From Bacteroidota bacterium (GTDB lineage Bacteria; Bacteroidota; Ignavibacteria; UBA10030; UBA6906): DNA of 64,000 nucleotides. The translations under genes were made by a program, and so were the position numbers. Positions 1 through 64,000 of this stretch are shown here, piece by piece (position 1 is the stretch's first letter; every line of letters begins with the position of its first letter). The notes under the pieces were generated by a model that was not told the DNA's origin, made no database searches, and worked only from the letters and a program-made list of their open reading frames with translations. Location of the stretch: positions 14,434 through 78,433 of the forward strand of contig DATJAS010000029.1 of the NCBI GenBank assembly GCA_035516035.1, read 5' to 3'.

Positions 1-45
1 TGGCGCCCAAGGCGCCACCGAAGGCGCCCCGAGGCAATCTCACCC
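1..45. repeat. REP/MITE-like hairpin element, copy A (truncated by window start)
   Basis: ggcgcc...ggcgcc palindromes followed by ..gaggcaatctcacc terminus shared with other copies. Confidence 0.6.
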
Positions 46-1926
46 CCCCGCCTTCGGCGCGATGATGGCTTTCAGCAGGTCGGGCCGCGACGTGATCCGC
101 TCGAGGTAGGGATAGCGCTCGCCGCCGTGGTAGTCGATCGTGTACGTCGAGACGTAGTCGCCGTTCTGCGCGATGATCTGCATCGGCGCCGTGGCTTTCG
201 CCGCCAGGCGGATCGCGTCCCGGACCACGTATCTCGTGTACCGTTTCCCGTCCACGGCAATGAGCGTCATCCCGGGGGCAAGCCCGGCCTTCGCCAGCGG
301 CGTGCCCGGGATGACGTCGATGAGCATCCCTTCCTCGTTCACCGTCGCGCCGAGCGAATACCTGATGTCCGTCACGCGCCGGACCTCCTCGAAGTCCTTC
401 TGAAGCGCGTCCAGCGTGTCGCGGTAGGCAAGTCGCCAGCCGGCGCGTTCAATGCCCTCAAGCGGCGCGCGGGGGTTGAGCGAAGTCAGCCTTCCCCTGA
501 GATACGACGCCCAGTCGTACGGCGCGACGTCATTGAGCGTCCTGACGACGTCGTCGAACGTGTAGGGCCTGGTGAGCGGCGGGGTGTCCGATCCTCCGTG
601 GAACTCGCGGCAGAAGTCGTCCATCGATTTGCTGCCGTGCGTCCGCTCCCTGATGATGCCGTCAACGTCAAGCCAGATCAGGTTTCCCTCGTCGTAGTAG
701 TCGACCGTCCTCCTGTATGATTCCCAGTCCTGCCTCGATTCGTAGAGGATCTGGGCGGCGTCGGCGGCGTCCTGGAGCGGCCTCCATGTCCGCCCGGGCC
801 TGTTGTCAAGCTGCGCCGCGATCATTGCCATGTGCTCGCGGTACGTCTCCTGGCTCCAGAGACCGGAGCGGGCCGTGAGCAGGTTCCCAAGGTACTCGGT
901 CAGCCCCTCGTACACCCAGAGGAGATCCCCCTTCATCGGCGTGGTGAAATCTCCCGTGGCGAGACCCTCCGGCCTCCGGTATTTCCCGTTCCACGAATGG
1001 ACAAATTCGTGGGGGAGGAGCCCCGCCCTGAGCACCCTCATGCGGGGGTCGAGGATCGTCCGCTCTGCGACGCGGTCGTCGCTCGACTGGTGGTGCTCCA
1101 GTCCGAAGGACGCTACCTGGTCGCTGAGGGTATACAGGAAATCGTAATGGCGGTAGTGGTGCGCGCCGAAAAGCGCCGTGGCTTCACGAACCAGGTTCTG
1201 GTACTCCCTGACGAGGTCCGGCGGCGCCTCAATGGCCGCCTCCCCGTCTGAAGCGATGTCCAGGAAATGGGGGATTCCCGTCCCGGCGCTGATGTCGATC
1301 CGGTTGACGAATTCCCCCGCCTGCACGGGGGAGTCCACCAGCATGTTGAGCGTGACGGGCTTGAAATCCACTTTGTTCCCGTCCGTGCGTTCGGGCTCCA
1401 GTGCCGTGCCGATCTTCCACCCCGGGGGGAGTACCAGCGACGGTGTCACAATGATGCTATCGGGACGGGGCGAGGAGGGGTAGAGCACCACGGTATTCCA
1501 GCTCAGGACGACGAGGTGCGGCGAGGAATTTGCCCCGGCGGAGTATCCCCTGGCGATCGGGGAGAGTATGTAATCGAACGCGACCCTTATCGATGTAAAG
1601 CCCCTCGGGACCTCGCAGCGAAAGCAATACATGTCCGCCAAATCGCGTCGCCACGGGATGGATCGGACTGTGTCATCCGGTCCTTCGGTCGTGATATGGA
1701 GCCCCACAACGTCGACCACGGGGCCCGTCGGCCCGTGCTCGCCCGGTATCCACTCGGCATACCTCAGCGTGAGCGGGCCCGGTTGCACATCGATCACTTC
1801 GCTCGCATGCACGATTCTCCGCGGCGCCTCCGTCGCATCCACCGTGAGCCTGATGCCGGAGAGCGCCTGAGAGAGCGGCGTGGCAATACAAATGAGGAGG
1901 AGAAATACGGTTCGGCTCGACGGCAT
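40..1926 (-). CDS. M61-family glycyl aminopeptidase-like zinc metallopeptidase with C-terminal PDZ domain (secreted)
   Basis: 628 aa ORF with an N-terminal signal peptide. HEFVHSWNG HExxH zinc motif typical of peptidase M61. C-terminal PDZ-like region (GLAPGMTLIAVDG). Confidence 0.7.
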   Translation of the reverse strand: MPSSRTVFLLLICIATPLSQALSGIRLTVDATEAPRRIVHASEVIDVQPGPLTLRYAEWIPGEHGPTGPVVDVVGLHITTEGPDDTVRSIPWRRDLADMYCFRCEVPRGFTSIRVAFDYILSPIARGYSAGANSSPHLVVLSWNTVVLYPSSPRPDSIIVTPSLVLPPGWKIGTALEPERTDGNKVDFKPVTLNMLVDSPVQAGEFVNRIDISAGTGIPHFLDIASDGEAAIEAPPDLVREYQNLVREATALFGAHHYRHYDFLYTLSDQVASFGLEHHQSSDDRVAERTILDPRMRVLRAGLLPHEFVHSWNGKYRRPEGLATGDFTTPMKGDLLWVYEGLTEYLGNLLTARSGLWSQETYREHMAMIAAQLDNRPGRTWRPLQDAADAAQILYESRQDWESYRRTVDYYDEGNLIWLDVDGIIRERTHGSKSMDDFCREFHGGSDTPPLTRPYTFDDVVRTLNDVAPYDWASYLRGRLTSLNPRAPLEGIERAGWRLAYRDTLDALQKDFEEVRRVTDIRYSLGATVNEEGMLIDVIPGTPLAKAGLAPGMTLIAVDGKRYTRYVVRDAIRLAAKATAPMQIIAQNGDYVSTYTIDYHGGERYPYLERITSRPDLLKAIIAPKAGG

Positions 1927-2105
1927 GTGCGTCCCTTTCCAGTGAGGGATTAGCGAGGAGTGACTCTTTGTTGAACTGCGAAAAATGATAGATAAAATAT
2001 CACTATGATGCCACTGATTTGACAGAATCCGGTGCGCCCGTTAGATTCTGGTATCCCCCGCTGAATCAACCCCTGAACGCCTGCACCAGTCGGCAGGAGG
2101 TTCCT

Positions 2106-4646
2106 ATGAATTCGCTCCGCCCCCTTCTTTTCGCATCACTCGCCGTCCTTGCAAGCACTTCATGGGCTCCGGGCCAATCGAACCCCGCGGCGGATATCGC
2201 CGCCTACGAGGCATTCCTCGCATCGCACACGGACCTGAGCACGACGCAACTCCTCGCCATGCACCCGGCGGGGACGTTCTCGGCGCACGCGGCCGTCTCT
2301 CCCGATCAGCTCGCGTACTATCACCTCATAGATTCCTGCTACCAGCTCACGGCATACGAGACCGGGCTCATTGCCGACCACGGGTTCATGGTGACGGACC
2401 GCATCCAGAAGCAGTCTTTTGGCAATGCGTTCATCGAAATCTACAACCGCGATCTTCCCGTCTTTGTGTCCGTCGATGCGATCCTCCACGCGGTCCACTC
2501 GTCTTATGACGTCATACTCAAGTCTGCTGAGGAGCAGTTCCTCATACCGGAAGTCGACTCATTGATCGCGGATCTTCGGGCCGGGATGCCGGCGCTGGCG
2601 GCGGCATACGGTCCTGAACCCGCAATGGGGGCGATGCTTCGCGACATCGATGTCTATCTCACCGTGGCTTCTGCACTTCTCGGGCAGTCCTCGGTTCCGT
2701 TTTTCCCGGAAGACGCGGCGAACGTCGGAAGCATACTCGTCCTGGTCGCAAACCTGGCCCCGGCGCAGGTTCCACTGTTTTCTTCGACTCCTCGAATGAT
2801 AGACTTCAGCCAGTTCACGATACGGGGACACTATACGGAATCGCCTGAGCTCGGGGAATATTTCCAGGCGATGATCTGGCTCGGCAGGACGGAGATATAC
2901 CTGATCCCCCCCGTGGCAGGCGGGCTGGCACCGTCGCAGACCTCCGCCGACATCCAGCGTCAGACGATTGACGGCGCGCTCCTGGTGGAATCGCTCTCGC
3001 GCGCGGGGGCGTTCCCCCTCCTCGGGAAGATCGACGGCGTTATCCGCATGTTCGCAGGGGAGCCGGATAACGTGACGTTCCCGGAAATGCAGACGCTCCT
3101 CGGCTGGACCGGTATCACGGCGGCGGATATGCTCCTCGACACCACGAAACTCGCGGCATTCCAGGACACGCTCATTGCCGAGCCGTTTGCATTCCAGAGA
3201 ATCAACTCCCAGATCCTGGCGAGTCCCGATCCGCTCCACCCGGCGACCATGAAGCCCGCCTCCTCATTGCTCCTGCTCGGGCAGCGGTTCGTGGCGGACT
3301 CCTACGTCACGGGGAACCTGGTGTACGACAGGATCAGCTATCAGGGGACAGCGGTGTGGCGGGCCCTCCCGTCCAGGTTCGACGTCCTGTATGCGCTCGG
3401 CAACGACGCTGCCGCTCAGCTCCTCGTGCCGGAGCTCGATCAGTACCACTACGCGACAAATCTCGCGGCGATGCGCTACCTGATCGACGGCTATGATGCC
3501 GGTTTCTGGACAGGGTCGCTGTACAACGCCTGGCTCGCCATGATCCGGGCGTGTAACCCTCCTCCTGATCGATCGACGCTGCCGCCCTTCATGGCTACCG
3601 CTTCCTGGTGGCAGGAGAAAATGAACACGCAGCTTGCCTCGTGGGCGGAGCTGAGGCACGATAATCTCCTCTACGCAAAGCAGTCGTATACCGTCGTTCC
3701 AATCTGCTCGTATCCCCGGAGCTATGTCGAGCCCATTCCGGCCTTCTTTGACGCTGCGGGGACGCTGGCGAGAGTCGGCAGGGACCGGCTTGCCCCGCTC
3801 TTCGGGACGGCGTGGGTGGGTCAAAGTCTTGCATCGTATTTCGGGACGCTCGCTGGTGTGACCGATACGCTCGGTTCGATCGCCCGGAAGGAGCTTGCCG
3901 GAACTTCGCTGAGCGCGGCTGAGGCCGGTTTCCTCACCCGGATGGTGTACCAGGATTCCTGGATAACATGCGGCGAGCCTGCCTCGGGATGGTATTTCAC
4001 GTTGTACTACCAGGGGAACAAATTTACACAGGCGGACTACATCGCAGCGGATGTCCACACGTGCCCGGCCGATGCCAGCGGGGATCTGGTCGGCTGGGTA
4101 TGGCACGTCGGTACCGGTCCCCTGAGCATGGCCCTCGTCGCGGCAAACACGGCTGACTGCGGATCGTTTGCCTGCATCGGGCCCGTGGCGGGTTACAGGG
4201 AATTCGTGACGAGCGGGTTCCTCCGGCTTACCGATGAACAGTGGAGCGCATCATACGCGCTCCTTGCTGCGAACCGGCCGTCGTTCGTGAATATCTACCT
4301 CGCGGACAGCGCCGGACATTCGCGCGGGGCCGGTGAGTCTCTTCTCACGGGCGTAGCACCCGGTGGAGCCACCGCGATTCCGCAAACGGCGGTCCTCTTT
4401 CAGAACTATCCCAATCCGTTCAACCCCTCAACGACAATCGGGTTCGTCCTGCCGGGGAGGTGCGCGGTGACGCTCGCGGTCTACAACACGCTCGGGCAGT
4501 GCGTCGCGACACTTCACGACGGCCTGCTCGATGCGGGGTATCACTCGGTCCGCTTCGATGCGGCCGGGCTGGCGAGCGGTGTCTATTTCTACCGCCTGCG
4601 CGCCGGCGATTTTGTGCAAACGAAGGGCCTCGCCGTGGTGAAGTAA
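2106..4646 (+). CDS. large secreted protein with T9SS C-terminal sorting domain (Por_Secre_tail); catalytic function unknown
   Basis: Internal ATG at 2106 preceded by GGAGG; signal peptide MNSLRPLLFASLAVLAST. Last ~80 aa (FQNYPNPFNPSTTIGF...GVYFYRLRAGDFVQTKGLAVVK) match the T9SS CTD consensus. Confidence 0.7.
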   Translation: MNSLRPLLFASLAVLASTSWAPGQSNPAADIAAYEAFLASHTDLSTTQLLAMHPAGTFSAHAAVSPDQLAYYHLIDSCYQLTAYETGLIADHGFMVTDRIQKQSFGNAFIEIYNRDLPVFVSVDAILHAVHSSYDVILKSAEEQFLIPEVDSLIADLRAGMPALAAAYGPEPAMGAMLRDIDVYLTVASALLGQSSVPFFPEDAANVGSILVLVANLAPAQVPLFSSTPRMIDFSQFTIRGHYTESPELGEYFQAMIWLGRTEIYLIPPVAGGLAPSQTSADIQRQTIDGALLVESLSRAGAFPLLGKIDGVIRMFAGEPDNVTFPEMQTLLGWTGITAADMLLDTTKLAAFQDTLIAEPFAFQRINSQILASPDPLHPATMKPASSLLLLGQRFVADSYVTGNLVYDRISYQGTAVWRALPSRFDVLYALGNDAAAQLLVPELDQYHYATNLAAMRYLIDGYDAGFWTGSLYNAWLAMIRACNPPPDRSTLPPFMATASWWQEKMNTQLASWAELRHDNLLYAKQSYTVVPICSYPRSYVEPIPAFFDAAGTLARVGRDRLAPLFGTAWVGQSLASYFGTLAGVTDTLGSIARKELAGTSLSAAEAGFLTRMVYQDSWITCGEPASGWYFTLYYQGNKFTQADYIAADVHTCPADASGDLVGWVWHVGTGPLSMALVAANTADCGSFACIGPVAGYREFVTSGFLRLTDEQWSASYALLAANRPSFVNIYLADSAGHSRGAGESLLTGVAPGGATAIPQTAVLFQNYPNPFNPSTTIGFVLPGRCAVTLAVYNTLGQCVATLHDGLLDAGYHSVRFDAAGLASGVYFYRLRAGDFVQTKGLAVVK

Positions 4647-4652
4647 CCATCT

Positions 4653-4700
4653 CTGTCATTGCGACGAAGTCCGCTTCTTGGCGTGGCGATCTCACCGTGA
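4653..4700. repeat. REP/MITE-like element, copy B (degenerate)
   Basis: gtcattgcgacgaag...ggcgatctcacc. Confidence 0.5.
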
Positions 4701-4728
4701 CGCGGTGATTGTCCTCAAAGGCTGCCGC

Positions 4729-7700
4729 CTATTGTCCGGTACAGAGGAGCCGCACGGGGCCGAGAAGCCCCGATGGAAGCAGCGGCGACTTCGCGGTATA
4801 GTGCCGCCACGTCGCGAACGTGTGCCGCGCGGGGGGGCGCAGGGGGTCTGCGCCCCGCAGCCATCGCGGCCACCGGATGAGATTCCCGCCAGGGCCGTAT
4901 GCGGCATCGGGGCGCATCTTTTCATCGCCGATCAGCCTGTTCGGCCAGAGATTGGCGACACGTATCTCCAGCGTGTTGCCCCTGATCCTCAGGGCGTCCG
5001 TAACCTCGACACGCCACGGGGCGCACCAGACCGTGCCCAGGCTGTGCCCGTTCAGCCGCACGCTCGCCATGTTCTTCACGACGCCGAGATCGAGCCACAC
5101 CCTCGCGGTGCCGCCCGCTGCGCGAGCGGCGGGGTGGGGGCGATCGAACTTCGCAACGTACGTCGCGACCCCTGAATAGTACCTGATACCCTTTTCGGGC
5201 CTGGCTGTCCAGTCCTCAAGATGCCTGAATGTCTCGCGGCCCGGCCCGCCAAGCGATGTGTCAAAGGACACCCTCCACGGTCCCCCGATCACTCCGAGCG
5301 TATCGAGAGCAGGGAAATCAGTGCCAGGCCCGGCCAGTGGGGCGTGCCTGAATACGACGAAGTACGACTGGAGCGGCTCGAATCGGATGGGGAGCGTCGT
5401 GAGTCCCGCCGAGACAGAGTAGTCATGCATGTCGCGCGTGACGCCCGTGAGGGGGTCCCAGAGCTCGGGCTGCATCCCCGCGGTGCGGAATACGCAGATC
5501 GCCTGCACGGCCTTCTCCTCCGGGTTTGCGACGAAATAGATCCCGGCCCCGTCAACCTCCCTGTGCGTGTACCGGATGTGGACGTCGGACGAGAAATCAG
5601 GAGGCACGCCGTCCCGGGCCAGCAATCTCGTCACGAACCCGTAGTCGGCGTACTGTTCCTGCTCCATTGCACCTGTCCCGCTCCTGAGCGAATCCGTCTC
5701 TTTCCAGGTCGCGCGGTCCCACACCACCCGGCCCTTCCCGAATGCGTGTGATTTCACACGGACGCCGTCGCAGTCTCCCCAGAGATCCTCCGCGAGCGCG
5801 CGCACCCGTTCGTCGCAGGCCGGGAAATCGGAGAGCCCGGGCGATTTTTCAGGCCGGGGCCCGACGACCGTCGCTCCCTCCCGGACGAGGTCGCGGACCT
5901 TCCCGAGCAGCGCGGGCGACATTGTCTTTCGCTCCGGGAGGACCAGGAGGCGATAGCTCATGCCGCCGGGCAGCGTGAGCCTGCCGTCGCGCACACTCAT
6001 GTCCGCCATGAACACATCGGGAGCGCAGCCGTCAAAGTTGTACCCCTCTCTGTCCGGAGGATCCCCCCGGAGCGCCGAGGCAGGGGGACGGAACACCTCC
6101 GGCGCTCCCTCGGCGACAAGGAAGCAGACGTCGGCCACGGGGAGTCCCTGCATGAGCAGGAACTGGCAGCGGGAAAGGTATGTATGGTAGGCGGGGACCA
6201 TTTCCCACCAGGTTTGCGTCCGCTCCCAGTGGACCCCGAAAGGGCCCATCGTCATGCCGGGCGCGAGGTGAAGCCACGGCTGGTGCTGGTAGCGGTGGAA
6301 GACGAACCGGTTTACCCCCGACGCAAATGCCCAGTCACCGAGCGACTTCATCGAGCCGGGCCAGCCCTGCCATTTCTCCCCGTCGCCCGACGTGAACGCC
6401 TCCGCGTCCACTTCAGGCTTTCCGGTTGTGTGCGCAATCGAAGTCGCCTCGAAGACGCTGTACGACGTGTTAAACCCGTAGAGCCAGAACTCGCACATCG
6501 GGACGTCGGCAATCGATCCGAGGCTCATATCTGCGCACGGTGTCATGTCGTACGGTTCGATGGAAAGCGTGAGCCCGTCTCGACGGCCGAGATCCCTGAG
6601 ATGCCTGGCGTGGTTTTCGAGAAGAAGCTCCCCGGCGGTCGCCCTGAGGTCCCAGAGGAATCTCTCCGACGTTTCACGGTCTCTGACGATCGCCCCCGTG
6701 AGCGCGGGAAGGTACGGGAAGATATCGTAACCTCTTCGCCGGGTGAACTCCTCTCTGAATCGGCCCGTCCAGTTCTGCGAGCCCATCTCCCAGCTATCGA
6801 TGTGCAGCATCGTCCAGCCCCCTCCTCCTGCCCGATTCCGGGGCCCGATCTCCCGGAGGAGAGACCCGATGAACGCATCGTAGTGCGCGTTGAGTGCGGC
6901 GGTGTCGAGCTTGTCGCATTCGAGCCCGAGTCCCGGAACGGGAGCCGGTCGCGAGTTCGCTCCGTTGCTCGTCCGGCCGAACCGCGCGATTGTCCAGCGT
7001 CCTGGCGGTACATGCCACGCCAGCCGTCCCCCCACGGAGAGCCTGGACGTAATGTCAACGACGTTCGTCGGGTCAACTGCCGCACCCGCGGGCAGTTCCG
7101 GATACGCGCTCTCCACTGGAATGAACGGCTTCACCCCCTTCTGTGACGAATAGGGTGCCCGCACGTAGAGGGCTTTCTCGTTAATGTCGGGAATTGTATC
7201 TGCAGCGGATGGTGTCGGATACGCAAGCACGCCGACGTCGCGGTAGTAATCGTTTTTCGCCTGCTCCAGCGGGGCGGGGAGCAGCGAGTCGCCGAAGAAC
7301 GCCCGGCGCCTGGAGGGGCGGGGGAGGAATCCATCGAACATCGCGGGACCGCTCACCCGGGTGGTTGCCCCCACCAGGAGCTGCATTGAGTTCTCAGGAG
7401 TCACCCAGGGGCCGCCGCTCCCCGTCCATCCGGGTCCTGAAAGAAGCGTCACCTGAATCCCGCACCGCTCCGCCTCTCTCACAACGTGTTTGAACAGCTC
7501 CTTCCACGCGGGACTCATAAACTTGACCGGTCCACGCGGGATTCCCACGTTCACCTCCATGATCATGACGCCGCCGATGCCCGCCCGCTTCATCGACTCG
7601 AGATCGGCGGTGATCCCTTTGCGGCTCAGGTTCCCGTCCATCCAGACCCAGTAAACCCAGGGCCGCACCGAATCTGGAGGAGTGCGAAAGCCCGCCTCGA

Positions 7701-7770
7701 GTCCGGGGTCACCCGCGCGGAGTCCGCCGGGGTGAATTATCGTAATAAGAGAAATGATGAGCGCTCGCAT
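4729..7770 (-). CDS. large secreted glycoside-hydrolase-like protein (TIM-barrel-like N-terminal region, galactose-binding-like C-terminal domain)
   Basis: Internal Met (residue 33 of ORF) followed by a signal peptide. PWVYWVWMDGNLSRKGITADLESMKRAGIGG motif common in Bacteroidetes-type glycosidases. C-terminal GH2-like sugar-binding jelly-roll region (VRLNGHSLGTVW...LEIRVANLWPNRLIGDE). Exact GH family not resolved. Confidence 0.55.
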   Translation of the reverse strand: MRALIISLITIIHPGGLRAGDPGLEAGFRTPPDSVRPWVYWVWMDGNLSRKGITADLESMKRAGIGGVMIMEVNVGIPRGPVKFMSPAWKELFKHVVREAERCGIQVTLLSGPGWTGSGGPWVTPENSMQLLVGATTRVSGPAMFDGFLPRPSRRRAFFGDSLLPAPLEQAKNDYYRDVGVLAYPTPSAADTIPDINEKALYVRAPYSSQKGVKPFIPVESAYPELPAGAAVDPTNVVDITSRLSVGGRLAWHVPPGRWTIARFGRTSNGANSRPAPVPGLGLECDKLDTAALNAHYDAFIGSLLREIGPRNRAGGGGWTMLHIDSWEMGSQNWTGRFREEFTRRRGYDIFPYLPALTGAIVRDRETSERFLWDLRATAGELLLENHARHLRDLGRRDGLTLSIEPYDMTPCADMSLGSIADVPMCEFWLYGFNTSYSVFEATSIAHTTGKPEVDAEAFTSGDGEKWQGWPGSMKSLGDWAFASGVNRFVFHRYQHQPWLHLAPGMTMGPFGVHWERTQTWWEMVPAYHTYLSRCQFLLMQGLPVADVCFLVAEGAPEVFRPPASALRGDPPDREGYNFDGCAPDVFMADMSVRDGRLTLPGGMSYRLLVLPERKTMSPALLGKVRDLVREGATVVGPRPEKSPGLSDFPACDERVRALAEDLWGDCDGVRVKSHAFGKGRVVWDRATWKETDSLRSGTGAMEQEQYADYGFVTRLLARDGVPPDFSSDVHIRYTHREVDGAGIYFVANPEEKAVQAICVFRTAGMQPELWDPLTGVTRDMHDYSVSAGLTTLPIRFEPLQSYFVVFRHAPLAGPGTDFPALDTLGVIGGPWRVSFDTSLGGPGRETFRHLEDWTARPEKGIRYYSGVATYVAKFDRPHPAARAAGGTARVWLDLGVVKNMASVRLNGHSLGTVWCAPWRVEVTDALRIRGNTLEIRVANLWPNRLIGDEKMRPDAAYGPGGNLIRWPRWLRGADPLRPPARHTFATWRHYTAKSPLLPSGLLGPVRLLCTGQ

Positions 7771-7992
7771 CGCGCGTCTGCCCGTGTGAGCGGGGGAAGG
7801 GGACACGTGGATCTCCGGGAAATAATCGTGGGACTGCAATGTACTGGAAACGGTCAATAACCTCAATTCCCTGCGGGGGAGGATTATTCGAAGGATTATC
7901 CGTGCACAAAATCGTCCCGTCGAGGAACCACCTAGCGCAGCCGGCGTTATTTTCAGTTGTGCATCCGCAACTCACCCGTCCGTTCACACACG

Positions 7993-8304
7993 ATGGAGGC
8001 GTTCATGTTCATGTCCAGGGAGATCATGCACTGCAAACCCGGGAAAGTGAAGGAGCTTGTCGAGAAGTTCAAGGTCCTCTCCGGAGCGATGAAGGAGATG
8101 GGGCTTCCCCCCGTGAGAGTCTACACAGACGTGAGCGGGGAGCAATACTGGACCGTGGTCGTCGAACAGGACGTGAACAGCCTCGACGAAATGGCGAATA
8201 TCGCCCGCAAGACGATGTCAGACCCAAAGGTCGCTGCCGCGATGAAGGGGTACCACGAGCTGGTGAACGACGGCCGCCGCGAGCTCTACAGGGCGGAGCA
8301 GTAA
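7993..8304 (+). CDS. hypothetical small cytoplasmic protein
   Basis: ~100 aa ORF in a coding-dense context, followed by a REP hairpin. Start codon uncertain (ATG at 7993, 8005 or 8011). Confidence 0.4.
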   Translation: MEAFMFMSREIMHCKPGKVKELVEKFKVLSGAMKEMGLPPVRVYTDVSGEQYWTVVVEQDVNSLDEMANIARKTMSDPKVAAAMKGYHELVNDGRRELYRAEQ

Positions 8305-8311
8305 CTCCTCC

Positions 8312-8350
8312 GTCATTGCGAGGGGCGCCGAAGGCGCCCCGAAGCAATCT
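8312..8350. repeat. REP/MITE-like element, copy C
   Basis: cgtcattgcgag-gggcgccgaaggcgcccc-gaagcaatct. Confidence 0.7.
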
Positions 8351-8507
8351 CCAGACGACGTCTACTGTGCTATACAGTGCGCTGCCTTTCGGAGAACAAA
8401 ACAGCCGGTTTCAGCGCGGGATTGATCAGTCGCTTCTGGCACAGCGATTGAATGATTAGCCCCCAACGTGCGACAGGCACAAACACTCATCACTCCGGGG
8501 GGAAGTC

Positions 8508-8825
8508 ATGAAGAAGCTAGTGCTACTCTGTAGTCTGATCGTCCTCGCCGCGGCGTTCGCATCCGCGCAGACTGCAACGCCGCGCGTTGCCAGGCGGCAG
8601 CTCAAGCAACAGGCGAGAATCGAGCAGGGTGTGAAAAGCGGCGAGCTGACCGCGCGAGAAACGAAGCACCTCGAACTTCAGCAGGCGAAGATACAGGCGG
8701 ACAAGCGTAAAGCCAAATCCGACGGCGTCGTCACGCCTGCCGAGCGTGCGAAGCTCGCACGCGAGCAGAATCGGGCCAGCCGGACAATTTATCGCCTCAA
8801 GCACAACGACAGAGAAGCAAAGTAG
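8508..8825 (+). CDS. small secreted lysine/arginine-rich hypothetical protein
   Basis: Purine-rich RBS upstream; signal peptide MKKLVLLCSLIVLAAAFASAQ. Followed by a GC palindrome hairpin at 8838-8862. Confidence 0.55.
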   Translation: MKKLVLLCSLIVLAAAFASAQTATPRVARRQLKQQARIEQGVKSGELTARETKHLELQQAKIQADKRKAKSDGVVTPAERAKLAREQNRASRTIYRLKHNDREAK

Positions 8826-8837
8826 TTATATTTCAAT

Positions 8838-8862
8838 GGGGGGCGCCCCTGGCGCCCCCTCC
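8838..8862 (+). terminator. GC palindrome hairpin downstream of 8508..8825 gene (REP-core-like)
   Basis: ggggggcgcccctggcgccccc perfect inverted repeat. Confidence 0.45.
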
Positions 8863-8870
8863 AGTATACC

Positions 8871-10340
8871 ATGCCATCCCTCTCCAAATCCCGTTACCTC
8901 GACGGTCTCAAGTGCGAGAAGCTCCTCTGGTACCAGTACAACGCGAAAGAGGAGATTCCCCCGGTCGACGCCGCCACGCAGGCGGTCTTTGACCAGGGGT
9001 ATGAGGTGGGCGCTCTCGCCCGCTCCCTCTTCCCCCGGGGAATCGAAATCGGGGGTGACTACAGGGACTACGAGGGGGCACTGCGTAAGACCGCCGAAGC
9101 CGTGAAGCTCCGGAGGCCGGTCTTCGAAGGGGCCTTCGCCTTTGGAGGAGGGTTCGCGCGCGCCGATATTCTCCTGCCGGCAGGGCGCTCGCGGTGGGAT
9201 CTCATCGAGGTCAAGAGCTCCACGGAGTTGAAGGAGGTCCACGTCGAGGACGTCGCGCTCCAGAAATACGTCTACTCCGGGGCGGGGATCGATCTCCGGA
9301 AGTGCGAGGTGATGTTGATCGACAGGACTTACGTCCGGCACGGGGCGGTGGATGCGGCGAAGCTCTTCGTGCGCAAAGACGTGACCGCCGATGCGGACGC
9401 GCTCATCCCCGAGATCGGGCCGCGTCTCGCCAGGATGATTGAAGTGATCGGGCTGAAGAAGTATCCCCTCGTCAACATCGGCCCCCACTGCAGCTCCCCG
9501 TACGGCTGCCCGATGCACGAGATTTGTTGGGACTTTCTCCCTTCGAGAAACGTCCTCGGCATCGCCCGCATCGGGGCAAAGGGGTGGGAACTTCTCGGGA
9601 AGGGGATCGTCGAGGCCGCCGATATCCCGCGGGATTTCCGGCTGAGCGAACTCCAGGCTATCCAGGTCGATGCCGCGCGGAAGGGGAAACCGCGCGTGGT
9701 CAGGGAGGAGATCGCGGAGTTTCTCTCACAGCTCGAATACCCTCTCTGGTTCCTCGATTTCGAGACGTTCGGCACCGCGATCCCCCTGTTCGACGAGTCA
9801 AGCCCGTTCGAGAACATCCCGTTTCAATTCTCGCTTCACGTCGTCCGGAAGAAGGGGGGCAAACCCGAACATCGCGGGTTTCTGGCCGAAGGGAAGCACG
9901 ACCCGCGCCCGGCGCTTATTGATTCGCTCACCGGCCTCATCGGCGCGAAGGGCTCCGTGATCGCCTACCACGCTTCATTTGAGAAAGCCGTCATCAGGAA
10001 GCTGAGCGAGCATTTTCCCCGCCTGGGGAAATTCCGGGATTCGATCGAAGAACGGTTGGTGGATCTGGAAGACCCGTTCAAATCGCTCGCCTGGTATCAC
10101 CCGGACCAGGAAGGGAGCTCATCCATCAAGGTGGTACTACCGGCCCTGACCGGGAGAACCTACGAAGGGCTCGATATTGCAGAAGGAGGGACTGCAAGCC
10201 GTGAGTTTCTCCGCGTGACGCACGGGGACGTTCCCCAGGCTGAGAGGGAGAAGACGCGCCGGCAGCTTGAAGAATACTGTGCACTTGATACCTCCGGGAT
10301 GATCACTATCCTGGATGCTCTTGAGAGGATAGCAGGATAG
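8871..10340 (+). CDS. DUF2779-like protein: N-terminal PD-(D/E)XK-type nuclease-like region fused to C-terminal DEDD-type 3'-5' exonuclease-like region
   Basis: N-terminal LSKSRYLDGLKCEKLLWY resembles DUF2779 starts. C-terminal FLDFETFGTAIP resembles DnaQ-like Exo I motif (DxE). Confidence 0.55.
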   Translation: MPSLSKSRYLDGLKCEKLLWYQYNAKEEIPPVDAATQAVFDQGYEVGALARSLFPRGIEIGGDYRDYEGALRKTAEAVKLRRPVFEGAFAFGGGFARADILLPAGRSRWDLIEVKSSTELKEVHVEDVALQKYVYSGAGIDLRKCEVMLIDRTYVRHGAVDAAKLFVRKDVTADADALIPEIGPRLARMIEVIGLKKYPLVNIGPHCSSPYGCPMHEICWDFLPSRNVLGIARIGAKGWELLGKGIVEAADIPRDFRLSELQAIQVDAARKGKPRVVREEIAEFLSQLEYPLWFLDFETFGTAIPLFDESSPFENIPFQFSLHVVRKKGGKPEHRGFLAEGKHDPRPALIDSLTGLIGAKGSVIAYHASFEKAVIRKLSEHFPRLGKFRDSIEERLVDLEDPFKSLAWYHPDQEGSSSIKVVLPALTGRTYEGLDIAEGGTASREFLRVTHGDVPQAEREKTRRQLEEYCALDTSGMITILDALERIAG

Positions 10341-10613
10341 TCGTCTTTCCCTCACTGGTTTGCCATTCCCATAAAATAGTGGGTTCTCCGATGTAAGCGT
10401 TTGATTGACGGATATTTCTTCAATACCCCATTTTCCCTCACAGTTTCCTCAGGTCGTCGCTTGGATTCGCAAATCTGACGATTCGAGTAACCTGGGAGCC
10501 TGAAATTAGCGGATTTTGCGAAAACCCGGTGCACTGCCTGTGGCATGGAGATTGTCCCCACCTGATCGCCTCCCGGTCCGAGTGAGAGGAAGTGATCCTG
10601 GCTGAAGGGTGGA

Positions 10614-12248
10614 GTGATGAGAGAACAAACTGGAGCGTTCCCGGGAGCTGCATCTGCGGCACCCCCCCCGGCCGGCACAGGCCCGGCATCCTGCCCCCCA
10701 TGTACCCCCGATCGAACTGCGGACCAGTTTGCCGACGTCATCACGTGGGCCCCGATCGGCCTTTTCAGGGTCCGCCGGGACGGCTCGTTTGTCGCCGTCA
10801 ACCGTCGCCTCGTCGAGATGCTCGGTTATGCTTCGACGGAAGACCTGCTTGCCCGCAATCTCGGACGGGACGTCTACTTCGACCCCTCCCAGCGCGAGAC
10901 GCTCCTGATGCTTGTGGAATCGCGAGGCACGGAGATCCGTCTTGAAGCCCGCTGGCGGACGAAGGCCGGGGCACCGATATGGGTCGAGCTCACCGGGCAT
11001 GCCATCCCGGGCGATGACGGTTCACACGGCTTCTATGAGGGTCTTGCCGTCGACATCACGGAGAAGAAGGAGCTGGAGGCGCAGTTTCTCCGCGCGCAGC
11101 GGATGGAAAGCATCGGCACGCTCGCCAGCGGCATCGCCCACGACCTGAACAACGTGCTCGCGCCGATCACGATGTCGATCGCGATGCTCCGCGGCAAGAT
11201 CACGGATCCCTCCGGCCTCAAGTGGCTCAACACGATCGACGCGTCCGCGGTGCGGGCCGCGGGGATTGTCAGGCAGGTGCTGAGCTTCGGCAGGGGGGTG
11301 GAGGGGGAGCGCGTTCCCGTGCAGCCGCGGCACATCGTGAACGAAATCGTCAAGATCGCGCGCGAGACGTTCCCGCGGTCCATCACCATCAGCGCCGACG
11401 TGCCGAAGGACCTCTGGCCGATCAACGCCGACCCCACGCAGCTCCACCAGGTGCTGCTCAATCTCTCGGTCAACGCCCGGGACGCAATGCAATCGGGGGG
11501 AACGCTGGGGATCAGCGCCGGGAACATCACGCTGGATGAGCACTACGCCCGGGTTCACATCGACGCAAAACCGGGACGCTACGTCGCGCTGGCGGTCACG
11601 GACTCGGGGACCGGCATTCCCCGGGGTATCCTGGAGAAGATCTTCGATCCGTTCTTCACCACGAAGCCGCCGGGGCAGGGGACGGGGCTGGGCCTCTCCA
11701 CGGTCCAGGCGATCGTCCGGGGGCACGGCGGATTCATGAACGTCTACTCGGAAGAGGCGCGGGGATCGACGTTCCGCGTCTATCTCCCCGTGTGCGAGCA
11801 GGAAGGTGTCGCCGCTTCACGCAGTCCGGAGGCGGTCCTCCCCGCCGGGCGCGGGGAGGCGATCATGGTCGTCGACGATGAGCCTTCGATCCGCGAGATA
11901 ACCCGGGGTATGCTTGAATCGAACGGCTATCGCGCCCTGACCGCCTCCGACGGCGCCGAGGCGCTCACGCTCTACCGACAGAGGCAGGGGGAGATCGCCG
12001 CGGTCATCATCGACCTGATGATGCCGGGCATGGACGGATCGACCGCGATCCGGGCGCTGCGGGGAATCAATCCCGGCGTCCGCATCATCGCCTCCAGCGG
12101 GTTCGGCGCGGAAAACACGGTGGCGGCCGCGGCCGCGCTCGGGGCGGCGCTCTTCCTGCAGAAGCCGTACACCACCGGGACGCTGCTGAGAACGCTCGAT
12201 GAGCTCATTCATCACACCACGAGGGTCGACGAGGGCCATGGACGATAG
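10614..12248 (+). CDS. hybrid sensor histidine kinase / response regulator with PAS domain
   Basis: HisKA H-box (GIAHDLNNVLAPI), HATPase_c G-boxes, C-terminal REC domain (IMVVDDEPSIREI...DLMMPGMDG). Confidence 0.8.
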   Translation: MMREQTGAFPGAASAAPPPAGTGPASCPPCTPDRTADQFADVITWAPIGLFRVRRDGSFVAVNRRLVEMLGYASTEDLLARNLGRDVYFDPSQRETLLMLVESRGTEIRLEARWRTKAGAPIWVELTGHAIPGDDGSHGFYEGLAVDITEKKELEAQFLRAQRMESIGTLASGIAHDLNNVLAPITMSIAMLRGKITDPSGLKWLNTIDASAVRAAGIVRQVLSFGRGVEGERVPVQPRHIVNEIVKIARETFPRSITISADVPKDLWPINADPTQLHQVLLNLSVNARDAMQSGGTLGISAGNITLDEHYARVHIDAKPGRYVALAVTDSGTGIPRGILEKIFDPFFTTKPPGQGTGLGLSTVQAIVRGHGGFMNVYSEEARGSTFRVYLPVCEQEGVAASRSPEAVLPAGRGEAIMVVDDEPSIREITRGMLESNGYRALTASDGAEALTLYRQRQGEIAAVIIDLMMPGMDGSTAIRALRGINPGVRIIASSGFGAENTVAAAAALGAALFLQKPYTTGTLLRTLDELIHHTTRVDEGHGR

Positions 12249-14235
12249 CAGCGGATCTCTTGGCACGCCGCGGGCTCCCGAAGACCTCGCGTTTCTCTCC
12301 CGGACCGCGACCGAATTCGTCGAGATGCTTCCCGAGGCGGATATCTATTCGTACATCTGCGTGCGCCTGCGGGACCTTGTGGGGGGCGTTCCGGTCATCG
12401 TGACGTCCTACGAGAGGGAGGCGCGGGCGTTCACGCTTCGGGCGTTCCAGGGCGCTCCGGAAGTGCTCGGCATGTTCCAGCAGAAGATCGGGGGTTCCCT
12501 GCTCGGCCGCGCGTTCCACCTGAGCGAGAAAGCCGAGCGCCGCCTGTTTGAGAAGAGCATCCACAGGGAGGCAACTGCCGACCTCTACGAGCTGACGGCG
12601 CATTCGTTCCCGGAGCCGATCTGCCGGCGTGCGGAACAGCTCATGAACCTCGGCGCCGTCTACGCGATGGGCTTTATCCGCGGAGAGGAGCTGCTCGGCT
12701 CGGCGAGCATCTATTTCCCGAAGGGAACGGACTTTGAGCCGCGGCAGGTCATTGAGACGTTCATCAAGCAGGCCTCGGTGGCGCTGCAGCGCCGGCGCTC
12801 CGATGAAGCGTTGCGCCGCTCCGTGTCGCTCCTGTCCGCGACGCTCGAATCGACCGCCGACGGCGTCCTCGTAGTCGATACCGCGGGACAGATCGTTCAG
12901 TACAACCACCAGTTTGTTGACATGTGGGGGATGGATGAAGGGATCCTTGCCGGGGGCGACGACGCGCGCGCGATCGGGCACATCCTCTCGCGGCTGAAGT
13001 ACCCCGAGAGGTTCGTCGTGCGCGTGAAAGAGCTTTACGATCACCCCGAGGAGACCAGCTTCGACGTCGTGGAGTTCCTCGACGGCCGGATATTCGAGCG
13101 GTATTCACAGCCCCAGAGGATAGACGGGGTTCCCGTGGGACGGGTCTGGAGCTTCCGCGACGTGACCGAAAGGAAGAGAGCCGAAGCGGAGCTCAAAAAG
13201 AGCGAGCAGCGGTACCGCCAGGTGGTGCATGGAGTGGGGGAGGTCATTTTCGAAACGGACGCGGCGGGGCTCTGGACGCTGCTGAATCCGGCATGGACCG
13301 AGATCACCGGCTTCGGCGTCGAGGAATCGCTCGGCGTCTCGTTCCTGGAGTTCGTTCTCCCGGAGGACCGCGAAAGGAACCTGTCCCTCTTTCGCCCGCT
13401 CATCGAGAGGGAAAAAGACTACTGCCTTCACGAAATCCGCTACAGGACGCGGGATGGGGGCTTCAAATGGATCGAAGTCCATGCCCGGCTCATCCTCGAC
13501 GACGCGGGGGAGTCCAGGGGAACCACCGGCACGCTGCGCGATATCACCGAGCACAAGCGGGCAGCCGAAGAGCTGCGGGTGCTTGTGCAGCAGACCGAAC
13601 GGGACGCGCGCACGAAGGCGGAGCTGCTGAGCGAGGTCAACCACCGCGTTAAGAACAACCTCCTGGCCGTTCAAGGACTCATGCTGGCGGGGAGGCGGCA
13701 GGCCGAGACGGAGGGGCAGCCGGAGGTGGGGCGTGCGATCGACGGCATCGCCTCGAGAATCGAAGGACTCCTGAGCGTGCACAAGCTTCTCTCCTCGAAC
13801 CAGTGGGGCCCGATCCCGGTGAGCCGGCTCGCCGAGACGATTATCGCCCGCGTCGCCTCTGCGGTTGTGGCGGGCGCACGGGTCCGGGTCGACGTGCAGC
13901 CTTCGCCCGTGGAGGTTTCCCCGCGGCAGGCGAGCAGCCTGGCGCTCGTGTTCAACGAGCTTGCCACGAACACGATCAAGCACGCCGTCAACGGCCGGAA
14001 GTCCGCGCGGATCTGTGTCACCGCCATGCTGGAGGGGGACACGATCCGGATCGAATATGCCGACGACGGCCCGGGTTATCCGGAGGATGTCCTCGCCCGC
14101 AGGCGCACTTCCACGGGGATGCATCTTGTCGATCAGATCGTCACCGGGACGCTTCGCGGCAGGATCGAGCTCCAGGAGGGAGAAGGCGCAACGGCGGTCA
14201 TGCACATCAAAATCGAAGAAAGCGGGAGGACCTGA
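12238..14235 (+). CDS. multi-PAS sensor histidine kinase, HisKA_2/HWE-type
   Basis: Several PAS segments. VNHRVKNNLLAVQGLM H-box typical of HisKA_2. ATG at 12238 overlaps the stop of the upstream hybrid kinase. Confidence 0.75.
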   Translation: MDDSSGSLGTPRAPEDLAFLSRTATEFVEMLPEADIYSYICVRLRDLVGGVPVIVTSYEREARAFTLRAFQGAPEVLGMFQQKIGGSLLGRAFHLSEKAERRLFEKSIHREATADLYELTAHSFPEPICRRAEQLMNLGAVYAMGFIRGEELLGSASIYFPKGTDFEPRQVIETFIKQASVALQRRRSDEALRRSVSLLSATLESTADGVLVVDTAGQIVQYNHQFVDMWGMDEGILAGGDDARAIGHILSRLKYPERFVVRVKELYDHPEETSFDVVEFLDGRIFERYSQPQRIDGVPVGRVWSFRDVTERKRAEAELKKSEQRYRQVVHGVGEVIFETDAAGLWTLLNPAWTEITGFGVEESLGVSFLEFVLPEDRERNLSLFRPLIEREKDYCLHEIRYRTRDGGFKWIEVHARLILDDAGESRGTTGTLRDITEHKRAAEELRVLVQQTERDARTKAELLSEVNHRVKNNLLAVQGLMLAGRRQAETEGQPEVGRAIDGIASRIEGLLSVHKLLSSNQWGPIPVSRLAETIIARVASAVVAGARVRVDVQPSPVEVSPRQASSLALVFNELATNTIKHAVNGRKSARICVTAMLEGDTIRIEYADDGPGYPEDVLARRRTSTGMHLVDQIVTGTLRGRIELQEGEGATAVMHIKIEESGRT

Positions 14236-14239
14236 GAGG

Positions 14240-14851
14240 ATGACGGTTCGAAGGAATCTGAGCGTCCTGGTGGCGGAAGACGATGCCCTTGTCTCCGATA
14301 TCATCGAGCATCAGCTCGGCCTGATCGGCTGTGCCGTGGTGGGGAAAGCTTCGGACGGGACGCAGGTCGTCGAGAAATCCCGTGAACTCGCACCGGATAT
14401 CGTCCTGATGGATATCGAGATGCCGGGTCTGGATGGTCTCCAGGCAACCGAGGAGATCCAGCGAACTGCCCCGCGGCCGGTCGTCCTCCTGACGGCGCAC
14501 GAAAGTCCCGACCTGGTCGCCAGGGCGGGGCGGGCGGGAGCCGGCGGGTACCTGGTCAAGCCCACCACGCCGGAGGAGCTGGATCGCACACTGGCGATAG
14601 CTGTGGCAAGATTCAACGACCTGATGGAGCTCAGGCGCCTGAACGAGCAGCTCACGGCCGCCCTGGCCAGCGTAAAAACCCTCTCCGGGCTCCTCCCGAT
14701 TTGCGCCAGCTGCAAGAAAATCAGGGATGACCGGGGATACTGGCTCGCCGTGGAGGCCTATATCATGGGCCACACGGATGCCCGGTTTTCCCACGGCTGC
14801 TGCCCTGAGTGCCGGCAGAAACTCTACCCCGATTTGAGCTCCCGCGGCTGA
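14240..14851 (+). CDS. response regulator (REC domain) with unusual C-terminal Cys-rich tail (CxxC...CPxC)
   Basis: RBS GAGAGGA upstream. REC motifs VAEDD, LMDIEMPGLDG, GYLVKP. Tail LPICASCKKIRDDRGYWLAVEAYIMGHTDARFSHGCCPECRQKLYPD. Confidence 0.8.
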   Translation: MTVRRNLSVLVAEDDALVSDIIEHQLGLIGCAVVGKASDGTQVVEKSRELAPDIVLMDIEMPGLDGLQATEEIQRTAPRPVVLLTAHESPDLVARAGRAGAGGYLVKPTTPEELDRTLAIAVARFNDLMELRRLNEQLTAALASVKTLSGLLPICASCKKIRDDRGYWLAVEAYIMGHTDARFSHGCCPECRQKLYPDLSSRG

Positions 14852-14954
14852 AGGACCGGCAAAACCTCTGCCCCGGTTTGATCTCCGCCGGGTGAAGGAC
14901 CGGCAAAATCTCCGCCCCGGTTTGATCTCCGCCGGCTGAAGGGCCGGCAGAACC
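14848..14954. repeat. 44-bp tandem direct repeat, ~2.5 copies plus a degenerate copy inside the response-regulator 3' end
   Basis: ctgaaggaccggcaaaacctctgccccggtttgatctccgccgg / gtgaaggaccggcaaaatctccgccccggtttgatctccgccgg / ctgaagggccggcagaacc. Last codons of RR (ccccgatttgagctcccgcgg) resemble the unit end. Confidence 0.75.
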
Positions 14955-15062
14955 AACCCCCATCCCCTCGTGTTGCTACACTCAGCATGTCCGGTTTTCT
15001 CTCCCTCGTTCGTTATCAGTGTACAGGCGGCAGAATACAACACATCCAGCGGGGTGAGCATC

Positions 15063-15413
15063 ATGAAGGAATTCCTTCTTCTCTTCAGGGGCGGCAATGA
15101 CATGAGTGCCATGCGGGAGTCGCCCGAAAACTACCAGCAGCACCTCGTCAAATGGAAGGCATGGATGGAAGCCCTCGGGAAACAGGGGAAATTCATCGGC
15201 GGACAGCCCCTTTCGGGTGAGGGAACGGTGATCAGCGGGAGCGAAAAAGTAGTGACCGACGGTCCGTACGTGGAAGGGAAGGAGATCGTCGGAGGGTACC
15301 TGCTTGTCCGGGCGCACGACCTGAAGGAAGCCGTCCAGCTCTCCAGCGGCTGCCCGATATTCGACGCGGACGGCGCCGTCGAAGTCCGGGAAGTCCAGCA
15401 GCTCCAGGCCTGA
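15063..15413 (+). CDS. YciI-like family protein
   Basis: ~116 aa. MKEFLLLFRGG...YLLVRAHDLKEAVQL pattern of YCII-related domain. Immediately upstream of and likely coupled to the ECF sigma factor. Confidence 0.65.
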   Translation: MKEFLLLFRGGNDMSAMRESPENYQQHLVKWKAWMEALGKQGKFIGGQPLSGEGTVISGSEKVVTDGPYVEGKEIVGGYLLVRAHDLKEAVQLSSGCPIFDADGAVEVREVQQLQA

Positions 15414-15414
15414 G

Positions 15415-16701
15415 GTGCGCGAGGGGGCGAACATACCGGTCGTGTCGCTTGTCGACCATCTCTTCCGGCATGAGTCCGGGCGAATGGTCTCTGCGCTGAC
15501 TCGCCTGTTCGGCATACACAACCTGGCGCTCGCCGAGGACGTGGTGCAGGAGGCATTTCTGAAGGCGTGCCAGGAATGGCGGTTGAACCCCATTCCCCCC
15601 AATCCCTCCGCGTGGCTTCTCGTGACGGCCCGGAACCGGGCGATCGACGCGATCCGGCGGAACAGGCACCAGGTCGCGTTCTCGGAGGACATCACGCACC
15701 TGCTGAACTCGGAATACACTACGGCCGGCACGGTGGACGAGATGTTCCTCGATGAGGAAATCGCCGACAGCCAGCTCCGGATGATTTTCACCTGCTGCCA
15801 TCCCGATCTCACGCCGGAGATGCGCATACCCCTCACACTCCGCACACTCTCCGGGTTCGGCATACAGGAAATCGCCGCAGCGCTCCTGACGAACAAGGAA
15901 ACGATCACCAAGCGGCTCTACAGGGCGCGCCAGTCGATCAGGGAGCGTGGAATCCGGTTCGAAATCCCCGTTGGGGACGATCTTGCACCGCGCCTGGACA
16001 CCGTCTACACGGTTCTCTATCTCCTGTTTAACGAGGGATACAATTCGGGGAGGGTCGACGAGCTGATCCGGAAGGACCTCTGCGCTGAGGCGATGCGCCT
16101 GTGCCTCCTGCTGTCGCAGCACAGGATCGGCGATCGGCCCAGCACGTACGCACTCCTCTCGCTGATGTGCTTCCACGCCTCCCGGTTCGACAGCAGGATG
16201 ACGAGCGACAACGAGATCGTTCTGCTGCAGGACCAGGACCGTTCGGCCTGGGACCGTGACCTGATCCGGCGGGGAGAATACTATATCAACAGGGCCGCCG
16301 AGGGGGAGGACGTTTCCGAGTACCACTTAGAGGCCGCGATCTCCGCGCAGTACGCGCTGGCCCCATCGTTCCTGGAAACAGACTGGATATTGATCGCGGG
16401 ACTGTACGACGCGCTCCTGGCGCTGAAATCGAACCCACTTGTGAAGCTCAACAGGGCTGTCGTGCTGGGGAGGATCCACGGACCCCGTGCGGCGATCGAG
16501 GAGATCCGCCGGATCGACGGATTGGACCGCCTCGCCTCCAGGCACTACCTCTACAACGCGGTCCTGGGGCAGTTGTACATCGAGGCGGACGATCACGAGC
16601 ACGCACGGGAGTGCATAACGCGGGCGGGCGCGCTCACGACGTCCGACGCCGAGAGGCGCCTCCTGTCCCGCAAGCTCGAATCCTTGCGTCCCCCGAACTG
16701 A
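15415..16701 (+). CDS. ECF-type RNA polymerase sigma factor with long C-terminal extension (YciI-associated type)
   Basis: GTG start 2 nt after the yciI-like stop. Sigma-70 region 2 (AEDVVQEAFLKA) and region 4 (ETITKRLYRARQSIRE). ~250 aa TPR-like C-terminal extension. Confidence 0.8.
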   Translation: MREGANIPVVSLVDHLFRHESGRMVSALTRLFGIHNLALAEDVVQEAFLKACQEWRLNPIPPNPSAWLLVTARNRAIDAIRRNRHQVAFSEDITHLLNSEYTTAGTVDEMFLDEEIADSQLRMIFTCCHPDLTPEMRIPLTLRTLSGFGIQEIAAALLTNKETITKRLYRARQSIRERGIRFEIPVGDDLAPRLDTVYTVLYLLFNEGYNSGRVDELIRKDLCAEAMRLCLLLSQHRIGDRPSTYALLSLMCFHASRFDSRMTSDNEIVLLQDQDRSAWDRDLIRRGEYYINRAAEGEDVSEYHLEAAISAQYALAPSFLETDWILIAGLYDALLALKSNPLVKLNRAVVLGRIHGPRAAIEEIRRIDGLDRLASRHYLYNAVLGQLYIEADDHEHARECITRAGALTTSDAERRLLSRKLESLRPPN

Positions 16702-16732
16702 TCCCTCATTCCACTAATAGTCCGGAGCCCCC

Positions 16733-17140
16733 ATGTCCAAGACCATCGTCCAGACCGTCACGTTCAACGCTCCGCCGGAGAAGCTCTACAGGCTCTACAC
16801 TGATTCGAAACAGCACACCGCCGCGATCGGGGCGAAGTCGATTATCAGCACGAAAGTGGGGGGGCGGTGCGCCGCGTACCAGGAGAGCCTGACCGGCACG
16901 ACGCTCGGCCTGGTCAGGAACAGGCTGTTCGTCCAGACCTGGCGGTCCGACGACTGGACGAAGGATCAGCCGGATTCTGTCCTCACGCTCTTCTTCGAGA
17001 AGGAAGGGAAAGGAGGCCGCCTCACGATGGTCCACGCGAACATCCCCGACGACCACTACCCGGGGATCAAGACCGGCTGGACCACGTACTACTGGGATCC
17101 CTGGAAGAAGTACCTGGCAGGAAAGTCGAAACGAAAATAG
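16733..17140 (+). CDS. SRPBCC / AHSA1 (activator of Hsp90 ATPase homolog)-like domain protein
   Basis: 135 aa. VQTVTFNAPPEKLYRLYTDSKQH...MVHANIP pattern typical of AHSA1/SRPBCC small proteins. Confidence 0.65.
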   Translation: MSKTIVQTVTFNAPPEKLYRLYTDSKQHTAAIGAKSIISTKVGGRCAAYQESLTGTTLGLVRNRLFVQTWRSDDWTKDQPDSVLTLFFEKEGKGGRLTMVHANIPDDHYPGIKTGWTTYYWDPWKKYLAGKSKRK

Positions 17141-17151
17141 CCTCAACTTCT

Positions 17152-17215
17152 GTCATTGCGAGAGCTTTTAGCGAAGTGCGCTCTTTGCATCACGACGCTT
17201 CCTGGCGTGACGATC
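17152..17215. repeat. REP/MITE-like element, copy E
   Basis: tgtcattgcgagagcttttagcgaag... Confidence 0.5.
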
Positions 17216-17366
17216 CCGCCGCTTTCACCCCTCCCCCGTGCATTTCATCCCCCCCGTTTGTCATTCTATCCGATTTCCGGTACTCTGCCCCGCACGGTGC
17301 GTATATTGTGTCAAATGAACGGCGCTCCCGCGCCGGCGGTGAAATGCACAAGAGGAGGGAGACACG

Positions 17367-18050
17367 GTGCTATCATTCATCCACACGCAGGACCTTGCAA
17401 AGCAGTACGCGCTCGGCAGGGTGAGTGTGCCGGCGCTCCGCGATATCACGCTGGATATGGAGAAGGGGGAGTTTGCCACGATCTGCGGCCCGTCCGGCAG
17501 CGGCAAGACGACGCTGCTTAACATGCTCGGGTTCATCGACACCCCCACGGCTGGGAAGGTCTATTTTGAAGGTGCCGAGATCAGATACAACGGCCTTTCC
17601 GGGCTCCACAGGCTCCGCCTGGAGAAAATCGGCTTCATATTCCAGACATTCAATCTTATCCCGGTTCTTTCGGCGTACGAGAACGTCGAATACCCGCTCC
17701 TCCTGACCAGGAAAAGCTCGCGCGAACGGAAGGCGCTCGTCGAGAAAATCCTCCGGGAAGTGAAGCTGTGGGACTGGCGGAAGCACAAGCCGAACGAGCT
17801 CTCCGGGGGGCAGCGCCAGCGCGTGGCGATCGCCCGCGCGCTGGTCAACAGCCCGGGTCTCGTGCTGGCCGACGAGCCGACCGCGAACATAGACTCCGCC
17901 ACGTCCGCCGAGATCCTGGACCTGATGCGGACGCTGAACGAGGAAGAGCACGTGACGTTCCTGTTTTCCACGCACGACCCGACGGTCGTCGCGTACGCAA
18001 AGAGAATCATTCGCCTGCACGACGGCTCGATCGTCGAAGGGCACGCCTGA
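17367..18050 (+). CDS. ABC transporter ATP-binding protein (LolD/MacB/FtsE-like)
   Basis: GTG start. Walker A GPSGSGKTT, signature LSGGQRQRVAIARAL, Walker B LVLADEPT. Confidence 0.85.
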   Translation: MLSFIHTQDLAKQYALGRVSVPALRDITLDMEKGEFATICGPSGSGKTTLLNMLGFIDTPTAGKVYFEGAEIRYNGLSGLHRLRLEKIGFIFQTFNLIPVLSAYENVEYPLLLTRKSSRERKALVEKILREVKLWDWRKHKPNELSGGQRQRVAIARALVNSPGLVLADEPTANIDSATSAEILDLMRTLNEEEHVTFLFSTHDPTVVAYAKRIIRLHDGSIVEGHA

Positions 18051-18067
18051 CACCGGGAGACTACGCC

Positions 18068-19294
18068 ATGTTCAAATTCATCAAGCTTGCCACCAAGAAC
18101 GTGTTCCGGAACCGGCGCCGGACAATCATCACCGGCCTCGTCCTCGTCTTCGGCGCGACCGCGCTGATTCTCGCCGGGGGGTTCGTCTCGTTTTCGTTTC
18201 GCGGCCTGAGCGAGAACACGATCCGGAGCCAGCTCGGCCACATCCAGATCTATCACGCCGGCTTCTTCGACAGGGAGGAAGAGAAGCCGCTCGAGCTGGG
18301 GCTCGACTCGGTCGACGTGCTCCAGGCAAAGATCGCCGGAGCCCCGTACGTCCGGTTCAGCATGGCCCGCGTGGAGTTCATGGGGCTCCTGTCCAACGGT
18401 GAGAAGTCCGCCGTCTTCATCGGGCGGGGGGTCGAGCCTGAGCAGGAGATGGCGCTCACCGGGAACCGCACGCCCATGGACACCGGTGCATTCCTCGGCC
18501 AGAACGGGGCCGGCGGCCAGGACGCGGAAGTCGTGGTCGCCCGGGGCCTTGCAAAGTCGCTCAAGGCGAAGATCGGCGACTACCTCACGCTGATGACGAC
18601 GACCTCGAAAGGCGCCCTGAACGCGATGGACGTGAAAGTCGTGGGGATTTATTCCACCGGCGTCCCCGAGTACGATGAGCGGGCGCTCATGGTCGATCTC
18701 AAGACCGCGCAGCAGCTCCTGGTGACGCGCAGGGTGTCGAAGATCGTGGTGGTCCTGGACGAGACTGACCACACACGCCAGGCCGCGACGGCACTCGCCG
18801 GCCTGCTCCCCGGGACGTCGCTCCGGAGGTGGGACGAGCTGGCCACGTTCTACAAGGCGGTCGTCCAGCTCTACAGCGCCATCTTCGCGTTTCTCGGTGT
18901 CATCATCTTCGTCATCGTCGTCCTGAGCAGCTCCAACACGATGATGATGTCGATCTTCGAGCGGACGAAAGAGATCGGCACGCAGCTCGCCGTGGGCACG
19001 TCCCGGCTCCGCCTGCTGGTGAACTTCCTGTACGAGGGGCTGATGGTCGGCGTCTTCGGCGGGCTTCTCGGTCTCGCGATTGCGGGGGGGCTGGCTGAGC
19101 TGATCAATCACTCCGGTCTTCGCATGCCCCCGCCCCCCGGTGGCACCACCGGCTATCCGCTCATGGTCGACCTCGTGCCCGCCGTGTTCGTCGGGGTCTT
19201 TTTGCTTATCGTGGTGACGACGGTGCTCTCTACCATCGCGCCGGCCGTCAGGGCGTCGCGCATGAAGATCGTCGACGCTCTGGGTCACGTGTAG
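18068..19294 (+). CDS. ABC transporter permease, FtsX-like (LolE/MacB-type)
   Basis: Internal ATG MFKFIKLATKNVFRNRRRT (typical FtsX N-terminus), large periplasmic loop, C-terminal 3 TM helices. Confidence 0.75.
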   Translation: MFKFIKLATKNVFRNRRRTIITGLVLVFGATALILAGGFVSFSFRGLSENTIRSQLGHIQIYHAGFFDREEEKPLELGLDSVDVLQAKIAGAPYVRFSMARVEFMGLLSNGEKSAVFIGRGVEPEQEMALTGNRTPMDTGAFLGQNGAGGQDAEVVVARGLAKSLKAKIGDYLTLMTTTSKGALNAMDVKVVGIYSTGVPEYDERALMVDLKTAQQLLVTRRVSKIVVVLDETDHTRQAATALAGLLPGTSLRRWDELATFYKAVVQLYSAIFAFLGVIIFVIVVLSSSNTMMMSIFERTKEIGTQLAVGTSRLRLLVNFLYEGLMVGVFGGLLGLAIAGGLAELINHSGLRMPPPPGGTTGYPLMVDLVPAVFVGVFLLIVVTTVLSTIAPAVRASRMKIVDALGHV

Positions 19295-19306
19295 GAGGAT
19301 ACGCCA

Positions 19307-20083
19307 ATGCGCAACAGCGTCAGCATACGCCTTTCGACCGCCGCGCTCGCTGCGGCCACCTTCCTGGCGGGCGGGACGTCGTACCGCCCGGCCTTCGCGC
19401 AGGAGGGATCCCGCCCCGATCCCCGGAAACTGCTCGAGCAGGCCGACCTGAGCCGCAACGGCTGGGACACGTTCGAAGTGACGGCCGTGATCCGCAACTA
19501 CCAGAACGGCGAGCTGAAGGACGAAGGGAGCTTCGACACATACATCAAGGGGGCCGACAGGACGCTCGTGAAGTTTATGAACGTCGATGTGAAGGGGCAG
19601 TACCTCCTCATGCTCGAGGATGCGATGTGGATCTACCTCCCCAACACGAGAAAGCCCATCAGGATCACGCCGCTCCAGCGGCTCCTGGGCGACGCATCCA
19701 ACGGCGACGTGGCCCGGACGCGATGGGCGGGGGACTACGACGTCACGCTCAAGGGGGAGGAGAAGGTGGACGACGTCGCGTGCTACGTCCTGGACCTCGT
19801 CGCCCGGAGCGACGGGGCGACGTACAACCACGTTATCCTGTGGGTCAGGACGGAAGACTCCAGGCCCCGCAAGGCGGAGATCTACCTCACCTCCGGGAAG
19901 CACTACAAGACGATCTTCTACGATACGTTCAGCGTCGTGCACGGTCGGCTCCTCCTGGCGCAGATGACGATCATCGACCGGCTCCGGGAAGGGAGCACGA
20001 CGACGATGACGTTCAACGGGTACAACCCCCGGGAGATACCCGAGAAATGGTTCAACAAGGACTACCTGGAGAAACTCCGGTGA
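19307..20083 (+). CDS. LolA-like outer-membrane lipoprotein-sorting protein
   Basis: RBS GGAGGA. Signal peptide, ~230 aa mature beta-rich sequence. Co-operonic with ABC ATPase and FtsX permease. Confidence 0.55.
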   Translation: MRNSVSIRLSTAALAAATFLAGGTSYRPAFAQEGSRPDPRKLLEQADLSRNGWDTFEVTAVIRNYQNGELKDEGSFDTYIKGADRTLVKFMNVDVKGQYLLMLEDAMWIYLPNTRKPIRITPLQRLLGDASNGDVARTRWAGDYDVTLKGEEKVDDVACYVLDLVARSDGATYNHVILWVRTEDSRPRKAEIYLTSGKHYKTIFYDTFSVVHGRLLLAQMTIIDRLREGSTTTMTFNGYNPREIPEKWFNKDYLEKLR

Positions 20084-21426
20084 CGTCCGTCGGCCCTGGG
20101 GCAAGACCGGTAGATCCATATCGCATCCTCGAGGTGAGGAGAGCGATTCGAGTCGCGCCCGGCGGAGTGCTCATCGCGGTGCTCATGGCCTGCTCCGCGC
20201 CTGCGGGAGCGCAGGATCTGGACTACCGCATATCGGCCGTGGACGAGGCTACGGCGTGGCACCTGAATCCCGCCACGCCGTACAATGCCGGAAACGCCAT
20301 CGTGCCCCAGCCCGTCCGGGGCAATACCGGCACCGCTGATGCCGCACTCGGGTATGGCATCTTCTCGACATCGCTCGGGTTCACCGCCGTTGCGAGCGAC
20401 ATCCAGCGGCCGGACTACCGGTTCGATGTCCGCGAGGTGGCGGTCGACCTCTCGCTCGGCGAGTCGTGGGACCTCCTCCTGGGAAAGAAAATCCTCAAGT
20501 GGGGAACGGGCTATGCGTTCAACCCGACGGGCGTGATCGAGCCCCAGCGCTCCCCCTCGGACCCCACCGACCGCCTCAACCAGAACGAGGGGCGGAATCT
20601 CGTGTCGCTGACCGGGTTCATCGGCAAAAGCTCGCTCACGGCGGTCTACCTGAACGATGCGGTGTATGCGCATTCCTCTCTGGCCTGGGGAAAGAACGAA
20701 ATCGCGCTTCGCGCGTACACGTTTCTCTCCGGGCTGGACCTCTCGCTCGTCGCTCACTACAGGGAGGGGGACAGGCTCGAACTGGGCGCCAACACCTCGT
20801 ACGTGGTCGGCAACGACCTCGAGCTTCACGGCGAGGTGCTCGCGAAACGGGGCTCCTCCATGCTGTACCATGCCATACTGCAGTCCGATGATCCCGCGCA
20901 GGAGTTCACCGCCTTTCCGTACGCGGCGGCCGACGATGATTCCCGTGAGATCTTCTGCAAGCTCCTGGCCGGGGGGCAGTTCACCTTCGCCAACGGCATC
21001 AACGTGGCGCTCGAGTACTACCACAATCAGGAGGGACTCACTCTCCGGGAATGGAAAAGGTGGATGAACTTCGTTAACTTTCAGGATGCCGTGCAAAGGG
21101 GAGCCGTCGCGGTGGACCCGTCGCTGATTGCCCCTTCGCGGCTGAATCTTCTCTGGTCGCTCCTCACGCTCTCACCGCGCGGTACCATGAGAGACTACGT
21201 GTTCCTCCGCGGAGCGTACGCGGAGGAGGGCTGGAGCTGCGAGGCCATCTGTTTCATGAATGCAGCCGACGCGAGCGTGGCCCTCATCCCGACGCTCACA
21301 TGGAAGGCCTCCGCTCCCGTCTCCGTCTACGCGCGGTACACCGGCTACCTCGGGAGCAACGGCTCGGAGTTCGGATCCCTCTTCACGACGTCCGGCCTCG
21401 GTCTCGGCATCGGAGTCCAGCTATGA
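20080..21426 (+). CDS. putative outer-membrane beta-barrel protein (hypothetical)
   Basis: Possible GTG start overlapping upstream stop. Signal-like LIAVLMACSAPAGAQ. Alternating beta-strand pattern. Start uncertain. Confidence 0.4.
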   Translation: MTSVGPGARPVDPYRILEVRRAIRVAPGGVLIAVLMACSAPAGAQDLDYRISAVDEATAWHLNPATPYNAGNAIVPQPVRGNTGTADAALGYGIFSTSLGFTAVASDIQRPDYRFDVREVAVDLSLGESWDLLLGKKILKWGTGYAFNPTGVIEPQRSPSDPTDRLNQNEGRNLVSLTGFIGKSSLTAVYLNDAVYAHSSLAWGKNEIALRAYTFLSGLDLSLVAHYREGDRLELGANTSYVVGNDLELHGEVLAKRGSSMLYHAILQSDDPAQEFTAFPYAAADDDSREIFCKLLAGGQFTFANGINVALEYYHNQEGLTLREWKRWMNFVNFQDAVQRGAVAVDPSLIAPSRLNLLWSLLTLSPRGTMRDYVFLRGAYAEEGWSCEAICFMNAADASVALIPTLTWKASAPVSVYARYTGYLGSNGSEFGSLFTTSGLGLGIGVQL

Positions 21427-22460
21427 ACAGGAAGGAGATCCTCCGCTCGCTGGCCTTCATGGCCGTGATCACGCTCGTGGTCGCCGCCGGGCTCACCTAC
21501 GCAAACCCGGCGAACTGGGCTAAGGTCCTCGTCTGTTCGCTCGTCTTCACGCTCTGCATCGGCAGCTCGATCCACGGGATGATTACGCTCGCCCAGCGCC
21601 GGCTCGCCGGGCTGGGGCAATGGGCGCGGCTTTCGGTGTTGTTCCTGATCTATCTTGTCGCAGGGTTCGCCGGGACGGAGATCGGGTATTTTCTCCTCCG
21701 TTCATTTCTCTACTCCGGGACGCTTGACCTAGGGAGCCACGTGCGGCTCCTCCTCTTCAATCTCGTCCTCGCGACGATATTCGGGAGCGTGGCGTTCGTC
21801 TACTATTCACTCCTGGGGCGGGCGTCGGCCATGGCGCGGACGCTCAGGGAGAAGGAGATCAACGAAGAGCGTCTGGAGCGTCTCCGGATGCGCGCCGAAC
21901 TCGACGCCCTCCAGGCGAAGGTGAACCCCCATTTCCTCTTCAACACGCTCAATTCGATCGCCAGCCTCATTTCCGAGAACCCGGCTGCCGCCGAGGCGAC
22001 CGTGGAAAAGCTCTCCGGGCTTTTCCGGTACACGCTCCAGCGCGGCCAGCAGGGCGATGTGGCGCTCAGCGAGGAACTGGAAATCGTCCGCACATATCTC
22101 GAGATCGAGAAAGTCCGGTTCGGCGACCGGCTCCGGTTCTCCATACGCGCGGGAGAAGGGGCGGGGGAGGTCAGGGTGCCCCCCCTCATCATCCAGCCTC
22201 TCGTGGAGAACAGCATCAAGCACGCGATCGCTGCCGACCCGGCCGGGGGATCGATCGAGGTGGATGCCGCGCTTGCAGGGAGTGCCTGCGTCATTACCGT
22301 GACGGACTCGGGGCCCGGGTTCGAGCCCTCCGAGGGAGGATTCGGCCTGAAGAGCATCAGCGACCGGCTCAAACTGGTGTACGGGGAGAGGGCGTCTATC
22401 GGGATCGCGCATGACGGGATCTCGTTGATCCGGATTTCGATCCCGGTGGATATGAAATGA
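21423..22460 (+). CDS. LytS/YehU-family sensor histidine kinase
   Basis: 4 TM N-terminus. His_kinase box LQAKVNPHFLFNTLNSIASLI, HATPase_c. ATGA overlap with upstream gene. Confidence 0.75.
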   Translation: MNRKEILRSLAFMAVITLVVAAGLTYANPANWAKVLVCSLVFTLCIGSSIHGMITLAQRRLAGLGQWARLSVLFLIYLVAGFAGTEIGYFLLRSFLYSGTLDLGSHVRLLLFNLVLATIFGSVAFVYYSLLGRASAMARTLREKEINEERLERLRMRAELDALQAKVNPHFLFNTLNSIASLISENPAAAEATVEKLSGLFRYTLQRGQQGDVALSEELEIVRTYLEIEKVRFGDRLRFSIRAGEGAGEVRVPPLIIQPLVENSIKHAIAADPAGGSIEVDAALAGSACVITVTDSGPGFEPSEGGFGLKSISDRLKLVYGERASIGIAHDGISLIRISIPVDMK

Positions 22461-23209
22461 CGATGCGACTGCGCGCGGTGGTCGTCGACGACGAAGAGCT
22501 TGCCCGAAAGCGCCTGGTGAAGCTCCTGCGCGCCTTCGGGAGCGAGATCGAGATCGCGGGAGAAGCGGCCCACGGGGAGGAGGCGGTGGGCGTGATCACC
22601 TCGACGCGCCCGGACGTCGTGTTCCTCGACGTGCAGATGCCGGGGTTCGACGGGTTCGAGGTGGCGCGCCGCCTCGAGGTGAAGCCCTTCATCGTATTCG
22701 TGACGGCGTACAACGAGTACGCCCTCCGGGCGTTCGAGGAGAACTCGATCGATTATCTCCTGAAGCCCGTCGAGCACGCGCGCCTGGAAAAGACCGTCGG
22801 GAAGTTGCGCCGGCTTTTTGGTGCCTCGTCGCTGCGGATGGACGCGAACGTTGAGAAAATGCTTGCGCGGCTCGCCTCCCCTCCCCCCGAGCGCATCAAG
22901 GTGACGCTGGGAGACAGGATCATCCTCGTGGACCTCGCCGACGTCGTCTATTTCGAAGCGAGGGAGAAGTATACCTATCTCCACACGCTGGAGAAAGAGT
23001 ACGCGATCGACGGGACGCTGGCGGATCTGGAGGGAACGCTGGGGGGAGGGAATTTCGTGCGGATACACCGGTCGTACATCGTCAACGTCCGCTTTATCCG
23101 GGAGATCGTCCGGTGGTTTGCCGGCAGGTACAAGGTGCGTCTCAAGGACGCACCCGGCACGGAGCTCGTCGTCTCCCGCGGCTACGCCGACGCCATTCGG
23201 AATCTCTGA
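22457..23209 (+). CDS. LytTR-family response regulator (REC + LytTR DNA-binding domain)
   Basis: REC (VVVDDEELARKRL...LDVQMPGFDG) plus LytTR (IHRSYIVNVRFIREI). ATGA overlap with the kinase. Confidence 0.85.
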   Translation: MTMRLRAVVVDDEELARKRLVKLLRAFGSEIEIAGEAAHGEEAVGVITSTRPDVVFLDVQMPGFDGFEVARRLEVKPFIVFVTAYNEYALRAFEENSIDYLLKPVEHARLEKTVGKLRRLFGASSLRMDANVEKMLARLASPPPERIKVTLGDRIILVDLADVVYFEAREKYTYLHTLEKEYAIDGTLADLEGTLGGGNFVRIHRSYIVNVRFIREIVRWFAGRYKVRLKDAPGTELVVSRGYADAIRNL

Positions 23210-23213
23210 CCTG

Positions 23214-24923
23214 TCACCTTCTTTTGAACACCCACTCCGGCGGCGCGAGCCGGTTGAGCGCATCGACGAGCGTCGGCGTCAGGATGTTTAACCCGACCTG
23301 GTACGAAGCGTTCGTCCACGCGAACCCGAATGGCGAGGACGCGGAGGGGGAAGCCCCGATGTTCCCGTACTCCGCCTGGACGTTGCCCGTCCTCTGCTCG
23401 ACGTCGAATTTCTCCGGGATGCTCCCCCCCTGCTGGACGGCGTTCTGCGTGATGGTGTAGAGCCACCGGTACGCGAGCCGCCGGGCGATGTTGTCGTATC
23501 CGTAGTCGACAAGGCCCTGCCACAGGAGCATCTGGTGCGGCGCCCAGCCGTACGGGTAATCCCACTGACAGGCCGGCCGCGCGTCGTTGAGGGGCCCGCG
23601 GGAGACGAGCGCCGACGAGGCGATCCCGCCGGGAACCTCAAGCAGCGGGAGTACTCCCTGCAGCACCCGCCTGGCCTGTTCCTTCGTCGCTGCCCCGGCC
23701 CAGAGGGGATAGAACGTCGTCGCGCTGATGTACCTGGTCTGTTTCCCGTGGACGAAGTCGTAGTCGAAGTACATCCCCAGCTCCGCGTTCCAGAGGTACC
23801 GGTCGATCAGTTCCCGTCGCCTTGCGGCGCGCTCCTTCCATGAATCCGCTTTCGCAGTGGAGCCGTCATTCAGGCGGAGCGTGCCCTCGAATTCCGTGGC
23901 AAGCGCGGCCGCGACGTCCGACTCGATCTTGTAGAGGAGCGAATTCAGATCGACGGTGACAAGGTCCGCGCAGCAACCGATCAGGCGGTACGTGGAGTCG
24001 TGGCCCGATTCCCGCATGGCGCGGTCGTGGACGAAATAGGCGTCCAGCGCCCTGTCCTCGAGCTGCCGCGAGCGGTAAAGCTCCCTGAACAGCTCGAGCG
24101 TCATTCCCCTCCGGAGCGCGTGCGGGGCAAGATACGCGTCGAAGTGACCGCGCTCCGCCTCAAGCGGCATCCCCGTACCGGCGTCGAAGTACCTGCTCAG
24201 CCCCGTTTCCGTCCGCCGGTCGAGATTCATCCAGACCCTGTGATATTCGCCGATGGCCGCATCGATGACGTCCGCGAACCACGCCTTGTTCTCCGCGGTG
24301 CGGGGAAGCCGGCCGTAGCAGGCGAGTGCCATCGATGTCAGGAAGGGGGGCTGCGAGCGCGTGAGGTAATACGTCCTGTTCGCGTTCAGGATCGCACCGT
24401 AGTGCCTGATCTCGTAGACGAAGTTGTCGACGATGGCGCGGGCGAGGTCGATCCTGCCGTCCTTCAGGAGCCCGAGGAGTATGAAGTAGCTGTCCCACCC
24501 GTACATCTCGTTAAACCGCCCCCCCGGTACCACGAACGGCCGGCCGTCGGACCCCCGGGGTGACGAATCCGCGAGTCCCAGCGCCAGTATGCCGTTCGTG
24601 CCGTTGAGCCCTCGGATGAACTCTGGCGTGACCACCTCCGGGAGGACCACCATGCGGAGGTTCCACTCGGGGTGGCTTTCCGCGAGGTGGCCGAAATAGC
24701 GGGCCGATTCCGGATCGTCCCGCGGCACGTAGATGTACCTGACGTCGTCGTGCGACGGCGTCTTTTCATCTTCCAGCACCGCCGGGAGACCCTGGGCGTC
24801 GATCGTACGCGTGAGGCCGTCCCAGAATTCCTCCCGGATGTGACGCGAGATCCGCTGCACCGGTTTCTCGAACAACCTGTCGGCGTCAAGCTCCGCCGTC
24901 GCGACTTCCCCCTCGTTCATCAT
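23214..24923 (-). CDS. treA: alpha,alpha-trehalase (glycoside hydrolase family 37)
   Basis: Trehalase signatures PGGRFNEMYGWDSYF and QWDYPYGWAPHQ. Confidence 0.85.
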   Translation of the reverse strand: MMNEGEVATAELDADRLFEKPVQRISRHIREEFWDGLTRTIDAQGLPAVLEDEKTPSHDDVRYIYVPRDDPESARYFGHLAESHPEWNLRMVVLPEVVTPEFIRGLNGTNGILALGLADSSPRGSDGRPFVVPGGRFNEMYGWDSYFILLGLLKDGRIDLARAIVDNFVYEIRHYGAILNANRTYYLTRSQPPFLTSMALACYGRLPRTAENKAWFADVIDAAIGEYHRVWMNLDRRTETGLSRYFDAGTGMPLEAERGHFDAYLAPHALRRGMTLELFRELYRSRQLEDRALDAYFVHDRAMRESGHDSTYRLIGCCADLVTVDLNSLLYKIESDVAAALATEFEGTLRLNDGSTAKADSWKERAARRRELIDRYLWNAELGMYFDYDFVHGKQTRYISATTFYPLWAGAATKEQARRVLQGVLPLLEVPGGIASSALVSRGPLNDARPACQWDYPYGWAPHQMLLWQGLVDYGYDNIARRLAYRWLYTITQNAVQQGGSIPEKFDVEQRTGNVQAEYGNIGASPSASSPFGFAWTNASYQVGLNILTPTLVDALNRLAPPEWVFKRR

Positions 24924-24938
24924 GGTTCCCCCCCTCCT

Positions 24939-25328
24939 CTACTGTCGCTCCGCCCGGTCCGGGACGTTTCTCCCGAAATACCGGCCTGTTCTTTCAAGAA
25001 CCGCCAGAGTTTCATCCCGGGTCTCTCCCCATTCCCCCGGGCCCGGGTACCGGAGTTTCTCCCCTGCGTGCAGCATCTCGTTCTTCAGTCTCTCAATTCG
25101 CCCGATCTCCTCGAATATCGCTTTCTTGGCGTCGATCCTCGAGTGCCCGGCTGCCTGCGCGAGCCGGTCCAGCTCCGCGTTCATTGCCCTGAGAGACCTG
25201 AAGAGGGCCCGCGAGAGCGATTCCTGTTCGAGTGCAACCGACTCCTCCGGCCGGCAGACCCAGAGCCGAAGGAGTGAAAGAGCCGAGACCGGACCCGCAA
25301 GAAAGTTGATTGCACCCCAGGCATCCAT
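24939..25328 (-). CDS. hypothetical coiled-coil protein
   Basis: ORF in the gap between trehalase and decarboxylase, same strand. No recognisable motif. Confidence 0.3.
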   Translation of the reverse strand: MDAWGAINFLAGPVSALSLLRLWVCRPEESVALEQESLSRALFRSLRAMNAELDRLAQAAGHSRIDAKKAIFEEIGRIERLKNEMLHAGEKLRYPGPGEWGETRDETLAVLERTGRYFGRNVPDRAERQ

Positions 25329-25372
25329 GTTCCCCCCAGTGCCGTGGAACAGGTGAGCATGTGAGCAATCAA

Positions 25373-25397
25373 GCGGAATCTTCTCCCCCCGCAATCG
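25373..25397 (-). terminator. hairpin downstream (3') of decarboxylase gene
   Basis: ttctcccc ccgcaat cggggagaa 8-bp stem. Confidence 0.35.
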
Positions 25398-25467
25398 GGG
25401 AGAATGTGTAATTAGGCCCCTCGCGCCTTCCCTGCAGGCCATCGCGTCAACTACCTAGGGCGTTCAG

Positions 25468-26967
25468 TCAGCGCGGCGGCATCTCTCTTTCGACCTCTTT
25501 CCCCGTCTTTACGACAAGATCGGGGAGGACGAGGAGATCCTCCCGCGTCGTCCTGAAATTGACGATACAGGCTCGGATTGCGTATTTCCCGCTTACGAGA
25601 GCGTTTGACGGGTAGACGCGCCCCCCTGCCTGCAGCCGCGCGAGTATCTCCGTATTCAGTGTATTAAGGTACTCGTCACCTGGTTTTGCCCGCAGGCGCG
25701 CCGGCGCGTACCGGAACGCGGCGATGCTGAGGTTGCTTGCCAGCGGCTCGATCTCGGGCCAGCGCTCCAGCGATTTGAACAACGTGGCTGCTAACGCGCA
25801 GTCGTCACGTATCATTGTCTCGTAGCCGTCCCTTCCGGCCTGCCGCAGGGCCAGCCACACCTTGAGCGCCCTGAATCCCCGGGAGTTCTGGAGCCCCATC
25901 TCGTAGAAATTGATCGCCCCCTCGTCTGCGTGCTCGTCAAACCGGTAGTATTCCGGGTGATGGCTGAATGCGTCGATGAGCGCCTGCCCGCTCCGCACGA
26001 GCGCGCATCCCGCCTCGAGCGGGGCGTAGAGCCACTTGTGAGGATCGACCGCAACCGAATCTGCGAGGGCAATCGCCTTCAGGTCCGCGGACGCCTCCGG
26101 GAGGCAGGCGGCGAACCCGCCGTACGCGCCGTCGGCGTGGAACCAGAGGTTGTGCTCCCTGCAGGTTTCCGCGATTGCGGCAAGCGGATCGATCGCACCG
26201 GTGCTCACAGTCCCGGCGGCCCCCACGACCATGAGGGGGATGAGCCCGTTCTTCAGGTCCTCGTCGATCGCGGCGCGGAGGTCTCCTGCGCTCATCCGCT
26301 GATCTTCGCCCGCGGGGATCTTCCTGAGCGAAGCCTGGCCGAGGCCGAATAGCTCGACGGCCTTGTTGATCCACGTGTGCGTTTCGCTCGAACAGTAAAT
26401 CCGGAGAAGTGCGGACCGGGGGTCCGCTCCCCCCGCCACGCGCACGTCCCACGGCACCTTTGCTTTCCGCGCGGCCAGGAAGCAGACGAAATTCGCCATG
26501 TTCCCTCCGCTGACGAGTATCCCGCCGCACGTGGCGGGGTAGCCGATCAGCTCCGCGATCCAGCGGACTGTCAGCCGCTCGATCTCCGTGGCCACCGGGG
26601 AAAGGTCGTACGCCCCGACGTTCGGGTTGACCGCAGAGGCGAGGAAGTCGCCGAGTATCCCGATGGGGGCCGCCGGTGAAGTGATGTATCCCCAGAAACG
26701 GGGGTGGCCGTTGAAGAGCGAATGTTCAAACAGGAGCGTTGCGGAGGCATCGAGGAGTTTGCCGGCATCCTCGCCCCCTCGGGGGAGCGAGCCGCTCCCG
26801 AGAAGACGGCGGATCGCGGCGGGACCCTCGGCGCGCGTTACCGGATTTGACCTGTCGTGGAGCCAGTCCAGGAGACCGGCGATCCGTTCCACGAGCGCGT
26901 GGCCCGCATCGCGGAATTCGGCCGCGCTCATGTCGAGGGGTGCGCGGCGCACAGTATTCTCGTTCAT
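25468..26967 (-). CDS. PLP-dependent group II amino-acid decarboxylase (aromatic-L-amino-acid / tyrosine / DABA decarboxylase family)
   Basis: DPHKW PLP-lysine motif, HADGAYGG region, ~500 aa length. RBS GAGGAG upstream of internal Met. Confidence 0.8.
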   Translation of the reverse strand: MNENTVRRAPLDMSAAEFRDAGHALVERIAGLLDWLHDRSNPVTRAEGPAAIRRLLGSGSLPRGGEDAGKLLDASATLLFEHSLFNGHPRFWGYITSPAAPIGILGDFLASAVNPNVGAYDLSPVATEIERLTVRWIAELIGYPATCGGILVSGGNMANFVCFLAARKAKVPWDVRVAGGADPRSALLRIYCSSETHTWINKAVELFGLGQASLRKIPAGEDQRMSAGDLRAAIDEDLKNGLIPLMVVGAAGTVSTGAIDPLAAIAETCREHNLWFHADGAYGGFAACLPEASADLKAIALADSVAVDPHKWLYAPLEAGCALVRSGQALIDAFSHHPEYYRFDEHADEGAINFYEMGLQNSRGFRALKVWLALRQAGRDGYETMIRDDCALAATLFKSLERWPEIEPLASNLSIAAFRYAPARLRAKPGDEYLNTLNTEILARLQAGGRVYPSNALVSGKYAIRACIVNFRTTREDLLVLPDLVVKTGKEVEREMPPR

Positions 26968-27034
26968 CGTATCTCCTCTTCGAGTGTTGGGGATGCGTAA
27001 TCTATCGCCGCGTACGAGCAATTTCAACCGGAAA

Positions 27035-28231
27035 ATGGACGGGAAACTCTCTATATTCTCACCCGTGTCTGACGCGCTCTATGATATCGCCGTGATCGGT
27101 GCCGGCCCCTCCGGCGGCTATTTCGCCTACCTGGCGGCGAAGCAGGGGCACCGCGTCCTTCTCTGCGACAGGGCAGAATTCCCCCGCGAGAAGACGTGCG
27201 GAGGAGGGTTGTCGCAGAAGACGATCGACCTGCTGGAGTTTGACGTTGCCGACGTGGTCGAGCGGCGGATCAGGGGCGCCTGGCTCACGTACAGGAACCG
27301 CGACACGGTCGTGAAGGACCTGGGCGAGCGGAGCGGCATTGCGGTCCTCCGTTCGAGGTTTGACGCGCTGATCGTGGAACGCGCGCAGTCTGCTGGCGCG
27401 GAATTCAGATCTTCCTGCGCGTTCGTGGGCGCGCGGCGGACCGGCGACCTGGTTGATATTGCGACCTCGCGCGGATCGGTGAGAGCGCGGTACATCGTCG
27501 CGGCGGACGGCGTCTTCAGCCAGGTGCGCACGCACTTCTTCGGGACCGGCGTTACCGCCTATGCCCCGGCGGTGGAGGCATGGATCTATGTCCCTCCGCG
27601 CGTCATCGAGGCGTTCGAGGACCGGGTCGTGTTTGACTTCGGGGGGATGCCCCGGGGGTACGGCTGGATCTTTCCAAAGAAGGATCACCTGAACGTCGGC
27701 GTGTTTTCCATTTTCACGACACAGGAGATTAACGACCATCTTCGCGCATTCATCGCGCTGTACCCGGGACTGGGCGAGCCGACCGACATTAAATTCCGCG
27801 GGTATGCGATACCGCTCAGGAACCGGAAGGGATTGTACCAGGATGGAAACGTGTGGCTCCTCGGGGACGCCGCTGGGTTCGCGGAGTCGTTCTACGGCGA
27901 GGGGATCTATTTCGGACTCAAGAGCGCGACAATTGCGGCGGCCGCGATGCGCGAAGCGTTTGACCGCCCGCGGGATATGGCGTATACGCGGCGCCTGCAG
28001 CAGGAGATGCTGACGGAGCTTCATTACTCCGCGCTGAATGCCCGCCTCTTCTTTTCGTTCCAGAAGCTCGGGTTCTACAGGATGGTGCGTAACCCGTACG
28101 TGAATCGCCAGTTCGCGGAGCTCATCGCCGGGGGAGTCGGGCACAGGGAGTGCTTCTACCGGACGCTGGCGAGCCTTCCCTGGTGGGTGACCTCCTCCCG
28201 GTCTCTCCCCGTGGCGCACACCACGTTCTAG
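27035..28231 (+). CDS. FAD-dependent oxidoreductase, geranylgeranyl reductase family
   Basis: YDIAVIGAGPSGG dinucleotide-binding motif, GDAAGF motif. Start could alternatively be GTG at ~27065. Confidence 0.65.
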   Translation: MDGKLSIFSPVSDALYDIAVIGAGPSGGYFAYLAAKQGHRVLLCDRAEFPREKTCGGGLSQKTIDLLEFDVADVVERRIRGAWLTYRNRDTVVKDLGERSGIAVLRSRFDALIVERAQSAGAEFRSSCAFVGARRTGDLVDIATSRGSVRARYIVAADGVFSQVRTHFFGTGVTAYAPAVEAWIYVPPRVIEAFEDRVVFDFGGMPRGYGWIFPKKDHLNVGVFSIFTTQEINDHLRAFIALYPGLGEPTDIKFRGYAIPLRNRKGLYQDGNVWLLGDAAGFAESFYGEGIYFGLKSATIAAAAMREAFDRPRDMAYTRRLQQEMLTELHYSALNARLFFSFQKLGFYRMVRNPYVNRQFAELIAGGVGHRECFYRTLASLPWWVTSSRSLPVAHTTF

Positions 28232-28281
28232 CTCGCCCGCTCCATGGCGCGCGCCGCACGTGCAACGATTAACCCCTCTCC

Positions 28282-29841
28282 TTATCTCCCGATCTGTCTC
28301 CGTCTACCCTCTACAGCGGCGGCGAACAGGACCGCTGCCGCGGCCGCGAAGACTGCCGGCGATCCGGCGGCAATCGCCTGCTCTGTCGTTCCCATGAAAT
28401 CGAGCGCCGGGATGTGGTGCAGGGGCCCTGCGTACCAGAGCGCGACATACATCGCTTCGAACGTCCTCGCCGTGCCGCTCCAGACGCCGAGCGCCGCCGC
28501 AAGCGAAGGGATAAACAGTGCTCCCGCCCCGAGCGAAATGAGTGTTCCGGTATCCCCGGCCGCAGCCAGCCGGAATATGAGGCCCGAGGCCGCAATGAGT
28601 GCAACCGCGAATCCCGCCCCCCATACCGCCATAAACTGCCGGGCGAGCGGTCGCGGGGCGGAGAAGAGGATGCCTCCTGTCCTGTGGCGCGCCTCCCTCG
28701 TACCCATCTGTGACCAGAGTAGGACCGGCAGGAGCCAGAGGGACGGAAGGACGTCTGCTCGAACGGCATCGATGCTGAGTGTCAGGGAGGCAACCCAGAG
28801 CCCGGTCCCCGCAACGTACCACCACCAGGGTAGGCCCCACAGCATGAGCCGGGTCTCCGCCATGAGCATCCGGGAATATACCCAGGGGGCGGCGGCTGAA
28901 TCGAGCATCCTGCCTGCGACATTGGGGATGCCGCGCACGCGAGTGAGCCACGCACGGGAGGAGCGCGTCTTCTTCGCGCGCGAGTGTCTCTCGCCGCGGG
29001 CCGGAGCGAACCTGTCAAAGAAGAACCCCCCGGCGAGCGCAAGCGCCCCCGCGTAGAGGAGAGGCAGAGCCCTGCCCGCTGCCTCCGCGGCGTTCCAATC
29101 TATCCCTTCCCACCGGACGTCCGTCGTCTTCGCGTACCTGGTTGCGCTCGTCCCGATCGTGAAATGTCCGTCGTAGTCGGGGACGGCAGCCCTGACATCC
29201 GCCTGCAACCTCTCCATGGCGAGATTCAGCCCGTACACATCGAGCGCTCGTGAACCCGTCGCCATCGGCAGCATCAGGAGGAGCGTGAAAAGGAAGATAT
29301 AGAGAACAGTGCCGAACACGCCGCGGAGGAACCGCACGCATTCAAAAAAGACCGCCAGCGCTCCCGTGAATACCATCGCCGGGAGCGCCAGGAGGAGGAA
29401 CGGTGAAAGAAGCGGCCACACCTCGAAGCCCGTTCCTTCGAACGCCTGTATCAACATGCCTCCCGCGGCAAGTATGCACGTGACGGCGGCAAGCACGACG
29501 AAGTTGCTCAGCGCCTTCCCCAGCACGTACATCAGGCTGCTCATCGACGTTGCGGCCAGTATCTGCCCCACCCCGGTTTCCCGGTCGCGCGCGACCGCAT
29601 TGCTGACGACGTAGAACCCGACCATGCAGACAAACGTGATCGTGCAGAGCGCCATCATCATGCCCGTCCACGCCGACGTGGGGAGCGGGCGGGCCCGTCC
29701 CAGGTGAACGCCGACCGTCCCGCTGTCCACCAGGTATCCGAGGTAAAGCGTTGCCACGACCGTGACGAGAAAACTGTAGCGCCTCGTCCGTTCCAGCACG
29801 TCCGCCCTGACGAGCCACGCGAGCCCCCTCCAGCTTCTCAT
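28282..29841 (-). CDS. ABC-2 type exporter permease (polytopic membrane protein)
   Basis: ~10 predicted TM helices. Directly downstream of ABC ATPase on the same strand. RBS GAGGAGG before internal Met. Confidence 0.55.
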   Translation of the reverse strand: MRSWRGLAWLVRADVLERTRRYSFLVTVVATLYLGYLVDSGTVGVHLGRARPLPTSAWTGMMMALCTITFVCMVGFYVVSNAVARDRETGVGQILAATSMSSLMYVLGKALSNFVVLAAVTCILAAGGMLIQAFEGTGFEVWPLLSPFLLLALPAMVFTGALAVFFECVRFLRGVFGTVLYIFLFTLLLMLPMATGSRALDVYGLNLAMERLQADVRAAVPDYDGHFTIGTSATRYAKTTDVRWEGIDWNAAEAAGRALPLLYAGALALAGGFFFDRFAPARGERHSRAKKTRSSRAWLTRVRGIPNVAGRMLDSAAAPWVYSRMLMAETRLMLWGLPWWWYVAGTGLWVASLTLSIDAVRADVLPSLWLLPVLLWSQMGTREARHRTGGILFSAPRPLARQFMAVWGAGFAVALIAASGLIFRLAAAGDTGTLISLGAGALFIPSLAAALGVWSGTARTFEAMYVALWYAGPLHHIPALDFMGTTEQAIAAGSPAVFAAAAAVLFAAAVEGRRRQIGR

Positions 29842-29946
29842 GGAGCAGCCTCCTCGTGCGGCGAAAAGCCCGGCGCGGCGATTCCGCCGCGGGGGCACCG
29901 CGAGTCAGTCGTCATCATCCGGCCTCCGCTTTCACGTGCGAGGTCG

Positions 29947-30831
29947 TCATGATCCGGGCTCCGCTTTTGCGCGCGAGACCGCCAGCAGGTAGGCGTCCTC
30001 GAGCGTCGGAGCCGCCGGTCGGGCGCCGGGGCCAGGCGCCTCGGCTGAGATGACGCGGCAGAGCACCCCGTCATTTCGCCGCAGCGTCCCGCTCAGGAGG
30101 AAGCGCGATCGCACGGATGAGAGGTCTCCGCCCGGGATCGTCCACTCCCAGACGCTCCCCGATGCCCGGTTCAGAATCGCCCCGGGCTGCTCGTGCGCAA
30201 CGAGTCGCCCCCGCACGATGATGGCAATGTCCGTTGCCACCGACTCGACGTCGGGGACGATGTGCGTCGAGAGGATGACGATGCGTTCGCCTGAGAGGTC
30301 GGCGAGGAGATTCCGAAAACGGACGCGCTCCTCGGGATCGAGACCCGCGGTCGGCTCATCCACGATGAGAAGACGGGGATCGTTCAGCAGCCCCTGTGCG
30401 ATGCCCACGCGCTGCCGCATTCCCCCGGAGAATCCCCCCAGGCGCTGGTCCCGCTGGCCGGTGAGATTGACCAGGAGGAGCAGTTCGTCGATGCGTGATC
30501 TGGCCGTCGCGGCGGCCAGGCCTTTCGCGGCGGCGACATACGACAGAAACGCGACCGGCGTCAGGTTGGGATACACGCCGAAATCCTGCGGCAGGTATCC
30601 GAGCACGTTTCTCAGCCCGTCAGGGGAGCGGGCGGTGTCGACGCCGTCCCATGTCACCGTGCCTTCGGTCGGCCGCGAGACAGTCGCGAGGATTCGCATG
30701 AGCGTCGACTTCCCGGCCCCGTTCGGGCCAAGGAGCCCGAGGACGCCGGGAGAGAGCGTGAGCGAGAAATCTCTCAGCCCCCAGACGTTCGACTTGTAGC
30801 GCTTGCTGACGCTGCTGATGGCGAGGTTCAT
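29947..30831 (-). CDS. ABC transporter ATP-binding protein
   Basis: Walker A GPNGAGKST, signature FSGGMRQRVGIAQGL, Walker B LLIVDEPTAGLD. Confidence 0.85.
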   Translation of the reverse strand: MNLAISSVSKRYKSNVWGLRDFSLTLSPGVLGLLGPNGAGKSTLMRILATVSRPTEGTVTWDGVDTARSPDGLRNVLGYLPQDFGVYPNLTPVAFLSYVAAAKGLAAATARSRIDELLLLVNLTGQRDQRLGGFSGGMRQRVGIAQGLLNDPRLLIVDEPTAGLDPEERVRFRNLLADLSGERIVILSTHIVPDVESVATDIAIIVRGRLVAHEQPGAILNRASGSVWEWTIPGGDLSSVRSRFLLSGTLRRNDGVLCRVISAEAPGPGARPAAPTLEDAYLLAVSRAKAEPGS

Positions 30832-30929
30832 GGCGCGCTGCGATCGTTCGTTTGCGTTTGTCGTTTACCCTCATTACCATACCTTGAAATCTCGGTGTTT
30901 GGCACCGAATTTTCAATGTACGAATTTCC

Positions 30930-32090
30930 GTGGTTGATCGCCCCGAAGAAATCGCGAAGCTGAAAAAGCTTCTCCATGCGTACCCGGTCGTCGGCATCCT
31001 TGGTGCCCGGCAGGTGGGCAAGACCACGCTGGCCCGGATGGTGGTGGACCGCCTGGGCAGGCCCTCGGCCCGGTTCGACCTGGAGGATCCCGCCGACGTC
31101 GCCCGGCTGGCCGACCCGATGCTGGCGCTTTCTCCGCTGAAGGGACTCGTTGTCATCGATGAGATCCAGCGCCGCCCCGGGCTCTTTCCGGTTCTCCGCG
31201 TACTGGCGGATCGCCGGGGGCATCCGGCGAGGTTTCTCGTCCTCGGGAGCGCTTCTCCCGGCGTCGTGCGTCAGAGTTCGGATTCGCTCGCAGGGCGCAT
31301 CGCCTACCACACCCTGGCGGGCTTCGGGCTGGATGAGATTGGCGTCGATCACTTCAATCGCCTGTGGATGCGTGGCGGGTTTCCACAATCCTACCTGGCC
31401 AGGTCCGCTGCCGTCAGCTACCTGTGGCGCCGCAATTTTGTTCAGACCTTCCTCGAACGTGATATCCCGGTTCTCGGGTTCAACATCAGATCGGAAACGC
31501 TCCGGCGCTTCTGGTCCATGCTCGCCCATTACCACGGACAGATATGGAATACTTCCGAATTTGCCCGCTCGTTCGGGGTCGCGGACACGACGATTCGCGG
31601 GTATCTCGACATTTTGAGCGGCACGTTCATGGTCCGGCAGCTGTCGCCCTGGCATCAGAATATAGCCAAACGCCAGGTCAAGTCCCCGAAGGTGTATCTC
31701 ACGGACAGCGGGATCCTGCATGCGCTTCTGGGTCTGCACTCGGCCGACGACATTGAAGGCCACCCCAAGGCAGGCGCATCCTGGGAGGGGTTCGTCATAG
31801 AGCAGGTCCTGCGGCGCCTGCAGGCCGCGCCGGATGAATGCTATTTCTGGGCGACGCACGCCGGGGCAGAACTGGATCTTCTCGTCGTGCGTGGCAGGAA
31901 GCGCATAGGTGTGGAAGTGAAAAGGACAGTTGCGCCGGCCATCACTCCTTCGATGAGGAGGGCCCTTGCCGACCTGAAACTTGGAAGGCTGTTCGTCGTC
32001 CATGCGGGGACAGAGACTTTCCCTTTGCAGAAAAATATCACCGCTGTTGCTATTCACCGGTTGCTGTCAGACATTCCCATAATGAAGTAG
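30930..32090 (+). CDS. AAA+ ATPase with DUF4143 C-terminal domain
   Basis: GTG start. Walker A GARQVGKTT, Walker B VVIDEIQ. C-terminal region typical of DUF4143. Confidence 0.7.
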   Translation: MVDRPEEIAKLKKLLHAYPVVGILGARQVGKTTLARMVVDRLGRPSARFDLEDPADVARLADPMLALSPLKGLVVIDEIQRRPGLFPVLRVLADRRGHPARFLVLGSASPGVVRQSSDSLAGRIAYHTLAGFGLDEIGVDHFNRLWMRGGFPQSYLARSAAVSYLWRRNFVQTFLERDIPVLGFNIRSETLRRFWSMLAHYHGQIWNTSEFARSFGVADTTIRGYLDILSGTFMVRQLSPWHQNIAKRQVKSPKVYLTDSGILHALLGLHSADDIEGHPKAGASWEGFVIEQVLRRLQAAPDECYFWATHAGAELDLLVVRGRKRIGVEVKRTVAPAITPSMRRALADLKLGRLFVVHAGTETFPLQKNITAVAIHRLLSDIPIMK

Positions 32091-32110
32091 CAAAATTCCA
32101 GGAGCCTTCA

Positions 32111-32464
32111 ATGAAAAAGCACATCGAGCTTCTCGGCATTCTCCACCTGGTGTACGCGGGCGTCGGATTGCTGCTCGCCGCATTCCTGTTCGCCGTGCTC
32201 ACCACCGCCGGCTATATCTCGCACGACGATCTCGCCGTGCGCATCCTCGCGCTCGTCGCGGTGGTAATTTCCGGGCTTCTCACCGTTCTCTCCGTCCCCG
32301 GGATCATCGGGGGCATCGGCCTCCTGAAAATGCGACCCTGGTCGAGGCCGCTGGTCCTGATCGTGGGGTGCCTCCATCTCCTCTCGTTTCCCCTGGGGAC
32401 CGCCCTCGGCGTATACACACTCTGGGTGCTCCTCAATGACGAGACGCGGCAGATTCTCGCCTGA
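32111..32464 (+). CDS. small integral membrane protein (4 TM), hypothetical
   Basis: RBS GGAG upstream. Four hydrophobic helices. Confidence 0.5.
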   Translation: MKKHIELLGILHLVYAGVGLLLAAFLFAVLTTAGYISHDDLAVRILALVAVVISGLLTVLSVPGIIGGIGLLKMRPWSRPLVLIVGCLHLLSFPLGTALGVYTLWVLLNDETRQILA

Positions 32465-32503
32465 ATGCGCGGCTGCATGACATCGGCGTGCGGAGGAGTC
32501 GCC

Positions 32504-33259
32504 ATGAAACGCCTGGCGGCGCTCATTCTCATCTGCGTCTGGACGGCGTACGCGCAGGACGACGCGCTCTACAGGGCGCTCCGGGCCCTCCCGGGCGTGG
32601 AAGAAGTCTCCGCCGTCAAGGCGGACTCCATGTTCAGGGCGGCATATGAGATCAGGGTCCGCCAGCCGCTCGATCACGCGCACCCGGGGGGGAAATCCTT
32701 CCTCCAGTCCGTCTACGTCGATCACGTCGACAGCGGCAGCCCCGTGGTTCTTGAAACTGAAGGCTACGCGGTCACGCGCGGAGGGGGAAGACCGCGCGAG
32801 CTCGCATCGATTCTCCGATGCAACCAGGTCGTGGTCGAGCATCGCTTCTTCGGCGGGTCGGCTCCGGATTCGCTCGAATGGCCTTTCCTGACCACGCGCC
32901 AGGCGGCCGCCGATCACCACCACATCCGCGTGCTCCTCGGGGCGATCTACCGCGGGAAATGGGTGAGCAGCGGTACGAGCAAGGGGGGACAGACGGCCCT
33001 CTTCTACCGTTACTACTACCCGGATGACGTCGACGCGACCGTGGCGTACGTCGCCCCGGTCAACCTCTCTATTTACATATACGGGGAAAACGACCTCTGG
33101 GGTGCGACCGCAATGGAGCTTTCCGGGAAGACGAACGCGATCAAGGTCGTGAAGGCCGGGGGATCGCACAGGACCCGCATCCGCACGCTCTCACATGACC
33201 AGCAGGCGACCGTCTGCACTGCGCTCGAATCCTGGCTGGGTGTACATATCACTCGCTAG
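32504..33259 (+). CDS. secreted alpha/beta-hydrolase-fold protein (putative peptidase/esterase)
   Basis: RBS GGAGGAG. Signal peptide MKRLAALILICVWTAYAQ. GTSKGG nucleophile-elbow-like motif. Confidence 0.45.
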   Translation: MKRLAALILICVWTAYAQDDALYRALRALPGVEEVSAVKADSMFRAAYEIRVRQPLDHAHPGGKSFLQSVYVDHVDSGSPVVLETEGYAVTRGGGRPRELASILRCNQVVVEHRFFGGSAPDSLEWPFLTTRQAAADHHHIRVLLGAIYRGKWVSSGTSKGGQTALFYRYYYPDDVDATVAYVAPVNLSIYIYGENDLWGATAMELSGKTNAIKVVKAGGSHRTRIRTLSHDQQATVCTALESWLGVHITR

Positions 33260-34985
33260 TTGCCAGCCTCTGCAGATTCACCTTCGCGTCGGGGTTTCCC
33301 TTCGCGGCAGCCGCCCTGTAGTACCGCAATGCTTCTCTCCGGTTCCCCGTGTCCAGATACACGTTGCCCAGCCCGAGCTCCGGGATCCCGGAGGCGGGCG
33401 TGAGCCTATGCGCACTCAGGAAGAGTTCGACGGCGTGGCGCTTCAATCGCTCCGTGTCCGCACCGCGGGCAGCCCATGAACAGTCATACCCTGCCGCACA
33501 CTCCGCGGCGGCAAGTGAGAGCACGTCCCGCGAGTAGAGCCCTGCCGTGCCTTCGCGCCTGTACAGCTCGATGTAGAGGGGAGTCTCGATGACCGAGTTC
33601 ATCTTCCTGTACGCGAGGACCATCTTGGGTATCTGGTCTGACTTCATGAAGACGCGCGGCAGATCCCAGTACATTTCAGGGCTCGCTCCCGGGGGGAGAT
33701 CCAGCGCCCGGTCGAACCAGCGGTAGGCTTCAACGGTATCGCCGGCCAGCAGCAGCCCCCTCCCGAGAAGATAGGCCGCGGCCGAGCTCCCCGGCATATC
33801 CCCGGCCGCCTTTCTGAGAAACGGCAGGCACTTTCGCGGTGCGCGCCTCCCCATATAGGCGGTCCCGGCGAGAAGCGAAAGCACGGGCCTGTACTCGCAC
33901 TGGCTGCATGCTTCTTCAACGAGGCCCGGGGGAAAACGGCCGTACGAATTGAAGGGGGCCGTGCCCAGCCTGATGGCCGCGATCAGTTCATCGGATGCGT
34001 CCGACGTATCCCCTTCCTCCAGGAACACCTGGGCCCTGAAGAGGTGGGCGGGGGCGTACGTTGAGTCCAGCGCGAGCGCCCTGGCTGCGAGGCGAAGAGC
34101 AATGTCCGGGTGGTACATCCCGATGAGTTTGAGGGCTCCGCGAACGACGGGTCTGAGGGGCCGCGGACCTTCCCTTCGCAGCGCCGCAAGCTTGCCGAGC
34201 ATCTTCGCTTCGGCCAGGTCATCGATGTAATGTCGCGCTGCCTCGATGTACTCGACCGGAGCTTCGAGCCCCAGCCGGGCGGCATTTTCCAGGCAGGCGA
34301 ACGCAAGGGGGACGAGCCCGCTGTCTGAATACGCCTCGCCCATCATGAGATACGTCGATCCGCGGGTCGAGTCTCTCCCGATCGATAGACGAAGCAACGC
34401 AATCGCCCTGCCGTCTTCGTGGCGCCTGAGTCTGCATGCGGCCAGGCCTTCGTAGGCATCAACCAATCCCGGGTCCGCTGCGAGGGCTTGGCTCAGGAAC
34501 GCAGCGGCCGTGTCGTAGTTTGCGTACCCGTACGGCGGCGGCCAGGAGGTCAGCGCAAGGAGGCCCAGTTCCTTGAGCGTCGCCGGATTCCGCGGTGCGA
34601 GCGCCCGGGCCATTGCTATATGTTCCCCGGCTTCGCGAAGCGTGGAGCGAAGTATAATCGCCGCGACGCTGTCGACCGGCTTCCCCATGTCGTTCAACGA
34701 GGTTCCGTACAGGATGAAATCGCCTGCGAGTATTCCTCCGGCTGACCTGGAGCGGGCAACGTATTTCTGCAGGAGGGATGATCCGAGGAGGAGGCACAAG
34801 TCGGGATCGTTCGGCCTGGCAGAGAGGAGGTCCCTGCACCGTGCGATTACCGAATCCCTCTCTCGCTCGGCCGCGCCCGCCGGGCGTAGCGGAGCATGGT
34901 CTTCCTCTCCGCACCCTGTCCCAAGAAGGAATGACGCCACGAGGGGGAGCGACCTCAACCAATGCATTCGCGTTACGAGTCTCAT
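33249..34985 (-). CDS. tetratricopeptide-repeat (TPR) lipoprotein
   Basis: Lipobox-like LLGTGC. Multiple TPR-like repeats throughout. Confidence 0.7.
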   Translation of the reverse strand: MRLVTRMHWLRSLPLVASFLLGTGCGEEDHAPLRPAGAAERERDSVIARCRDLLSARPNDPDLCLLLGSSLLQKYVARSRSAGGILAGDFILYGTSLNDMGKPVDSVAAIILRSTLREAGEHIAMARALAPRNPATLKELGLLALTSWPPPYGYANYDTAAAFLSQALAADPGLVDAYEGLAACRLRRHEDGRAIALLRLSIGRDSTRGSTYLMMGEAYSDSGLVPLAFACLENAARLGLEAPVEYIEAARHYIDDLAEAKMLGKLAALRREGPRPLRPVVRGALKLIGMYHPDIALRLAARALALDSTYAPAHLFRAQVFLEEGDTSDASDELIAAIRLGTAPFNSYGRFPPGLVEEACSQCEYRPVLSLLAGTAYMGRRAPRKCLPFLRKAAGDMPGSSAAAYLLGRGLLLAGDTVEAYRWFDRALDLPPGASPEMYWDLPRVFMKSDQIPKMVLAYRKMNSVIETPLYIELYRREGTAGLYSRDVLSLAAAECAAGYDCSWAARGADTERLKRHAVELFLSAHRLTPASGIPELGLGNVYLDTGNRREALRYYRAAAAKGNPDAKVNLQRLATSE

Positions 34986-35156
34986 GGGGCCACCCGGTGA
35001 TCCAATAGGTCAGTCAATGTACCGAGCGAATCGTCCATCGGCAACAGGCATCCCGTTTCAGCCGGTGTCTGCCCCGGATGACAGGTTTTTGCGCGGTGCA
35101 GGAGAGCGTGCGGCGGTGGACATTCGCGAAACCTTCCCCTACATTTCACGTACCCC

Positions 35157-35280
35157 GATCATCGATGCCCGACCATTCACGTAGCTTGATCATCAATAGC
35201 CGACCATTCGCGTACTTCGACCATCGATACCCGACTATTCACGTACACTGATCATCGGTATCCGACACTCCCATGCCTGA
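35157..35280. repeat. 31-bp direct repeat x4 immediately upstream of, and overlapping the start codon of, the LCM-family methyltransferase
   Basis: gatcatcgatgcccgaccattcacgtagctt / gatcatcaatagccgaccattcgcgtacttc / gaccatcgatacccgactattcacgtacact / gatcatcggtatccgacactcccATGcctga. Confidence 0.75.
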
Positions 35281-36091
35281 AAAACTTGCGGTTCCTCTTG
35301 GCGAAGTCCAGAAGACGTTGTTCCTCCCCCTCTGGGGGCGCGCCGTCGAAACAAAGAAAGACCGCCCGCTCCTCTCGGACCCGACGGCCGTGAGAATCAT
35401 GGAGAGCGTGGAGTTCGATTTTGCCACGCTCGCCGGCAACCTGAAGAGCATCACGCAGCACGCCTGGATCGCGCGGAGCCTCCTCGTCGACCGCTGCGTG
35501 GCGGAATTCCTCCGGACATCGCCCGATGGCACGGTCGTCAACATCGGCTGCGGCATGGACACGACGTTCGACCGGGTCGACAACGGGAGCGTCCGCTGGT
35601 TTGATCTTGACCTGCCGGACGTCATCGCGCTGAGAAGAAAGTTCATTGACGAATCCCCGCGGAGAACGTTCATCGCGTCGTCGTTCCAGGACGACGCGTG
35701 GTTCGCGAATGTGCCGGCCGGTCGCGGGCTCATGTTCGTCGCGGCAGGCGTATTCTACTATTATGAAGCTCACGACGTCCGGGAATTCTTCGTGAGGCTG
35801 GCAGATCGGTTCCCGGGGTGCGCCGTCGTCTTTGACGCGGCGTCTCCCCGGGGGGTGGAAGCGGCGAACAGGCTGGTCCTGCGCGCGGGGGGGCTGGGAG
35901 AGGGGACCCCGCTCAGGTGGGGACTGAAAACCGCCGCCGAGCTCTCGTCCTGGGATTCCCGGATACGCGTCGTGTGCGAGCATCTGTACTTCAGGGAGGC
36001 GGGACTTCGCCTCCCGTTCCGGGACCGGATCACGGGCATGCTCTCCGACGCGCTGCGCATACAGTGGATCGTCCACTGCAGTTTCGGTTGA
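35273..36091 (+). CDS. class I SAM-dependent O-methyltransferase, LCM/TcmP family
   Basis: VVNIGCGMDTTFDRV motif characteristic of the leucine carboxyl methyltransferase / TcmP family. 272 aa. Confidence 0.7.
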   Translation: MPEKLAVPLGEVQKTLFLPLWGRAVETKKDRPLLSDPTAVRIMESVEFDFATLAGNLKSITQHAWIARSLLVDRCVAEFLRTSPDGTVVNIGCGMDTTFDRVDNGSVRWFDLDLPDVIALRRKFIDESPRRTFIASSFQDDAWFANVPAGRGLMFVAAGVFYYYEAHDVREFFVRLADRFPGCAVVFDAASPRGVEAANRLVLRAGGLGEGTPLRWGLKTAAELSSWDSRIRVVCEHLYFREAGLRLPFRDRITGMLSDALRIQWIVHCSFG

Positions 36092-36230
36092 CGCGTCGCG
36101 GCGATTCCGCCCGGGGTCGGTCCGGCGTGTTGCAATCCACGCGGGTATGCGGTACATTCTGTCGCCGATGCACCCCCGTCCTTCCCTGCATTCCCGCGGA
36201 CCGGCGTCTGTCCAATAGCCTGGAGGCCAC

Positions 36231-36773
36231 GTGCTGATCTTTATTGCCATCGCACTCGCGTCATTCATCCTTCTTGCCGGCTCCTTCTTCTTCGGGCACG
36301 ACCACGATACCGACCATGCCGACGTCTCTCACGGCCTGGACGGTCACGACCTCAGCCACGACATGGAACCGACGATCAGCTTCTTCTCCGTGAAGGTCAT
36401 CGCGACGCTGACGATGGGCTTCGGCGCCGCCGGGGCCATCGCCCGGCAGTACGGGGCCGACTACCTCGTCGCCTCGTTCATCGGACTCGGCACAGGGATC
36501 GCGCTTTCGCTCGCGATGTATTTCGTGCTCGAGCTGATCTACCGGCAGCAGTCGTCTTCGCTCGTGGCCACGTCCTCCGCGGTGGGACAGACGGGGATCG
36601 TGCAAACCGGCATCGCGCCGAACGCGCTCGGCGAGGTGAGCCTGAACGTCAGCGGCCAGTACATGACGTACCTGGCCAAGGGCTCCGGCCCGAAGGAGAT
36701 TCCCAAGGGACGGACGGTGAAAGTCGTGGGCCTGATCGGGAGCCAGCTCATCGTCGAAGAAATCCAGCAGTGA
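36231..36773 (+). CDS. NfeD-family membrane protein (flotillin-associated)
   Basis: GTG start after GGAGG. N-terminal TM helices plus C-terminal OB-like beta region (GRTVKVVGLIGSQLIVEEI). Directly upstream of flotillin. Confidence 0.7.
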   Translation: MLIFIAIALASFILLAGSFFFGHDHDTDHADVSHGLDGHDLSHDMEPTISFFSVKVIATLTMGFGAAGAIARQYGADYLVASFIGLGTGIALSLAMYFVLELIYRQQSSSLVATSSAVGQTGIVQTGIAPNALGEVSLNVSGQYMTYLAKGSGPKEIPKGRTVKVVGLIGSQLIVEEIQQ

Positions 36774-36800
36774 CACTCACTCACACCGGGAGCGACCTCC

Positions 36801-38354
36801 ATGGGCAACCTGATAGTTCCGTTCATGATCATCCTGCTCGCGCTCGCGTTCATCATCGTCCTGCGCGTGATCGCAAGCCGCTACAAGAAAATACCGCCGA
36901 ACGCCGTGGGTATCTTTTACGGGAGGAAGTACGCCTACAAGGACCCGGCGACGGGGAAAGAGCAGATGCTCGGGTTCAAGGTGGTCGGAGGCGGCGGCCG
37001 GATCATTCTCCCGTTCGTGGAGTCTTATCAGGAAATGTCCACCGCCGCGTTCCAGACGGAGATCGACGAGAAGGGGATCCCGAACAAGGACAACGTGAAG
37101 ATCAACGTGAAGGGGGTCGCCACGTGCAAGATCTCGACGGTCCCGGAAGACCTGGTCAACGCCGCGCAGTCGTTCCTGGGAAAGGGGGAGGCGGAGATCA
37201 AGGTGTTCGTCCAGAACATCCTCAAGGGACACCTCCGGTCCATCATCGGGAAGCTCGATATCGACAGCCTGCTCAGGGAGCGCGACCAGTTTAACAGGAA
37301 GGTCGTCGAGGAGTCGGCAGAGGAGCTGCGCCGCCTCGGGATCCAGATCATCACGCTGGTCATCCAGGAGGTGGGCGACGAGTACGGCTACATCGACGCG
37401 CTCGGCAAGCGCGCGGTCGCGGAGGCCGTGCGGGACGCGAACATCAAGGTGGCCGAGGCGGACCGCGAGACCGCGATCCGCGTGAGCACCGCGCAGCGGG
37501 AGGCGGCGACCGTCCGGGCCGCGAACGAGGCGTCGATCGCGGAAGCGGAGATGGGGCGCGACATCAAGAAGGCGGAGTTCAAGGTGAAGACGGACACCAG
37601 GCGGGCGGAAGCGGACAAGGCGCTCGATATCGCGAACGCGGACCAGGAGAAGACGCTCCGCGTGAAACAGGCGGACCGCGATGCGGCGGAGCGCGAGGCG
37701 CAGATCAAGGTGCAGGAGATGGAGGCCGTCCGGAAGCAGCGTGAGCTCGACGCCTCCGTGGTGAAGCAGGCGGAGGCGGAGCGGCAGAAGCGCGTGATCG
37801 ACGCGGACGCGGCGCGGCAGGAGAAGATCCTCCAGGCGGAAGCGGAGATGCAGCGGCTGATGAAGGAGGCGGAAGGGAAGAAGAACGCCGACACGCTCCT
37901 GGGCGAAGGGGAAGCCGCGAAAACGCGCGCCACGCTCCTGGCGCTCGCCGACGGCGAGGCCGCGAAGAAGAAACAGGCGCTGGTCGCGGAGGCGGAAGGA
38001 ACCGTTCAGCTCGCGGCGGCGTTGGCGAAGATGTCCACGGACGCGAAGCTGATCCTGGTCCTGGACCGGCTGCCGCTCCTGTTCGACAGGGGCGGAGACG
38101 CCCTCTCCAAGGTGGCGACGTCGGTCTTCTCGAGCGTCGCCGCGCCGTTCGGGAGCATCGACAAGATCGAGATCGTCGACACGGGTTCAGGCCGCGGGCT
38201 CGAGCAGTTAAGCTCCGTGGTGCCGGGCACGGTGTTCCGCACCGTGGCGGCCGCGAAGGCCCAGGGGATCGATATCTCGAAGATGCTCAAATTCCTCGGC
38301 GTCGATATCGAGGAGGCGCTGAAGAAGCTGGGCGACACCGAGAAAGCTGGTTAA
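36801..38354 (+). CDS. flotillin (SPFH/band-7 domain) family protein
   Basis: N-terminal TM, SPFH domain. Long Ala/Glu-rich coiled-coil with repeated AEAE/KQAEA motifs. Classic NfeD-flotillin pairing. Confidence 0.85.
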   Translation: MGNLIVPFMIILLALAFIIVLRVIASRYKKIPPNAVGIFYGRKYAYKDPATGKEQMLGFKVVGGGGRIILPFVESYQEMSTAAFQTEIDEKGIPNKDNVKINVKGVATCKISTVPEDLVNAAQSFLGKGEAEIKVFVQNILKGHLRSIIGKLDIDSLLRERDQFNRKVVEESAEELRRLGIQIITLVIQEVGDEYGYIDALGKRAVAEAVRDANIKVAEADRETAIRVSTAQREAATVRAANEASIAEAEMGRDIKKAEFKVKTDTRRAEADKALDIANADQEKTLRVKQADRDAAEREAQIKVQEMEAVRKQRELDASVVKQAEAERQKRVIDADAARQEKILQAEAEMQRLMKEAEGKKNADTLLGEGEAAKTRATLLALADGEAAKKKQALVAEAEGTVQLAAALAKMSTDAKLILVLDRLPLLFDRGGDALSKVATSVFSSVAAPFGSIDKIEIVDTGSGRGLEQLSSVVPGTVFRTVAAAKAQGIDISKMLKFLGVDIEEALKKLGDTEKAG

Positions 38355-38392
38355 CTCACTCCATCAGTGTTCAACCGTCAAAGGACCCGTCA

Positions 38393-38887
38393 TTGCCCGA
38401 TACCCCGGCACCGCCTGTCTACAACCTGGTTGAAGCCCACCCGAAAGCCATGGTGATTCACTGCAGCGATCCTCGCTTCCAGAAGGCCTTCAGGGATTTC
38501 ATCATGAACGAGCTTCACCTGCAGGACGGGGAATATATCCCGTTCGTGGTTTCGGGCGGTGTGGCTGCGCTTTCGGAGCCGCTGAAGCTCCCCAAGGAAT
38601 TCAAGTTCATGAAGGAGCGGATCGAGCTGTTCGCCGGGCTCTTCTCCTCGATTCATCGCGTCATCCTCATCAACCACGAGGACTGCCGGCACTATGACAT
38701 GCTCAAGTCGACGCTCGGGTCGATCTTCCTCCAGCATGCGGCGCACATGACCGACAGGCAGATCAAGGACCTCAGGAACGTCGCCCGGGCGGTCATGGGT
38801 TTTGTGGCGCCGGGGTACCAGCTGGAGATGTACTACGCCAGGATTGTGAAGAATGGAGCAGCGAGGATAGAATTCGAGAAGGTGTAG
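38393..38887 (+). CDS. hypothetical protein with beta-carbonic-anhydrase-like zinc ligand motifs
   Basis: VIHCSDPRF (CxDxR) and ILINHEDCRHY (HxxC) recapitulate the two beta-CA zinc-site motifs. Non-ATG (TTG) start per ORF track. Confidence 0.4.
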   Translation: MPDTPAPPVYNLVEAHPKAMVIHCSDPRFQKAFRDFIMNELHLQDGEYIPFVVSGGVAALSEPLKLPKEFKFMKERIELFAGLFSSIHRVILINHEDCRHYDMLKSTLGSIFLQHAAHMTDRQIKDLRNVARAVMGFVAPGYQLEMYYARIVKNGAARIEFEKV

Positions 38888-39028
38888 TGGAGTCGGCGGA
38901 CATGCGAATTCCCGGGGGAGTCGACCGCCCCGGCGGGGACCGGTTTCGCGCCTGTTAAACCGCCGCGCGGGGCTGCTGTCCAATATCTATCGTCCCACCA
39001 TCATTCACCATCAGAGGACATCTCACCG

Positions 39029-47600: not shown

Positions 47601-49147
47601 CCCTCCCCGATCCGATCCCCGAACTCCATGTACGCGTCCTTGGCCGAGGTGTACGCAGGCCACCGCGCTCCCCCATCAATCGCGGGATTCCCGGTTCGCG
47701 CGAACTGCAGCCAGGCGGCGTGCATGGCATCCGACACCGTCTCGTCCTGGCCGGACAACAGCGCGGCGTCGGGGTACGGCTTGAAGACGTAGAAGATCTC
47801 CGCGCCATGCGTCGCCCCGAGGCCACGTGCGCTGAGGGGAGGGGCAACGCGCGTGAAATGATACATCCAGACGTTCGGGTTGTGTGTGCTCATCGCCCGG
47901 GCAGCACGCCGGGCCGGCGCGATGAACGAGGAGATTGTGACGAGGCGGGCGATTGCCGGCCTCACCTCACTATCGGTGCGCACCGGGAACATCCTGAGCA
48001 CCTCGTCGGCGTATTCGCCGAACAGTCTCCGCGCCGCGAGCACGTAGCCCGTGGTCTTCCTGATCGGGATTTCCGGGAGGAAGAGCGTCCCTTCGTCGGC
48101 GTTTGTCCCGATCAGGACCGGGACGATGTTCCCCTCGCCGGAGGCGTAGATCTCGAGAGGCTCTCGCGGGAGCACATAGCCGTCGATCGCCGGGCCCATC
48201 TTCCGTCCCGAACCGAAGAGTCCGACCCTCGGACTGGCCGCCTGGAGGAGGGCTTCCGCGGGTATTGCCCGCAGCCGCGCGGCAACCTCTTCGGTCGCGC
48301 CTGCAGAATCGTCCAGCCCCGCCTGGCGGGCAATCGCCACACCCGTGGCCTCCGTCGCCAGTGAATCGTCCGCGCCCTGCCGGTGCAGGGGGGGGAGGCT
48401 CGCTGCAACGCCGCTTTCCATGATTGCCCGGTGGAAGAGTCCACGCGCAAGGGGGGACGCGATCAGGCACCCGACGGCAACGCTCCCCGCCGATTCGCCG
48501 AAGATCGTGACATTGGCGGGGTCGCCGCCGAACGCTGCGATATTGTCGTGCACCCAGCGGAGCGCCTGTATCATGTCGAGGAGCCCGTAGTTCCCGGACA
48601 CGTGATCGGGGGATTCCGCGCTCAGCGCGGGATGCGCCATAAAGCCGAACGGGCCGAGCCTGTAGTTGATCGTCACCTCGACGGCGCCGTCCCTTGCGAA
48701 GCTCAGCCCCCCGTACAACGCCTGGGCACCGCTGCCAATCGCAAACCCTCCGCCGTGAATCCATACTATGACCGGCCGTGCTTCTTCTTTCGGGGCGGCG
48801 GTCCAGACATTGAGATAGAGACAATCCTCGCTCTTCGGCCCCGTGATTCCCCTGATGACCTTCTGGTCCGGCTGAATGCAGCTTGGCCCGAACTGGGCGC
48901 AGTCGCGCGTGCCGCTCCATGCCTCGACCGGCTGCGGCGGCTTCCAGCGGAGAGCTCCCACCGGCGGCCTGGCGTACGGTATCCCGCGGAACACGCGCAC
49001 GCCGGAGCCGGCCTGTGCCGTCGTCCCGCGTATGGTGCCTCCCTCGACGGCGATCAGCGTGTCGGCAGTCTGCGCTGCGGCAGAAGAGACAAGCGCTCCC
49101 GCTGCAAGAACGATGATCGCCCCGATCCTTTCCGAGCCTCTCTTCAT
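47519..49147 (-). CDS. carboxylesterase type B (para-nitrobenzyl esterase-like)
   Basis: Signal peptide. FRGIPYARPPVG, HGGGF oxyanion region, nucleophile elbow GESAGS. Last ~15 codons lie within REP copy G. Confidence 0.85.
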   Translation of the reverse strand: MKRGSERIGAIIVLAAGALVSSAAAQTADTLIAVEGGTIRGTTAQAGSGVRVFRGIPYARPPVGALRWKPPQPVEAWSGTRDCAQFGPSCIQPDQKVIRGITGPKSEDCLYLNVWTAAPKEEARPVIVWIHGGGFAIGSGAQALYGGLSFARDGAVEVTINYRLGPFGFMAHPALSAESPDHVSGNYGLLDMIQALRWVHDNIAAFGGDPANVTIFGESAGSVAVGCLIASPLARGLFHRAIMESGVAASLPPLHRQGADDSLATEATGVAIARQAGLDDSAGATEEVAARLRAIPAEALLQAASPRVGLFGSGRKMGPAIDGYVLPREPLEIYASGEGNIVPVLIGTNADEGTLFLPEIPIRKTTGYVLAARRLFGEYADEVLRMFPVRTDSEVRPAIARLVTISSFIAPARRAARAMSTHNPNVWMYHFTRVAPPLSARGLGATHGAEIFYVFKPYPDAALLSGQDETVSDAMHAAWLQFARTGNPAIDGGARWPAYTSAKDAYMEFGDRIGEGSGLDSRECDLFDKIASSWRQMRHFSR

Positions 49148-49165
49148 TTCCCTCTCCCCGTTGTG

Positions 49166-50713
49166 TCAGAGTCCTGAAAGCACGCCCCACCCGGTGCACG
49201 GATCCCAGCCCGGCCCGGCGCGGTAGCCCTTATGCGTGGATGTCGTGGTGTTGTCCCCCTGCGTGATGTCGCGGCAGAGTGACGGGTCGGCATAAAGCGT
49301 CGGATTGATGAACCCCGCGGGCTTCCCTTTTGACTCGTTCACGCGGGCGATGAGCGCAGCCACGAGCGGCGCCACCGCGCTCGTCCCGCCGATCACCATC
49401 TCCTGTCCGTCAACCAGTACCTGGTAGCCGGTCTGCGGATCCGCATTTGCCGCCACGTCGGGAACCCCACGGCCGACGTTTCCGGTGCTCGCCGACGGCG
49501 GCACGCCGGCGTTCTTCTGGTAATCAGGGAGGGGGAAAACGTCGCTCACGCCCCCTCCCGTGGCGGAGGTGTCCGAGTCGTGCCAGACGACCTCGGACTG
49601 GATCGTCGTTCCTTTGACGTGCAGCGTCGTTCCGCCGCATCCCGTGACGTTGGGACTCGAAGCGGGGAAATCCGCGTGCACGTTCCCGTCCGTCTCGCTG
49701 TCGGATGACCCCTGGTCTCCCGCGGCCGCGAGAATGGTCACTCCCAGCGCGGCCGCCGCCGCAAATGCGTCGTTGAAGCTCTTGAGCGCCTGCGCGGTCC
49801 ACTTGTCCTCGGCGGAACCCCAGCTTATTGAAATGACGCTCGGTGTGTTGGTCGTGTCATGCACGGCGGTGGTGATCGCGTCGAGGAAGCCCCGGTCGGT
49901 GTTTGGCGCGAAGTACACGGCGATCGTCGCACCGGGCGCGACCGCTCCCGCGACCTCGATATCGAGCATCACTTCCCCGTCGGCGCTGTCGGGCGTGGAG
50001 GGGCTGTTGGCTCCCCCGTCGACGGAGACCGCTTTGACGGAGGGGAGGGGGATCTTGAGGGATGAGAAATACGAAGAGAGATCCTGGTTCCTGTAGCCGC
50101 CCCCCAGCTCGATCAGCGCAATGCACTCGCCTTTGCCGGTGGCGGCGCGGGGAAATCCGTAAATGCCCGCAAGGGCGTTCGGCGTGAAGCTCGCCGGTGC
50201 GTCGGCGTGCCTGAGCGGGACGCCGCCGCGCCGGGCGACCTGGAACATCGGTCGAGCGTGCGGGCGCGTGTCGAGCCCGAACACGCCTTCAATCACCCCG
50301 CCGAGGTGCCGGGGAACCGAGATGCCCCCGGAGCGGCCCCTGAACAGCTCACCACGCGCGTCGCGGTAGTGGGAGAGGCGCACGCGGAATGCATCTTCGA
50401 GGTCCTTCACGCTGCCGCGCAGGATGACCGATCGGCGCGCCGCGCTCAGTGCGACAGTCGAAAGGTGGAATCCGTGCGCGAACTCTTCGACGTCGGCCAT
50501 GTCTTCGGCCCGGGAGCCGTATGTCGACTCGAATTCTTCACGGGAGAGGATCTTCTTTCCCCGCGGGTTCGGCGCAGGCTCCTTCTTGCCCCTCACACGC
50601 ACGGTCACTTCCGCCGTCTCGGCGGGGTTGAGCGTGTCCGTCCTCGCTCCCTCCGGCGTCCCCTTTTCGCTTCCCGCCAGCCTCACATATCCCTCACTTC
50701 TACCCTTCGCCAT
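49166..50713 (-). CDS. S53-family peptidase (sedolisin/kumamolisin-like) with N-terminal activation domain
   Basis: Pro-kumamolisin-like N-terminal domain. Catalytic Ser motif GGTSAVAP. Asp/Glu motifs (DIEVAGA, AAAGDQGS). Confidence 0.8.
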   Translation of the reverse strand: MAKGRSEGYVRLAGSEKGTPEGARTDTLNPAETAEVTVRVRGKKEPAPNPRGKKILSREEFESTYGSRAEDMADVEEFAHGFHLSTVALSAARRSVILRGSVKDLEDAFRVRLSHYRDARGELFRGRSGGISVPRHLGGVIEGVFGLDTRPHARPMFQVARRGGVPLRHADAPASFTPNALAGIYGFPRAATGKGECIALIELGGGYRNQDLSSYFSSLKIPLPSVKAVSVDGGANSPSTPDSADGEVMLDIEVAGAVAPGATIAVYFAPNTDRGFLDAITTAVHDTTNTPSVISISWGSAEDKWTAQALKSFNDAFAAAAALGVTILAAAGDQGSSDSETDGNVHADFPASSPNVTGCGGTTLHVKGTTIQSEVVWHDSDTSATGGGVSDVFPLPDYQKNAGVPPSASTGNVGRGVPDVAANADPQTGYQVLVDGQEMVIGGTSAVAPLVAALIARVNESKGKPAGFINPTLYADPSLCRDITQGDNTTTSTHKGYRAGPGWDPCTGWGVLSGL

Positions 50714-50723
50714 ACTCTCCTCC

Positions 50724-50808
50724 TCTCATCTGTCCGTCATTGCGAGCGTTTTTTGCGAAGCAATCCCCCCGTCATTGCGAGGCCGCCGCAGGCGGCCGAA
50801 GCAATCTA
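50724..50808. repeat. REP/MITE-like element, two tandem copies (H)
   Basis: cgtcattgcgagcgttttttgcgaagcaatcc + ccgtcattgcgaggccgccgcaggcggccgaagcaatct. Confidence 0.7.
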
Positions 50809-52071
50809 AATCACAATCTCCCTCCCCTTCGTCTCCGGGAACATCCATATCCACATCCCCGTCAGGAGCGCGAAGAACGATGCAAGGAATATCCCCCCGG
50901 CCATCCCGTACGACTGGGCGATCCAGACGATGACGACCGGCGTGAAGAACTGGACGCCCCGGGCCAGGTTGAACGCCGACCCCATCGCCGTGTTGCGGAT
51001 ATCGGTGGGGAAGAGCTCCGCGAAGAGGGGACCGTATCCCCCGAACATCCCCGTGCCGAACCCGACGAGGAACATGAAGACGAGTATGATGGCCGGGTAG
51101 GCAGCGATCGCTCCCCAGAACAGGGTCACCATGGCCAGCCCGAGCGCCCGTATCACGGCGTAGATCGAATAGGCGGGCCGTCTCCCGAGCCCGTCCGCGG
51201 CGAACCCGAACGACGCGTAGCCGAGGAAACCGCCGGCCTGCGTCACCAGCACCCAGAGGGCCGACTTTGCCATAGAGAACTGCCGCTCCTCGTGCAGGTA
51301 CCCCGGGAGCCATGAATACGTGAACCAGTAGGCCGACATGTCGAATACCGCGAGGATAAGCGACAGGATAAACAGCCGCCTGTGGGCATCCGAGAAGAGG
51401 AGACGGATTTTCGTCGCCAGCTCGCGGAGGCCCGACTCTCCGGCGCTCCCCGCGAGACGGCGCTCCCGCCGGAGGAGCCAGACGTCCGATTCGGGGAGGC
51501 TCCTCCGGATAAAGACAACGAGCACCGCGGGGAGAAACGAAATAAAGAACGCCGCGCGCCAGCCGATCTCCGGCGCGACGATGCCGCCGATCACGGAAGC
51601 CAGCGCCACGCCTATGGGTGCGCCCGTCTGCATATAGCCGCCGTAGCGTCCCCGGACCTGAGCGGGGAACGTTTCACCCACGTATGTCTGTCCCGTCGCC
51701 CACTCCCCGCCGACACCCAGTCCCGTGACGATCCGGAAGAGGAGCAGGAGCCAGAGATTTGGCGCCAGTCCGCTCAGAAACGTCCCGCCGCTGTAGCAGA
51801 GGATCGTCCACTGGAGAACCGCCCGCCTGCCGTACCGGTCCGAGAGGAGCCCGAAGACGACACCTCCCGCCGCGGTGGCGGCAAGCGATGCTCCCAGCAC
51901 GAGCGAGAGCTGGACGTTCGAGAGCCCGAGTTCGCGCCCGATGGGGATGAGGAGGAACGTGTAGAGGATGAGGTCGTAGAAATCGAACACCCACCCCGCC
52001 CAGCTCATCAGGAGAATCTTCCGGTGCGTGCTCGTGAGCACCGTGGCTTCATTCAGGAGGGGAGCGGTCAT
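50806..52071 (-). CDS. MFS transporter (12 TM)
   Basis: MFS motif GLLSDRYGRR between TM2/3, 12 helices. ATGA overlap with upstream gene stop. Confidence 0.8.
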   Translation of the reverse strand: MTAPLLNEATVLTSTHRKILLMSWAGWVFDFYDLILYTFLLIPIGRELGLSNVQLSLVLGASLAATAAGGVVFGLLSDRYGRRAVLQWTILCYSGGTFLSGLAPNLWLLLLFRIVTGLGVGGEWATGQTYVGETFPAQVRGRYGGYMQTGAPIGVALASVIGGIVAPEIGWRAAFFISFLPAVLVVFIRRSLPESDVWLLRRERRLAGSAGESGLRELATKIRLLFSDAHRRLFILSLILAVFDMSAYWFTYSWLPGYLHEERQFSMAKSALWVLVTQAGGFLGYASFGFAADGLGRRPAYSIYAVIRALGLAMVTLFWGAIAAYPAIILVFMFLVGFGTGMFGGYGPLFAELFPTDIRNTAMGSAFNLARGVQFFTPVVIVWIAQSYGMAGGIFLASFFALLTGMWIWMFPETKGREIVI

Positions 52072-53954
52072 TTCAGCAGCCCCAGCTTCCGCAGCTCTTT
52101 CGCGAACTTCGTCTGCGCCCTCTTGGCCCGCGCCACGTCCTTCGTGAGCTGGCCGGCCGTCTTCGTGCGAAGCGTTTCCGCCCTGCTGCTGATGCGCCTC
52201 AGGGCGCCGGCGCGCGTCCGGGCCATCTCGCGGAGCGCCCCGTCGGGCCATGCCGCGAGGGATGCGAATCCCTCCGCCGACGCCGCGCGGTACTTCGCAA
52301 GATGCTCCCTGATCTCTTTCTCGTGGCCGCCGTATGCGGCGAAGAGCTCCAGCGCGATTTCCGTCCGCTCGCGTTCCCTCAGCGGGCATGCCGGGTCCAG
52401 CAGCGCCGTGCGCGCCGTGATCAGCTCGCCCAGCCGTTTGAGGACCGCTCCCCTGTGCACCATCAGGCGCACGGCATCCTCGCCGGGCCAGAACGATCGC
52501 TTCCCGAAGGGGATCGCCCGGAGGGCCGTATCGATCTCTTTGATCTCGGCCCGTATTCCCTTTTCAGTGAATGCAAAGAACTCGCGGAGAGTTCCCGCAG
52601 GAAGAATCGCCGCGCCCGTCCGTTTCGCATCGAATTTACCGGTGGCCGCCTCCAGCTCGCGCACCCTTGTCAGGGCCGACGCTTCAAGCACCGACTGTTC
52701 CCTGCTGATCGCTTCCTCGAGGACGGCCATCGCTTCCTGCGTCACCTCCTGCACGCGCTGCTGAAATGCCAGGATCTTCTCCTCGTAGTGGGCCCGGGCG
52801 GTCTCGGCCTGTGCGAACTTGATCTTGTTGCTGATCGTCCTCCCCGCGAACGCGCCGCTGATGCCGCCGATGATTGCGCCCACCACGCTCCCCATCCCCG
52901 GGGCGACCGCGGTACCGATCGTGGCCCCGGCCTTTGCCCCCGCGTAGCTGCCGATCCCCGTTCCCGCGGCATCCAGGCCGATGTTCCTGACGGATGTCAG
53001 TATGTTCGTGTGCTTCTTTTTTAAGAGGCGGATTTCCCTGAGCGTGGAGAGGCCGAGAGTGAGGAAGGGGTTCTGAAAGTCGACGTCCCCCGCCGCGGCG
53101 AGCACGGGCGCGTGCGGGATCGCGAGGGCGGCTTCGGCGTGCGAGGCCGCGATCGCGGCCCCGGCGGCATGGGCCTTGTCCGTGCCGAAGGCCGCGTCGA
53201 ACCCCGCACCCCCCAGGATGCTGAGCCTGTACGTCCCCGGCGCGTGATCGATCGTGAAGAGTCCCTCGTCCGTCCTGAAGAAGTCATCGGGCGTCAGGAC
53301 GCTTGTTCCCGGGTATTCCGCGAGGTGGTCCTGCAGGTCGAAGTGGAGCCCGGGGCCGAGGTCGTACGACCGCCCGTCCACGACGCAGCGCGAAGTCCCG
53401 CGCGAAGGATCGCCGGCAAACACCGCGCCGTGCGCCCGGGCCTTCAGGCTGTCAGTGAGAATCCGCTCGGCGTATTGCCTGTCGTAGGCAACGGAGGTCA
53501 TCTTCGTGTGCTCGGTGGTGGTCCTCCAGTGCGGCGGCCTGCGGAGGTCCCCGAACGCTTCAAGCCGTTTGCGGGCGAGGTGTGCGAGCGCCTCGGCGAA
53601 ATGATCGTCGGTTTCGTGGATCCTGTGGAGGAGGAGCGCGCCTGACCACCCCGCTTCGCCCGATGTGCTCAGCACGGCGAGCCTGCCGAGATTCTGCCGG
53701 TGGATCCATTCCGTCCAGGGGGGGCCGCCGCCGTCGATCCCGAACCTGCGGAGGCGGTCCAGCTCTCCGCCCGGGAGTCGCGCTCCGGGGTAGACTTCCG
53801 CGACAAGGGAGGAAAGGGAAACGGGCTCCTGGCGGGGCAGATAATAGACGTGGGCGGAGAGTGTGCGGATCCTGAGCCAGCGTGCGCCGGCATATGCGAG
53901 CGCGGCGGCCGCAACGATGGCGGCCGCAGCCCCTATGAGAATCTCGGATTCCAT
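52068..53954 (-). CDS. membrane-anchored hypothetical protein with internal glycine-zipper segment and C-terminal coiled-coil
   Basis: N-terminal TM (ILIGAAAAIVAAAALAYAGA). Gly-zipper stretch AGAKAGATIGTAVAPGMGSVVGAIIGGISGAFAG. No recognisable catalytic motifs. Confidence 0.45.
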   Translation of the reverse strand: MESEILIGAAAAIVAAAALAYAGARWLRIRTLSAHVYYLPRQEPVSLSSLVAEVYPGARLPGGELDRLRRFGIDGGGPPWTEWIHRQNLGRLAVLSTSGEAGWSGALLLHRIHETDDHFAEALAHLARKRLEAFGDLRRPPHWRTTTEHTKMTSVAYDRQYAERILTDSLKARAHGAVFAGDPSRGTSRCVVDGRSYDLGPGLHFDLQDHLAEYPGTSVLTPDDFFRTDEGLFTIDHAPGTYRLSILGGAGFDAAFGTDKAHAAGAAIAASHAEAALAIPHAPVLAAAGDVDFQNPFLTLGLSTLREIRLLKKKHTNILTSVRNIGLDAAGTGIGSYAGAKAGATIGTAVAPGMGSVVGAIIGGISGAFAGRTISNKIKFAQAETARAHYEEKILAFQQRVQEVTQEAMAVLEEAISREQSVLEASALTRVRELEAATGKFDAKRTGAAILPAGTLREFFAFTEKGIRAEIKEIDTALRAIPFGKRSFWPGEDAVRLMVHRGAVLKRLGELITARTALLDPACPLRERERTEIALELFAAYGGHEKEIREHLAKYRAASAEGFASLAAWPDGALREMARTRAGALRRISSRAETLRTKTAGQLTKDVARAKRAQTKFAKELRKLGLLK

Positions 53955-54087
53955 CGCACCCGGTTGAGGAGGATCGTGATTGCTCAGCCTATGGTGACGA
54001 AAAGGAATCGAAAAGTCAAAGGAAAGACAGTGGCCGGCGGGACGGGCCGGAAGCGGCCGGCGCCGGGTGGGATGCGTCGCGGAGCTG

Positions 54088-56328
54088 TCAGGCCCTGATC
54101 CAGTACTGCAGCTTCACAAAATACTGCCTCGCTGTCTGCCGCGTGCCGAACTGGGGGCCGTAGTCCAGGAGGCTGTACGTCGACCCGGCGTAGAATATCG
54201 TGTACGGATTGAGTTTGTAGCTCAGCAGGGGATACATGTCGATGGCCTGGTTGAATTGATCGTACTGTCCGATCACGCGCAGCATCAGCTCCGGCGTGAA
54301 CTGGTAAACGCACACCGTGCGCGCGATGTACCCGTCGAAAAACAGCTCTCCCGTGGACACGCTGGAGAGGCGGGCGCGAGTGAAGTCAAGCTCAACCTGG
54401 AACTGCGCAGACGGCTTGACGAGCGCCGTCAGGCTCAGCGTATGCCCGGTACCGACTGAGGGCGAGTCCACCCTGTTGATGAACCGTCCGACGGCGAGAT
54501 TGAGGTTGAGGTTAAGCATGCTGGAGGGACGGGAGTAGAGGTTGAACGCAGTGCGGCGGACGTTCCGGAACTGCACATCGTGGAACAGCTCATCGTTGAC
54601 CAGGAAGTACTGGATATTGGCCTGGACCTGTCCCTTGAACTGGGCGTTCAGGTTCGGGATCGCCCACTGTTCCTTCTTCACGCCGTCGTAGTTGTAGTGA
54701 ATGCCGGCGTCGAGTTCCGGACCGTATGTGTCGAGCAGCGCGTTGTTCGGGTAGAACTGGTACCACTGGTTGAACATGAGGATACGGGTATCGTTGTTCG
54801 GGACAAAGCCGTCCTGCGCCTGGAACGTCGGGCTCCTGTCGGTATACTGGATGTTGGCGCTGTAATCCCTCCCGTCGTGCCGGAGCGCCACGTAGCTTCC
54901 GAACCCCCCGTAGCTCTCGCCGTTAAACGTGGCGTCGTGCCCCGTGGACCCGAATTGCCGCGCATCGGTGAACAGGAGCGTGTCGTTCAGCTCCTTCGTG
55001 TGGGAAAGGAACAGCTCCCCCCTGAACGCATTGTTCCCGAGGAACTTGTAGTTCCAATCGATCCCCCCCGTGTAGTTGTGCGCGCCCGTGGAATTCCGTG
55101 CGGTCAACATTCCGCCGACATACGTCTCGTTCCCGAAGTCGTACCGGGCGCGGGCGATGTTCGAGAAAGACCGTACATCGGACGACACCACGTCGCTCTG
55201 TTCCTCGCCGGGTATGATGTAGGGGGTATTCCTGTCCAGTGCTGCCAGGTAGGAGTAGGAGAACGCCCCGGACTTGCCCACGATACGCGCCCCGCCGAGG
55301 GGATTGTTGATAGTGCGCGAGTAGAATGTCTGCGTCTGGTTGGAAAACATGTCCGCGCCGAGAAGGAAGAAGGGGCGTTTCTCGGAGTAGAAGAGAGCGA
55401 ACGTGGAGTTGACGCTGATCTGCGTCGCGTCCGATTCCACCTGGCTGAAATCGGGATTGACGACGGCTTCCATCGCGAGGTCGGGACTCGGTGAATACCG
55501 CACTCCTCCCCCGACCCTGCCCCCCGGCTTTCCGTTGTTGAACATGGAGGTCGGATCGGTGTCGTCGCCGACTTCTCCCCGCTCCTGGCCGACGACGTAG
55601 GGAAGCATCTCCACAGAAGACGTGGAGCGCACGCCCGTGATGCCCACGATATAGCCCCCCTGGCAGGTGAGGCACGGGTTGTTCCTGTCATTCGGCGTCC
55701 AGGAAAGAAGCGCGCGGCTCGCTCGTGGGAGTATCCGGGCAAGCAACACTGTCCAGACCTGGTCGTTTGTCGCGGGGAAGCGGATGCTCTTGAAGGGAAT
55801 GGCCATGACCGCGGTCCAGCCGTGCCCGTTCATCGCGGCCGCCGACTTCCAGACCGTGTCGAAGCTGTCGTCCTCGTTCGTCCCCGTGCGCATGAGGTCG
55901 GCCTGGATTCCGTACGGGTTCACGCAGAATTCGTACGTGTGCTGGTAGTCGCCGTATGTGTCGAGGAGGATGATAACGAAGTCGTCATCGTAGAGTTTGT
56001 CCCTGTCCATGATGTGGGCCCGCATGGCACCGGGGTCGGTGTCCCCGCAGTCAAATCCGTAATAGACGCATTCAGAGTTGTAAAGGATCCTGACCGTGGT
56101 CGTCTGCGGCGCCGGCGTATTCTCTCCCGGCTGTATCTCATACCTGATCGAAACGGGTTGGGCCTGGTTCCATCGCGGGTCATCCAGTGTCCCGGTGAGC
56201 GGGATATCCCCTTCTATCCTGACGGCGCGAATGACAGGTTTCGAAGTGTCGGGAACCACGAGCGCGTCTGATTCCGCGCGTGCGGAGACATTGATAGCGA
56301 AGAGGCCAAAAATGCAGACTTTAAGCAC
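54088..56328 (-). CDS. outer-membrane-associated DUF5916 / CBM9-like carbohydrate-binding domain protein
   Basis: Signal peptide. N-terminal CBM9-like region, long beta-rich C-terminal region with aromatic terminal residues (YWIRA). Typical of Bacteroidetes DUF5916 proteins. Confidence 0.5.
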   Translation of the reverse strand: MLKVCIFGLFAINVSARAESDALVVPDTSKPVIRAVRIEGDIPLTGTLDDPRWNQAQPVSIRYEIQPGENTPAPQTTTVRILYNSECVYYGFDCGDTDPGAMRAHIMDRDKLYDDDFVIILLDTYGDYQHTYEFCVNPYGIQADLMRTGTNEDDSFDTVWKSAAAMNGHGWTAVMAIPFKSIRFPATNDQVWTVLLARILPRASRALLSWTPNDRNNPCLTCQGGYIVGITGVRSTSSVEMLPYVVGQERGEVGDDTDPTSMFNNGKPGGRVGGGVRYSPSPDLAMEAVVNPDFSQVESDATQISVNSTFALFYSEKRPFFLLGADMFSNQTQTFYSRTINNPLGGARIVGKSGAFSYSYLAALDRNTPYIIPGEEQSDVVSSDVRSFSNIARARYDFGNETYVGGMLTARNSTGAHNYTGGIDWNYKFLGNNAFRGELFLSHTKELNDTLLFTDARQFGSTGHDATFNGESYGGFGSYVALRHDGRDYSANIQYTDRSPTFQAQDGFVPNNDTRILMFNQWYQFYPNNALLDTYGPELDAGIHYNYDGVKKEQWAIPNLNAQFKGQVQANIQYFLVNDELFHDVQFRNVRRTAFNLYSRPSSMLNLNLNLAVGRFINRVDSPSVGTGHTLSLTALVKPSAQFQVELDFTRARLSSVSTGELFFDGYIARTVCVYQFTPELMLRVIGQYDQFNQAIDMYPLLSYKLNPYTIFYAGSTYSLLDYGPQFGTRQTARQYFVKLQYWIRA

Positions 56329-56595
56329 TGTTGATTTCCTGACCAGAAAGAGCTTGAACGGGAAGGATGACTCAATTTCTTATACTTGTTGTGCTTGAAT
56401 AAGTTGCGGGCTTTCATGTTCAGCGAACGTAATATCGACATGCAGCCGTTGGTCAGATGGAGTGCGGACATTTTACGAAGAACCTTTGAATTGACAGGTC
56501 GGCCGAAACGACGGGGAGACGCGCGGCATACTGAAGGACGACATGACGCTCGTGATCATCGACGTCCCGGGGAACGGGAATGCCTGAGCGGCGGC

Positions 56596-57042
56596 CTACG
56601 CCGGGGTCACCAGCTCCGCGGAAGGCCTGATCAGGTGTGAATGTGTGATGTTCACGACCGGCTTGAGCATCGCGGAGACGGAGCAGTATTTCGTCGTCGA
56701 CAGTTCGATCGCCTGCTCGACATCTGCGGCTTCTATGCCGTCTCCGTAGAAGACGTACTCCACGTGTATATCGGTGAACACCTGCGGGGGCTCCTCCCGC
56801 GCCGTTCCCGTCAGGTGGACTTCATAGCCGTCCAGCCTGATCCGTTTCTTCCTCAGTACCGATATCACGTCCATTGACGTGCATCCCCCCAGCGCAATCA
56901 GGAGCAGCTCCTTCGGGCTCGATGCGGCCGCTTCCGCTCCTGACGGATCCCGCCCGTCCATCATGACCCAGTGATTGGAGTCCGATTTCCCGGCAAGTGT
57001 GTTCCCCCGTACCTGCTTAATGACGGCTTTTTTGACGGCCAT
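56596..57042 (-). CDS. OsmC-family peroxiredoxin-like protein
   Basis: LLIALGGCTSMDV and KYCSVSAML motifs with the two conserved Cys of OsmC/Ohr. Confidence 0.8.
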   Translation of the reverse strand: MAVKKAVIKQVRGNTLAGKSDSNHWVMMDGRDPSGAEAAASSPKELLLIALGGCTSMDVISVLRKKRIRLDGYEVHLTGTAREEPPQVFTDIHVEYVFYGDGIEAADVEQAIELSTTKYCSVSAMLKPVVNITHSHLIRPSAELVTPA

Positions 57043-57167
57043 GGACTGCCTCCGGAGAGCTGTGTGGGTGGTACGTTCATTAGATGCACGGGATTGGGAA
57101 AAGGGTTATGACCCCGGAGAGATTCTTGTGCATCTCACGGGACACACAAACCCACAAACACCAGGAG

Positions 57168-57386
57168 ATGCAAGTGAGAAAGAACATCGGTAATGCCGAC
57201 CGGGTGATCCGCATTCTCGCCGCCGTGGTGGTTGCAGTCCTCCTGCTGACTGGCACGCTCTCGGGCGCTCTCGGACTCGTCCTGGGCATCGCGGGCGCGG
57301 TACTCCTTTTCACCGCTTTCGTCAGCATCTGCCCCCTGTACATGCTCCTTGGGATTTCCACGAAGAAAGCCCCCGGGGCGAAGTAG
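57168..57386 (+). CDS. DUF2892 (YgaP-like) small membrane protein
   Basis: RBS AGGAG. GNADRVIRILAAVV...CPLYMLLGIST pattern typical of DUF2892, which often accompanies rhodanese. Confidence 0.6.
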   Translation: MQVRKNIGNADRVIRILAAVVVAVLLLTGTLSGALGLVLGIAGAVLLFTAFVSICPLYMLLGISTKKAPGAK

Positions 57387-57394
57387 CCTCTCGC

Positions 57395-57652
57395 GTGCAG
57401 GCAGGCCCGGTAATGAGCGATATCAGGGCACCCAGGAATCCCGCGCATTTGAGCGCGCTGATCACGAAGTACTGCGCGGAGGCGGAGGAGAAGCTGAATG
57501 CGGCCCCCGACTACGGAACTGCGCTCCGGCTCAAGGAGACGCTCTGCTCCCGGTTCCAGGAGGAATGCGAGAGCAGCCTCGTGGTGAACGCCACGCGGCA
57601 ATACATCGACGCTGTGCTCAGGAGTCGCTGGGGAGGCGACCACAGAGGATGA
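57395..57652 (+). CDS. hypothetical small protein
   Basis: 85 aa ORF between DUF2892 and thioredoxin-like genes. No motifs. Confidence 0.3.
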   Translation: MQAGPVMSDIRAPRNPAHLSALITKYCAEAEEKLNAAPDYGTALRLKETLCSRFQEECESSLVVNATRQYIDAVLRSRWGGDHRG

Positions 57653-57685
57653 GACAGAAGTGACAAACAACCGTGAGAGGGCGCA

Positions 57686-58045
57686 ATGCTTCAGACGAAC
57701 CTGAAACACATCCTGACGGCGAAAGACCACGCGGAGACGCTGAAGGAGAATGACAATGTGATGGTATGCTGCGGCCGTATGGGGCCCATGTGCATCCCCG
57801 TTTATGCGGTCATGCAGGAGCTTCAATCGGGGTACCCGCACGTCGCATTCAGGGACATGGAATTCGATTCGCCTGACGCGGCAGTCATCAGGAACCTCCC
57901 CCAGTGCAGTGAGTTCCGCGGCCTGCCGTTTACAGTGTACTACCGGAACGGGAACGTCGTCCGCGCCACGAGCAGCATCCAGAACAGGGATGAGGTGAGC
58001 GCGATACTTGATCAGGAATTTGCCGCAAAGAGCGCGGCTGTGTAG
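57686..58045 (+). CDS. thioredoxin-fold protein with atypical CxxxxC-type active-site region
   Basis: VMVCCGRMGPMCIPVYAVMQEL and cis-Pro region GLPFTVYYRNGNVV consistent with a thioredoxin fold. Confidence 0.5.
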   Translation: MLQTNLKHILTAKDHAETLKENDNVMVCCGRMGPMCIPVYAVMQELQSGYPHVAFRDMEFDSPDAAVIRNLPQCSEFRGLPFTVYYRNGNVVRATSSIQNRDEVSAILDQEFAAKSAAV

Positions 58046-58125
58046 CGCTGCCGACGATCCCCACCGGGCCGCCGCGCTGGCCGGGGCGCCGTGACGCACG
58101 CTCCGGCAGCGGTAGCGCTCCTCTC

Positions 58126-58533
58126 TCAGTGATCTCCGTGATGCTGGTGCACCCGCCGCGGATCGTGATCGAGCGTGCCTGAGGCGATCGCGGCGATCAC
58201 CTCGTCGATTGTGCGAAGGCCGGTGAGCACCGGCAGGAGATTGGCCCGCCGGAGATGGTCGACCGCTCCCTGCCCCATCCCGCGCACAATCACTGCCTGG
58301 CAGTCGAGGATGGGGGAAACCATCGTCCGGTGCCGGTGTTCGTGGTCGTGCTCCCCCTGGCTGCTCCCCTCCGGGCCGAAACTGTGATGCCCAGCCTTCT
58401 CCCTCCGCTCCCTCCTGACGACCCTCCCTGCAGCAAGGTGGATGACCTCGTAATACCCAGCGCGGCCGAAATGCGAGCTGACCGTAGTGCCGTCGTCTGT
58501 GGCGACGGCGATTTTCGCGTTTTGCAGATCCAT
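58126..58533 (-). CDS. NifB/NifX-family (dinitrogenase FeMo-cofactor-binding domain) protein with His-rich regions
   Basis: KIAVATDDGTTVSSHFGRAGYYEV N-terminus typical of PF02579. His-rich tails (EHDHEHRHR, HQHHGDH). Confidence 0.6.
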   Translation of the reverse strand: MDLQNAKIAVATDDGTTVSSHFGRAGYYEVIHLAAGRVVRRERREKAGHHSFGPEGSSQGEHDHEHRHRTMVSPILDCQAVIVRGMGQGAVDHLRRANLLPVLTGLRTIDEVIAAIASGTLDHDPRRVHQHHGDH

Positions 58534-58537
58534 GGTA

Positions 58538-59731
58538 TTAACAGCCTCCGCTGATTTTTTTTACCGCCGGGGGTGGCGCGCTTGCGCGCGCCCTGTACTC
58601 CCGGATCATCTGCGCGAGCACCGGCTTCGCTTCCGTGCGGAAGCGGAAGGTGTCGGCTTCGTCGCGGGAGCGCGGCGGGTGGGATGGTGTGAACCCGAGG
58701 ATCGTGGAGTCGACCGCGGCGACGCCTCCCTCCAGCACGCGGACGTTATCGTAACCCAGACGGAGCGCGAGGAACGCGGCGTTCCGCGCGGCGCTGCCGT
58801 CCCTGTCGACAAACACCCGCTCTTCGTGCCGCATCCCGAGCAGGCCCGCGTATTGCTTCCCGAACAGTGCCCCGGGGGGGATATTGACGGACCCGGGGAG
58901 TATGGTGGCCGTGGAGTCCAGGGCGGTGCGGACGTCGACAATCACCAGCCGCGGGTCGCGGTCGATGATCCGGAATGCCAGCTCGTCGGCCGTCATCATG
59001 GCGATGGGGTGGCTCCTCTGGAACTCCGCGGAACGGCTCTCGTCGACGAGCAGCGTTTTCCTGTCGGGAATGAACAGCGCCACAATCCCCAGGGCGACGA
59101 GTCCCGCTCCCGCGAGCGCGTGCGCTCGGCGCGGCCACGCACGCGCGGGGCTCTCCGGGTTGACCCGCTTTTCTATCCAGGTCGTTGCCGCGAACGCGCC
59201 GACGGCGACCAGAATGAGCAGCAGTACAAACACCCCTTGCGACATCCCGAGCGAGTCGAACACCCTGATCGGCCCCAGCGCGCCGGATGCGTAGAACCCG
59301 TCGTACAAGGGGAAGAGCTCGCCGAAGACGAATACCCCCAGGATACCGCCGGATACAAAGGCGATGGCGTCTTTCTTGCCGATTGACGCCGCGACGATGC
59401 TGGTCCCCGGGCAGTATCCCCCGAGGATGAATCCCACCCCCATGATCGCCCCGCCGACGATCGCCGGCCCGAGAAACATCGGGTTGACGTAAATGATATC
59501 GGTATCCAGGTAGCCGAAATACCCGAGGAAGATTACTCCGAGCATCGCGGTGACGGCCGCAGTGAAAAACACACGGAGCACCGTAAAATCGTAGCCGTAA
59601 AAGAGCCCGGCCAGCCGCCGGGAAGACGAGAACCCCGCCTGCTCGAGCACGGCGCCGAATGCGATCCCGAGCAGGAATGCGACCACCAGGTTCATCTCGT
59701 TGGTGATGATATCGGGGACAAATGGTCCCAT
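58538..59731 (-). CDS. YeeE/YedE-family sulfur-compound transporter fused to C-terminal rhodanese domain
   Basis: GGYCPG sulphur-transport motif. Rhodanese-like C-terminus (VIVDVRTALD...NVRVLEGG). Confidence 0.75.
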   Translation of the reverse strand: MGPFVPDIITNEMNLVVAFLLGIAFGAVLEQAGFSSSRRLAGLFYGYDFTVLRVFFTAAVTAMLGVIFLGYFGYLDTDIIYVNPMFLGPAIVGGAIMGVGFILGGYCPGTSIVAASIGKKDAIAFVSGGILGVFVFGELFPLYDGFYASGALGPIRVFDSLGMSQGVFVLLLILVAVGAFAATTWIEKRVNPESPARAWPRRAHALAGAGLVALGIVALFIPDRKTLLVDESRSAEFQRSHPIAMMTADELAFRIIDRDPRLVIVDVRTALDSTATILPGSVNIPPGALFGKQYAGLLGMRHEERVFVDRDGSAARNAAFLALRLGYDNVRVLEGGVAAVDSTILGFTPSHPPRSRDEADTFRFRTEAKPVLAQMIREYRARASAPPPAVKKISGGC

Positions 59732-59762
59732 GGAATTGCCTTTGTTAAGTCCTTGTCATTGC

Positions 59763-59807
59763 GAGTGGCGCCGCAGGCGCCACGAAGCAATCAGATCCAG
59801 AGCCTGC
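59763..59807. repeat. REP/MITE-like element, copy I (between the two yeeE-like genes)
   Basis: gtcattgcgag-tggcgccgcaggcgcca-cgaagcaatc. Confidence 0.7.
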
Positions 59808-60303
59808 GGAAGAAATACGCGACCAGGTACCCGCTGCCGAAGATGGCGATCATCGTCAGGAACCCGCCGCTGCTGAGCACCGCCATGCCGCTGAGCGCTG
59901 CGCCGCTGGTGCAACCCCGGGCGAACTGCGCCCCGGCGCCGAAGAGCGCGCCTCCCAGCACCGCCATGACCATGCGGAGCCCGGTCGTAGCGCGTGGACC
60001 TTTCTCCGTCACCCACGTGAGTCTCCGCGAGACCACTCCCGAGAGGAATCCCCCGAAGAGCACGCCGGCGACCTCGAAGACCAGCCACTGCTTGAGGGGG
60101 CTCCCTTCGTGGGCTCCCGCAAACTCCCTGTAAAAGGGGGAAGACTCGAGGTGGTTCGGCGAGGCAGTCTGCACGCCTGCGACGACGACGCTCTTGAGCG
60201 CGCCGCTGGCCCCGAGGCCCCGCCCGGTGAGATAAATCGTCAGCAGGAGGACGAGCCCGAGCAGCACCCCTGCCAGGTACGGATTCATGTATTTCGTGTT
60301 CAT
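59791..60303 (-). CDS. YeeE/YedE-family membrane protein (second half-transporter)
   Basis: FARGCTSGAALSG motif. ATGA overlap with upstream cytochrome b gene. Confidence 0.7.
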   Translation of the reverse strand: MNTKYMNPYLAGVLLGLVLLLTIYLTGRGLGASGALKSVVVAGVQTASPNHLESSPFYREFAGAHEGSPLKQWLVFEVAGVLFGGFLSGVVSRRLTWVTEKGPRATTGLRMVMAVLGGALFGAGAQFARGCTSGAALSGMAVLSSGGFLTMIAIFGSGYLVAYFFRRLWI

Positions 60304-60956
60304 GGCGTAGCTCCTTGTCTGGCCGCGTTGCCGGGTGAGTCCTTCTCTTCGCCGGCCTCCAGTTCCTCCCAGCCTGTGATCATGGCGCGCAGGTTCGAGA
60401 CCGGGGTCCTCCCCGTGGTGATGAGATAGAGGTGGGCGATCAGGAACGCCACGAGGAGGAACGCACCGGCCGTGTGGAGCAGCGCCACGACACGGAGCCC
60501 CTCGATGTTGAGTGCCTCGATGGCGTGGCGGGAGGGGTACCTGTAGAACATATAGAGGAGGCCGGAAAGGACAAGGACCGGGATGACCAGGATCTTGAGC
60601 CCGAGATAGACGAGCCGCTGCAGCGGGTTCAGCTTGCTCAGGCCGGTCTTCCGGGTGGGATGGGGCGCGTTCCGGAATATCCCGAAGAGGTAGTAGGCGA
60701 GTTGTGCACGGAGGTGGCTGCGCGTCGGGATATACTGGCGCCATTCACCCGTCGTCAGGTGCCAGAAGATGGCGAACGCAATGAGCGCAAGGAGCGCTCT
60801 GGCGGCGAGCGAATGGTAGCGCACCGCCTGGTCGAACCCGAAGAACGAGATGGAGCCGTGGATCTCGAACCCCGTGATCATCATGAAGAGTATCAGCAGG
60901 GCCTGCGTCCAGTGCCAGAACCGCTCAAACGCCCGGTAAATGTATTCGCGTTTCAT
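60300..60956 (-). CDS. membrane di-heme cytochrome b subunit (Ni/Fe-hydrogenase / thiosulfate-reductase cytochrome b family)
   Basis: 4 TM helices with conserved His (FERFWHWTQALL, HSLAARALLA, HLYLITTG). ATGA overlap with octaheme cytochrome gene. Confidence 0.65.
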   Translation of the reverse strand: MKREYIYRAFERFWHWTQALLILFMMITGFEIHGSISFFGFDQAVRYHSLAARALLALIAFAIFWHLTTGEWRQYIPTRSHLRAQLAYYLFGIFRNAPHPTRKTGLSKLNPLQRLVYLGLKILVIPVLVLSGLLYMFYRYPSRHAIEALNIEGLRVVALLHTAGAFLLVAFLIAHLYLITTGRTPVSNLRAMITGWEELEAGEEKDSPGNAARQGATP

Positions 60957-62527
60957 GTCCGTGTCCCCCTGCGTCGTGACCGCCGCGAGATGACCCGTGC
61001 CGCGCCGTGCACGACGACTCCCGCACATGTGAGTAGAATGAGCGTCGCGCCAGCAGTGTCGAGCGCGCCGCTGTAGTCCCGTCCGGGCATGTAGAATCCG
61101 GTCAGGCCTGCAAGGCGGGAGTCGTTCCGCGTGTGGCATTCGCCGCACCGCACTGCGTCCTCTTTCGGCGCGACCATGTGGTTGACGGGCCACACCATCT
61201 CGGTTTCGACGAATCCCATGTGACCGCTGTAAGGCTCTCCGGCAAGTGCCATGCCCGCCCTGATCGACGCATCCCAGCTGAAGTCCTGCCAGTAGCCCCC
61301 CTCCCCCTTCCGCGGGGCGAAGAGCTTCGGCTGCACGATCCGGCGGTAGACGGGGTCGTAGGGCTGCAACGCCGTGTGGATCTTGACGGGGATGATCCTG
61401 GCGTCGGGATCTCCGTAGTCGCCGTGCAGTTCGTTGAGTTTGACCGGGACGGCGACGATACTGTCCCCCAGGAGGTAGTGTGAGGCGGTGCCGTTTGACC
61501 AGGCGTACTCGGGCCGGACGTTTTTCGCCCAGACAAACGATCCCTTGATCGACATGTACGTGTCGGTGCCCGACGAATCCTTTTCTTCATACGGCTCCCC
61601 GTTCCGGAGCCTCCCCGCCGTCGACCAATCCCACCGGAGCTTGGTTTTGTTCACGCGCGCGAACAGGGGGATGTGGCAGCTCTGGCAGGCCACCTTGTAC
61701 GTATGTTCGTTCAGGATGTCGTCGTTGTGGGGCATCGCGGAGTGGCAGTCCTCGCACGCCACCCGGTTCCTGTTCATGGAGGAGATGGAATACGTCTTCC
61801 CCTTCATCTGGTGCTTGTGGGCGGTGTGGCAATCCGTGCACTGCATGTCCCCGCCGTCGAGCCCCATATGGACGTCCACCGTCCTGGTGGTGGCAAACAT
61901 CGCGGCGTCGAGGTCGCCGTGCTTGACGTTGTTCCCCCCTCCGCCGAAGAAGTGGCATGTCCCGCACGTCGTGCGCGTGGGCAGGCCGACGCTCTGCGCG
62001 ACCAGAGTGAGGTTGACCGATGAGTCAGGGAGGCCGGCTCCACCGGAGGCCTTGACATAGGTGTTGCTGTTGTCGTGGCAGGCGAGGCAGTCGACGTTCA
62101 GGGAATCCGCGAAGTCGAACGGTTTCTCGTCCGACCACCCGTACCCGATGTGGCACTTGTTGCAGCTCTGGTGGCTCCCCGCCGTGCCGATGCAGAAATT
62201 GTTCAGGATGTTCTTCTTGCCGACGTAGCGGATCCCGCGGCCCGGGATATACTCCTCCCGCTCCCAGTTCCAGTGCGAGGATTTCATCACCTCGCGCGCG
62301 CGGCCGTTATGGCAGGCAATGCATTCGTGCGTGACCTCCTGTGGCTTCGCGAAGCGCTTCCGGAGCTGGGGGAATTTTGCATGGTCGACGGATGCAGTCT
62401 CCCGCGCCCTGTACCTCCGGCGGAGCAAGTCCGTTTCGGAGGGGTCCGTCGCCCGCCGCTCGAGGGCGACGCTTGCCGCAACGAGCGCGGCGGCGATAAG
62501 CACCGTGACGATAATGACTCGTTTCAT
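60953..62527 (-). CDS. periplasmic octaheme c-type cytochrome (tetrathionate-reductase/OTR-like family)
   Basis: Signal peptide. Eight CxxCH motifs (CIACH, CNKCH, CLACH, CGTCH, CTDCH, CEDCH, CQSCH, CGECH). Confidence 0.75.
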   Translation of the reverse strand: MKRVIIVTVLIAAALVAASVALERRATDPSETDLLRRRYRARETASVDHAKFPQLRKRFAKPQEVTHECIACHNGRAREVMKSSHWNWEREEYIPGRGIRYVGKKNILNNFCIGTAGSHQSCNKCHIGYGWSDEKPFDFADSLNVDCLACHDNSNTYVKASGGAGLPDSSVNLTLVAQSVGLPTRTTCGTCHFFGGGGNNVKHGDLDAAMFATTRTVDVHMGLDGGDMQCTDCHTAHKHQMKGKTYSISSMNRNRVACEDCHSAMPHNDDILNEHTYKVACQSCHIPLFARVNKTKLRWDWSTAGRLRNGEPYEEKDSSGTDTYMSIKGSFVWAKNVRPEYAWSNGTASHYLLGDSIVAVPVKLNELHGDYGDPDARIIPVKIHTALQPYDPVYRRIVQPKLFAPRKGEGGYWQDFSWDASIRAGMALAGEPYSGHMGFVETEMVWPVNHMVAPKEDAVRCGECHTRNDSRLAGLTGFYMPGRDYSGALDTAGATLILLTCAGVVVHGAARVISRRSRRRGTRT

Positions 62528-62958
62528 GGGGTGGTTTGCTGTATCAGTTGCTTGATGCCGGCGCAGGACGTCGCCATGCGGTAGACCTCGCAGGAGCGGC
62601 ATTCCCGGCCTTCGCATGGATTGCCGGCGTGACGGTATGTCCAGCAGCCGCCGTCGTGGTCCGTGTACGCGGGACAGTGCCTGCGCTCCTCGTCCGTGCA
62701 GTGGACGAATTGCCAGCAGGGAATGAGCGAATGCATCCTGCGGATCCCGGCGATCCCGACTTTTTCTTCGGTGATCGCTCTGCGAATGCACTCAAGCCTG
62801 TGGACGTCTGCTTCGGTGTACAGTCGCTGTCCCCCTGCCGACTTGTGCGGCAGTATCAATCCCTCCGATTCGTAGAGGCGAAGCGTCTGTACGGAGACCT
62901 CGAGGAGACGGGCAACAGTCCCGATCGAATAGACAGGTTTATCAGTTCTCTGGTCCAT
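62524..62958 (-). CDS. MerR-family transcriptional regulator with C-terminal 8-cysteine domain
   Basis: MerR HTH (YSIGTVARLLEVSVQTLRLYESEGL). C-terminus CWQFVHC...HCP...GGCW...NPCEGRECRSCEV. Stop overlaps start of cytochrome gene. Confidence 0.7.
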   Translation of the reverse strand: MDQRTDKPVYSIGTVARLLEVSVQTLRLYESEGLILPHKSAGGQRLYTEADVHRLECIRRAITEEKVGIAGIRRMHSLIPCWQFVHCTDEERRHCPAYTDHDGGCWTYRHAGNPCEGRECRSCEVYRMATSCAGIKQLIQQTTP

Positions 62959-63235
62959 ACCTACAGTTATAGCTAGCAAGTTAGATGCCAGTGTAATATG
63001 TAGCTCCCAGATGCTGCGTTTTTCAGGGGAATCGGCGGGCTATCGATAAGGAGTGACAAATCCAGGTGTTGTTGCTTGCCACCAAGTGTTGCGGCTTTCA
63101 ACACTCACATGTGCGTTCGGGCTTCGGAATCGCCAATCTTGCCAAATGAGTTCTCGATTCCTGCAACCATGCAAGGTGAGGAGCGAGTCAGCGCGGGAAA
63201 TAATGCCGGCGAGATTGATTGGTGCGGACTTCCAC

Positions 63236-63292
63236 GCGAAGAAGCGGCGCCTGCGGCGCCGCAGAGGCGCCGCAGGCCGTGCAATCTCATTA
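63236..63292. repeat. REP/MITE-like element, copy J (5' arm missing)
   Basis: gaagcggcgcctgcggcgccgcagaggcgccgcaggccgtgcaatctcat. Confidence 0.5.
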
Positions 63293-63434
63293 ACACATTA
63301 TCTACGGACCGCGAACCAGGCCAGGAGGGGAAGAAGCACCGCGAGCAGGTACACCATGAACCGCAGCGCCCTCCCGAGACCCGTATCCGCGTACATGTTC
63401 AGCAGTCCTCTGTGCGTGAAGGTCGAGGCGCACA

Positions 63435-64000
63435 TCACGATGTCACCTGGAGGGCGACGTAGAACGTGTTGTCGCCTCTCCTGATGAGCAGCGCCACGCT
63501 GTCATGCTTGCCGATGTGCTCGAACGCCTTGTGGAAATCGCTCACCGACGTGATCCGGGCCTTGTTCACTTCCTTGATCAGGTCGTTCTTCTGAATCCCG
63601 GCTTCGTCAGCGGGACTCTCGGGCTTGACGGCGGCGACAAGCACTCCCTGCTCGTTGTGGAATCCGAGGGCTTTCTCGGCTGAAGCGGTCAACTCCTGGA
63701 CGGAGAGTCCGAACTGTTCGGCCGACGTCTTGTCCTGCGACGGTTCCCCTGAACCGTTTGCCGCGACATTCTTCGGCCGCTCCCCGAGCTTCACCACGAT
63801 GTCGCGCTCCTTGCCGTCGCGCAGGACCATCACGTTGGCATCCGAACCCGGCTCCGCCTCCGCGACGAGGTTCCTGAGCTGGACGCTGTTCTCCACCTCC
63901 GAGCCGTTGAACTTCGTGATGACGTCGCCCCGCTTGATCCCCGCCTTGTCGGCCGGCCCGTCACGGTTGACGCCGCCCACCAGGCACCCTTTCGTGTCCT
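63435..64000 (-). CDS. HtrA/DegP-family serine protease, C-terminal part with two PDZ domains (partial, continues beyond window)
   Basis: PDZ motifs (GVNRDGPADKAGIKRGDVITKFNG; PESPADEAGIQKNDLIKEVN). ORF open to the window edge. Confidence 0.65.
   Translation of the reverse strand, partial: DTKGCLVGGVNRDGPADKAGIKRGDVITKFNGSEVENSVQLRNLVAEAEPGSDANVMVLRDGKERDIVVKLGERPKNVAANGSGEPSQDKTSAEQFGLSVQELTASAEKALGFHNEQGVLVAAVKPESPADEAGIQKNDLIKEVNKARITSVSDFHKAFEHIGKHDSVALLIRRGDNTFYVALQVTS

Follow-up and report, generated by a model that had tools for sequence, protein, structure and literature searches.

CGTC-tagged bipartite hairpins at gene ends in a Bacteroidota genome fragment and their association elsewhere with small GIY-YIG nuclease genes

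Short hairpins with constant arms and a GC-rich centre recur along the window, the whole stretch of 64,000 nucleotides analysed here, and the question that they raise is what kind of element they are. A sequence-only reading had described them as a genome-specific, REP-like family, probably acting as terminators or mRNA stabilisers and as recombination substrates, and had suggested a RAYT as the partner enzyme. The best explanation overall is a different one, which we consider very probable: the copies belong to the CGTC-tagged REP/SRM class, as hairpin elements at the DNA level. The class is already known, while this family is uncatalogued within it.

The existence of a repeated REP-like hairpin family, located mostly at the ends of genes, was confirmed. 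The pattern GTCATYGCGA-N(8-38)-GAAGCRATC matched the window six times and not once across 100 dinucleotide-preserving shuffles. The same six copies were found by a covariance model trained on unrelated loci, with E values from 1.8e-6 to 0.03, and beyond them the model gave no further convincing match in the window. These canonical (type A) copies have the form YGTCATYGCGAG–hairpin–CGAAGCRATC, all on the + strand, and every one folds into stem 1, an internal loop and a distal stem, in agreement with the ATTGC/GCAAT stem and GC-rich distal stem proposed earlier. Three more copies belong to a second subtype (type B) with the 3' arm GCGTGRCRATC. This subtype, with the arm GCGTGGCAATC, was present in 113 copies over 66 unrelated loci, with a chance expectation of 0 in the window. 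Its seemingly degenerate copies are genuine; the one at 43800-43884 (- strand) had not been separated from its neighbour in the sequence-only reading. Two elements remain: a hybrid, and a copy that the window start truncates. The palindrome at 8838-8862, listed in the sequence-only reading, is a mere GC palindrome without arms and not a member of the family.

The + strand holds nine of the ten oriented window copies, irrespective of the strand of the flanking genes, and all seven canonical copies are on one strand when one past the window end is included. The tag is CGTC in four of the tagged copies and TGTC in the rest, and the 3' tails are CTC, CCC, CTA, CAG and CTT. Apart from one tag-to-tag (TT) pair and one tandem pair, the copies are mostly singletons.

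The canonical type A copy at 8311..8349 (+; 43.4 bits and E = 1.8e-6 with the covariance model) consists of a CGTC tag, an ATTGC/GCAAT stem, a GA/GAA loop and a distal GC stem of 8 bp, and starts 7 nt past the stop of the ORF 7957-8304. Two type B copies lie between convergent genes: 4654..4691 (+; TGTCATTGCGAC…GGCGTGGCGATC, covariance model E = 1.4), 8 nt past the stop of the + strand gene 2019-4646, and 17151..17215 (+; long interior, …CTGGCGTGACGATC), 11 nt past the stop of an AHSA1-like gene. The third, at 43800..43884, is reversed (- strand), with a long GGCGCC-rich interior, and forms the TT dimer with the type A copy at 43889..43933 (+) at a spacing of 5 nt. The latter bears the compensatory stem-1 variant ATCGC/GCGAT, which is also found in the type A copy at 47517..47561 (+), within the 3' end of an esterase gene that spans 47519-49147. 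The tandem pair, correctly recognised before, is formed by 50735..50765 (type A, +), which has a weak distal stem, GCG-T6-GCG, and is antisense to the - strand genes on both sides, and by 50770..50806 (type A, +), whose site in a syntenic relative holds a minimal form of 19 nt. As already noted in the sequence-only reading, the type A copy at 59754..59792 (+) is placed between two yeeE-like sulphur-transport genes; both are on the - strand (58538-59731 and 59791-60303), and the copy is antisense to them. The element at 63227..63285, hybrid or degenerate, without a tag and not assigned to a strand, has 3'-arm-like ends (GACTTCCACG… and …CCGTGCAATC) with GGCGCC palindromes between them, and over 38 nt it shares 87% identity with the left part of 43800-43837.

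Although a position at gene ends is the rule, the description of the copies as all intergenic was inexact. Tails reach the stop codons of - strand genes in three cases. That of 1..39 (+; type A, cut by the window start, …CCCCGAGGCAATC) directly precedes the TCA stop (40-42) of an M61 peptidase gene, that of 50770..50806 overlaps the CTA stop (50806-50808) of an MFS gene, and that of 59754..59792 overlaps the TCA stop at 59791-59793. In addition, the copy at 47517..47561 is coding: read on the - strand, it is the C-terminus of the esterase, KIASSWRQMRHFSR, comprising the 14 final codons and the stop, which is the TCA within the GTCA tag of the copy.

Two of the type A copies also take part in direct repeats of 96 nt. 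The first repeat, at 43884..43979 (+), has the copy 43889..43933 as its core together with a duplicated fragment of esterase 3' codons, and the second, at 47512..47607 (+), extends into the 3' end of the esterase gene. They are 89% identical and form the left and right borders of a low-GC island, so the earlier proposal that a pair delimits an hgcA island was right. Since the repeats bracket an island that is missing from the syntenic relative, a role of the copies as recombination substrate is plausible. The bracketed island carries arsenic-resistance genes and an hgcA-like gene. Thus, the local side effects of the copies comprise a replaced protein C-terminus, stop codons supplied to genes and direct repeats around an island.

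Contrary to the first description, the family is not genome-specific but spread bacteria-wide. The exact 21 specified bases were found in at least 120 genome stretches, which record titles assign to some 20 or more lineages of bacteria, and in at least 120 viral contigs, tailed-phage contigs among them. Novosphingobium resinovorum (NZ_CP017076.1) has at least 40 copies, and Bradyrhizobium genomes are likewise rich in the family. A collection of 466 copies contained 305 distinct interiors, from 4 to 60 nt long, between constant arms. The apparent invariance of the arms is partly circular, since they were preset by the search pattern; with one mismatch per arm permitted, GTC and the final C were the sole arm positions without any mismatch, and both are kept in type B as well. 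Stem-1 variants were rare and compensatory (ATCGC…GCGAT). Family-wide, position -1 is C (0.45) or T (0.49), and the tail reads C-Y-M, with an invariant C followed by C/T, then C/A, and then G at 0.43. The distal helix covaries: a set of 54 distinct copies, each 32 nt long and taken from unrelated loci, gave 30 doubly changed cells compared with 6.6 in shuffles, and none of 500 shuffles reached the observed level.

Dimers of the family comprise 96 head-to-head (HH, tags outside), 12 TT and 24 tandem pairs, and types A and B also pair as heterodimers. The spacers of gene-less dimers are CAG…CTG palindromes; they were considered as remnants of a nuclease leader, to which they bear no resemblance. 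Copies are gained or lost between relatives, as particular ones are absent from related phage contigs and from a syntenic relative. Neither a target-site signature nor a mechanism of transposition could be recognised for the family, and a literature search by repeat sequence returned nothing but unrelated primer matches.

The gene associated with the family was identified from one locus with a 96-aa GIY-YIG gene, and then from relatives of that gene. Of 80 metagenomic loci with genes for relatives of the 96-aa protein, which were chosen independently of the repeat, 77 had copies. Copy density was 8.2/kb within 120 nt of the GIY-YIG gene and 0.20/kb more than 300 nt away. Inverted flanking copies with tags outward were found at 33 of 72 GIY-YIG genes but at only 5 of 1498 control genes (p = 6e-43). 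The start codon follows the end of the upstream copy at a distance of 14-19 nt, and 0-4 nt separate the stop from the beginning of the downstream copy. The GIY-YIG catalytic residues are conserved, and the protein shares 44% identity (E = 2e-26) with a 94-aa gonococcal homologue, the gene of which has NTS-type (CGTC-1) copies on its flanks. Each of 10 homologues from cultured bacteria was near a hairpin that had a CGTC/TGTC tag and belonged to the family of its own host, eight of the ten in the canonical arrangement. With this association, the analysis arrived again at the Ssn/SRM system described by Chenal et al. (2025). The window copies are all gene-less, and tblastn detected no Ssn/GIY-YIG homologue in the 64-kb window, in the 5.7 kb past its end or in strain-variant contigs; a further scan of the 5.7-kb extension was for repeats only. 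Close GIY-YIG relatives were not found in IMG/VR.

Ssn nucleases are small GIY-YIG enzymes that cut hairpins in single-stranded DNA (Chenal et al. 2025, Nat Commun 16:2388, PMC11893778). Binding of NTS by SsnA requires ssDNA and is limited to one strand, and the cut is made a few nucleotides upstream; within NTS, the key element is the GTC for cutting and, for binding, the C that follows the stem (PMC11893778). By analogy with the Neisseria NTS, the conserved base of the present hairpins (the unpaired YGTC tag, the 5-bp ATTGC/GCAAT stem, the G-C-closed GA/GAA loop and the C right after the stem) may be the recognition module of a small single-domain GIY-YIG Ssn nuclease, and it would be read in ssDNA on one strand only. 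The distal stem would then be a free, fast-evolving spacer with pairing as its sole requirement. In other genomes, the nuclease gene is found between two inverted copies, tags outward, and such gene-bearing units are far outnumbered by gene-less inverted dimers and singletons; the gene-less copies of the window are at gene ends, and their cleavable strand would almost always be the + strand. Recognition of this subfamily by an Ssn-type enzyme is an extrapolation, since its hairpin is bipartite and not a continuous stem of 8-9 bp, and the host may encode such an enzyme. A nuclease by itself is unable to transpose DNA. The copies may most likely have spread by nicking of hairpins in ssDNA, followed by copying through host repair or recombination.

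The placement of the copies could also be explained at the RNA level, by a terminator or a 3'-exonuclease barrier that stabilises the upstream mRNA. Indeed, 72 of 167 copies lie, on their tag side, 0-20 nt past a stop codon, divergent, promoter-bearing spacers are avoided, with 5 of 111 singletons in them, one copy is within an apparent operon and the hairpins are stable in both orientations. Nevertheless, no copy is followed by a T-tract, and 0 of 19 terminator-like sites in the 43-62 kb region coincide with copies. Of the singletons that lie between co-directional genes, 42 are in sense and 53 in antisense orientation, and four window copies are antisense to flanking genes, despite the asymmetry of tag, loop and tail. 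Neither with gathering thresholds nor at E ≤ 5 did Rfam yield a family at the window copies, and an Ssn enzyme of a sister family is inactive on RNA and dsDNA (PMC11893778). Since the T-tract is absent and orientation ignores transcription family-wide, the terminator role is unsupported, and an RNA-level element is judged quite unlikely; a secondary stabilising effect independent of orientation may still be exerted. Classical REP/REPIN elements, moved by a RAYT (an IS200/IS605-like tyrosine transposase) whose gene lies elsewhere in the genome, are a highly improbable alternative. They resemble the present copies in their general look, with inverted dimers, positions at gene ends and short tagged palindromes, but here the tag is YGTC and not GTAG, the flanked gene is that of a small GIY-YIG (Ssn-type) nuclease and not the suggested RAYT, and no RAYT was found flanked by CGTC repeats (Di Nocera et al. 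2013, PMC3733652). Moreover, no transposase family recurs beside the copies among 240 loci; clustering of neighbour genes yielded only phage portal, capsid and terminase families.

A more serious competitor, though still on the doubtful side, is that the window copies are inert relics, remnants of a past invasion of a host without Ssn that undergo only occasional recombination. No nuclease gene was found over about 70 kb, a span that includes the 5.7-kb extension; several copies are degenerate, hybrid or weak-stemmed; and strain variants of 99.5-99.9% identity show neither insertion polymorphism nor indels at the copies. One copy must be old, since a relative whose proteins are about 70% identical has a copy at the same site. 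However, six copies have perfect or compensated arms and stable folds, and random decay would not produce seven canonical copies out of seven on one strand. It also weighs against relics that an Ssn homologue is encoded in 81% of the reference genomes with more than 200 SRM copies (PMC11893778).

The co-orientation of the class members in the window suggested a further extension of the DNA-level explanation. The ATTGCGAG bipartite hairpins could form a separate pan-bacterial and phage lineage of Ssn targets that serves as a replication-oriented self-mark against incoming ssDNA, a proposal that we consider unlikely as it stands. The strand bias over about 68 kb would in that case reflect selection keeping the cleavable strand off the lagging-strand template. 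As a link to the replication strand, GC and GC3 skew were strongly negative on the tagged strand; this candidate was set aside because the signal is confounded and non-independent, driven by viral contigs with co-oriented genes and by related phages. At genome loci, skew was overall not significant, while the replication component, taken from loci with genes on both strands, was negative in 15 cases and positive in 5 (p = 0.048). Neighbouring singletons were co-oriented 52:8 (viral 51:7, genome loci 2:3). The GC skew of the window itself was uninformative. If self-marking were true, the Ssn/hairpin pair would be more than a mere selfish repeat, and current SRM definitions would miss this lineage.

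The published SRM pattern, as transcribed here (HGTCWYN(0-2)YYVSBRHN(0-5)WNVSBRGN(0-2)RNCYNB), matched 0 of 465 family copies and 0 of 8 window copies; as controls, NTS matched and CGTC-3 failed as well. Since the pattern misses a large subfamily that some 20 or more lineages and tailed-phage contigs carry, surveys based on it would undercount the system. The family also connects the orphan CGTC-tagged REPs (2013) with the Ssn nucleases (2025), two literatures without mutual citation. A site-specific ssDNA nuclease of the Ssn type has been proposed as a molecular tool (PMC11893778), for which every subfamily could offer a new specificity. For annotation, copies give rise to small ORFs and N-terminal extensions that are spurious, take the place of true C-termini, provide stop codons and may break assemblies.

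Compared with known systems, the REP/REPIN–RAYT pairs of Gammaproteobacteria share the tagged palindrome, the inverted doublets, the single flanked enzyme gene and an enzyme acting on ssDNA hairpins, but their tag is GTAG and their enzyme is an HUH tyrosine transposase that cleaves and rejoins, whereas a GIY-YIG nuclease is hydrolytic. Rickettsia palindromic elements (RPE), CGTC-tagged according to Di Nocera et al. (PMC3733652), likewise insert in frame into coding regions, as seen here at position 3518 of locus L116 and in the esterase C-terminus, although RPEs are longer, AT-rich and lineage-restricted.

With NTS/SRM, the family has in common an oriented hairpin preceded by (H)GTC, with a C straight after the palindrome, the repeat-gene-repeat unit around a single-domain GIY-YIG gene (about 95 aa, cd10448-type; for this family, at loci elsewhere), gene-less copies far more numerous than the gene, and occurrence across phyla. 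It differs in the bipartite hairpin, with a 5-bp stem, a GA/GAA loop and a distal stem that is hypervariable and spans 2-12 bp or more, and in having two subtypes, A and B, the Ssn link of this subfamily being by extrapolation. CGTC-tagged REPs have been reported from five phyla, without a partner enzyme (PMC3733652). Compared by their repeat-encoded peptides (VIPAKAGI, VIAGLDPAI and others), CGTC-1 to CGTC-4 are unlike the present family, and the superfamily has continuous stems of 8-9 bp with loops of 4-5 nt in place of a 5-bp stem plus internal loop. The superfamily has a short unpaired 3' tail of about CCA, to which the C-rich tail of the present copies may correspond. Shared with it are the unpaired CGTC/TGTC tag, for which the superfamily also tolerates CCTC, a stem opening with A-T and then T-A (identical as ATTGC…GCAAT in CGTC-3, CGTCATTGCCGGGCTTGACCCGGCAATCCA), dominant head-to-head dimers with rare TT pairs, the lack of a transposase, and a location in convergent or co-directional spacers with occasional in-frame copies within genes. 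By tag, stem base and dimer habit, and probably also by its tail, the family is placed in the CGTC-tagged REP superfamily.

The repeated hairpin motif proved real where the sequence-only reading had placed it, far above chance, in a window that derives from a soil Bacteroidota MAG. The pattern GTCATYGCGA-N(8-38)-GAAGCRATC matched at six places, each of them on the + strand, and 100 dinucleotide-preserving shuffles yielded no match; GTCATTGCGAG by itself was found five times (0.01 expected). A covariance model trained only on copies from unrelated loci recovered the same six canonical (type A) sites, with E-values from 1.8e-6 to 0.03, and no other convincing site in the window. In addition, three copies that appeared degenerate (4655-4691, 17152-17215 and, on the - strand, 43800-43884) have a distinct 3' arm in common, GCGTGRCRATC, and form a second subtype, type B. 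This subtype is recurrent, with 113 copies at 66 unrelated loci and a chance expectation of 0 in the window, and A and B copies form heterodimers in a Helicobacter canis prophage. The copy at 1-39 runs off the window edge, the element at 63227-63285 is a hybrid with no tag, and an extra canonical copy was found on the + strand 4.4 kb past the window end (L350:1314-1352, a locus fetched outside the window).

The GC palindrome at 8838-8862 (GGGGCGCCCCTGGCGCCCC), previously counted as a core-only member, lacks the arms and does not belong to the family. Its GGCGCC motif also builds the distal stems of local copies. By coordinate mapping, the 93.8-kb ENA contig k141_4726106 ends at about position 8849 of the window, that is, at this palindrome, which suggests that the assembly broke at a repeat. 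Two unrelated tandem arrays lie at 14812-14954 (three 55-nt units, 44-nt spacing, 82-84% identical) and 35137-35260 (four 31-nt units, 71-77% identical). An inverted repeat of 25 nt, 96% complementary, lies at 19613-19637 and 20109-20133 and encloses 471 nt.

On folding, every canonical copy adopts one common structure: the YGTC tag is unpaired, stem 1 pairs ATTGC with GCAAT, the internal loop is asymmetric with GA on its 5' strand and GAA on its 3' strand, and a closing G-C pair leads to a distal stem-loop; a C stands directly 3' of stem 1 in all of them. A collection of 466 copies with at most one mismatch per arm was gathered from 241 stretches (2.08 Mb in total). GTC and the final C showed zero mismatches, although arm invariance is partly circular because the arms were fixed by the search pattern. 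The position preceding GTC is C or T, and the tail reads C-Y-M(-G). Stem 1 is near-invariant and its rare variants are compensatory, such as ATCGC/GCGAT in both window copies that flank a low-GC island at 43980-47511. The interiors comprise 305 different sequences, the most frequent being CGAAG, which gives a GCGAAGC mini-hairpin. The distal helix, in which Watson-Crick and tandem G·A pairs alternate, covaries among 54 distinct 32-nt copies, with 30 double-changed cells against 6.6 in shuffles, and 0 of 500 shuffles scored as high.

The family had been taken as a genome-specific one that probably acts as a terminator. The exact motif, however, was found in at least 120 IMG/VR viral contig stretches and at least 120 species-representative genome stretches, and none of the terminator-like sites in 43-62 kb coincides with a copy; that reading is not supported. 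Going by record titles, the genome carriers among the matches listed belong to about 20 or more lineages, including Alpha-, Gamma- and Deltaproteobacteria, Campylobacterota, Bacteroidota, Ignavibacteriota, Chloroflexota, Cyanobacteria, Melainabacteria, Planctomycetota, Verrucomicrobiota, Spirochaetota, Gemmatimonadota, Armatimonadota, Zixibacteria, Latescibacterota, Omnitrophota, Atribacterota, Firmicutes and several Patescibacteria. About 25 of the viral contigs listed are related tailed phages with an SPP1-type portal and SU10-type capsid and adaptor proteins.

Positions relative to genes were taken from our own codon-model gene calls, of which roughly 10% are wrong in the window. Singletons between co-directional genes were sense in 42 cases and antisense in 53, while 11 lay in convergent and 5 in divergent spacers; the tag side was 0-20 nt past a stop codon in 72 of 167 cases. 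Most inverted dimers, 96 in number and with spacers of 21-27 nt, had their tags outside, versus 12 with tags inside, and 24 pairs were tandem. The + strand carries nine of the ten oriented copies in the window and, with the one past the window end counted, all seven canonical ones, although four are antisense to their genes. This strand bias could not be generalised to the family, since the co-orientation and GC-skew signals stem from related, gene-co-oriented viral contigs. Related sequences differ by gain or loss of copies: an intergenic insert of about 55 nt is present in two phage contigs and missing from six relatives. One phage copy sits in frame within a gene. At an intergenic site shared by related phages (L072:~6750-6775, L002:4355, L105:3694), one relative has a GTAG-tagged hairpin (GTAGTTGCCTGATTTATCAGGCA) and two others a CGTC-type copy with the same GTAGTTGCCTGA ahead of it, so two repeat superfamilies meet at one site.

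Local effects were observed by comparison with a syntenic relative (L353), whose proteins are about 70% identical. There, 16 nt separate the stop codons of the metallophosphoesterase and esterase genes, and repeat and island are both absent, whereas the window has a type B/type A pair at this junction. The copy at 47517-47561 provides the esterase's last 14 codons and stop codon; the carboxylesterase C-terminus KIASSWRQMRHFSR* (47519-47572) is read from the reverse strand of the copy, and the relative's protein ends in …AMSASRAAVPAGGER*. Together with the preceding esterase codons, this copy makes up a 96-nt unit duplicated in direct orientation on both island sides with 89% identity. The 3.5-kb island (GC 55% vs 63%) contains a CdhD/hgcA-like ORF, labeled from its CdhD Pfam match, arsR, an ArsC-type phosphatase, acr3 and a 124-aa ORF. 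The earlier proposal of a recombination substrate is plausible to this extent, that the duplication fits an island which may have integrated by recombination through the 96-nt unit. The window's tandem pair at the MFS/peptidase junction corresponds in the relative to a minimal 19-nt form (GTCAATGCGAG-CAGCAATC); therefore, the site is old and its interior turns over. The relative also has two 5' arms (GTCATTGCGAG) facing each other about 20 nt apart (L353:18622-18663), an arrangement not seen in the window.

Clustering of all ORFs adjoining copies revealed no transposase near them. In a Planctomycetota locus (L171), a 96-aa GIY-YIG gene lies precisely between inverted copies. Its relatives at 80 metagenome loci, chosen independently of the repeat (59-73% identity, host GC 35-67%), had copies in 77 cases. 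The upstream + copy ends 14-19 nt ahead of the start codon and the downstream - copy starts 0-4 nt past the stop, with 8.2 copies per kb beside the gene versus 0.20 farther off. Tags-outward flanking was found for 33 of 72 GIY-YIG genes versus 5 of 1498 control genes (p=6e-43). Homologues at a greater distance were taken from ten cultured bacteria (Neisseria, Azospirillum, Sinorhizobium, Rhizobium, Novosphingobium, Sphingobium, Aeromonas, Photobacterium, Spirosoma and Planktothrix); in each, the CGTC/TGTC-tagged family of that host lay close to the gene, and in eight the arrangement was the same. The catalytic residues are conserved, and the nuclease family comprises 12,660 representatives at 50% identity (E<=0.001).

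Some genes of this Ssn type lie within conserved gene pairs, namely uvrB/uvrA, sufB/sufC, gltA/lpxB and the pairing of an MmeI restriction enzyme with DISARM drmA (L339:10001-10288, L342:598-891, L343:586-870, L344:598-882). Many database representatives (P0242-P0254 and others) are 125-170 aa long and match from residue 30-75, probably because gene calls ran upstream through the flanking repeat. At eight loci (L252, L258, L269, L286, L289, L295, L306, L315), the 8-10 nt beyond both tags are mutually inverted (…ACATTCTC-GT|GTCAT… / …ATGAC|GG-GAGAATTTG), and the nuclease unit may extend past the tags or be nested in another palindrome.

The association of such hairpins with a GIY-YIG gene is already published (Chenal et al. 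2025, PMC11893778). In that work, ssnA, encoding a 94-aa single-domain GIY-YIG nuclease, is flanked by the Neisseria NTS (CGTCATTCCCGCGMAVGCGGGAATCYRG) and related SRM hairpins. Binding by SsnA requires the hairpin to be ssDNA and is confined to one strand, and the enzyme cuts a few nucleotides upstream; the three bases ahead of the palindrome control cutting and the C after it controls binding. In meningococci, the enzyme cuts transformation by NTS-bearing DNA five-fold. The L171-type protein shares 44% identity (E=2e-26) with the gonococcal homologue of 94 aa, which is encoded by a gene with NTS-type copies on its flanks, and the present result is therefore an independent re-derivation of that report. 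No Ssn homologue was found in the window or adjacent contigs, and its copies are therefore gene-less. On the best-supported reading, the window hairpins would belong to the CGTC-REP/SRM class and be cognate ssDNA-level targets of Ssn-type nucleases, present here as orphan copies.

CGTC-tagged REPs, a 2013 classification uncited by Chenal et al., are defined by an unpaired CGTC/TGTC tag, a stem opening A-T then T-A and a short tail, and form head-to-head dimers with no transposase (Di Nocera 2013, PMC3733652). The window family shares the tag, the stem opening, the predominance of head-to-head dimers and the lack of a transposase, has a C-Y-M(-G) tail, and has CGTCATTGC…GCAATCC in common with CGTC-3. 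It differs in its bipartite stem, compared with stems of 8-9 bp, and none of the repeat-encoded peptides listed for CGTC-tagged REPs corresponds to it. The published SRM search sequence, as transcribed, matched 0 of 465 copies; among the controls, NTS matched and CGTC-3 also failed. The window hairpins are an uncatalogued family of a recently described kind, and the addition to Chenal et al. is a hairpin subfamily outside the published SRM search sequence.

Follow-up and report, generated by a model that had tools for sequence, protein, structure and literature searches.

A tandem array of a 44-nt unit lies across the stop codon of a response-regulator (RR) gene in the window (the whole 64-kb stretch of DNA analyzed here). 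Very probably, the array is a decaying tandem duplication of the 3′-terminal part of that gene, is specific to one lineage, and is most likely functionless. The unit is present 3.2 times head-to-tail at 14812-14954 (TRF: period 44, 85% matches, no indels, score 202), with a constant period (44, 44, 44), 0% indels, and no spacer between units. This score is the highest among the repeats of the window (runner-up, 139), and the maximum across 40 dinucleotide-preserving shuffles of the window was 67; the array is statistically real. It is the same array that the original prediction had placed behind the RR gene, as two full copies and one partial copy starting at 14848. Its existence was confirmed, and its register and start were revised, with a complete third unit inside the gene and the first base at 14812. 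Features are given by position in the window:

12199-14235: PAS/HWE-type histidine kinase gene, with the RR gene 4 nt downstream.
14240-14851, + strand: RR gene, 203 aa (REC domain, long linker helix, and Cys-rich C-terminal module); stop codon at 14849-14851.
14812-14855, + strand: copy 0, the original unit; comprises the final base of the Cys191 codon, codons 192-203 (RQKLYPDLSSRG), TGA, and 4 nt (AGGA).
14815-14820, + strand: proximal microhomology GCAGAA, inside the RR gene (Arg-Gln-Lys codons); distal partner at 14947-14952.
14856-14899, + strand: copy 1, a non-coding duplicate; 36/44 identical in register to copy 0; equivalent frame RQNLCPGLISAG, then stop.
14900-14943, + strand: copy 2, a non-coding duplicate; 40/44 identical in register to copy 1 and 35/44 to copy 0; equivalent frame RQNLRPGLISAG, then stop.
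14944-14954, + strand: 11-nt stub CCGGCAGAACC, the "partial fourth copy"; ancestral downstream sequence, CCGCAGAACC in relatives.
14955-14987, + strand: unique post-array sequence AACCCCCATCCCCTCGTGTTGCTACACTCAGCA, whose ortholog in relatives directly follows the stop codon; ends at a deletion of ~91 nt.
15063-15413: YCII-domain gene, downstream of the RR gene.
15415-16701: gene for an ECF-type sigma factor with DUF6596, downstream of the YCII gene.
16733-17140: AHSA1-domain gene, downstream of the sigma factor gene.

The RR protein matches Pfam Response_reg over residues 9-116 (E value, 1.3e-25) and belongs to a family of 4,442 proteins at an E value of ≤1e-10, with a typical length of ~200-210 aa (203 aa in the window). 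In a 28-sequence alignment, the family C terminus consists of a conserved Cys-rich module ending in ...H-G-x-C-P-E-C-x-x-K-L-Y-P, followed by ~4-17 variable residues; L195, Y196, and P197 are each ≥90% conserved in the 28 aligned members. Copy 0 encodes R192-G203 and the stop codon (tail R-Q-K-L-Y-P-D...). Because this tail is conserved in the family and the protein is of normal length, copy 0 is the ancestral coding sequence, and the RR protein is unaltered by the repeat. The claim that the final RR codons are themselves a diverged copy of the unit was borne out, with homology that spans the complete in-gene unit.

Relatives carry the gene end in single copy. No repeat was present at orthologous loci with RR identities of 90% (L007 and L008), 85% (L013), 82% (L009-L012), and 72% (L014 and L015), and a repeat at the stop codon was found in 0/80 other family loci from species-representative genomes. 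The nearest species-representative RR (74% identical and labelled Ignavibacteriota) is likewise without the array; the NCBI label on the window protein's own record is Bacteroidota. When 14856-14943 was deleted in silico, colinearity of the window with L007, L013, and L009 extended from the gene end up to and including GCAGAACCAACCCC...GTGTTGC, and the intergenic alignment with relatives was made after the array had been collapsed in this way. After the stop codon, L007, L013, and L009 have 7 to 8 C-rich nt (CCCTCCCC, TCCCCCC, and CCCACCCC) and then GCAGAACCAA(C/T)CCC...CCCCGTGTT, a string that in the window also follows the array (CCGGCAGAACCAACCCCCATCCCCTCGTGTTGC).

The short repeat GCAGAA occurs in the gene (R-Q-K codons) and again just after the stop codon in the unduplicated L013 and L009 (the in-gene form in L007 is GAAGAA). 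In L013 the two occurrences are 44 nt apart, in both L007 and L009 the distance is 45 nt, and in the window the repeat recurs every 44 nt. Because the pair in relatives is spaced 44-45 nt apart, the stub is the original distal short repeat and not a truncated copy. The idea that the array is a remnant of a 3′-end duplication, one of the readings first offered for it, is thus upheld by the single copy in relatives, the colinearity restored by collapse, and the identity of the period with the spacing of the direct repeats.

Tandem duplication between short direct repeats is established for spontaneous duplications, and E. coli genes provide described cases of spontaneous duplication and deletion by slipped-strand mispairing or illegitimate recombination. 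From the geometry of the locus, we infer a slippage mechanism with a microhomology of 6 nt (5/6 in L007). Slippage or unequal exchange between the GCAGAA repeats would have duplicated the intervening 44 nt, yielding copy 0 and a proto-copy. The unselected proto-copy would then have drifted and gained the six differences from copy 0 that are now common to copies 1 and 2; a second duplication, of the proto-copy, would have yielded copies 1 and 2, with 2-4 further differences since. The extra copies would be untranslated 3′ sequence, eroded by point mutation, and with the stop codon inside the duplicated unit, the RR protein would never have changed.

Several features of the copies bear on this history. 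Copies 1 and 2 each differ from copy 0 at 8-9 sites; they share six differences from it and differ from each other at four unit positions (10, 14, 37, and 44; two differences in the L004/L006 haplotype), and this combination of six shared and few private differences suggests that the duplication took place in two steps. At unit positions 7, 14, 15, and 37, where four relatives are unanimous, the derived base is found in copy 1 and/or copy 2 and never in copy 0; at unit position 33, copy 0 keeps the outgroup state, with 3/4 relatives in agreement. Between copies 0 and 1, 6/8 nucleotide differences are non-synonymous in the equivalent frame, and family-conserved residues are changed in the extra copies (K194N, Y196C/R, and D198G overall; K194N, Y196C, and D198G in copy 1). 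This pattern fits extra copies that evolve without constraint alongside a copy 0 maintained by selection at the protein level.

Directly after the stop codon, the window has 4 nt (AGGA/AGGG) that differ fully from the CCCT/TCC/CCCA of relatives, so the spacer changed in the window lineage before or during the duplication. Farther downstream, ~91 nt present in L007 (~1335-1430) and L013 (~862-955) are missing in the window at the 14986/14988 junction; the missing stretch holds an 8-bp GC stem-loop that lies 3′ of the RR gene (CGGCGGG-N4-CCGCCGG). Without this hairpin, transcription from the kinase-RR genes may read through into the sigma operon. The duplication may have formed part of a single complex rearrangement together with the ~91-nt loss, or selection may have acted to compensate for the lost hairpin.

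For the reading frame, the array is neutral. A TGA is found at an equal offset in every 44-nt unit, behind each of the encoded tails listed above, and in the RR frame beyond the stop codon the next TGA comes after 9 codons. Since the TGA keeps its register from unit to unit, the open reading frame cannot be lengthened by gain or loss of units, and in-register exchange always yields 203 aa; the expectation that expansion or contraction would extend the open reading frame was therefore wrong. Whole-unit gain or loss downstream of copy 0 leaves the RR protein unchanged. Judged from the layout of the units, exchange inside copy 0 would be the sole route by which up to 12 terminal residues could be swapped, and length would stay constant. 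No tail-swapped RR variant is recorded, and clustering at 90% identity leaves the window protein as the single member sequence of its cluster (P0001).

Six further contigs that span the array (L001-L004, L006, and L099; six sample/run accessions and three sources, ENA, JGI, and Logan) show an identical structure, and 7/7 sequences including the window have 3.2 copies, which is a shallow test of copy-number stability, given that the contigs compared are ≤0.3% apart and the samples possibly related. L099 was found via the YCII gene. Samples in which this population occurs are ERZ27256514, ERZ27256617, ERZ27256612, JGI 3300032783 and 3300033158, SRR8881010, and SRR8881011. All array contigs encode an RR protein identical to that of the window, and the TRF array is confined to contigs encoding this identical protein. 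Within the 291 nt around the array, there are only 2 polymorphic sites (14909 and 14913), both in copy 2, and at both of them L004 and L006 read as copy 1. Divergence between copies (9-20%) stands against ≤0.3% between strains; with copies so much more diverged than strains, the copies are not being homogenized. The same copy number across strains, with the downstream context conserved, had been named in advance as the outcome that would speak against a variable region, and this is what was found for the strains at hand.

As a separate observation on strain variation, single nucleotide polymorphisms (SNPs) relative to L002 are clustered, with 5 in 70 nt (window 10856-10925) and 9 in 67 nt (window 17044-17110). 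This clustering suggests short recombination tracts between strains, not scattered point mutation.

A segment whose presence varies between relatives has the array at its left edge. The YCII and ECF-sigma (DUF6596) pair (15063-16701) is found between the RR and AHSA1 genes in the window, L007, and L013. In L009-L012 and in L014 and L015 (82% and 72% RR identity, respectively), the pair is missing and AHSA1 directly follows the RR gene. YCII/ECF-sigma is a two-gene presence/absence polymorphism. A link between the array and the insertion of this pair was considered and rejected: the segment also occurs in L007 and L013, which carry no array, and the two events are thus independent of each other.

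A conserved motif, TGTCCGGTTTT-N8-CGTTCGTTATCAG, is located at 14988-15019, ~45 nt upstream of the YCII start, and can be aligned in L007, L013, and L014; in L014, which has no YCII/sigma gene, it lies upstream of AHSA1. The motif has a GTT...CGT pattern, which we take to be that of an ECF-type promoter. It looks like a putative ECF-type promoter and is possibly the autoregulated promoter of the sigma operon.

A phase- or length-variable region had been proposed for the array, and a contingency locus in which frequent gain or loss of the 44-nt unit alters the RR C terminus or its expression is highly improbable. Contingency loci (Neisseria, Haemophilus, and Campylobacter) have units of 1-9 nt in many near-identical copies, in 5′-coding or promoter positions, and act by shifts of frame or spacing. 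The array is like them in that a repeat tract touches the reading frame at the coding end, and the sole two polymorphic sites in 291 nt, copy-1-like in L004 and L006, could reflect exchange between copies. Two transitions from a copy-1-like ancestral copy 2 would account equally well for these SNPs, however, and SNPs cluster elsewhere in these contigs too. Against variability stand the uniform count in all seven sequences, the divergence of the copies relative to the strains with no sign of concerted evolution, and the fixed length of the open reading frame with no tail-swapped protein on record. In its 44-nt unit, three diverged copies, location at the 3′ end, in-register stop codon, and absence of a frame effect, the array is unlike contingency loci, and known slippage-prone tracts are unlike its long unit and few copies. 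None of three hallmarks of such loci (variable number, frame or promoter switching, and homogeneous copies) was found in it.

MIRUs occur at many genomic loci, and it is extremely improbable that a dispersed intergenic repeat of this kind, or a REP- or BIME-like one, provided the final codons and the stop codon by inserting at the end of the gene. The 44-nt size and the location abutting a two-component gene do recall MIRUs (PMC4213456). The senX3-regX3 MIRU-VNTRs of Mycobacterium tuberculosis are intergenic and consist of 77-bp and 53-bp units (three 77-bp units in H37Rv; two 77-bp units and one 53-bp unit in CDC1551) (PMC4213456). Like the array, they are tandem units of tens of bp that adjoin a two-component gene and precede the next gene; they are strain variable, with promoter activity reported (PMC4213456), whereas the array has an invariant number, one locus, a gene-derived unit, and no promoter signal. 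A search of the 64-kb window with a 36-nt stretch of copy 1 (≤3 mismatches) gave no other copies of the unit, and its 21-nt core had 0 matches in 185,579 species genomes. The single match to that core in a metagenome collection (L016) was rejected as chance (inside an unrelated open reading frame, opposite strand). The residues of copy 0 are also encoded by repeat-free relatives, so the gene gave rise to the unit; neither multiple loci nor independence from coding sequence, which mark MIRU and REP elements, was observed. A CRISPR array was also rejected, as the units abut directly with no spacers. An assembly artefact (a mis-joined or over-expanded repeat), named at the outset as a way in which the feature could fall, has a negligible probability. 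Short-read metagenome assemblies can mishandle repeats, but the six contigs from six different accessions rule this out here, with the same structure in ENA (MEGAHIT-style k141 names), JGI, and Logan assemblies, and the copies differ at enough sites for unique placement.

A cis-regulatory role is unlikely, whether as a terminator, attenuator, or stabilizer that replaces the lost hairpin or as an upstream or binding-site array for the ECF-type promoter ~35 nt downstream. Consistent with such a role, the 8-bp GC hairpin that follows the gene in L007 and L013 is missing from the window, a 7-bp stem (GCCGGCU-GAAG-GGCCGGC) can form where copy 2 meets the stub, 33 nt separate the end of the array from the conserved promoter-like motif, and promoter activity has been reported for the senX3-regX3 MIRU repeats (PMC4213456). 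The RNA fold of the array, however, was no better than that of shuffles (z = 0.05; single units, z = 0.04 to 1.2), no terminator-like site or U-tract was present in 14852-14990, no sigma-70-like promoter was found in or beside the array, and there were 0 Rfam covariance-model matches at an E value of ≤1 in 14600-15200. Of the partial dyads pointed out earlier, the sequence ccggtttgatctccgccgg is indeed present twice (14874-14892 and 14918-14936) and amounts only to CCGG...CCGG with an 11-nt loop, in an array that folds at the level of shuffled sequence. The downstream gene order and the promoter-like motif are also found in L007 and L013, which have no array, and this arrangement therefore does not depend on the array; moreover, the unit is fully explained as copied coding sequence, and no recognized DNA-binding domain was found in the RR. 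Intrinsic terminators and REP hairpins are like the array in being located directly 3′ of a stop codon and in their GC-rich CCGG motifs; the array differs from intrinsic terminators in having no stem-loop beyond shuffles and no U-tract, and the hairpin of the relatives is at another, non-homologous position. Two resemblances were set aside: the unit core CCGGTTTGATCTCC agrees by eye with the promoter-like motif CCGGTTTTCTCTCC at 14/19 positions, and a 13-nt stretch of copy 1 (TCTCCGCCGGGTG) matches the L013 hairpin, the L013-specific bases of which are absent in L007. Both were treated as chance GC-rich similarity because the unit is fully explained by copy 0.

Argued from these computational negatives, the extra copies are most likely functionless. 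It is very unlikely that copies 1 and 2 act as a putative 3′-untranslated region (UTR) or inter-operon element replacing the lost hairpin or as silent cassettes that recombine into the gene and swap the last 12 residues of the Cys-rich output module. If true, a 3′-UTR element would set the read-through from the kinase-RR operon into the ECF-sigma operon.

Duplication of the gene end between short direct repeats, the preferred reading, also places the array within a known kind. Every testable feature of a microhomology-bounded tandem duplication was found (head-to-tail units, single-copy relatives, and a flanking direct repeat). Duplications of the E. coli type between short direct repeats are alike in their spacerless copies, a repeat spacing equal to the period, and a pre-duplication state in relatives. 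Nothing essential differs from a typical short-repeat duplication; here, the microhomology is 6 nt, there was a second round, drift has been substantial, and the duplication is old and fixed.

The protein that ends in the array has a C-terminal part that is of note in its own right. RR residues ~150-203 (window 14690-14851) form an unannotated Cys-rich output module, LLPICAsCKKIRDDxGYWxxvExYIxxHtdAxFSHGxCPEC..KLYP, in which C155, C158, H185, C188, and C191 are invariant. The module had no Pfam, NCBIfam, or PDB sequence match, and a literature search for the motif CKKIRD found no paper. The family (>4,400 members) occurs in metagenome-assembled genomes (MAGs) labelled Ignavibacteriota, Anaerolineae, Desulfobacterales, Nitrospirota, Verrucomicrobiota, and others. 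In an AlphaFold model of the RR (28 sequences), the predicted REC domain and linker are confident, and the Cys-rich module and tail have a pLDDT of 45-66; at this low confidence, the model is uninformative on the duplicated tail. The module looks like a widespread uncharacterized RR output domain and is probably metal binding.

Two other repeats were observed in the window. A 31-nt unit, TTCACGTACCCCGATCATCGATACCCGACCA, is present 3.9 times at 35145-35266 (TRF score 139), ending 7 nt before the ATG of an open reading frame at 35273-36091 (+ strand). The consensus and one copy of this unit contain the palindrome ATCGAT, with one-base variants in the other copies, and the array could be operator- or iteron-like. 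A 35-nt unit is present 2 times (85% matches) at 29908-29977, where it spans the gap between minus-strand open reading frames at 28282-29898 and 29947-30831 and overlaps the 3′ end of the second one.

The array is thus a genuine and unremarkable feature, a decaying 3′-end duplication that is fixed and restricted to one lineage. It offers a clear natural case of a microhomology-bounded tandem duplication, with the "before" state surviving in sister lineages, and carries little weight for biology; when the stop codon lies within the duplicated stretch, the protein shows no trace of the event. For annotators, stop register should be checked before repeats that overlap a stop codon are called switches. 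The array could be used as a lineage marker for this Ignavibacteriota/Bacteroidota-like population. The neighborhood is of more interest than the array itself, owing to the Cys-rich RR output module and the presence/absence polymorphism of YCII/ECF-sigma.

Follow-up and report, generated by a model that had tools for sequence, protein, structure and literature searches.

A conserved octaheme cytochrome c operon with a split YeeE channel and a rhodanese-Gly-Gly-Cys domain as a candidate respiratory module for sulfur reduction

SoxY carries a GGCGG motif on its C-terminal swinging arm, and Sud of Wolinella is a periplasmic rhodanese that feeds polysulfide reductase. Full-length YeeE is a thiosulfate importer, and the StYeeE structure is N-out/C-in with its topology reversed by H7 (PMC7449682); among the divided relatives, YedE1E2 pairs import zero-valent sulfur (PMC10812762) and PmpAB are predicted sulfur-anion transporters (PMC11582611). 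In the octaheme "tetrathionate reductase" (OTR) family, the purified Shewanella enzyme reduces nitrite and hydroxylamine better than tetrathionate in vitro, reportedly receives its electrons via CymA, and otr mutants show no tetrathionate phenotype (PMC12949373). In sediment microcosms, tetrathionate raised expression of the otr gene in an acidobacterial MAG 36-fold (PMC8528874, where the potential of thiosulfate oxidation is given as +198 mV), and in lucinid symbionts otr adjoins divergent soxY/soxZ (PMC11237559). An earlier note on the present DNA had regarded the gene combination as undescribed, and no paper on an OTR-YeeE combination was found in the literature, although the pairing of Otr with a cytochrome b561 had already been noted in the Ignavibacteriae MAG Ch128a (PMC7509429). 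The operon linkage presented here is a genomic clue to the natural substrate of the OTR family.

The window, which is the whole 64,000-nucleotide stretch of DNA that was analysed, holds six minus-strand genes encoding, in order, a MerR-like protein, an octaheme cytochrome c, a cytochrome b, a YeeE C-half, a YeeE N-half/rhodanese fusion and a NifX-like protein. The order is the one named in the earlier note, the coordinates were verified and every family call is backed by Pfam and NCBIfam.

62976-62990, minus strand: 15-nt element TGGCATCTAACTTGC, about 20-30 nt upstream of the merR ATG
62524-62958, minus strand: MerR-family regulator, 144 aa (PF13411, 63 bits; PF00376, 48 bits)
60953-62527, minus strand: OTR-family octaheme cytochrome c, 524 aa (TIGR04315, 576.7 bits; 8 CxxCH)
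60300-60956, minus strand: cytochrome b, 218 aa (PF01292, 90.5 bits)
59791-60303, minus strand: YeeE/YedE C-terminal-half homologue, 170 aa (PF04143, 67.7 bits, profile positions 175-308)
59765-59783, unstranded: REP-like GC-rich palindrome GTGGCGCC-N3-GGCGCCAC between the two YeeE genes
58538-59731, minus strand: YeeE N-half + rhodanese fusion, 397 aa (PF04143, 47.7 bits; PF00581, 42.4 bits)
58697-59005, minus strand: rhodanese-fold domain, aa 243-345 of the fusion, predicted periplasmic
58541-58549, minus strand: C-terminal Gly-Gly-Cys codons of the fusion gene (terminal thiol, flexible arm, SoxY-like motif)
58126-58533, minus strand: PF02579 (NifX/NifB-C/ORP-like) protein, 135 aa (51 bits)
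57686-58045, plus strand: 119-aa Cys-containing ORF without family match
57413-57652, plus strand: 79-aa ORF, neighbour of the operon
57108-57386, plus strand: DUF2892/YgaP-like TM protein (Pfam/NCBIfam)
56596-57042, minus strand: OsmC (Pfam/NCBIfam)

ATGA start/stop overlaps join merR to OTR (62527-62524), OTR to cytochrome b (60956-60953) and cytochrome b to the YeeE C-half (60303-60300), which makes three where the earlier note had counted four; its 4-nt gap between the fusion gene and the NifX-like gene was read correctly (TAAtaccATG). Of the neighbours it had listed, DUF2892 and OsmC were confirmed, whereas the "thioredoxin-like" 119-aa ORF found no family match in Pfam or NCBIfam. Homologues of DUF2892, the 79-aa ORF and OsmC recur close to the operon in a dozen related loci.

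Of 526 OTR genome loci, the best 80 were surveyed for conservation, and 74 of these lie on contigs that extend far enough to judge. The order OTR-cytochrome b-YeeE-YeeE/rhodanese was kept in all 74 of these informative loci, and the four-gene core was found in at least three phyla (Bacteroidota/Ignavibacteriota, Acidobacteriota and KSB1). Detailed annotation of three neighbourhoods, on contigs of Ignavibacteriota, Vicinamibacteria and Kryptonia, verified the fusion architecture. Median gaps across related loci are 3, 1, 9 and 15 nt, and -4 overlaps occur at 18/56, 18/76 and 28/71 junctions. Since the same order recurs in every informative locus with such tight junctions, the arrangement far exceeds chance, and the proposal of one tightly coupled unit holds in that order and spacing are preserved across phyla. 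OTRs of Shewanella and Marinobacter (455-470 aa, without TM helix) have a monoheme cytochrome c and DUF3373 as neighbours and the Malonomonas OTR gene stands alone, neither cytochrome b nor YeeE being found beside any of them.

The octaheme protein belongs to the OTR family (TIGR04315 score against a cutoff of 375; match to 1SP3 with E 7e-129 over residues 55-468) and shows only trace similarity to NrfB-type NCBIfam models; it is not an HAO, ONR or MccA. Lys104 aligns with Lys56 of 1SP3, the heme-2 ligand of Shewanella OTR, and the free Cys112 with Cys64; across 77 homologues only 17 Cys are conserved, 16 in CxxCH motifs plus Cys112. The N-terminus is a signal/anchor; at the other end, a TM helix containing the invariant His507 is followed by a cytoplasmic tail that is basic (+6). 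In the cytochrome b, His15, 66, 161 and 175 are invariant, the four expected of the membrane di-heme b anchor postulated earlier, and additionally His33, 48 and 99; its best NCBIfam model is PhsC, at 113 bits under the cutoff of 204. It is predicted to be a di-heme quinol-interacting membrane subunit partnering the C-terminal TM helix of OTR, an arrangement which we take to map onto FdnI of formate dehydrogenase-N and HyaA/HyaC of [NiFe]-hydrogenase.

The YeeE C-half has four TM helices (N-in/C-in), aligns with residues 229-330 of 6LEO/8J4C and carries Glu77 (Glu241 of StYeeE) and Cys131 (Cys293), the latter in 75/75 homologues. The N-half has four TM helices with Cys107 (Cys91), followed by an H7-like TM5 and an extra TM6, so both Cys essential in full-length YeeE are retained in the split pair. 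Fusion of this half to a rhodanese, as the earlier note had read it, is borne out by PF04143 and PF00581 in one ORF of equal length in about 70 loci. TM5 and TM6 lead into a Cys-less rhodanese, which a long helix connects to a flexible, GGC-terminated tail. The catalytic Cys occurs in 0/70 homologues, and the catalytic-loop position, Asp309 here, is Gly, Ala, Asp or Ser in 69/70. The GGC tail is near-invariant (terminal Cys397 in 67/70; QGGC in 45, AGGC in 11), is invariant in 14 diverse domain homologues of 23-43% identity, and is near-identical between tandem paralogues. An AF2 model gives a rhodanese of pLDDT ~90, helical TM5/TM6 and a disordered stretch of the last 14 aa, with single-domain rhodaneses as the Foldseek matches.

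The domain is predicted to face the periplasm, because StYeeE is N-out, the K+R count is 7.4 for loops predicted to be cytoplasmic and 1.35 for those predicted to be periplasmic, and stand-alone homologues bear signal-anchor or lipoprotein signals (lipoboxes). The missing catalytic Cys, this predicted location and the GGC arm together argue against an ordinary cytoplasmic sulfurtransferase.

The same cassette is found behind other enzymes. In L090/L091 it can be seen as YeeE-C, YeeE-N and anchored Rhd-GGC downstream of PsrA(Tat)-PsrB-PsrC, the PsrA-like protein having PhsA as its best NCBIfam model (476 bits), and such Psr/Phs-like loci number about 23 in metagenomes (at least 14 full, about 9 partial). 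In three further loci OTR-cytochrome b precedes the YeeE-C/YeeE-N/Rhd-GGC cassette.

The flanks of the core are more local. The MerR-like protein combines an N-terminal wHTH with a C-terminal domain holding two "CW" motifs and eight Cys (C81, 87, 95, 105, 115, 120, 123 and 132), of which six are kept in 59/59 homologues and two in 58/59. This domain has no match in Pfam, NCBIfam or PDB and probably serves in sensing metal, Fe-S or sulfur. The dedicated regulator of the earlier note does head the unit, but among the best 80 of 526 loci it does so only where the label is one such as Bacteroidota or Ignavibacteriota. The pattern YGGYAY-N5-TTGY lies directly upstream of merR in 49/60 MerR-bearing loci and in 0/21 loci without MerR (background rate 0.038 per kb); the TGGCATCTAACTTGC element resembles a sigma-54 -24/-12 promoter and, being partly palindromic, could alternatively be a MerR operator. 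The 59-nt spacer between the YeeE genes holds a perfect palindrome, GTGGCGCC-GCA-GGCGCCAC, which is lineage-specific (the spacers of relatives are 3-21 nt); with seven copies in the window against 0.11 expected (≤2 mismatches), the label "REP" given earlier is a fair one. The PF02579 protein has a His-rich insert and tail, falls below threshold in the NifX equivalog test (24.8 against a cutoff of 112), and its gene, though it adjoins the fusion gene here as had been noted, is missing at the corresponding position in relatives, homologues lying elsewhere within 10 kb in some loci; it is a lineage-specific local accessory outside the core.

Taken together, the sequence features and their conservation point to a menaquinol-fed periplasmic reductase that acts on S-S-bonded or sulfane sulfur and is coupled to a cassette of carrier and channel, a reading to which we give a probability of roughly 0.6. 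The di-heme cytochrome b would exchange electrons with the quinone pool, and OTR, docked on it by its own C-terminal TM helix, would direct its catalytic, Lys-ligated heme 2 toward the periplasm. Beside them, the split YeeE-type channel would use the two added TM helices of its N-half to place the Cys-less rhodanese and its GGC thiol arm in the periplasm. Tetrathionate, polysulfide or thiosulfate would probably be held on the arm as a persulfide, polysulfide or S-thiosulfonate adduct, OTR would cleave the bound sulfur reductively with electrons from menaquinol, and the YeeE pair would carry the product or substrate (thiosulfate/zero-valent sulfur) through the membrane, the unit being headed by the eight-Cys sensor regulator in Bacteroidota/Ignavibacteriota-labelled loci. 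A sulfur substrate, which the earlier note had suggested in oxidised form beside other oxyanions, remains the best inference, since the YeeE/Rhd cassette also joins Psr/Phs-like reductases and the three closely annotated neighbourhoods showed no nitrogen-cycle genes. Published work also fits this reading: the import of zero-valent sulfur by YedE1E2 pairs (PMC10812762) and of thiosulfate by YeeE (PMC7449682), the induction of otr by tetrathionate (PMC8528874) and its position beside soxY/soxZ (PMC11237559). Counting against the carrier, a periplasmic free thiol needs a means of staying reduced, and the preference of Shewanella OTR for nitrite and hydroxylamine, along with the otr mutants lacking a tetrathionate phenotype, weakens the reading (PMC12949373). 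Nor could the tetrathionate-responsive acidobacterial otr be linked to this clade, a primer search of the loci giving no match.

A possible but doubtful alternative is classical tetrathionate respiration with thiosulfate salvage, whereby OTR-cytochrome b would reduce free tetrathionate to thiosulfate, YeeE would import it for assimilation and the rhodanese-GGC would serve only as a periplasmic anion-binding lid. The name of the family, the activity of OTR on tetrathionate in vitro (PMC12949373), the induction of otr by tetrathionate in sediment microcosms (PMC8528874) and the thiosulfate-importing YeeE, whose essential Cys are kept here, agree with it. It leaves unexplained the near-invariant terminal Cys, the near-identical tails of tandem paralogues and the service of the same cassette to Psr/Phs-like enzymes; moreover, split YedE pairs moved zero-valent sulfur, not thiosulfate, in the single experimental study (PMC10812762), and a YeeD/TsuB partner is absent at the window locus.

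Sulfite handling appears improbable. The split YeeE would export cytoplasmic sulfite, as proposed for the PmpAB/BigR-operon homologues, or import it, and OTR, like MccA/SirA, would reduce sulfite to periplasmic sulfide. In its favour, sulfur-anion transport is predicted for PmpAB (PMC11582611), the heme cores of OTR and MccA superimpose, and a ttr/otr double mutant of Shewanella ANA-3 had slightly higher sulfite, from which its authors suggest a sulfite reductase role (PMC12949373). With only the 17 conserved Cys, however, OTR has neither the Cu-binding Cys pair nor the CX15CH motif of MccA, MccB/C/D-like partners are absent, the cassette's other partner is an S-S-cleaving Psr/Phs-type enzyme, and free sulfite would require no GGC carrier arm.

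A nitrogen-oxide (nitrite/hydroxylamine) reductase or detoxifier, with an incidental or regulatory YeeE/rhodanese linkage, seems very unlikely, even though Shewanella OTR and relatives work best in vitro on nitrite and hydroxylamine, and the OTR structure is related to NrfA/HAO (PMC12949373). Against it stand the TIGR04315 assignment with no more than traces of NrfB-type similarity, the want of nitrogen-cycle genes in those three neighbourhoods, the linkage in all informative loci among the best 80 of 526, and the company of sulfur reductases that the cassette keeps elsewhere. Least credible is a selenium/tellurium oxyanion system with YedE-type selenium transport to the reductase, or a reversed OTR acting as thiosulfate:quinone oxidoreductase, since the weak likeness of the YeeE halves to selenium-type YedE (NCBIfam E 1e-4 to 3e-3) and the inclusion in the Psr/Phs family of enzymes acting on other chalcogen and oxyanion substrates are met by selenium-family scores that all lie far under cutoff, by no selD/selA context seen in the window or the three annotated neighbourhoods, and by the inability of thiosulfate oxidation at +198 mV to reduce menaquinone, the quinone type assumed for these phyla.

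The preferred sulfur-reducing module thus shares parts with several known systems. With Shewanella oneidensis OTR (1SP3; TIGR04315) it has in common the catalytic core, 8 CxxCH, the heme-2 Lys ligand and the adjacent free Cys, but the window protein is ~55 aa longer with its C-terminal TM helix, and its gene runs into an overlapping cytochrome b gene and then the YeeE/Rhd-GGC cassette, where Shewanella-type otr genes sit beside monoheme cytochrome c and DUF3373. The PF01292 cytochrome b resembles FdnI/HyaC-type anchors in its four conserved His (TM1/TM2/TM4 pattern) and in tethering a periplasmic redox subunit via that subunit's own C-terminal TM helix; here a multiheme cytochrome c stands in for the Fe-S subunit as partner, and the nearest named model is PhsC, below cutoff. 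The same two-gene pairing, with a quinone-linked membrane reductase inferred, is known from Ch128a (PMC7509429), where the YeeE pair, rhodanese-GGC fusion and MerR are not mentioned; here the YeeE pair and fusion are conserved parts of the unit.

As in YeeE/TsuA-YeeD/TsuB and YedE1E2/PmpAB, the PF04143 fold and the Cys91/Cys293 equivalents are kept, and the division into C-half and N-half is that of PmpA/PmpB. The TusA-like YeeD partner is absent, the N-half is extended by two TM helices, the first H7-like, and a putative periplasmic domain, and the genetic link is with respiratory reductases instead of cysteine synthesis or pdo/BigR operons. The predicted periplasmic carrier displays Gly-Gly-Cys on a flexible C-terminus like SoxY, without the SoxY fold or SoxZ, and like Wolinella Sud it would place a rhodanese fold in the periplasm and is encoded alongside a Psr-type reductase, although the YeeE-proximal copy lacks the loop Cys and has its thiol at the C-terminus; unlike both, it is attached to a channel, by tether or by fusion. 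The PsrABC/PhsABC loci share the identical order of reductase, membrane subunit, YeeE-C, YeeE-N and anchored Rhd-GGC, the catalytic module there being a Tat-exported molybdopterin enzyme with NrfC/NrfD-type partners and here OTR-cytochrome b.

In the operon under study, an octaheme tetrathionate reductase family cytochrome c (OTR, TIGR04315) is firmly coupled with a predicted quinone-linked cytochrome b and with a sulfur channel that bears a predicted periplasmic Cys-arm carrier. The window sequence is identical to metagenome contigs in ENA and JGI. The channel is encoded as two halves of the PF04143 fold, hereafter YeeE-C and YeeE-N, the latter fused to a rhodanese domain that ends in Gly-Gly-Cys (Rhd-GGC).

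Genes of the operon (window coordinates)
62524-62958, minus strand: MerR-like regulator, 144 aa from its ATG
60953-62527, minus strand: octaheme cytochrome c (OTR), 524 aa, eight CxxCH
60300-60956, minus strand: cytochrome b, 218 aa
59791-60303, minus strand: YeeE/YedE half protein (C-terminal half), 170 aa
58538-59731, minus strand: YeeE-half/rhodanese fusion (N-terminal half), 397 aa
58126-58533, minus strand: PF02579 (NifX-like) protein with His-rich stretches, 135 aa

Base-by-base inspection of the junctions revealed ATGA overlaps at three places (62527, 60956 and 60303), where the earlier note had counted four start/stop overlaps, and a 4-nt gap between the fusion gene and the NifX-like gene. 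The 59-nt spacer between the two YeeE genes contains the perfect palindrome GTGGCGCC-GCA-GGCGCCAC, for which the former label of "REP" is reasonable, as the family GYGGCGCC-N3-GGCGCCRC has seven copies in the window at two mismatches or fewer against 0.11 expected. These copies are located at window positions 8322, 8840, 43817, 43903, 47531, 59765 and 63244; those at 43903 and 47531 are identical to each other, one copy lies within the operon spacer and another upstream of merR.

A one-genome-per-species scan yielded 526 loci encoding OTR relatives, and the best 80 (58–67% identity) were examined with 10-kb flanks. Among these best 80 of 526, the order OTR, cytochrome b, YeeE-C, YeeE-N/rhodanese was kept (tblastn) in all 74 loci uncut by a contig end, with median junction gaps of 3, 1, 9 and 15 nt and 4-nt overlaps at many junctions. 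The loci are labelled as Ignavibacteriota, Bacteroidota, Kryptoniota, Acidobacteriota (Vicinamibacteria, Holophagales and Thermoanaerobaculia) and candidate division KSB1. Chance adjacency without an operon is rejected in view of the 74 informative loci and their tight junctions. The earlier note had described a six-gene unit and had proposed gene-neighbourhood conservation as a check, and the comparison upholds the four-gene core in its order but neither end of the unit in general. The merR gene precedes OTR only where the locus carries a Bacteroidota, Ignavibacteriota or similar label, and in one Synechococcus-labelled MAG and one unclassified locus; no Acidobacteriota or KSB1 locus among the best 80 has it. 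The NifX-like gene is not syntenic in the relatives of the same set and is for that reason rejected as a core part. Its product shares the PF02579 domain (51 bits) with the NifX/NafY FeMo-cofactor carriers, but the NifX equivalog score (24.8 against 112) and the nif context are missing, no nif genes being found near it in the window.

The MerR-like protein has a wHTH (PF13411, 63 bits), and the named MerR-family equivalogs (MerR, CueR, ZntR, SoxR and HspR) all fall far under cutoff, HspR being the best at 64.9 against 105. Its C-terminal 65 residues hold eight conserved Cys and two CW motifs; this domain matched no known domain in Pfam at E up to 10, and in a PDB sequence search with the protein the wHTH alone found matches. 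About 20–30 nt upstream of merR, at window 62976-62990, lies the 15-nt element YGGYAY-N5-TTGY. Of the 60 MerR-bearing loci, 49 have it close ahead of merR (at about 30 nt in the related genome loci L004-L080), and it occurs in 0 of the 21 loci without MerR. The element looks like a candidate sigma-54 -24/-12 promoter, and it could also be read as a putative MerR operator, being partly palindromic and TGGCA-N7-TGCCA-like. About half of the copies read TTGT in place of the canonical TTGC, many copies are palindromic, and no sigma-54 enhancer-binding protein was found near merR (window 63435-63980; L001 5221-9093, a related locus). Those same regions upstream of merR encode a protease of the DegP/HtrA type and, together with a HAMP histidine kinase, a response regulator of the OmpR type, and a TATAA-like box follows the element about 10 nt ahead of the merR ATG.

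On the other flank, a DUF2892/thioredoxin-like/OsmC group had been described, of which DUF2892 and OsmC were recovered by Pfam/NCBIfam and the thioredoxin-like member was not; this 119-aa Cys-containing ORF and a 79-aa ORF returned nothing usable from Pfam at E up to 10. In some twelve relatives, homologues of DUF2892 (YgaP-like TM), the conserved 79-aa ORF and OsmC (window 56596-58045) lie no more than a few kb from the operon, in most cases immediately ahead of merR (loci L007, L012, L017, L027, L033, L035, L038, L039, L042 and L058). A Vicinamibacteria locus (L085 1-9700, DATKME010000071) is a dense sulfur-trafficking neighbourhood: upstream of the OTR module it holds TusA, DsrE-like and ArsR-type HTH-rhodanese fusion genes, genes for metallo-beta-lactamase-fold proteins, FlpD/HdrA-like genes and, besides, a DUF134-DUF5320-NifX-CbiA/Fer4-CbiA/Fer4-NifX cluster, and downstream OsmC and DUF134.

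HMM classification, put forward earlier as the way to settle the identity of the octaheme protein, assigns it to the OTR family: TIGR04315 scores 576.7 bits against the curated NCBIfam cutoff of 375, with profile positions 1–440 fully covered, and is the sole multiheme family of NCBIfam above cutoff. All 16 heme-motif Cys of the eight CxxCH are invariant in 77 homologues. In the alignment to the Shewanella oneidensis OTR structure 1SP3 (E 7e-129), Lys104 of the GKKN motif, invariant among homologues, pairs with Lys56, which in the 2004 account of Mowat et al. is reportedly the distal ligand of catalytic heme 2, remote from its CxxCH. Cys112, the only conserved non-heme Cys, occupies the position of 1SP3 Cys64. 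Hallmarks of MccA/SirA proteins are an extra Cys pair for a Cu site and a heme motif of the CX15CH type, along with the partner proteins MccB/C/D. Since the window OTR has one conserved non-heme Cys only, an MccA-type Cu site is absent, and NrfC, NrfD and PPIase genes were not found adjoining it. An identity as HAO, ONR, NrfA or MccA is accordingly rejected, as TIGR04315 alone passes its cutoff and the MccA Cys pair is missing.

Shewanella-type OTR is soluble and without a dedicated membrane partner, whereas the window OTR has a C-terminal TM helix and its gene is overlapped by that of cytochrome b. The Shewanella and Marinobacter OTRs are of 455–470 aa, lack the C-terminal helix and occur in a monoheme cytochrome c-DUF3373-OTR context, and the OTR of Malonomonas stands alone; none of these has cytochrome b or YeeE beside it. 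Because of this contrast with the conserved module, the window OTR is a member of a distinct membrane-anchored clade with its own conserved partners. His507, in the C-terminal TM helix (residues about 493–524; window 60953-61050), is invariant in 77 of 77 sequences. Outer-membrane beta-barrel-like ORFs were also observed inside OTR clusters, and DUF3373 lies beside the Shewanella and Marinobacter OTRs (L139 4307-5572; L141 10351-11697; L087/L088 about 4250-5956), a hint that the substrate may have its own route across the outer membrane.

The cytochrome b scores 90.5 bits with PF01292 against the Pfam gathering cutoff of 30.1. Its His15, 66, 161 and 175 are 98–100% conserved among 66 homologues, with a 14-residue spacing on TM4, and this four-His arrangement matches that of the di-heme FdnI/HyaC-type anchors; the nearest named model is PhsC (NF011582 equivalog), at 113 bits under the cutoff of 204. 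Besides the four expected heme ligands there are three more invariant His (33, 48 and 99). In a 69%-identical relative (L084 11569-12253) the cytochrome b is called as two ORFs of 152 and 92 aa, for which a frameshift or a fault in the assembly may be responsible.

Both YeeE proteins are above the Pfam cutoff, one matching the C-terminal half of the PF04143 fold and the other its N-terminal half, with TsuA equivalog scores of only 35.5 against 400 and 20 against 645. Cys131 of YeeE-C aligns to Cys293 of StYeeE, the full-length YeeE of solved structure (6LEO/8J4C), and Cys107 of YeeE-N, within a GG[YF]CPG loop, corresponds in motif and in profile position to the loop of StYeeE Cys91. The rhodanese domain of the fusion (PF00581, 42.4 bits against 22.2) is modelled by AF2 at pLDDT of about 90, joined to the YeeE half by helices 165–190 and 201–220 and followed by a long helix 356–383 and a disordered 14-residue tail; its Foldseek matches are single-domain rhodaneses at TM 0.65–0.81. 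At position 309 of the active-site loop the window has Asp, and the 70 homologues carry Gly (40), Ala (23), Asp (5), Ser (1) and Cys (0), while their C-terminus reads almost invariably ...K-K-I-x-G-G-C. Precomputed Pfam calls place a 396–397-aa Sulf_transp and Rhodanese fusion on three independent contigs. Neither Pfam nor NCBIfam has a model specific for the GGC-tailed domain.

[quoted passage not shown] By analogy, the fusion is predicted to begin with an N-out half of four TM helices ending outside, after which an H7-like TM5 would run inward to a strongly basic loop and TM6 outward to a periplasmic Rhd-GGC. Counted over 70 sequences, K+R is 7.4 for the loops predicted to be cytoplasmic and 1.35 for those predicted to be periplasmic, in agreement with this topology. 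With the domain alone as query, an exhaustive search by HMMER returned stand-alone homologues of about 205 aa that start with a signal-anchor, contain a rhodanese without Cys and end in GGC, and larger paralogues bear lipoprotein signal peptides and the same tail; these signals support an extracytoplasmic place of the domain. An ordinary cytoplasmic rhodanese replacing YeeD is judged less likely in light of the StYeeE topology, the K/R bias and the signal-anchor and lipobox homologues.

The context of one stand-alone homologue comprises a PsrA-like molybdoenzyme (Tat signal RRDFIK; top NCBIfam match PhsA, 476 bits), a 4Fe-4S subunit, an NrfD-like subunit, YeeE-C, YeeE-N and three GGC-tailed rhodaneses. 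When metagenomes were scanned with the stand-alone family, 80 loci were returned, and in these YeeE-C and YeeE-N lie directly upstream of the stand-alone Rhd-GGC wherever the contig permits. Upstream of the YeeE pair, PsrA-B-C was found complete in at least 14 loci and in part in about 9, OTR-cytochrome b in their place in 3 loci, and no reductase within reach in a few. Two non-homologous, periplasm-facing, quinone-linked enzymes thus share one accessory cassette (YeeE-C, YeeE-N and a tethered Rhd-GGC), and this is the strongest argument that the window OTR clade handles a sulfur compound. Tandem GGC-tailed paralogues occur in 23 loci in all (among them L091 6001-8990, L141 7386-10357 and L139 5608-9201), with tails such as KAVQGGCS/KSVQGGCS/KSVQGGCS in one locus and EVSGGC three times in another. 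Within a locus the last eight residues are nearly identical and the domains only about 30% identical, which suggests that the tail may co-evolve with a common partner. Some of these paralogues retain the canonical rhodanese Cys along with lipoprotein signal peptides.

We propose that the di-heme cytochrome b would exchange electrons with menaquinol and relay them to OTR, which its own C-terminal TM helix would hold in place, as such a helix does for FdnH/HyaA-type subunits. The substrate would be an S-S-bonded or sulfane sulfur species, possibly borne on the GGC thiol as persulfide, polysulfide or S-thiosulfonate, and the split YeeE channel would move thiosulfate or zero-valent sulfur. Part families, conserved ligands and Cys, operon-like layout, clade specificity and modular sharing of the cassette are supported by the sequence comparisons, and confidence in the account as a whole is moderate, with the best 80 of 526 genome loci covered. 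A more far-reaching reading, to which we assign roughly one chance in four, is that the cassette may constitute an unrecognised periplasmic sulfur-carrier system. Here rhodaneses devoid of the loop Cys, with a SoxY-like GGC swinging arm and tethered to the split YeeE by fusion, TM anchor or lipid, would bear sulfur in covalent linkage, as persulfide, polysulfide or S-thiosulfonate, and offer it to either of two quinol-dependent reductases of unrelated kinds, OTR-cytochrome b or Psr/Phs, so that the substrate of the OTR clade would be a protein-bound adduct and not a free anion. Were this true and extended to soluble OTRs, a step beyond the data of the window OTR clade, it could help to explain the poor turnover of free tetrathionate and the otr mutants without a tetrathionate phenotype.

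Published work is available for several of these parts: full-length YeeE is a thiosulfate importer (PMC7449682), split YedE1E2 pairs import zero-valent sulfur and require single Cys residues (PMC10812762), and in lucinid symbionts otr adjoins divergent soxY/soxZ (PMC11237559). In a 2026 study of Shewanella ANA-3, otr had no tetrathionate phenotype (PMC12949373). The foremost of the rivals, itself of low probability, is respiration of free tetrathionate with salvage of thiosulfate, in line with the 36-fold induction of an acidobacterial otr by tetrathionate (PMC8528874). The published qPCR primers for the tetrathionate-induced otr of Ca. Sulfomarinibacter found no match in the fetched loci. Sulfite reduction ranks next; the 2026 study regards the physiological role of OTR, twenty years past its crystal structure, as unproven and possibly sulfite-related, and the MccA identity stands rejected here. 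N-oxide reduction is further off, with HAO, ONR and NrfA identities rejected and the accessory cassette held in common with Psr/Phs-like enzymes. A selenium system, or operation in reverse, is the weakest of the rivals.

Octaheme "tetrathionate reductases" are widespread, thousands of homologues (more than 5800 proteins) having been returned by the searches, and the clade gives a strong, testable genomic clue to the long-standing question of their physiological substrate. Sulfane or S-S-bonded, possibly protein-bound, sulfur is thereby indicated for experiments, the abundant Ignavibacteriota and Acidobacteriota of soil, peat and sediment emerge as likely users of sulfur-cycle intermediates, and an uncurated family of GGC-tailed, predicted periplasmic rhodaneses is brought to notice.

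Every part of the module comes from a known family and the combination is not a new category. A pairing of Otr with cytochrome b561 has already been mentioned once, for an Ignavibacteriae MAG; our literature searches gave no description of an OTR-YeeE link, of a rhodanese that lacks the Cys and carries a GGC arm, or of the cassette with Psr/Phs. YeeE/TsuA consists of one polypeptide with 9 TM helices and has a TusA-like YeeD/TsuB next to it, whereas here the channel is divided between two genes and the window locus has no TusA-like gene. Unlike SoxY, the putative carrier has a rhodanese fold and no SoxZ gene at its locus, and like a SoxY-type carrier it bears Gly-Gly-Cys on a flexible (AF2-disordered), predicted periplasmic C-terminus.

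Follow-up and report, generated by a model that had tools for sequence, protein, structure and literature searches.

A MerR-superfamily protein with a cysteine-rich two-CW domain, a putative sulfur or redox sensor, heads an octahaem cytochrome operon in a Bacteroidota bacterium

Within the 64,000-nucleotide stretch of Bacteroidota DNA analysed here (referred to as the window), a gene for a 144-residue regulator was found at the head of an operon on the minus strand (Table 1). The regulator ORF starts with ATG, and its TGA stop codon (62524-62526) shares bases, as ATGA, with the ATG (62525-62527) of the downstream gene, in line with the overlap with the octahaem cytochrome gene claimed in the initial annotation. 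The 524-residue product of this second gene carries eight CXXCH motifs and matched the structure of the Shewanella octahaem tetrathionate reductase (1sp3) with an E-value of 7e-129. The membrane cytochrome b gene, whose product is likely the quinol-oxidising partner of this OTR homologue, comes after OTR at every OTR-type locus whose downstream sequence is long enough, and the YeeE/YedE half-transporter gene is conserved in both OTR- and Psr-type operons. At least one of the accessory genes adjoins the operon, in either orientation, at eight loci.

Table 1. Features of the regulator and its operon, in coordinates of the window
Feature	Position	Strand	Basis
Regulator gene (144 aa), encoding a MerR-superfamily DNA-binding domain followed by a Cys-rich two-CW domain	62524..62958	minus	ORF call, sequence
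Winged-helix DNA-binding domain, short GlnR/TnrA/HspR-like MerR type, residues 10-77	62728..62931	minus	Pfam, PDB, Foldseek, AlphaFold2
Compact two-CW domain, putative sensor, residues 80-132	62563..62721	minus	Cys/Trp conservation, profile searches, hhalign
Sigma-54-like -24/-12 box TGGCATCTAACTTGC	62976..62990	minus	Motif match and conservation
Candidate operator dyad TTGCTAGCTATAACTGTAGG	62960..62979	minus	Conservation, palindromes in relatives, co-variation
Octahaem c-type cytochrome of the OTR type, in translational coupling with the regulator	60953..62527	minus	Pfam Cytochrome_cB, 1sp3, CXXCH
Membrane cytochrome b, Ni_hydr_CYTB	60300..60959	minus	Pfam
YeeE/YedE-family (Sulf_transp) half-transporter	59791..60273	minus	Pfam
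YeeE/YedE half fused to rhodanese domain	58538..59731	minus	Pfam; conserved across loci
Accessory genes: NifX-like (Nitro_FeMo-Co), 339-aa protein without assigned function, OsmC	56596..58533	minus	Pfam

The C-terminal 52 residues of the regulator contain eight cysteines (C81, C87, C95, C105, C115, C120, C123 and C132, spaced C-x5-C-x7-C-x9-C-x9-C-x4-C-x2-C-x8-C) and two CW pairs, while a ninth cysteine, C57, lies inside the DNA-binding domain. A database entry identical to the regulator is annotated as 'MerR family transcriptional regulator [Bacteroidota bacterium]', and a protein sequence search found 86 relatives, some of which carry the JGI label 'HspR'. C81, C87, C105, C120, C123, W82 and W106 are each kept in all 84 full-length relatives, and C95 (82/84), C115 (80/84), C132 (83/84) and C57 (81/84) in nearly all of them. 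This conservation shows that the eight-cysteine pattern is not a product of chance, and the C-terminal domain described in the initial annotation was thus upheld, with its cysteines and both tryptophans retained among orthologs at 80-84 of 84. A radical-SAM-like CX3CX2C motif was ruled out, the actual spacing being CX4CX2C.

Pfam recognised the MerR HTH alone (residues 10-75), with PF13411 (MerR_1) scoring 63.4 bits against a cut-off of 21.6 and PF00376 scoring 47.7 bits, which agrees with the MerR-type HTH that had been annotated at first. The standard dimerisation helix annotated alongside it did not hold up, however, as the long alpha-5 coiled coil is absent from the AlphaFold2 model of the regulator (pLDDT 91; helices 12-18, 23-31, 49-63 and 69-77). 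In this model, the last helix of the DNA-binding domain ends at residue 77 and runs directly into the Cys domain, which starts at residue 80. Correspondingly, Foldseek superposition on solved MerR-family structures was limited to the first ~70 residues, and canonical MerR members superposed over about 60 N-terminal residues only. The best PDB sequence match for the DNA-binding domain was GlnR (4r4e; phmmer E-value 9e-10; 40% identity and an rmsd of 1.2 Å over 69 columns in Foldseek), and the top matches in the PDB by both fold and sequence were the coiled-coil-less GlnR/TnrA domains. The N-terminal domain is thus a winged helix of the MerR superfamily and belongs to its short, GlnR/TnrA/HspR-like members.

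GlnR and TnrA of Bacillus, Listeria and S. aureus, the nearest solved relatives of this domain, likewise lack the long alpha-5 coiled coil, bind roughly 16-17 bp dyads overlapping promoters (resembling the candidate dyad described below) and have their activity set via a short C-terminal part that controls dimerisation. However, in GlnR/TnrA this part is a glutamine-synthetase-binding tail devoid of a Cys cluster, whereas the regulator carries its Cys-rich domain there, and GlnR/TnrA act at sigma-A promoters of nitrogen genes rather than in a context of sulfur respiration; the TnrA model NF053740 scored 34.3 bits against a cut-off of 140. Among the NCBIfam models, the HTH region was matched best by HspR (NF047375, 64.9 bits), an autoregulated repressor whose inverted repeat overlaps its promoter in a manner comparable to the candidate dyad. 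Membership of HspR was rejected because the score falls below the cut-off of 105 bits and both the dnaK/clpB context and the HAIR sequence are missing; moreover, unlike the regulator, HspR has no Cys-rich domain. CarH/LitR (Foldseek matches 5c8d/5c8e) are built alike, from a MerR DNA-binding domain without coiled coil and a sensor at the C-terminus that binds a cofactor and determines the oligomeric state, and hence repression, but their sensor is a light-responsive B12-binding domain instead of a two-CW domain.

The initial annotation had further set the Cys module apart from metal-sensing MerR types and SoxR, and the equivalog scores, all far below their cut-offs, bear this out. The MerR, CadR, ZntR and CueR models reached 33-42 bits, via the HTH only, against cut-offs of 143-168. 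SoxR, likewise of the MerR superfamily, holds a redox-sensing [2Fe-2S] cluster with its C-terminal cysteines, but has an alpha-5 coiled coil, four cysteines (CX2CXCX5C) and a 19-bp-spacer sigma-70 promoter, none of which were found for the regulator. With 27.5 bits on TIGR01950 (cut-off 116.9), no CX2CXCX5C motif and an unrelated Cys pattern and fold, SoxR membership was rejected as well.

The Cys domain follows the pattern PCW-x4-C-x7-CPAY-x6-CW-x8-C-x4-C-x2-C-VY-x5-C. The HMM of the two-CW domain NF045718 scored only 13.5 bits (E-value 0.072, residues 80-128) against the regulator and did not reach its curated cut-off of 35 bits. Nevertheless, hhalign aligned the Cys domain to NF045718 with 98.6% probability and an E-value of 7e-16, matching seven cysteines and both CW pairs. 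Conversely, a Cys-domain profile search yielded 438 clusters (at 50% identity), with retrieved proteins scoring 39-93 bits on NF045718 and thus passing its cut-off, some of them at 91-93 bits; among 150 distant representatives, 142-149 retain the cysteine in each of six Cys columns. The Cys domain, which makes up the C-terminal 55 residues, is therefore a divergent, compact and sub-threshold member of this named, uncharacterised domain. Compared with the NF045718 model, the regulator clade lacks 10 residues between cysteines five and six, has the extra eighth cysteine C132 and is fused to a MerR DNA-binding domain. No Pfam model was found for the two-CW domain, no PDB structure matched it by sequence or by fold, solved zinc fingers included, and a literature search returned no description of the family, its function or its structure. 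Hence, while no characterised family claims the Cys module, it is not without relatives.

Two-CW domains were found in chemoreceptors and histidine kinases, where they are placed at the C-termini, in an HD-GYP protein, beside a receiver domain, in stand-alone proteins and in tandem copies, suggesting that they form a sensor module. Together with the profile homology to NF045718, this points to a widespread, mobile module that is not unique to the regulator. Two-CW domains also occur in proteins without an evident link to sulfur, so that the signal may be the general redox state. For stand-alone and membrane-anchored two-CW proteins (P0171 and P0217), the gene neighbourhoods gave no information, their contigs being too short.

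Regulator loci numbered about 88, from 499 species genomes, and belong mostly to Ignavibacteriota/Bacteroidota. About 50 of these loci head OTR-CytB-YeeE-YeeE/Rhd operons, 24 head PsrABC-YeeE-YeeE-Rhd operons and six head operons of the DsrE2/TusA/DsrC type, while in Planctomycetota the gene is surrounded by DsrC and DsrMK-like genes; YeeE and rhodanese genes accompany the regulator nearly always. The operons headed by relatives are always ones of sulfur respiration or sulfur relay. The initial description of the gene as heading a cytochrome operon therefore stands for the window, where it comes first and is coupled to OTR, but has to be widened to sulfur operons generally (OTR, PsrABC and DsrE2/TusA/DsrC). 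Given this conserved setting among sulfur-respiration genes, a sensor of redox state or sulfur species, as initially proposed, is the most reasonable reading. Moreover, the consensus of the Cys domain is the same across operon types, suggesting one common signal.

The Melioribacter roseus ortholog, MROS_1773, lies ahead of psrABC. In this organism, psrA mRNA was negligible aerobically, microaerobically and in anaerobic fermentation, and strongly induced in arsenate-respiring cells (PMC3534657, PMC5492636), indicating tight, signal-dependent control. These induction data cover arsenate and no sulfur compound. We found no literature on the regulator family as such, its ortholog being mentioned, as 'MerR-like', solely in the M. 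roseus genome and omics papers, where metal or stress sensing was proposed for MROS_1773 (PMC5492636).

Upstream of the regulator, the sequence TGGCATCTAACTTGC has the form of a sigma-54-like box (TGGCA-N6-TTG). It keeps the GG at -24, the GC at -12 and the exact TGGCAC-N5-TTGC spacing, and has no second match in the 64 kb window, where 0.1 matches are expected. In 81 of 90 orthologous upstream regions, GG[CT]A-N6-[TC]TG stands at the corresponding position, with the -12 C kept in 31 of 76 regions only. This box would predict a transcription start near 62964, 6 nt ahead of the regulator ATG. In contrast, the MerR promoter with a 19-20 bp spacer that the initial annotation had suggested between 62959 and 63060 was looked for and is absent: no sigma-70-like promoter was found in 62400-63600, and the best TTGACA-N19/20-TATAAT scores across 83 orthologous upstream regions equalled those of shuffled controls (8.45 versus 8.07). 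Neither GAFTGA nor Walker-A signatures of enhancer-binding proteins turned up in the 64 kb window or in the 7 kb to either side of 89 loci, and no RpoN box was found in the locus sequences searched. A conserved TATAAAT inside the dyad described next could alternatively be the -10 box of a leaderless mRNA, a reading based on the ATG lying 30-31 nt past the GG in 35 of 76 regions.

The candidate operator dyad TTGCTAGCTATAACTGTAGG begins within the -12 TTG and extends to the ATG. The copy in the window is weak and degenerate, with an inner AGCTA|TAACT that pairs at four of five positions and outer arms CTA-N10-TAG. Perfect palindromes occur in relatives. Near-perfect dyads (8-9 of 9 pairs) were scored in 12 of 61 regions versus about 1% in controls, but the mean score of 6.2 of 9 versus 5.1-5.4 in controls marks an enrichment that is modest on average, so that the argument for an operator is carried by protein-DNA co-variation instead. 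In counts not corrected for shared ancestry, recognition helices with Q24, as in the window, are paired with T(A/G)TAG arms in 34 of 39 cases, those with E24 with ATACA arms in 7 of 8 and those with H/P24 with TATCAA arms in 16 of 22, which argues for direct binding. The GlnR/TnrA box TGTNA-N7-TNACA resembles these dyads loosely. OTR operons without their own regulator retain the sigma-54-like box, but not the dyad. A 7-N7-7 repeat (AGTGTTG-N7-CAACACT, 63085-63105) was considered as a HAIR-like operator and rejected, since it is conserved at no other locus. A MerR-type operator merged with the -12 element of a sigma-54-like promoter would be an unusual layout.

Taken together, we infer that the regulator controls its own operon, probably as a repressor, and senses sulfur species or redox state by means of its cysteines. 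The best explanation in our view, to which we give somewhat less than even credence, is that a one-component factor with a two-CW sulfur-signal sensor represses its own sulfur-respiration operon until signalled. As the first, translationally coupled gene product of an operon with OTR, cytochrome b, a split YeeE/YedE transporter and rhodanese, the regulator would bind the candidate dyad as a dimer, from -12 to about +1, and thereby repress this operon. Its two-CW domain would either coordinate a metal centre (Fe-S or Zn) through its cysteines or offer reactive thiols, and a cytoplasmic sulfur signal would react with the domain and alter its state. This signal might be sulfane sulfur or persulfide derived from imported thiosulfate via the co-encoded YeeE and rhodanese, or else an oxidising species such as tetrathionate or polysulfide. 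The altered state would in turn shift dimerisation or DNA affinity and release the promoter, a control that can be likened to that by the sensor modules of the coiled-coil-less MerR proteins CarH and GlnR. If the promoter is truly sigma-54-dependent, a separate activator would be needed, and none was found nearby. Cofactor, ligand, oligomeric state, DNA binding and sign of regulation are features that we infer for all members of the family.

Among the alternatives, it is conceivable, if on the whole unlikely, that the two-CW domain binds an Fe-S cluster, either redox-active or labile to O2 or NO and comparable to those of FNR, NsrR, RsrR and SoxR, so that redox gates the anaerobic respiration operons while a further factor, for instance a sigma-54 activator, confers substrate specificity. 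The eight conserved cysteines with their CP and CW motifs, the two-CW domains at the C-terminal ends of chemoreceptors and kinases (a common place for general redox sensors), the anaerobic respiratory enzymes as targets and the sensor consensus shared by all operon types would fit such a cluster. However, psrA of M. roseus is off in strictly anaerobic fermentation (PMC5492636), so that anaerobiosis alone is no inducer, and YeeE and rhodanese, as almost constant partners, speak for a sulfur-specific signal. We consider it less probable still that the cysteines bind one or two structural zinc ions and fold a small domain for dimerisation or for docking of a signal partner. The AlphaFold2 model does show a small domain with little secondary structure, which with its 6-8 invariant cysteines recalls zinc knuckles; the lack of a coiled coil calls for some other dimerisation device, and GlnR and TnrA are controlled via a protein partner (glutamine synthetase). 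Such a purely structural role sits poorly with the recurrence of two-CW in sensor positions and in tandem copies, with the absence of a fold match to any solved zinc finger, and with the lack of any conserved partner gene at the regulator loci beyond those for sulfur-relay proteins.

That the Cys cluster senses a thiophilic metal or metalloid, binding As(III), thioarsenate or a soft metal as in MerR, CadR and ArsR and inducing a reductase for arsenate respiration or detoxification, seems very unlikely to us. The regulator does belong to the MerR superfamily, and the psr operon of M. roseus is induced in arsenate-grown cells, for which its authors proposed metal or stress sensing (PMC5492636). 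However, the MerR/CueR/ZntR/CadR architecture is missing (no alpha-5 helix and no C-terminal metal loop), the corresponding NCBIfam scores lie far below cut-off, and no efflux or detoxification genes were found near the regulator loci, where YeeE, rhodanese, DsrE2, TusA and DsrC form the context instead. Equally slim are the chances that the regulator is an activator, which would co-occupy the promoter with RNA polymerase, remodel the -12/+1 DNA in a MerR-like manner upon a signal and might even replace the enhancer-binding protein at a sigma-54 promoter. MerR proteins typically activate via DNA distortion within the promoter, the candidate site lies exactly at the -12/+1 fork-junction region, and no gene for an enhancer-binding protein was seen near the 89 loci. 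On the other hand, the coiled-coil-less class (GlnR, HspR, CarH) consists mainly of repressors at promoter-overlapping sites, and OTR operons without the dyad keep the box, suggesting that the promoter presumably works without bound regulator. We know of no case in which wild-type sigma-54 holoenzyme is activated independently of ATP.

A more specific and quite improbable proposal would place the MerR-superfamily protein at the -12/+1 fork junction of a sigma-54 promoter and make its two-CW domain, as a structurally new Cys8 metallocluster domain, the sensor of sulfane sulfur or polysulfide. With no enhancer-binding protein gene at about 89 loci, the regulator might then license sigma-54 transcription without an AAA+ activator. 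If true, such a reading of the promoter would amount to a previously undescribed pairing of regulator and sigma factor.

Returning to the preferred reading of a sulfur-responsive repressor, its proposed role matches that of CstR, SqrR, BigR and TtrSR/ThsSR, which induce sulfur operons through Cys-based or dedicated sensing of reactive sulfur species. Their folds are entirely different, however, being those of CsoR, ArsR and periplasmic-sensor kinases, with two or three cysteines and no metal, and to our knowledge none of them is a MerR-family protein.

Two-CW is an orphan sensor domain, for which the regulator offers a first functional lead. Because it is tied here to a DNA-binding output and to a narrow physiological context, namely tetrathionate, thiosulfate or polysulfide respiration and sulfur relay, its signal is directly testable, including in the cultured M. 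roseus via MROS_1773. The regulator could also be developed into a compact one-component biosensor that reports reactive sulfur species. If our reading is true, it would explain how sulfur-respiration operons are controlled in Ignavibacteriota/Bacteroidota, which abound in sediments and aquifers as well as in anammox or wastewater reactors.

The eight C-terminal cysteines of the regulator reported in the initial annotation are real. Pfam recognised in the protein only a MerR HTH (residues 10–75), outside of which lie C81, C87, C95, C105, C115, C120, C123 and C132, with two CW pairs in this Cys-rich half; a ninth cysteine, C57, belongs to the DNA-binding half. Besides 85 more relatives, the database contains a record of the identical protein, annotated as 'MerR family transcriptional regulator [Bacteroidota bacterium]'. 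Alignment of 84 full-length members revealed that C81, C87, C105, C120, C123, W82 and W106 are invariant, while C95 (82/84), C115 (80/84), C132 (83/84) and C57 (81/84) are nearly so. Since each C-terminal cysteine is thus kept in 80–84 of 84 relatives, they constitute a conserved feature and no compositional accident.

The DNA-binding half had been described as a standard MerR HTH with a dimerisation helix, of which only the HTH stands. An AlphaFold2 model (pLDDT 91, pTM 0.85) displayed the HTH, a wing and two further helices, the last ending at residue 77, with the Cys-rich part running from residue 80, and the long alpha-5 coiled coil was absent from this model. The nearest solved proteins by sequence were GlnR and TnrA, and the top fold matches were GlnR (4r4e; 40% identity, rmsd 1.2 Å, 69 columns), TnrA, RacA and CarH, whereas alignment to canonical CueR, SoxR and CadR was limited to ~60 N-terminal residues. 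HspR was the top NCBIfam match (64.9 bits, under the cut-off of 105), and SoxR, MerR, CadR, ZntR and CueR identities were rejected with scores far under all cut-offs. The lack of alpha-5, the GlnR/TnrA-like matches and these sub-cut-off scores therefore assign the regulator to a coiled-coil-less branch of the MerR superfamily, in which oligomerisation and repression are usually controlled by a C-terminal module.

Profile comparisons identify the Cys-rich half as a divergent member of the two-CW domain family, and it is not unique to this protein. The NCBIfam model NF045718 ('two-CW domain') matched it weakly (13.5 bits, cut-off 35). A profile of the Cys-rich domain alone (A2), searched against 1.84 billion representative proteins at E≤1e-3, retrieved 438 clusters, and 81 of the best 150 of these carried a MerR HTH. 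Among the non-MerR matches were chemoreceptors bearing the domain once or twice at the C-terminus, as well as histidine kinases and an HD-GYP protein; also retrieved were a protein with the domain N-terminal to a receiver domain, stand-alone proteins (70–80 aa) and membrane-anchored proteins (110–130 aa). Three non-MerR matches passed the NF045718 cut-off (39–93 bits), and profile-profile comparison of A2 with bona fide two-CW domains (98.6% probability, E 7e-16) aligned seven cysteines and both CW pairs, with a 10-residue deletion in the regulator's clade. Six Cys columns were kept in 142–149 of 150 distant representatives, while C132 is confined to the MerR clade. In one chemoreceptor (P0145), a CZB (chemoreceptor zinc-binding) domain is joined by two two-CW domains at the C-terminus, so that a single receptor holds two different Cys/His-type sensor modules.

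As first annotated, the regulator stop codon overlaps the start of an octaheme cytochrome gene (as ATGA), the 524-aa product of which has eight CXXCH motifs and a Cytochrome_cB domain and matches the Shewanella octahaem tetrathionate reductase (OTR) structure 1sp3 (E 7e-129). The regulator indeed heads this operon, in which OTR is followed by cytochrome b, a YeeE/YedE half and a YeeE half fused to rhodanese, and then by a NifX-like protein, a 339-aa protein of unknown function and OsmC. Relatives were present in 499 genomes (one genome scanned per species), and the best 80 of these were nearly all Ignavibacteriota or Bacteroidota MAGs, including also Rosettibacter primus, Melioribacter sp. Ez-97 and a MAG assigned to Melioribacter roseus. 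Classification of the downstream genes at every locus, with the same contig represented more than once for some loci, yielded regulator-headed OTR-CytB-YeeE-YeeE/Rhd (about 50 loci), PsrA-PsrB-NrfD-YeeE-YeeE-Rhd (about 24 loci) and DsrC-DsrE2 or DsrE2-TusA-x-CCG operons (about 6 loci). At one locus the regulator is the last gene of a Psr operon, and Planctomycetota copies are surrounded by DsrC and DsrMK-like genes. These operon types tie the regulator to the respiration of sulfur compounds and to sulfur relay rather than to the cytochrome itself, and the identical sensor-domain consensus across the OTR, Psr and Dsr groups points to one signal common to all three.

One or more of the NifX-like, 339-aa and OsmC genes adjoin the OTR operon on either strand at L023, L024, L029, L040, L054, L063, L075 and L080, suggesting a conserved accessory module, and all three occur together at few loci besides the window. 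Among Ignavibacteriales, the Melioribacteraceae included, tandem sulfur operons were found in most of L067, L070, L074, L081, L087 and L089: at L070, L081, L087 and L089 a regulator-Psr operon comes after an OTR operon that has no regulator itself, and L067, L074, L087 and L089 continue with a second regulator gene, paralogous to the first, that has a box of its own and the dyad TTGATA-N8-TATCAA. In Planctomycetota L005 (3499–4332) and L006 (4481–5314), which lack the sigma-54-like box, the two-CW regulator gene is immediately followed by a second, longer gene of the MerR family (277 aa), and the pair lies amid several DsrC-like and DsrMK-like (NrfD, CCG, Nitrate_red_gam) genes. L043, on a contig labelled as a Synechococcus sp. 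UW140 MAG (a cyanobacterial bin), holds a 53%-identical match to the regulator where the motif-based gene finder found no intact gene; the contig may have been mis-binned, or the match may be a pseudogene.

Upstream of the regulator, a sigma-70-like promoter was neither present nor enriched, including the anticipated MerR-type variant with a 19–20 bp spacer; a sigma-54-like box is found there instead. GG[CT]A-N6-[TC]TG (consensus aTGGCAtAAaAgTTGctAtTtAtAAaTaTag) occupies a fixed place in 81 of 90 upstream regions and exactly matches the spacing of the sigma-54 –24/–12 consensus, with the –12 C kept in only 31/76 regions. The ATG lies 30–31 nt after the GG of the box in 35/76 regions, implying a leader of ~5 nt; alternatively, the TATAAAT of the dyad described below could be the –10 box of a truly leaderless mRNA.

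Features in and around the regulator locus (window coordinates)
Feature	Position	Strand	Remark
NifX-like (Nitro_FeMo-Co), 339-aa and OsmC genes	56596–58533		339-aa protein without Pfam match
Regulator ORF	62524–62958	minus	144 aa, ATG start
Sigma-54-like box TGGCATCTAACTTGC	62976–62990	minus	sole match in 64 kb versus 0.1 expected
Perfect palindrome TATCGATA	63041–63048	minus
TTTGTCAC	63053–63060	minus	adjoins TATCGATA
Perfect inverted repeat AGTGTTG-N7-CAACACT	63085–63105		127–147 nt upstream of regulator ATG
Perfect 12-bp GC-rich inverted repeat GCCTGCGGCGCC / GGCGCCGCAGGC	63249–63278		6-nt loop; between HtrA-like PDZ gene and regulator
46-aa ORF	63298–63438	minus	hydrophobic C-terminal half; 4-nt overlap with PDZ-protease-like stop codon
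PDZ-protease-like ORF	63435–63980		start possibly further upstream or beyond window end

A dyad starts at the TTG of the box and is perfect in many loci (e.g. TTGATATTTA/TAAATATCAA and TGTATTTA/TAAATACA), while in the GC-rich window it is degenerate (AGCTA/TAACT). Box and dyad are separable, since four Melioribacteraceae loci have an OTR operon that lacks a regulator of its own and carries TTGGCA-N6-TTG ~80 nt before the ATG but no dyad. Binding of the regulator to this putative operator is supported most strongly by the co-variation of the arms with recognition-helix residue 24 (X of SV-X-TLR), in raw counts uncorrected for shared ancestry: Q24 goes with a right arm T(A/G)TAG (34/39) and a left arm of mostly CTA or CCA, E24 with ATACA (7/8) and TAT (8/8), and H24 or P24 with TATCAA (16/22) and mostly ATA. 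The dyad centre lies ~5–6 bp upstream of the predicted start, which favours repression.

Further upstream, short palindromes (TTCCCA-N4-TGGGAA in some lineages, TTTGnCAAA in others) cluster 57–68 nt before the GG of the box in a subset of loci (L009, L073, L087, L089, L014, L021, L022, L052 and others), with TTTGTCAC and the adjoining TATCGATA as their counterparts in the window; they could be sites for an activator. The AGTGTTG-N7-CAACACT repeat resembles the HspR HAIR site in geometry and was conserved in none of the related loci. The GC-rich repeat, followed by no T-tract on either strand, may act as a barrier to transcription or form a hairpin in the RNA, and the 46-aa ORF, without Pfam match, may encode a small membrane protein or be no gene.

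The best-supported reading is that of an autoregulated one-component regulator, the GlnR/TnrA-like domain of which would bind the dyad overlapping –12 to +1 of the sigma-54-like promoter, while the two-CW domain would sense a sulfur-derived or redox signal via a metal centre with Cys ligands or via reactive thiols. We infer that the co-encoded YeeE and rhodanese could bring this signal into the cytoplasm. In M. roseus, the ortholog MROS_1773 precedes psrABC (MROS_1774–1776) (PMC3534657) and was treated only as a generic MerR-like activator in the work (PMC5492636) that found hardly any psrA transcript in cells grown aerobically, microaerobically or by strictly anaerobic fermentation, and a sharp rise in arsenate-respiring cells. 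This shows that psr control is tight and signal-dependent, and speaks against anaerobiosis as the sole trigger; a general Fe-S redox switch is conceivable, if rather doubtful. The inducer in arsenate cultures could be an arsenic species or a sulfur species formed in the medium, and we regard a thiophilic metalloid sensor as very improbable. That the two-CW domain, with its conserved cysteines, is a structural Zn or partner-docking module seems unlikely. That the regulator acts as an activator at the sigma-54 promoter seems very improbable. No enhancer-binding protein gene was found near any locus.

The regulator first singled out is therefore a real finding, corrected as to dimerisation helix, promoter type and domain uniqueness. 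It pairs a known kind of regulator, of the MerR superfamily, with an uncharacterised two-CW sensor domain, and shows a conserved regulon theme and an unusual promoter arrangement; its interest is greater in genomic context than alone.
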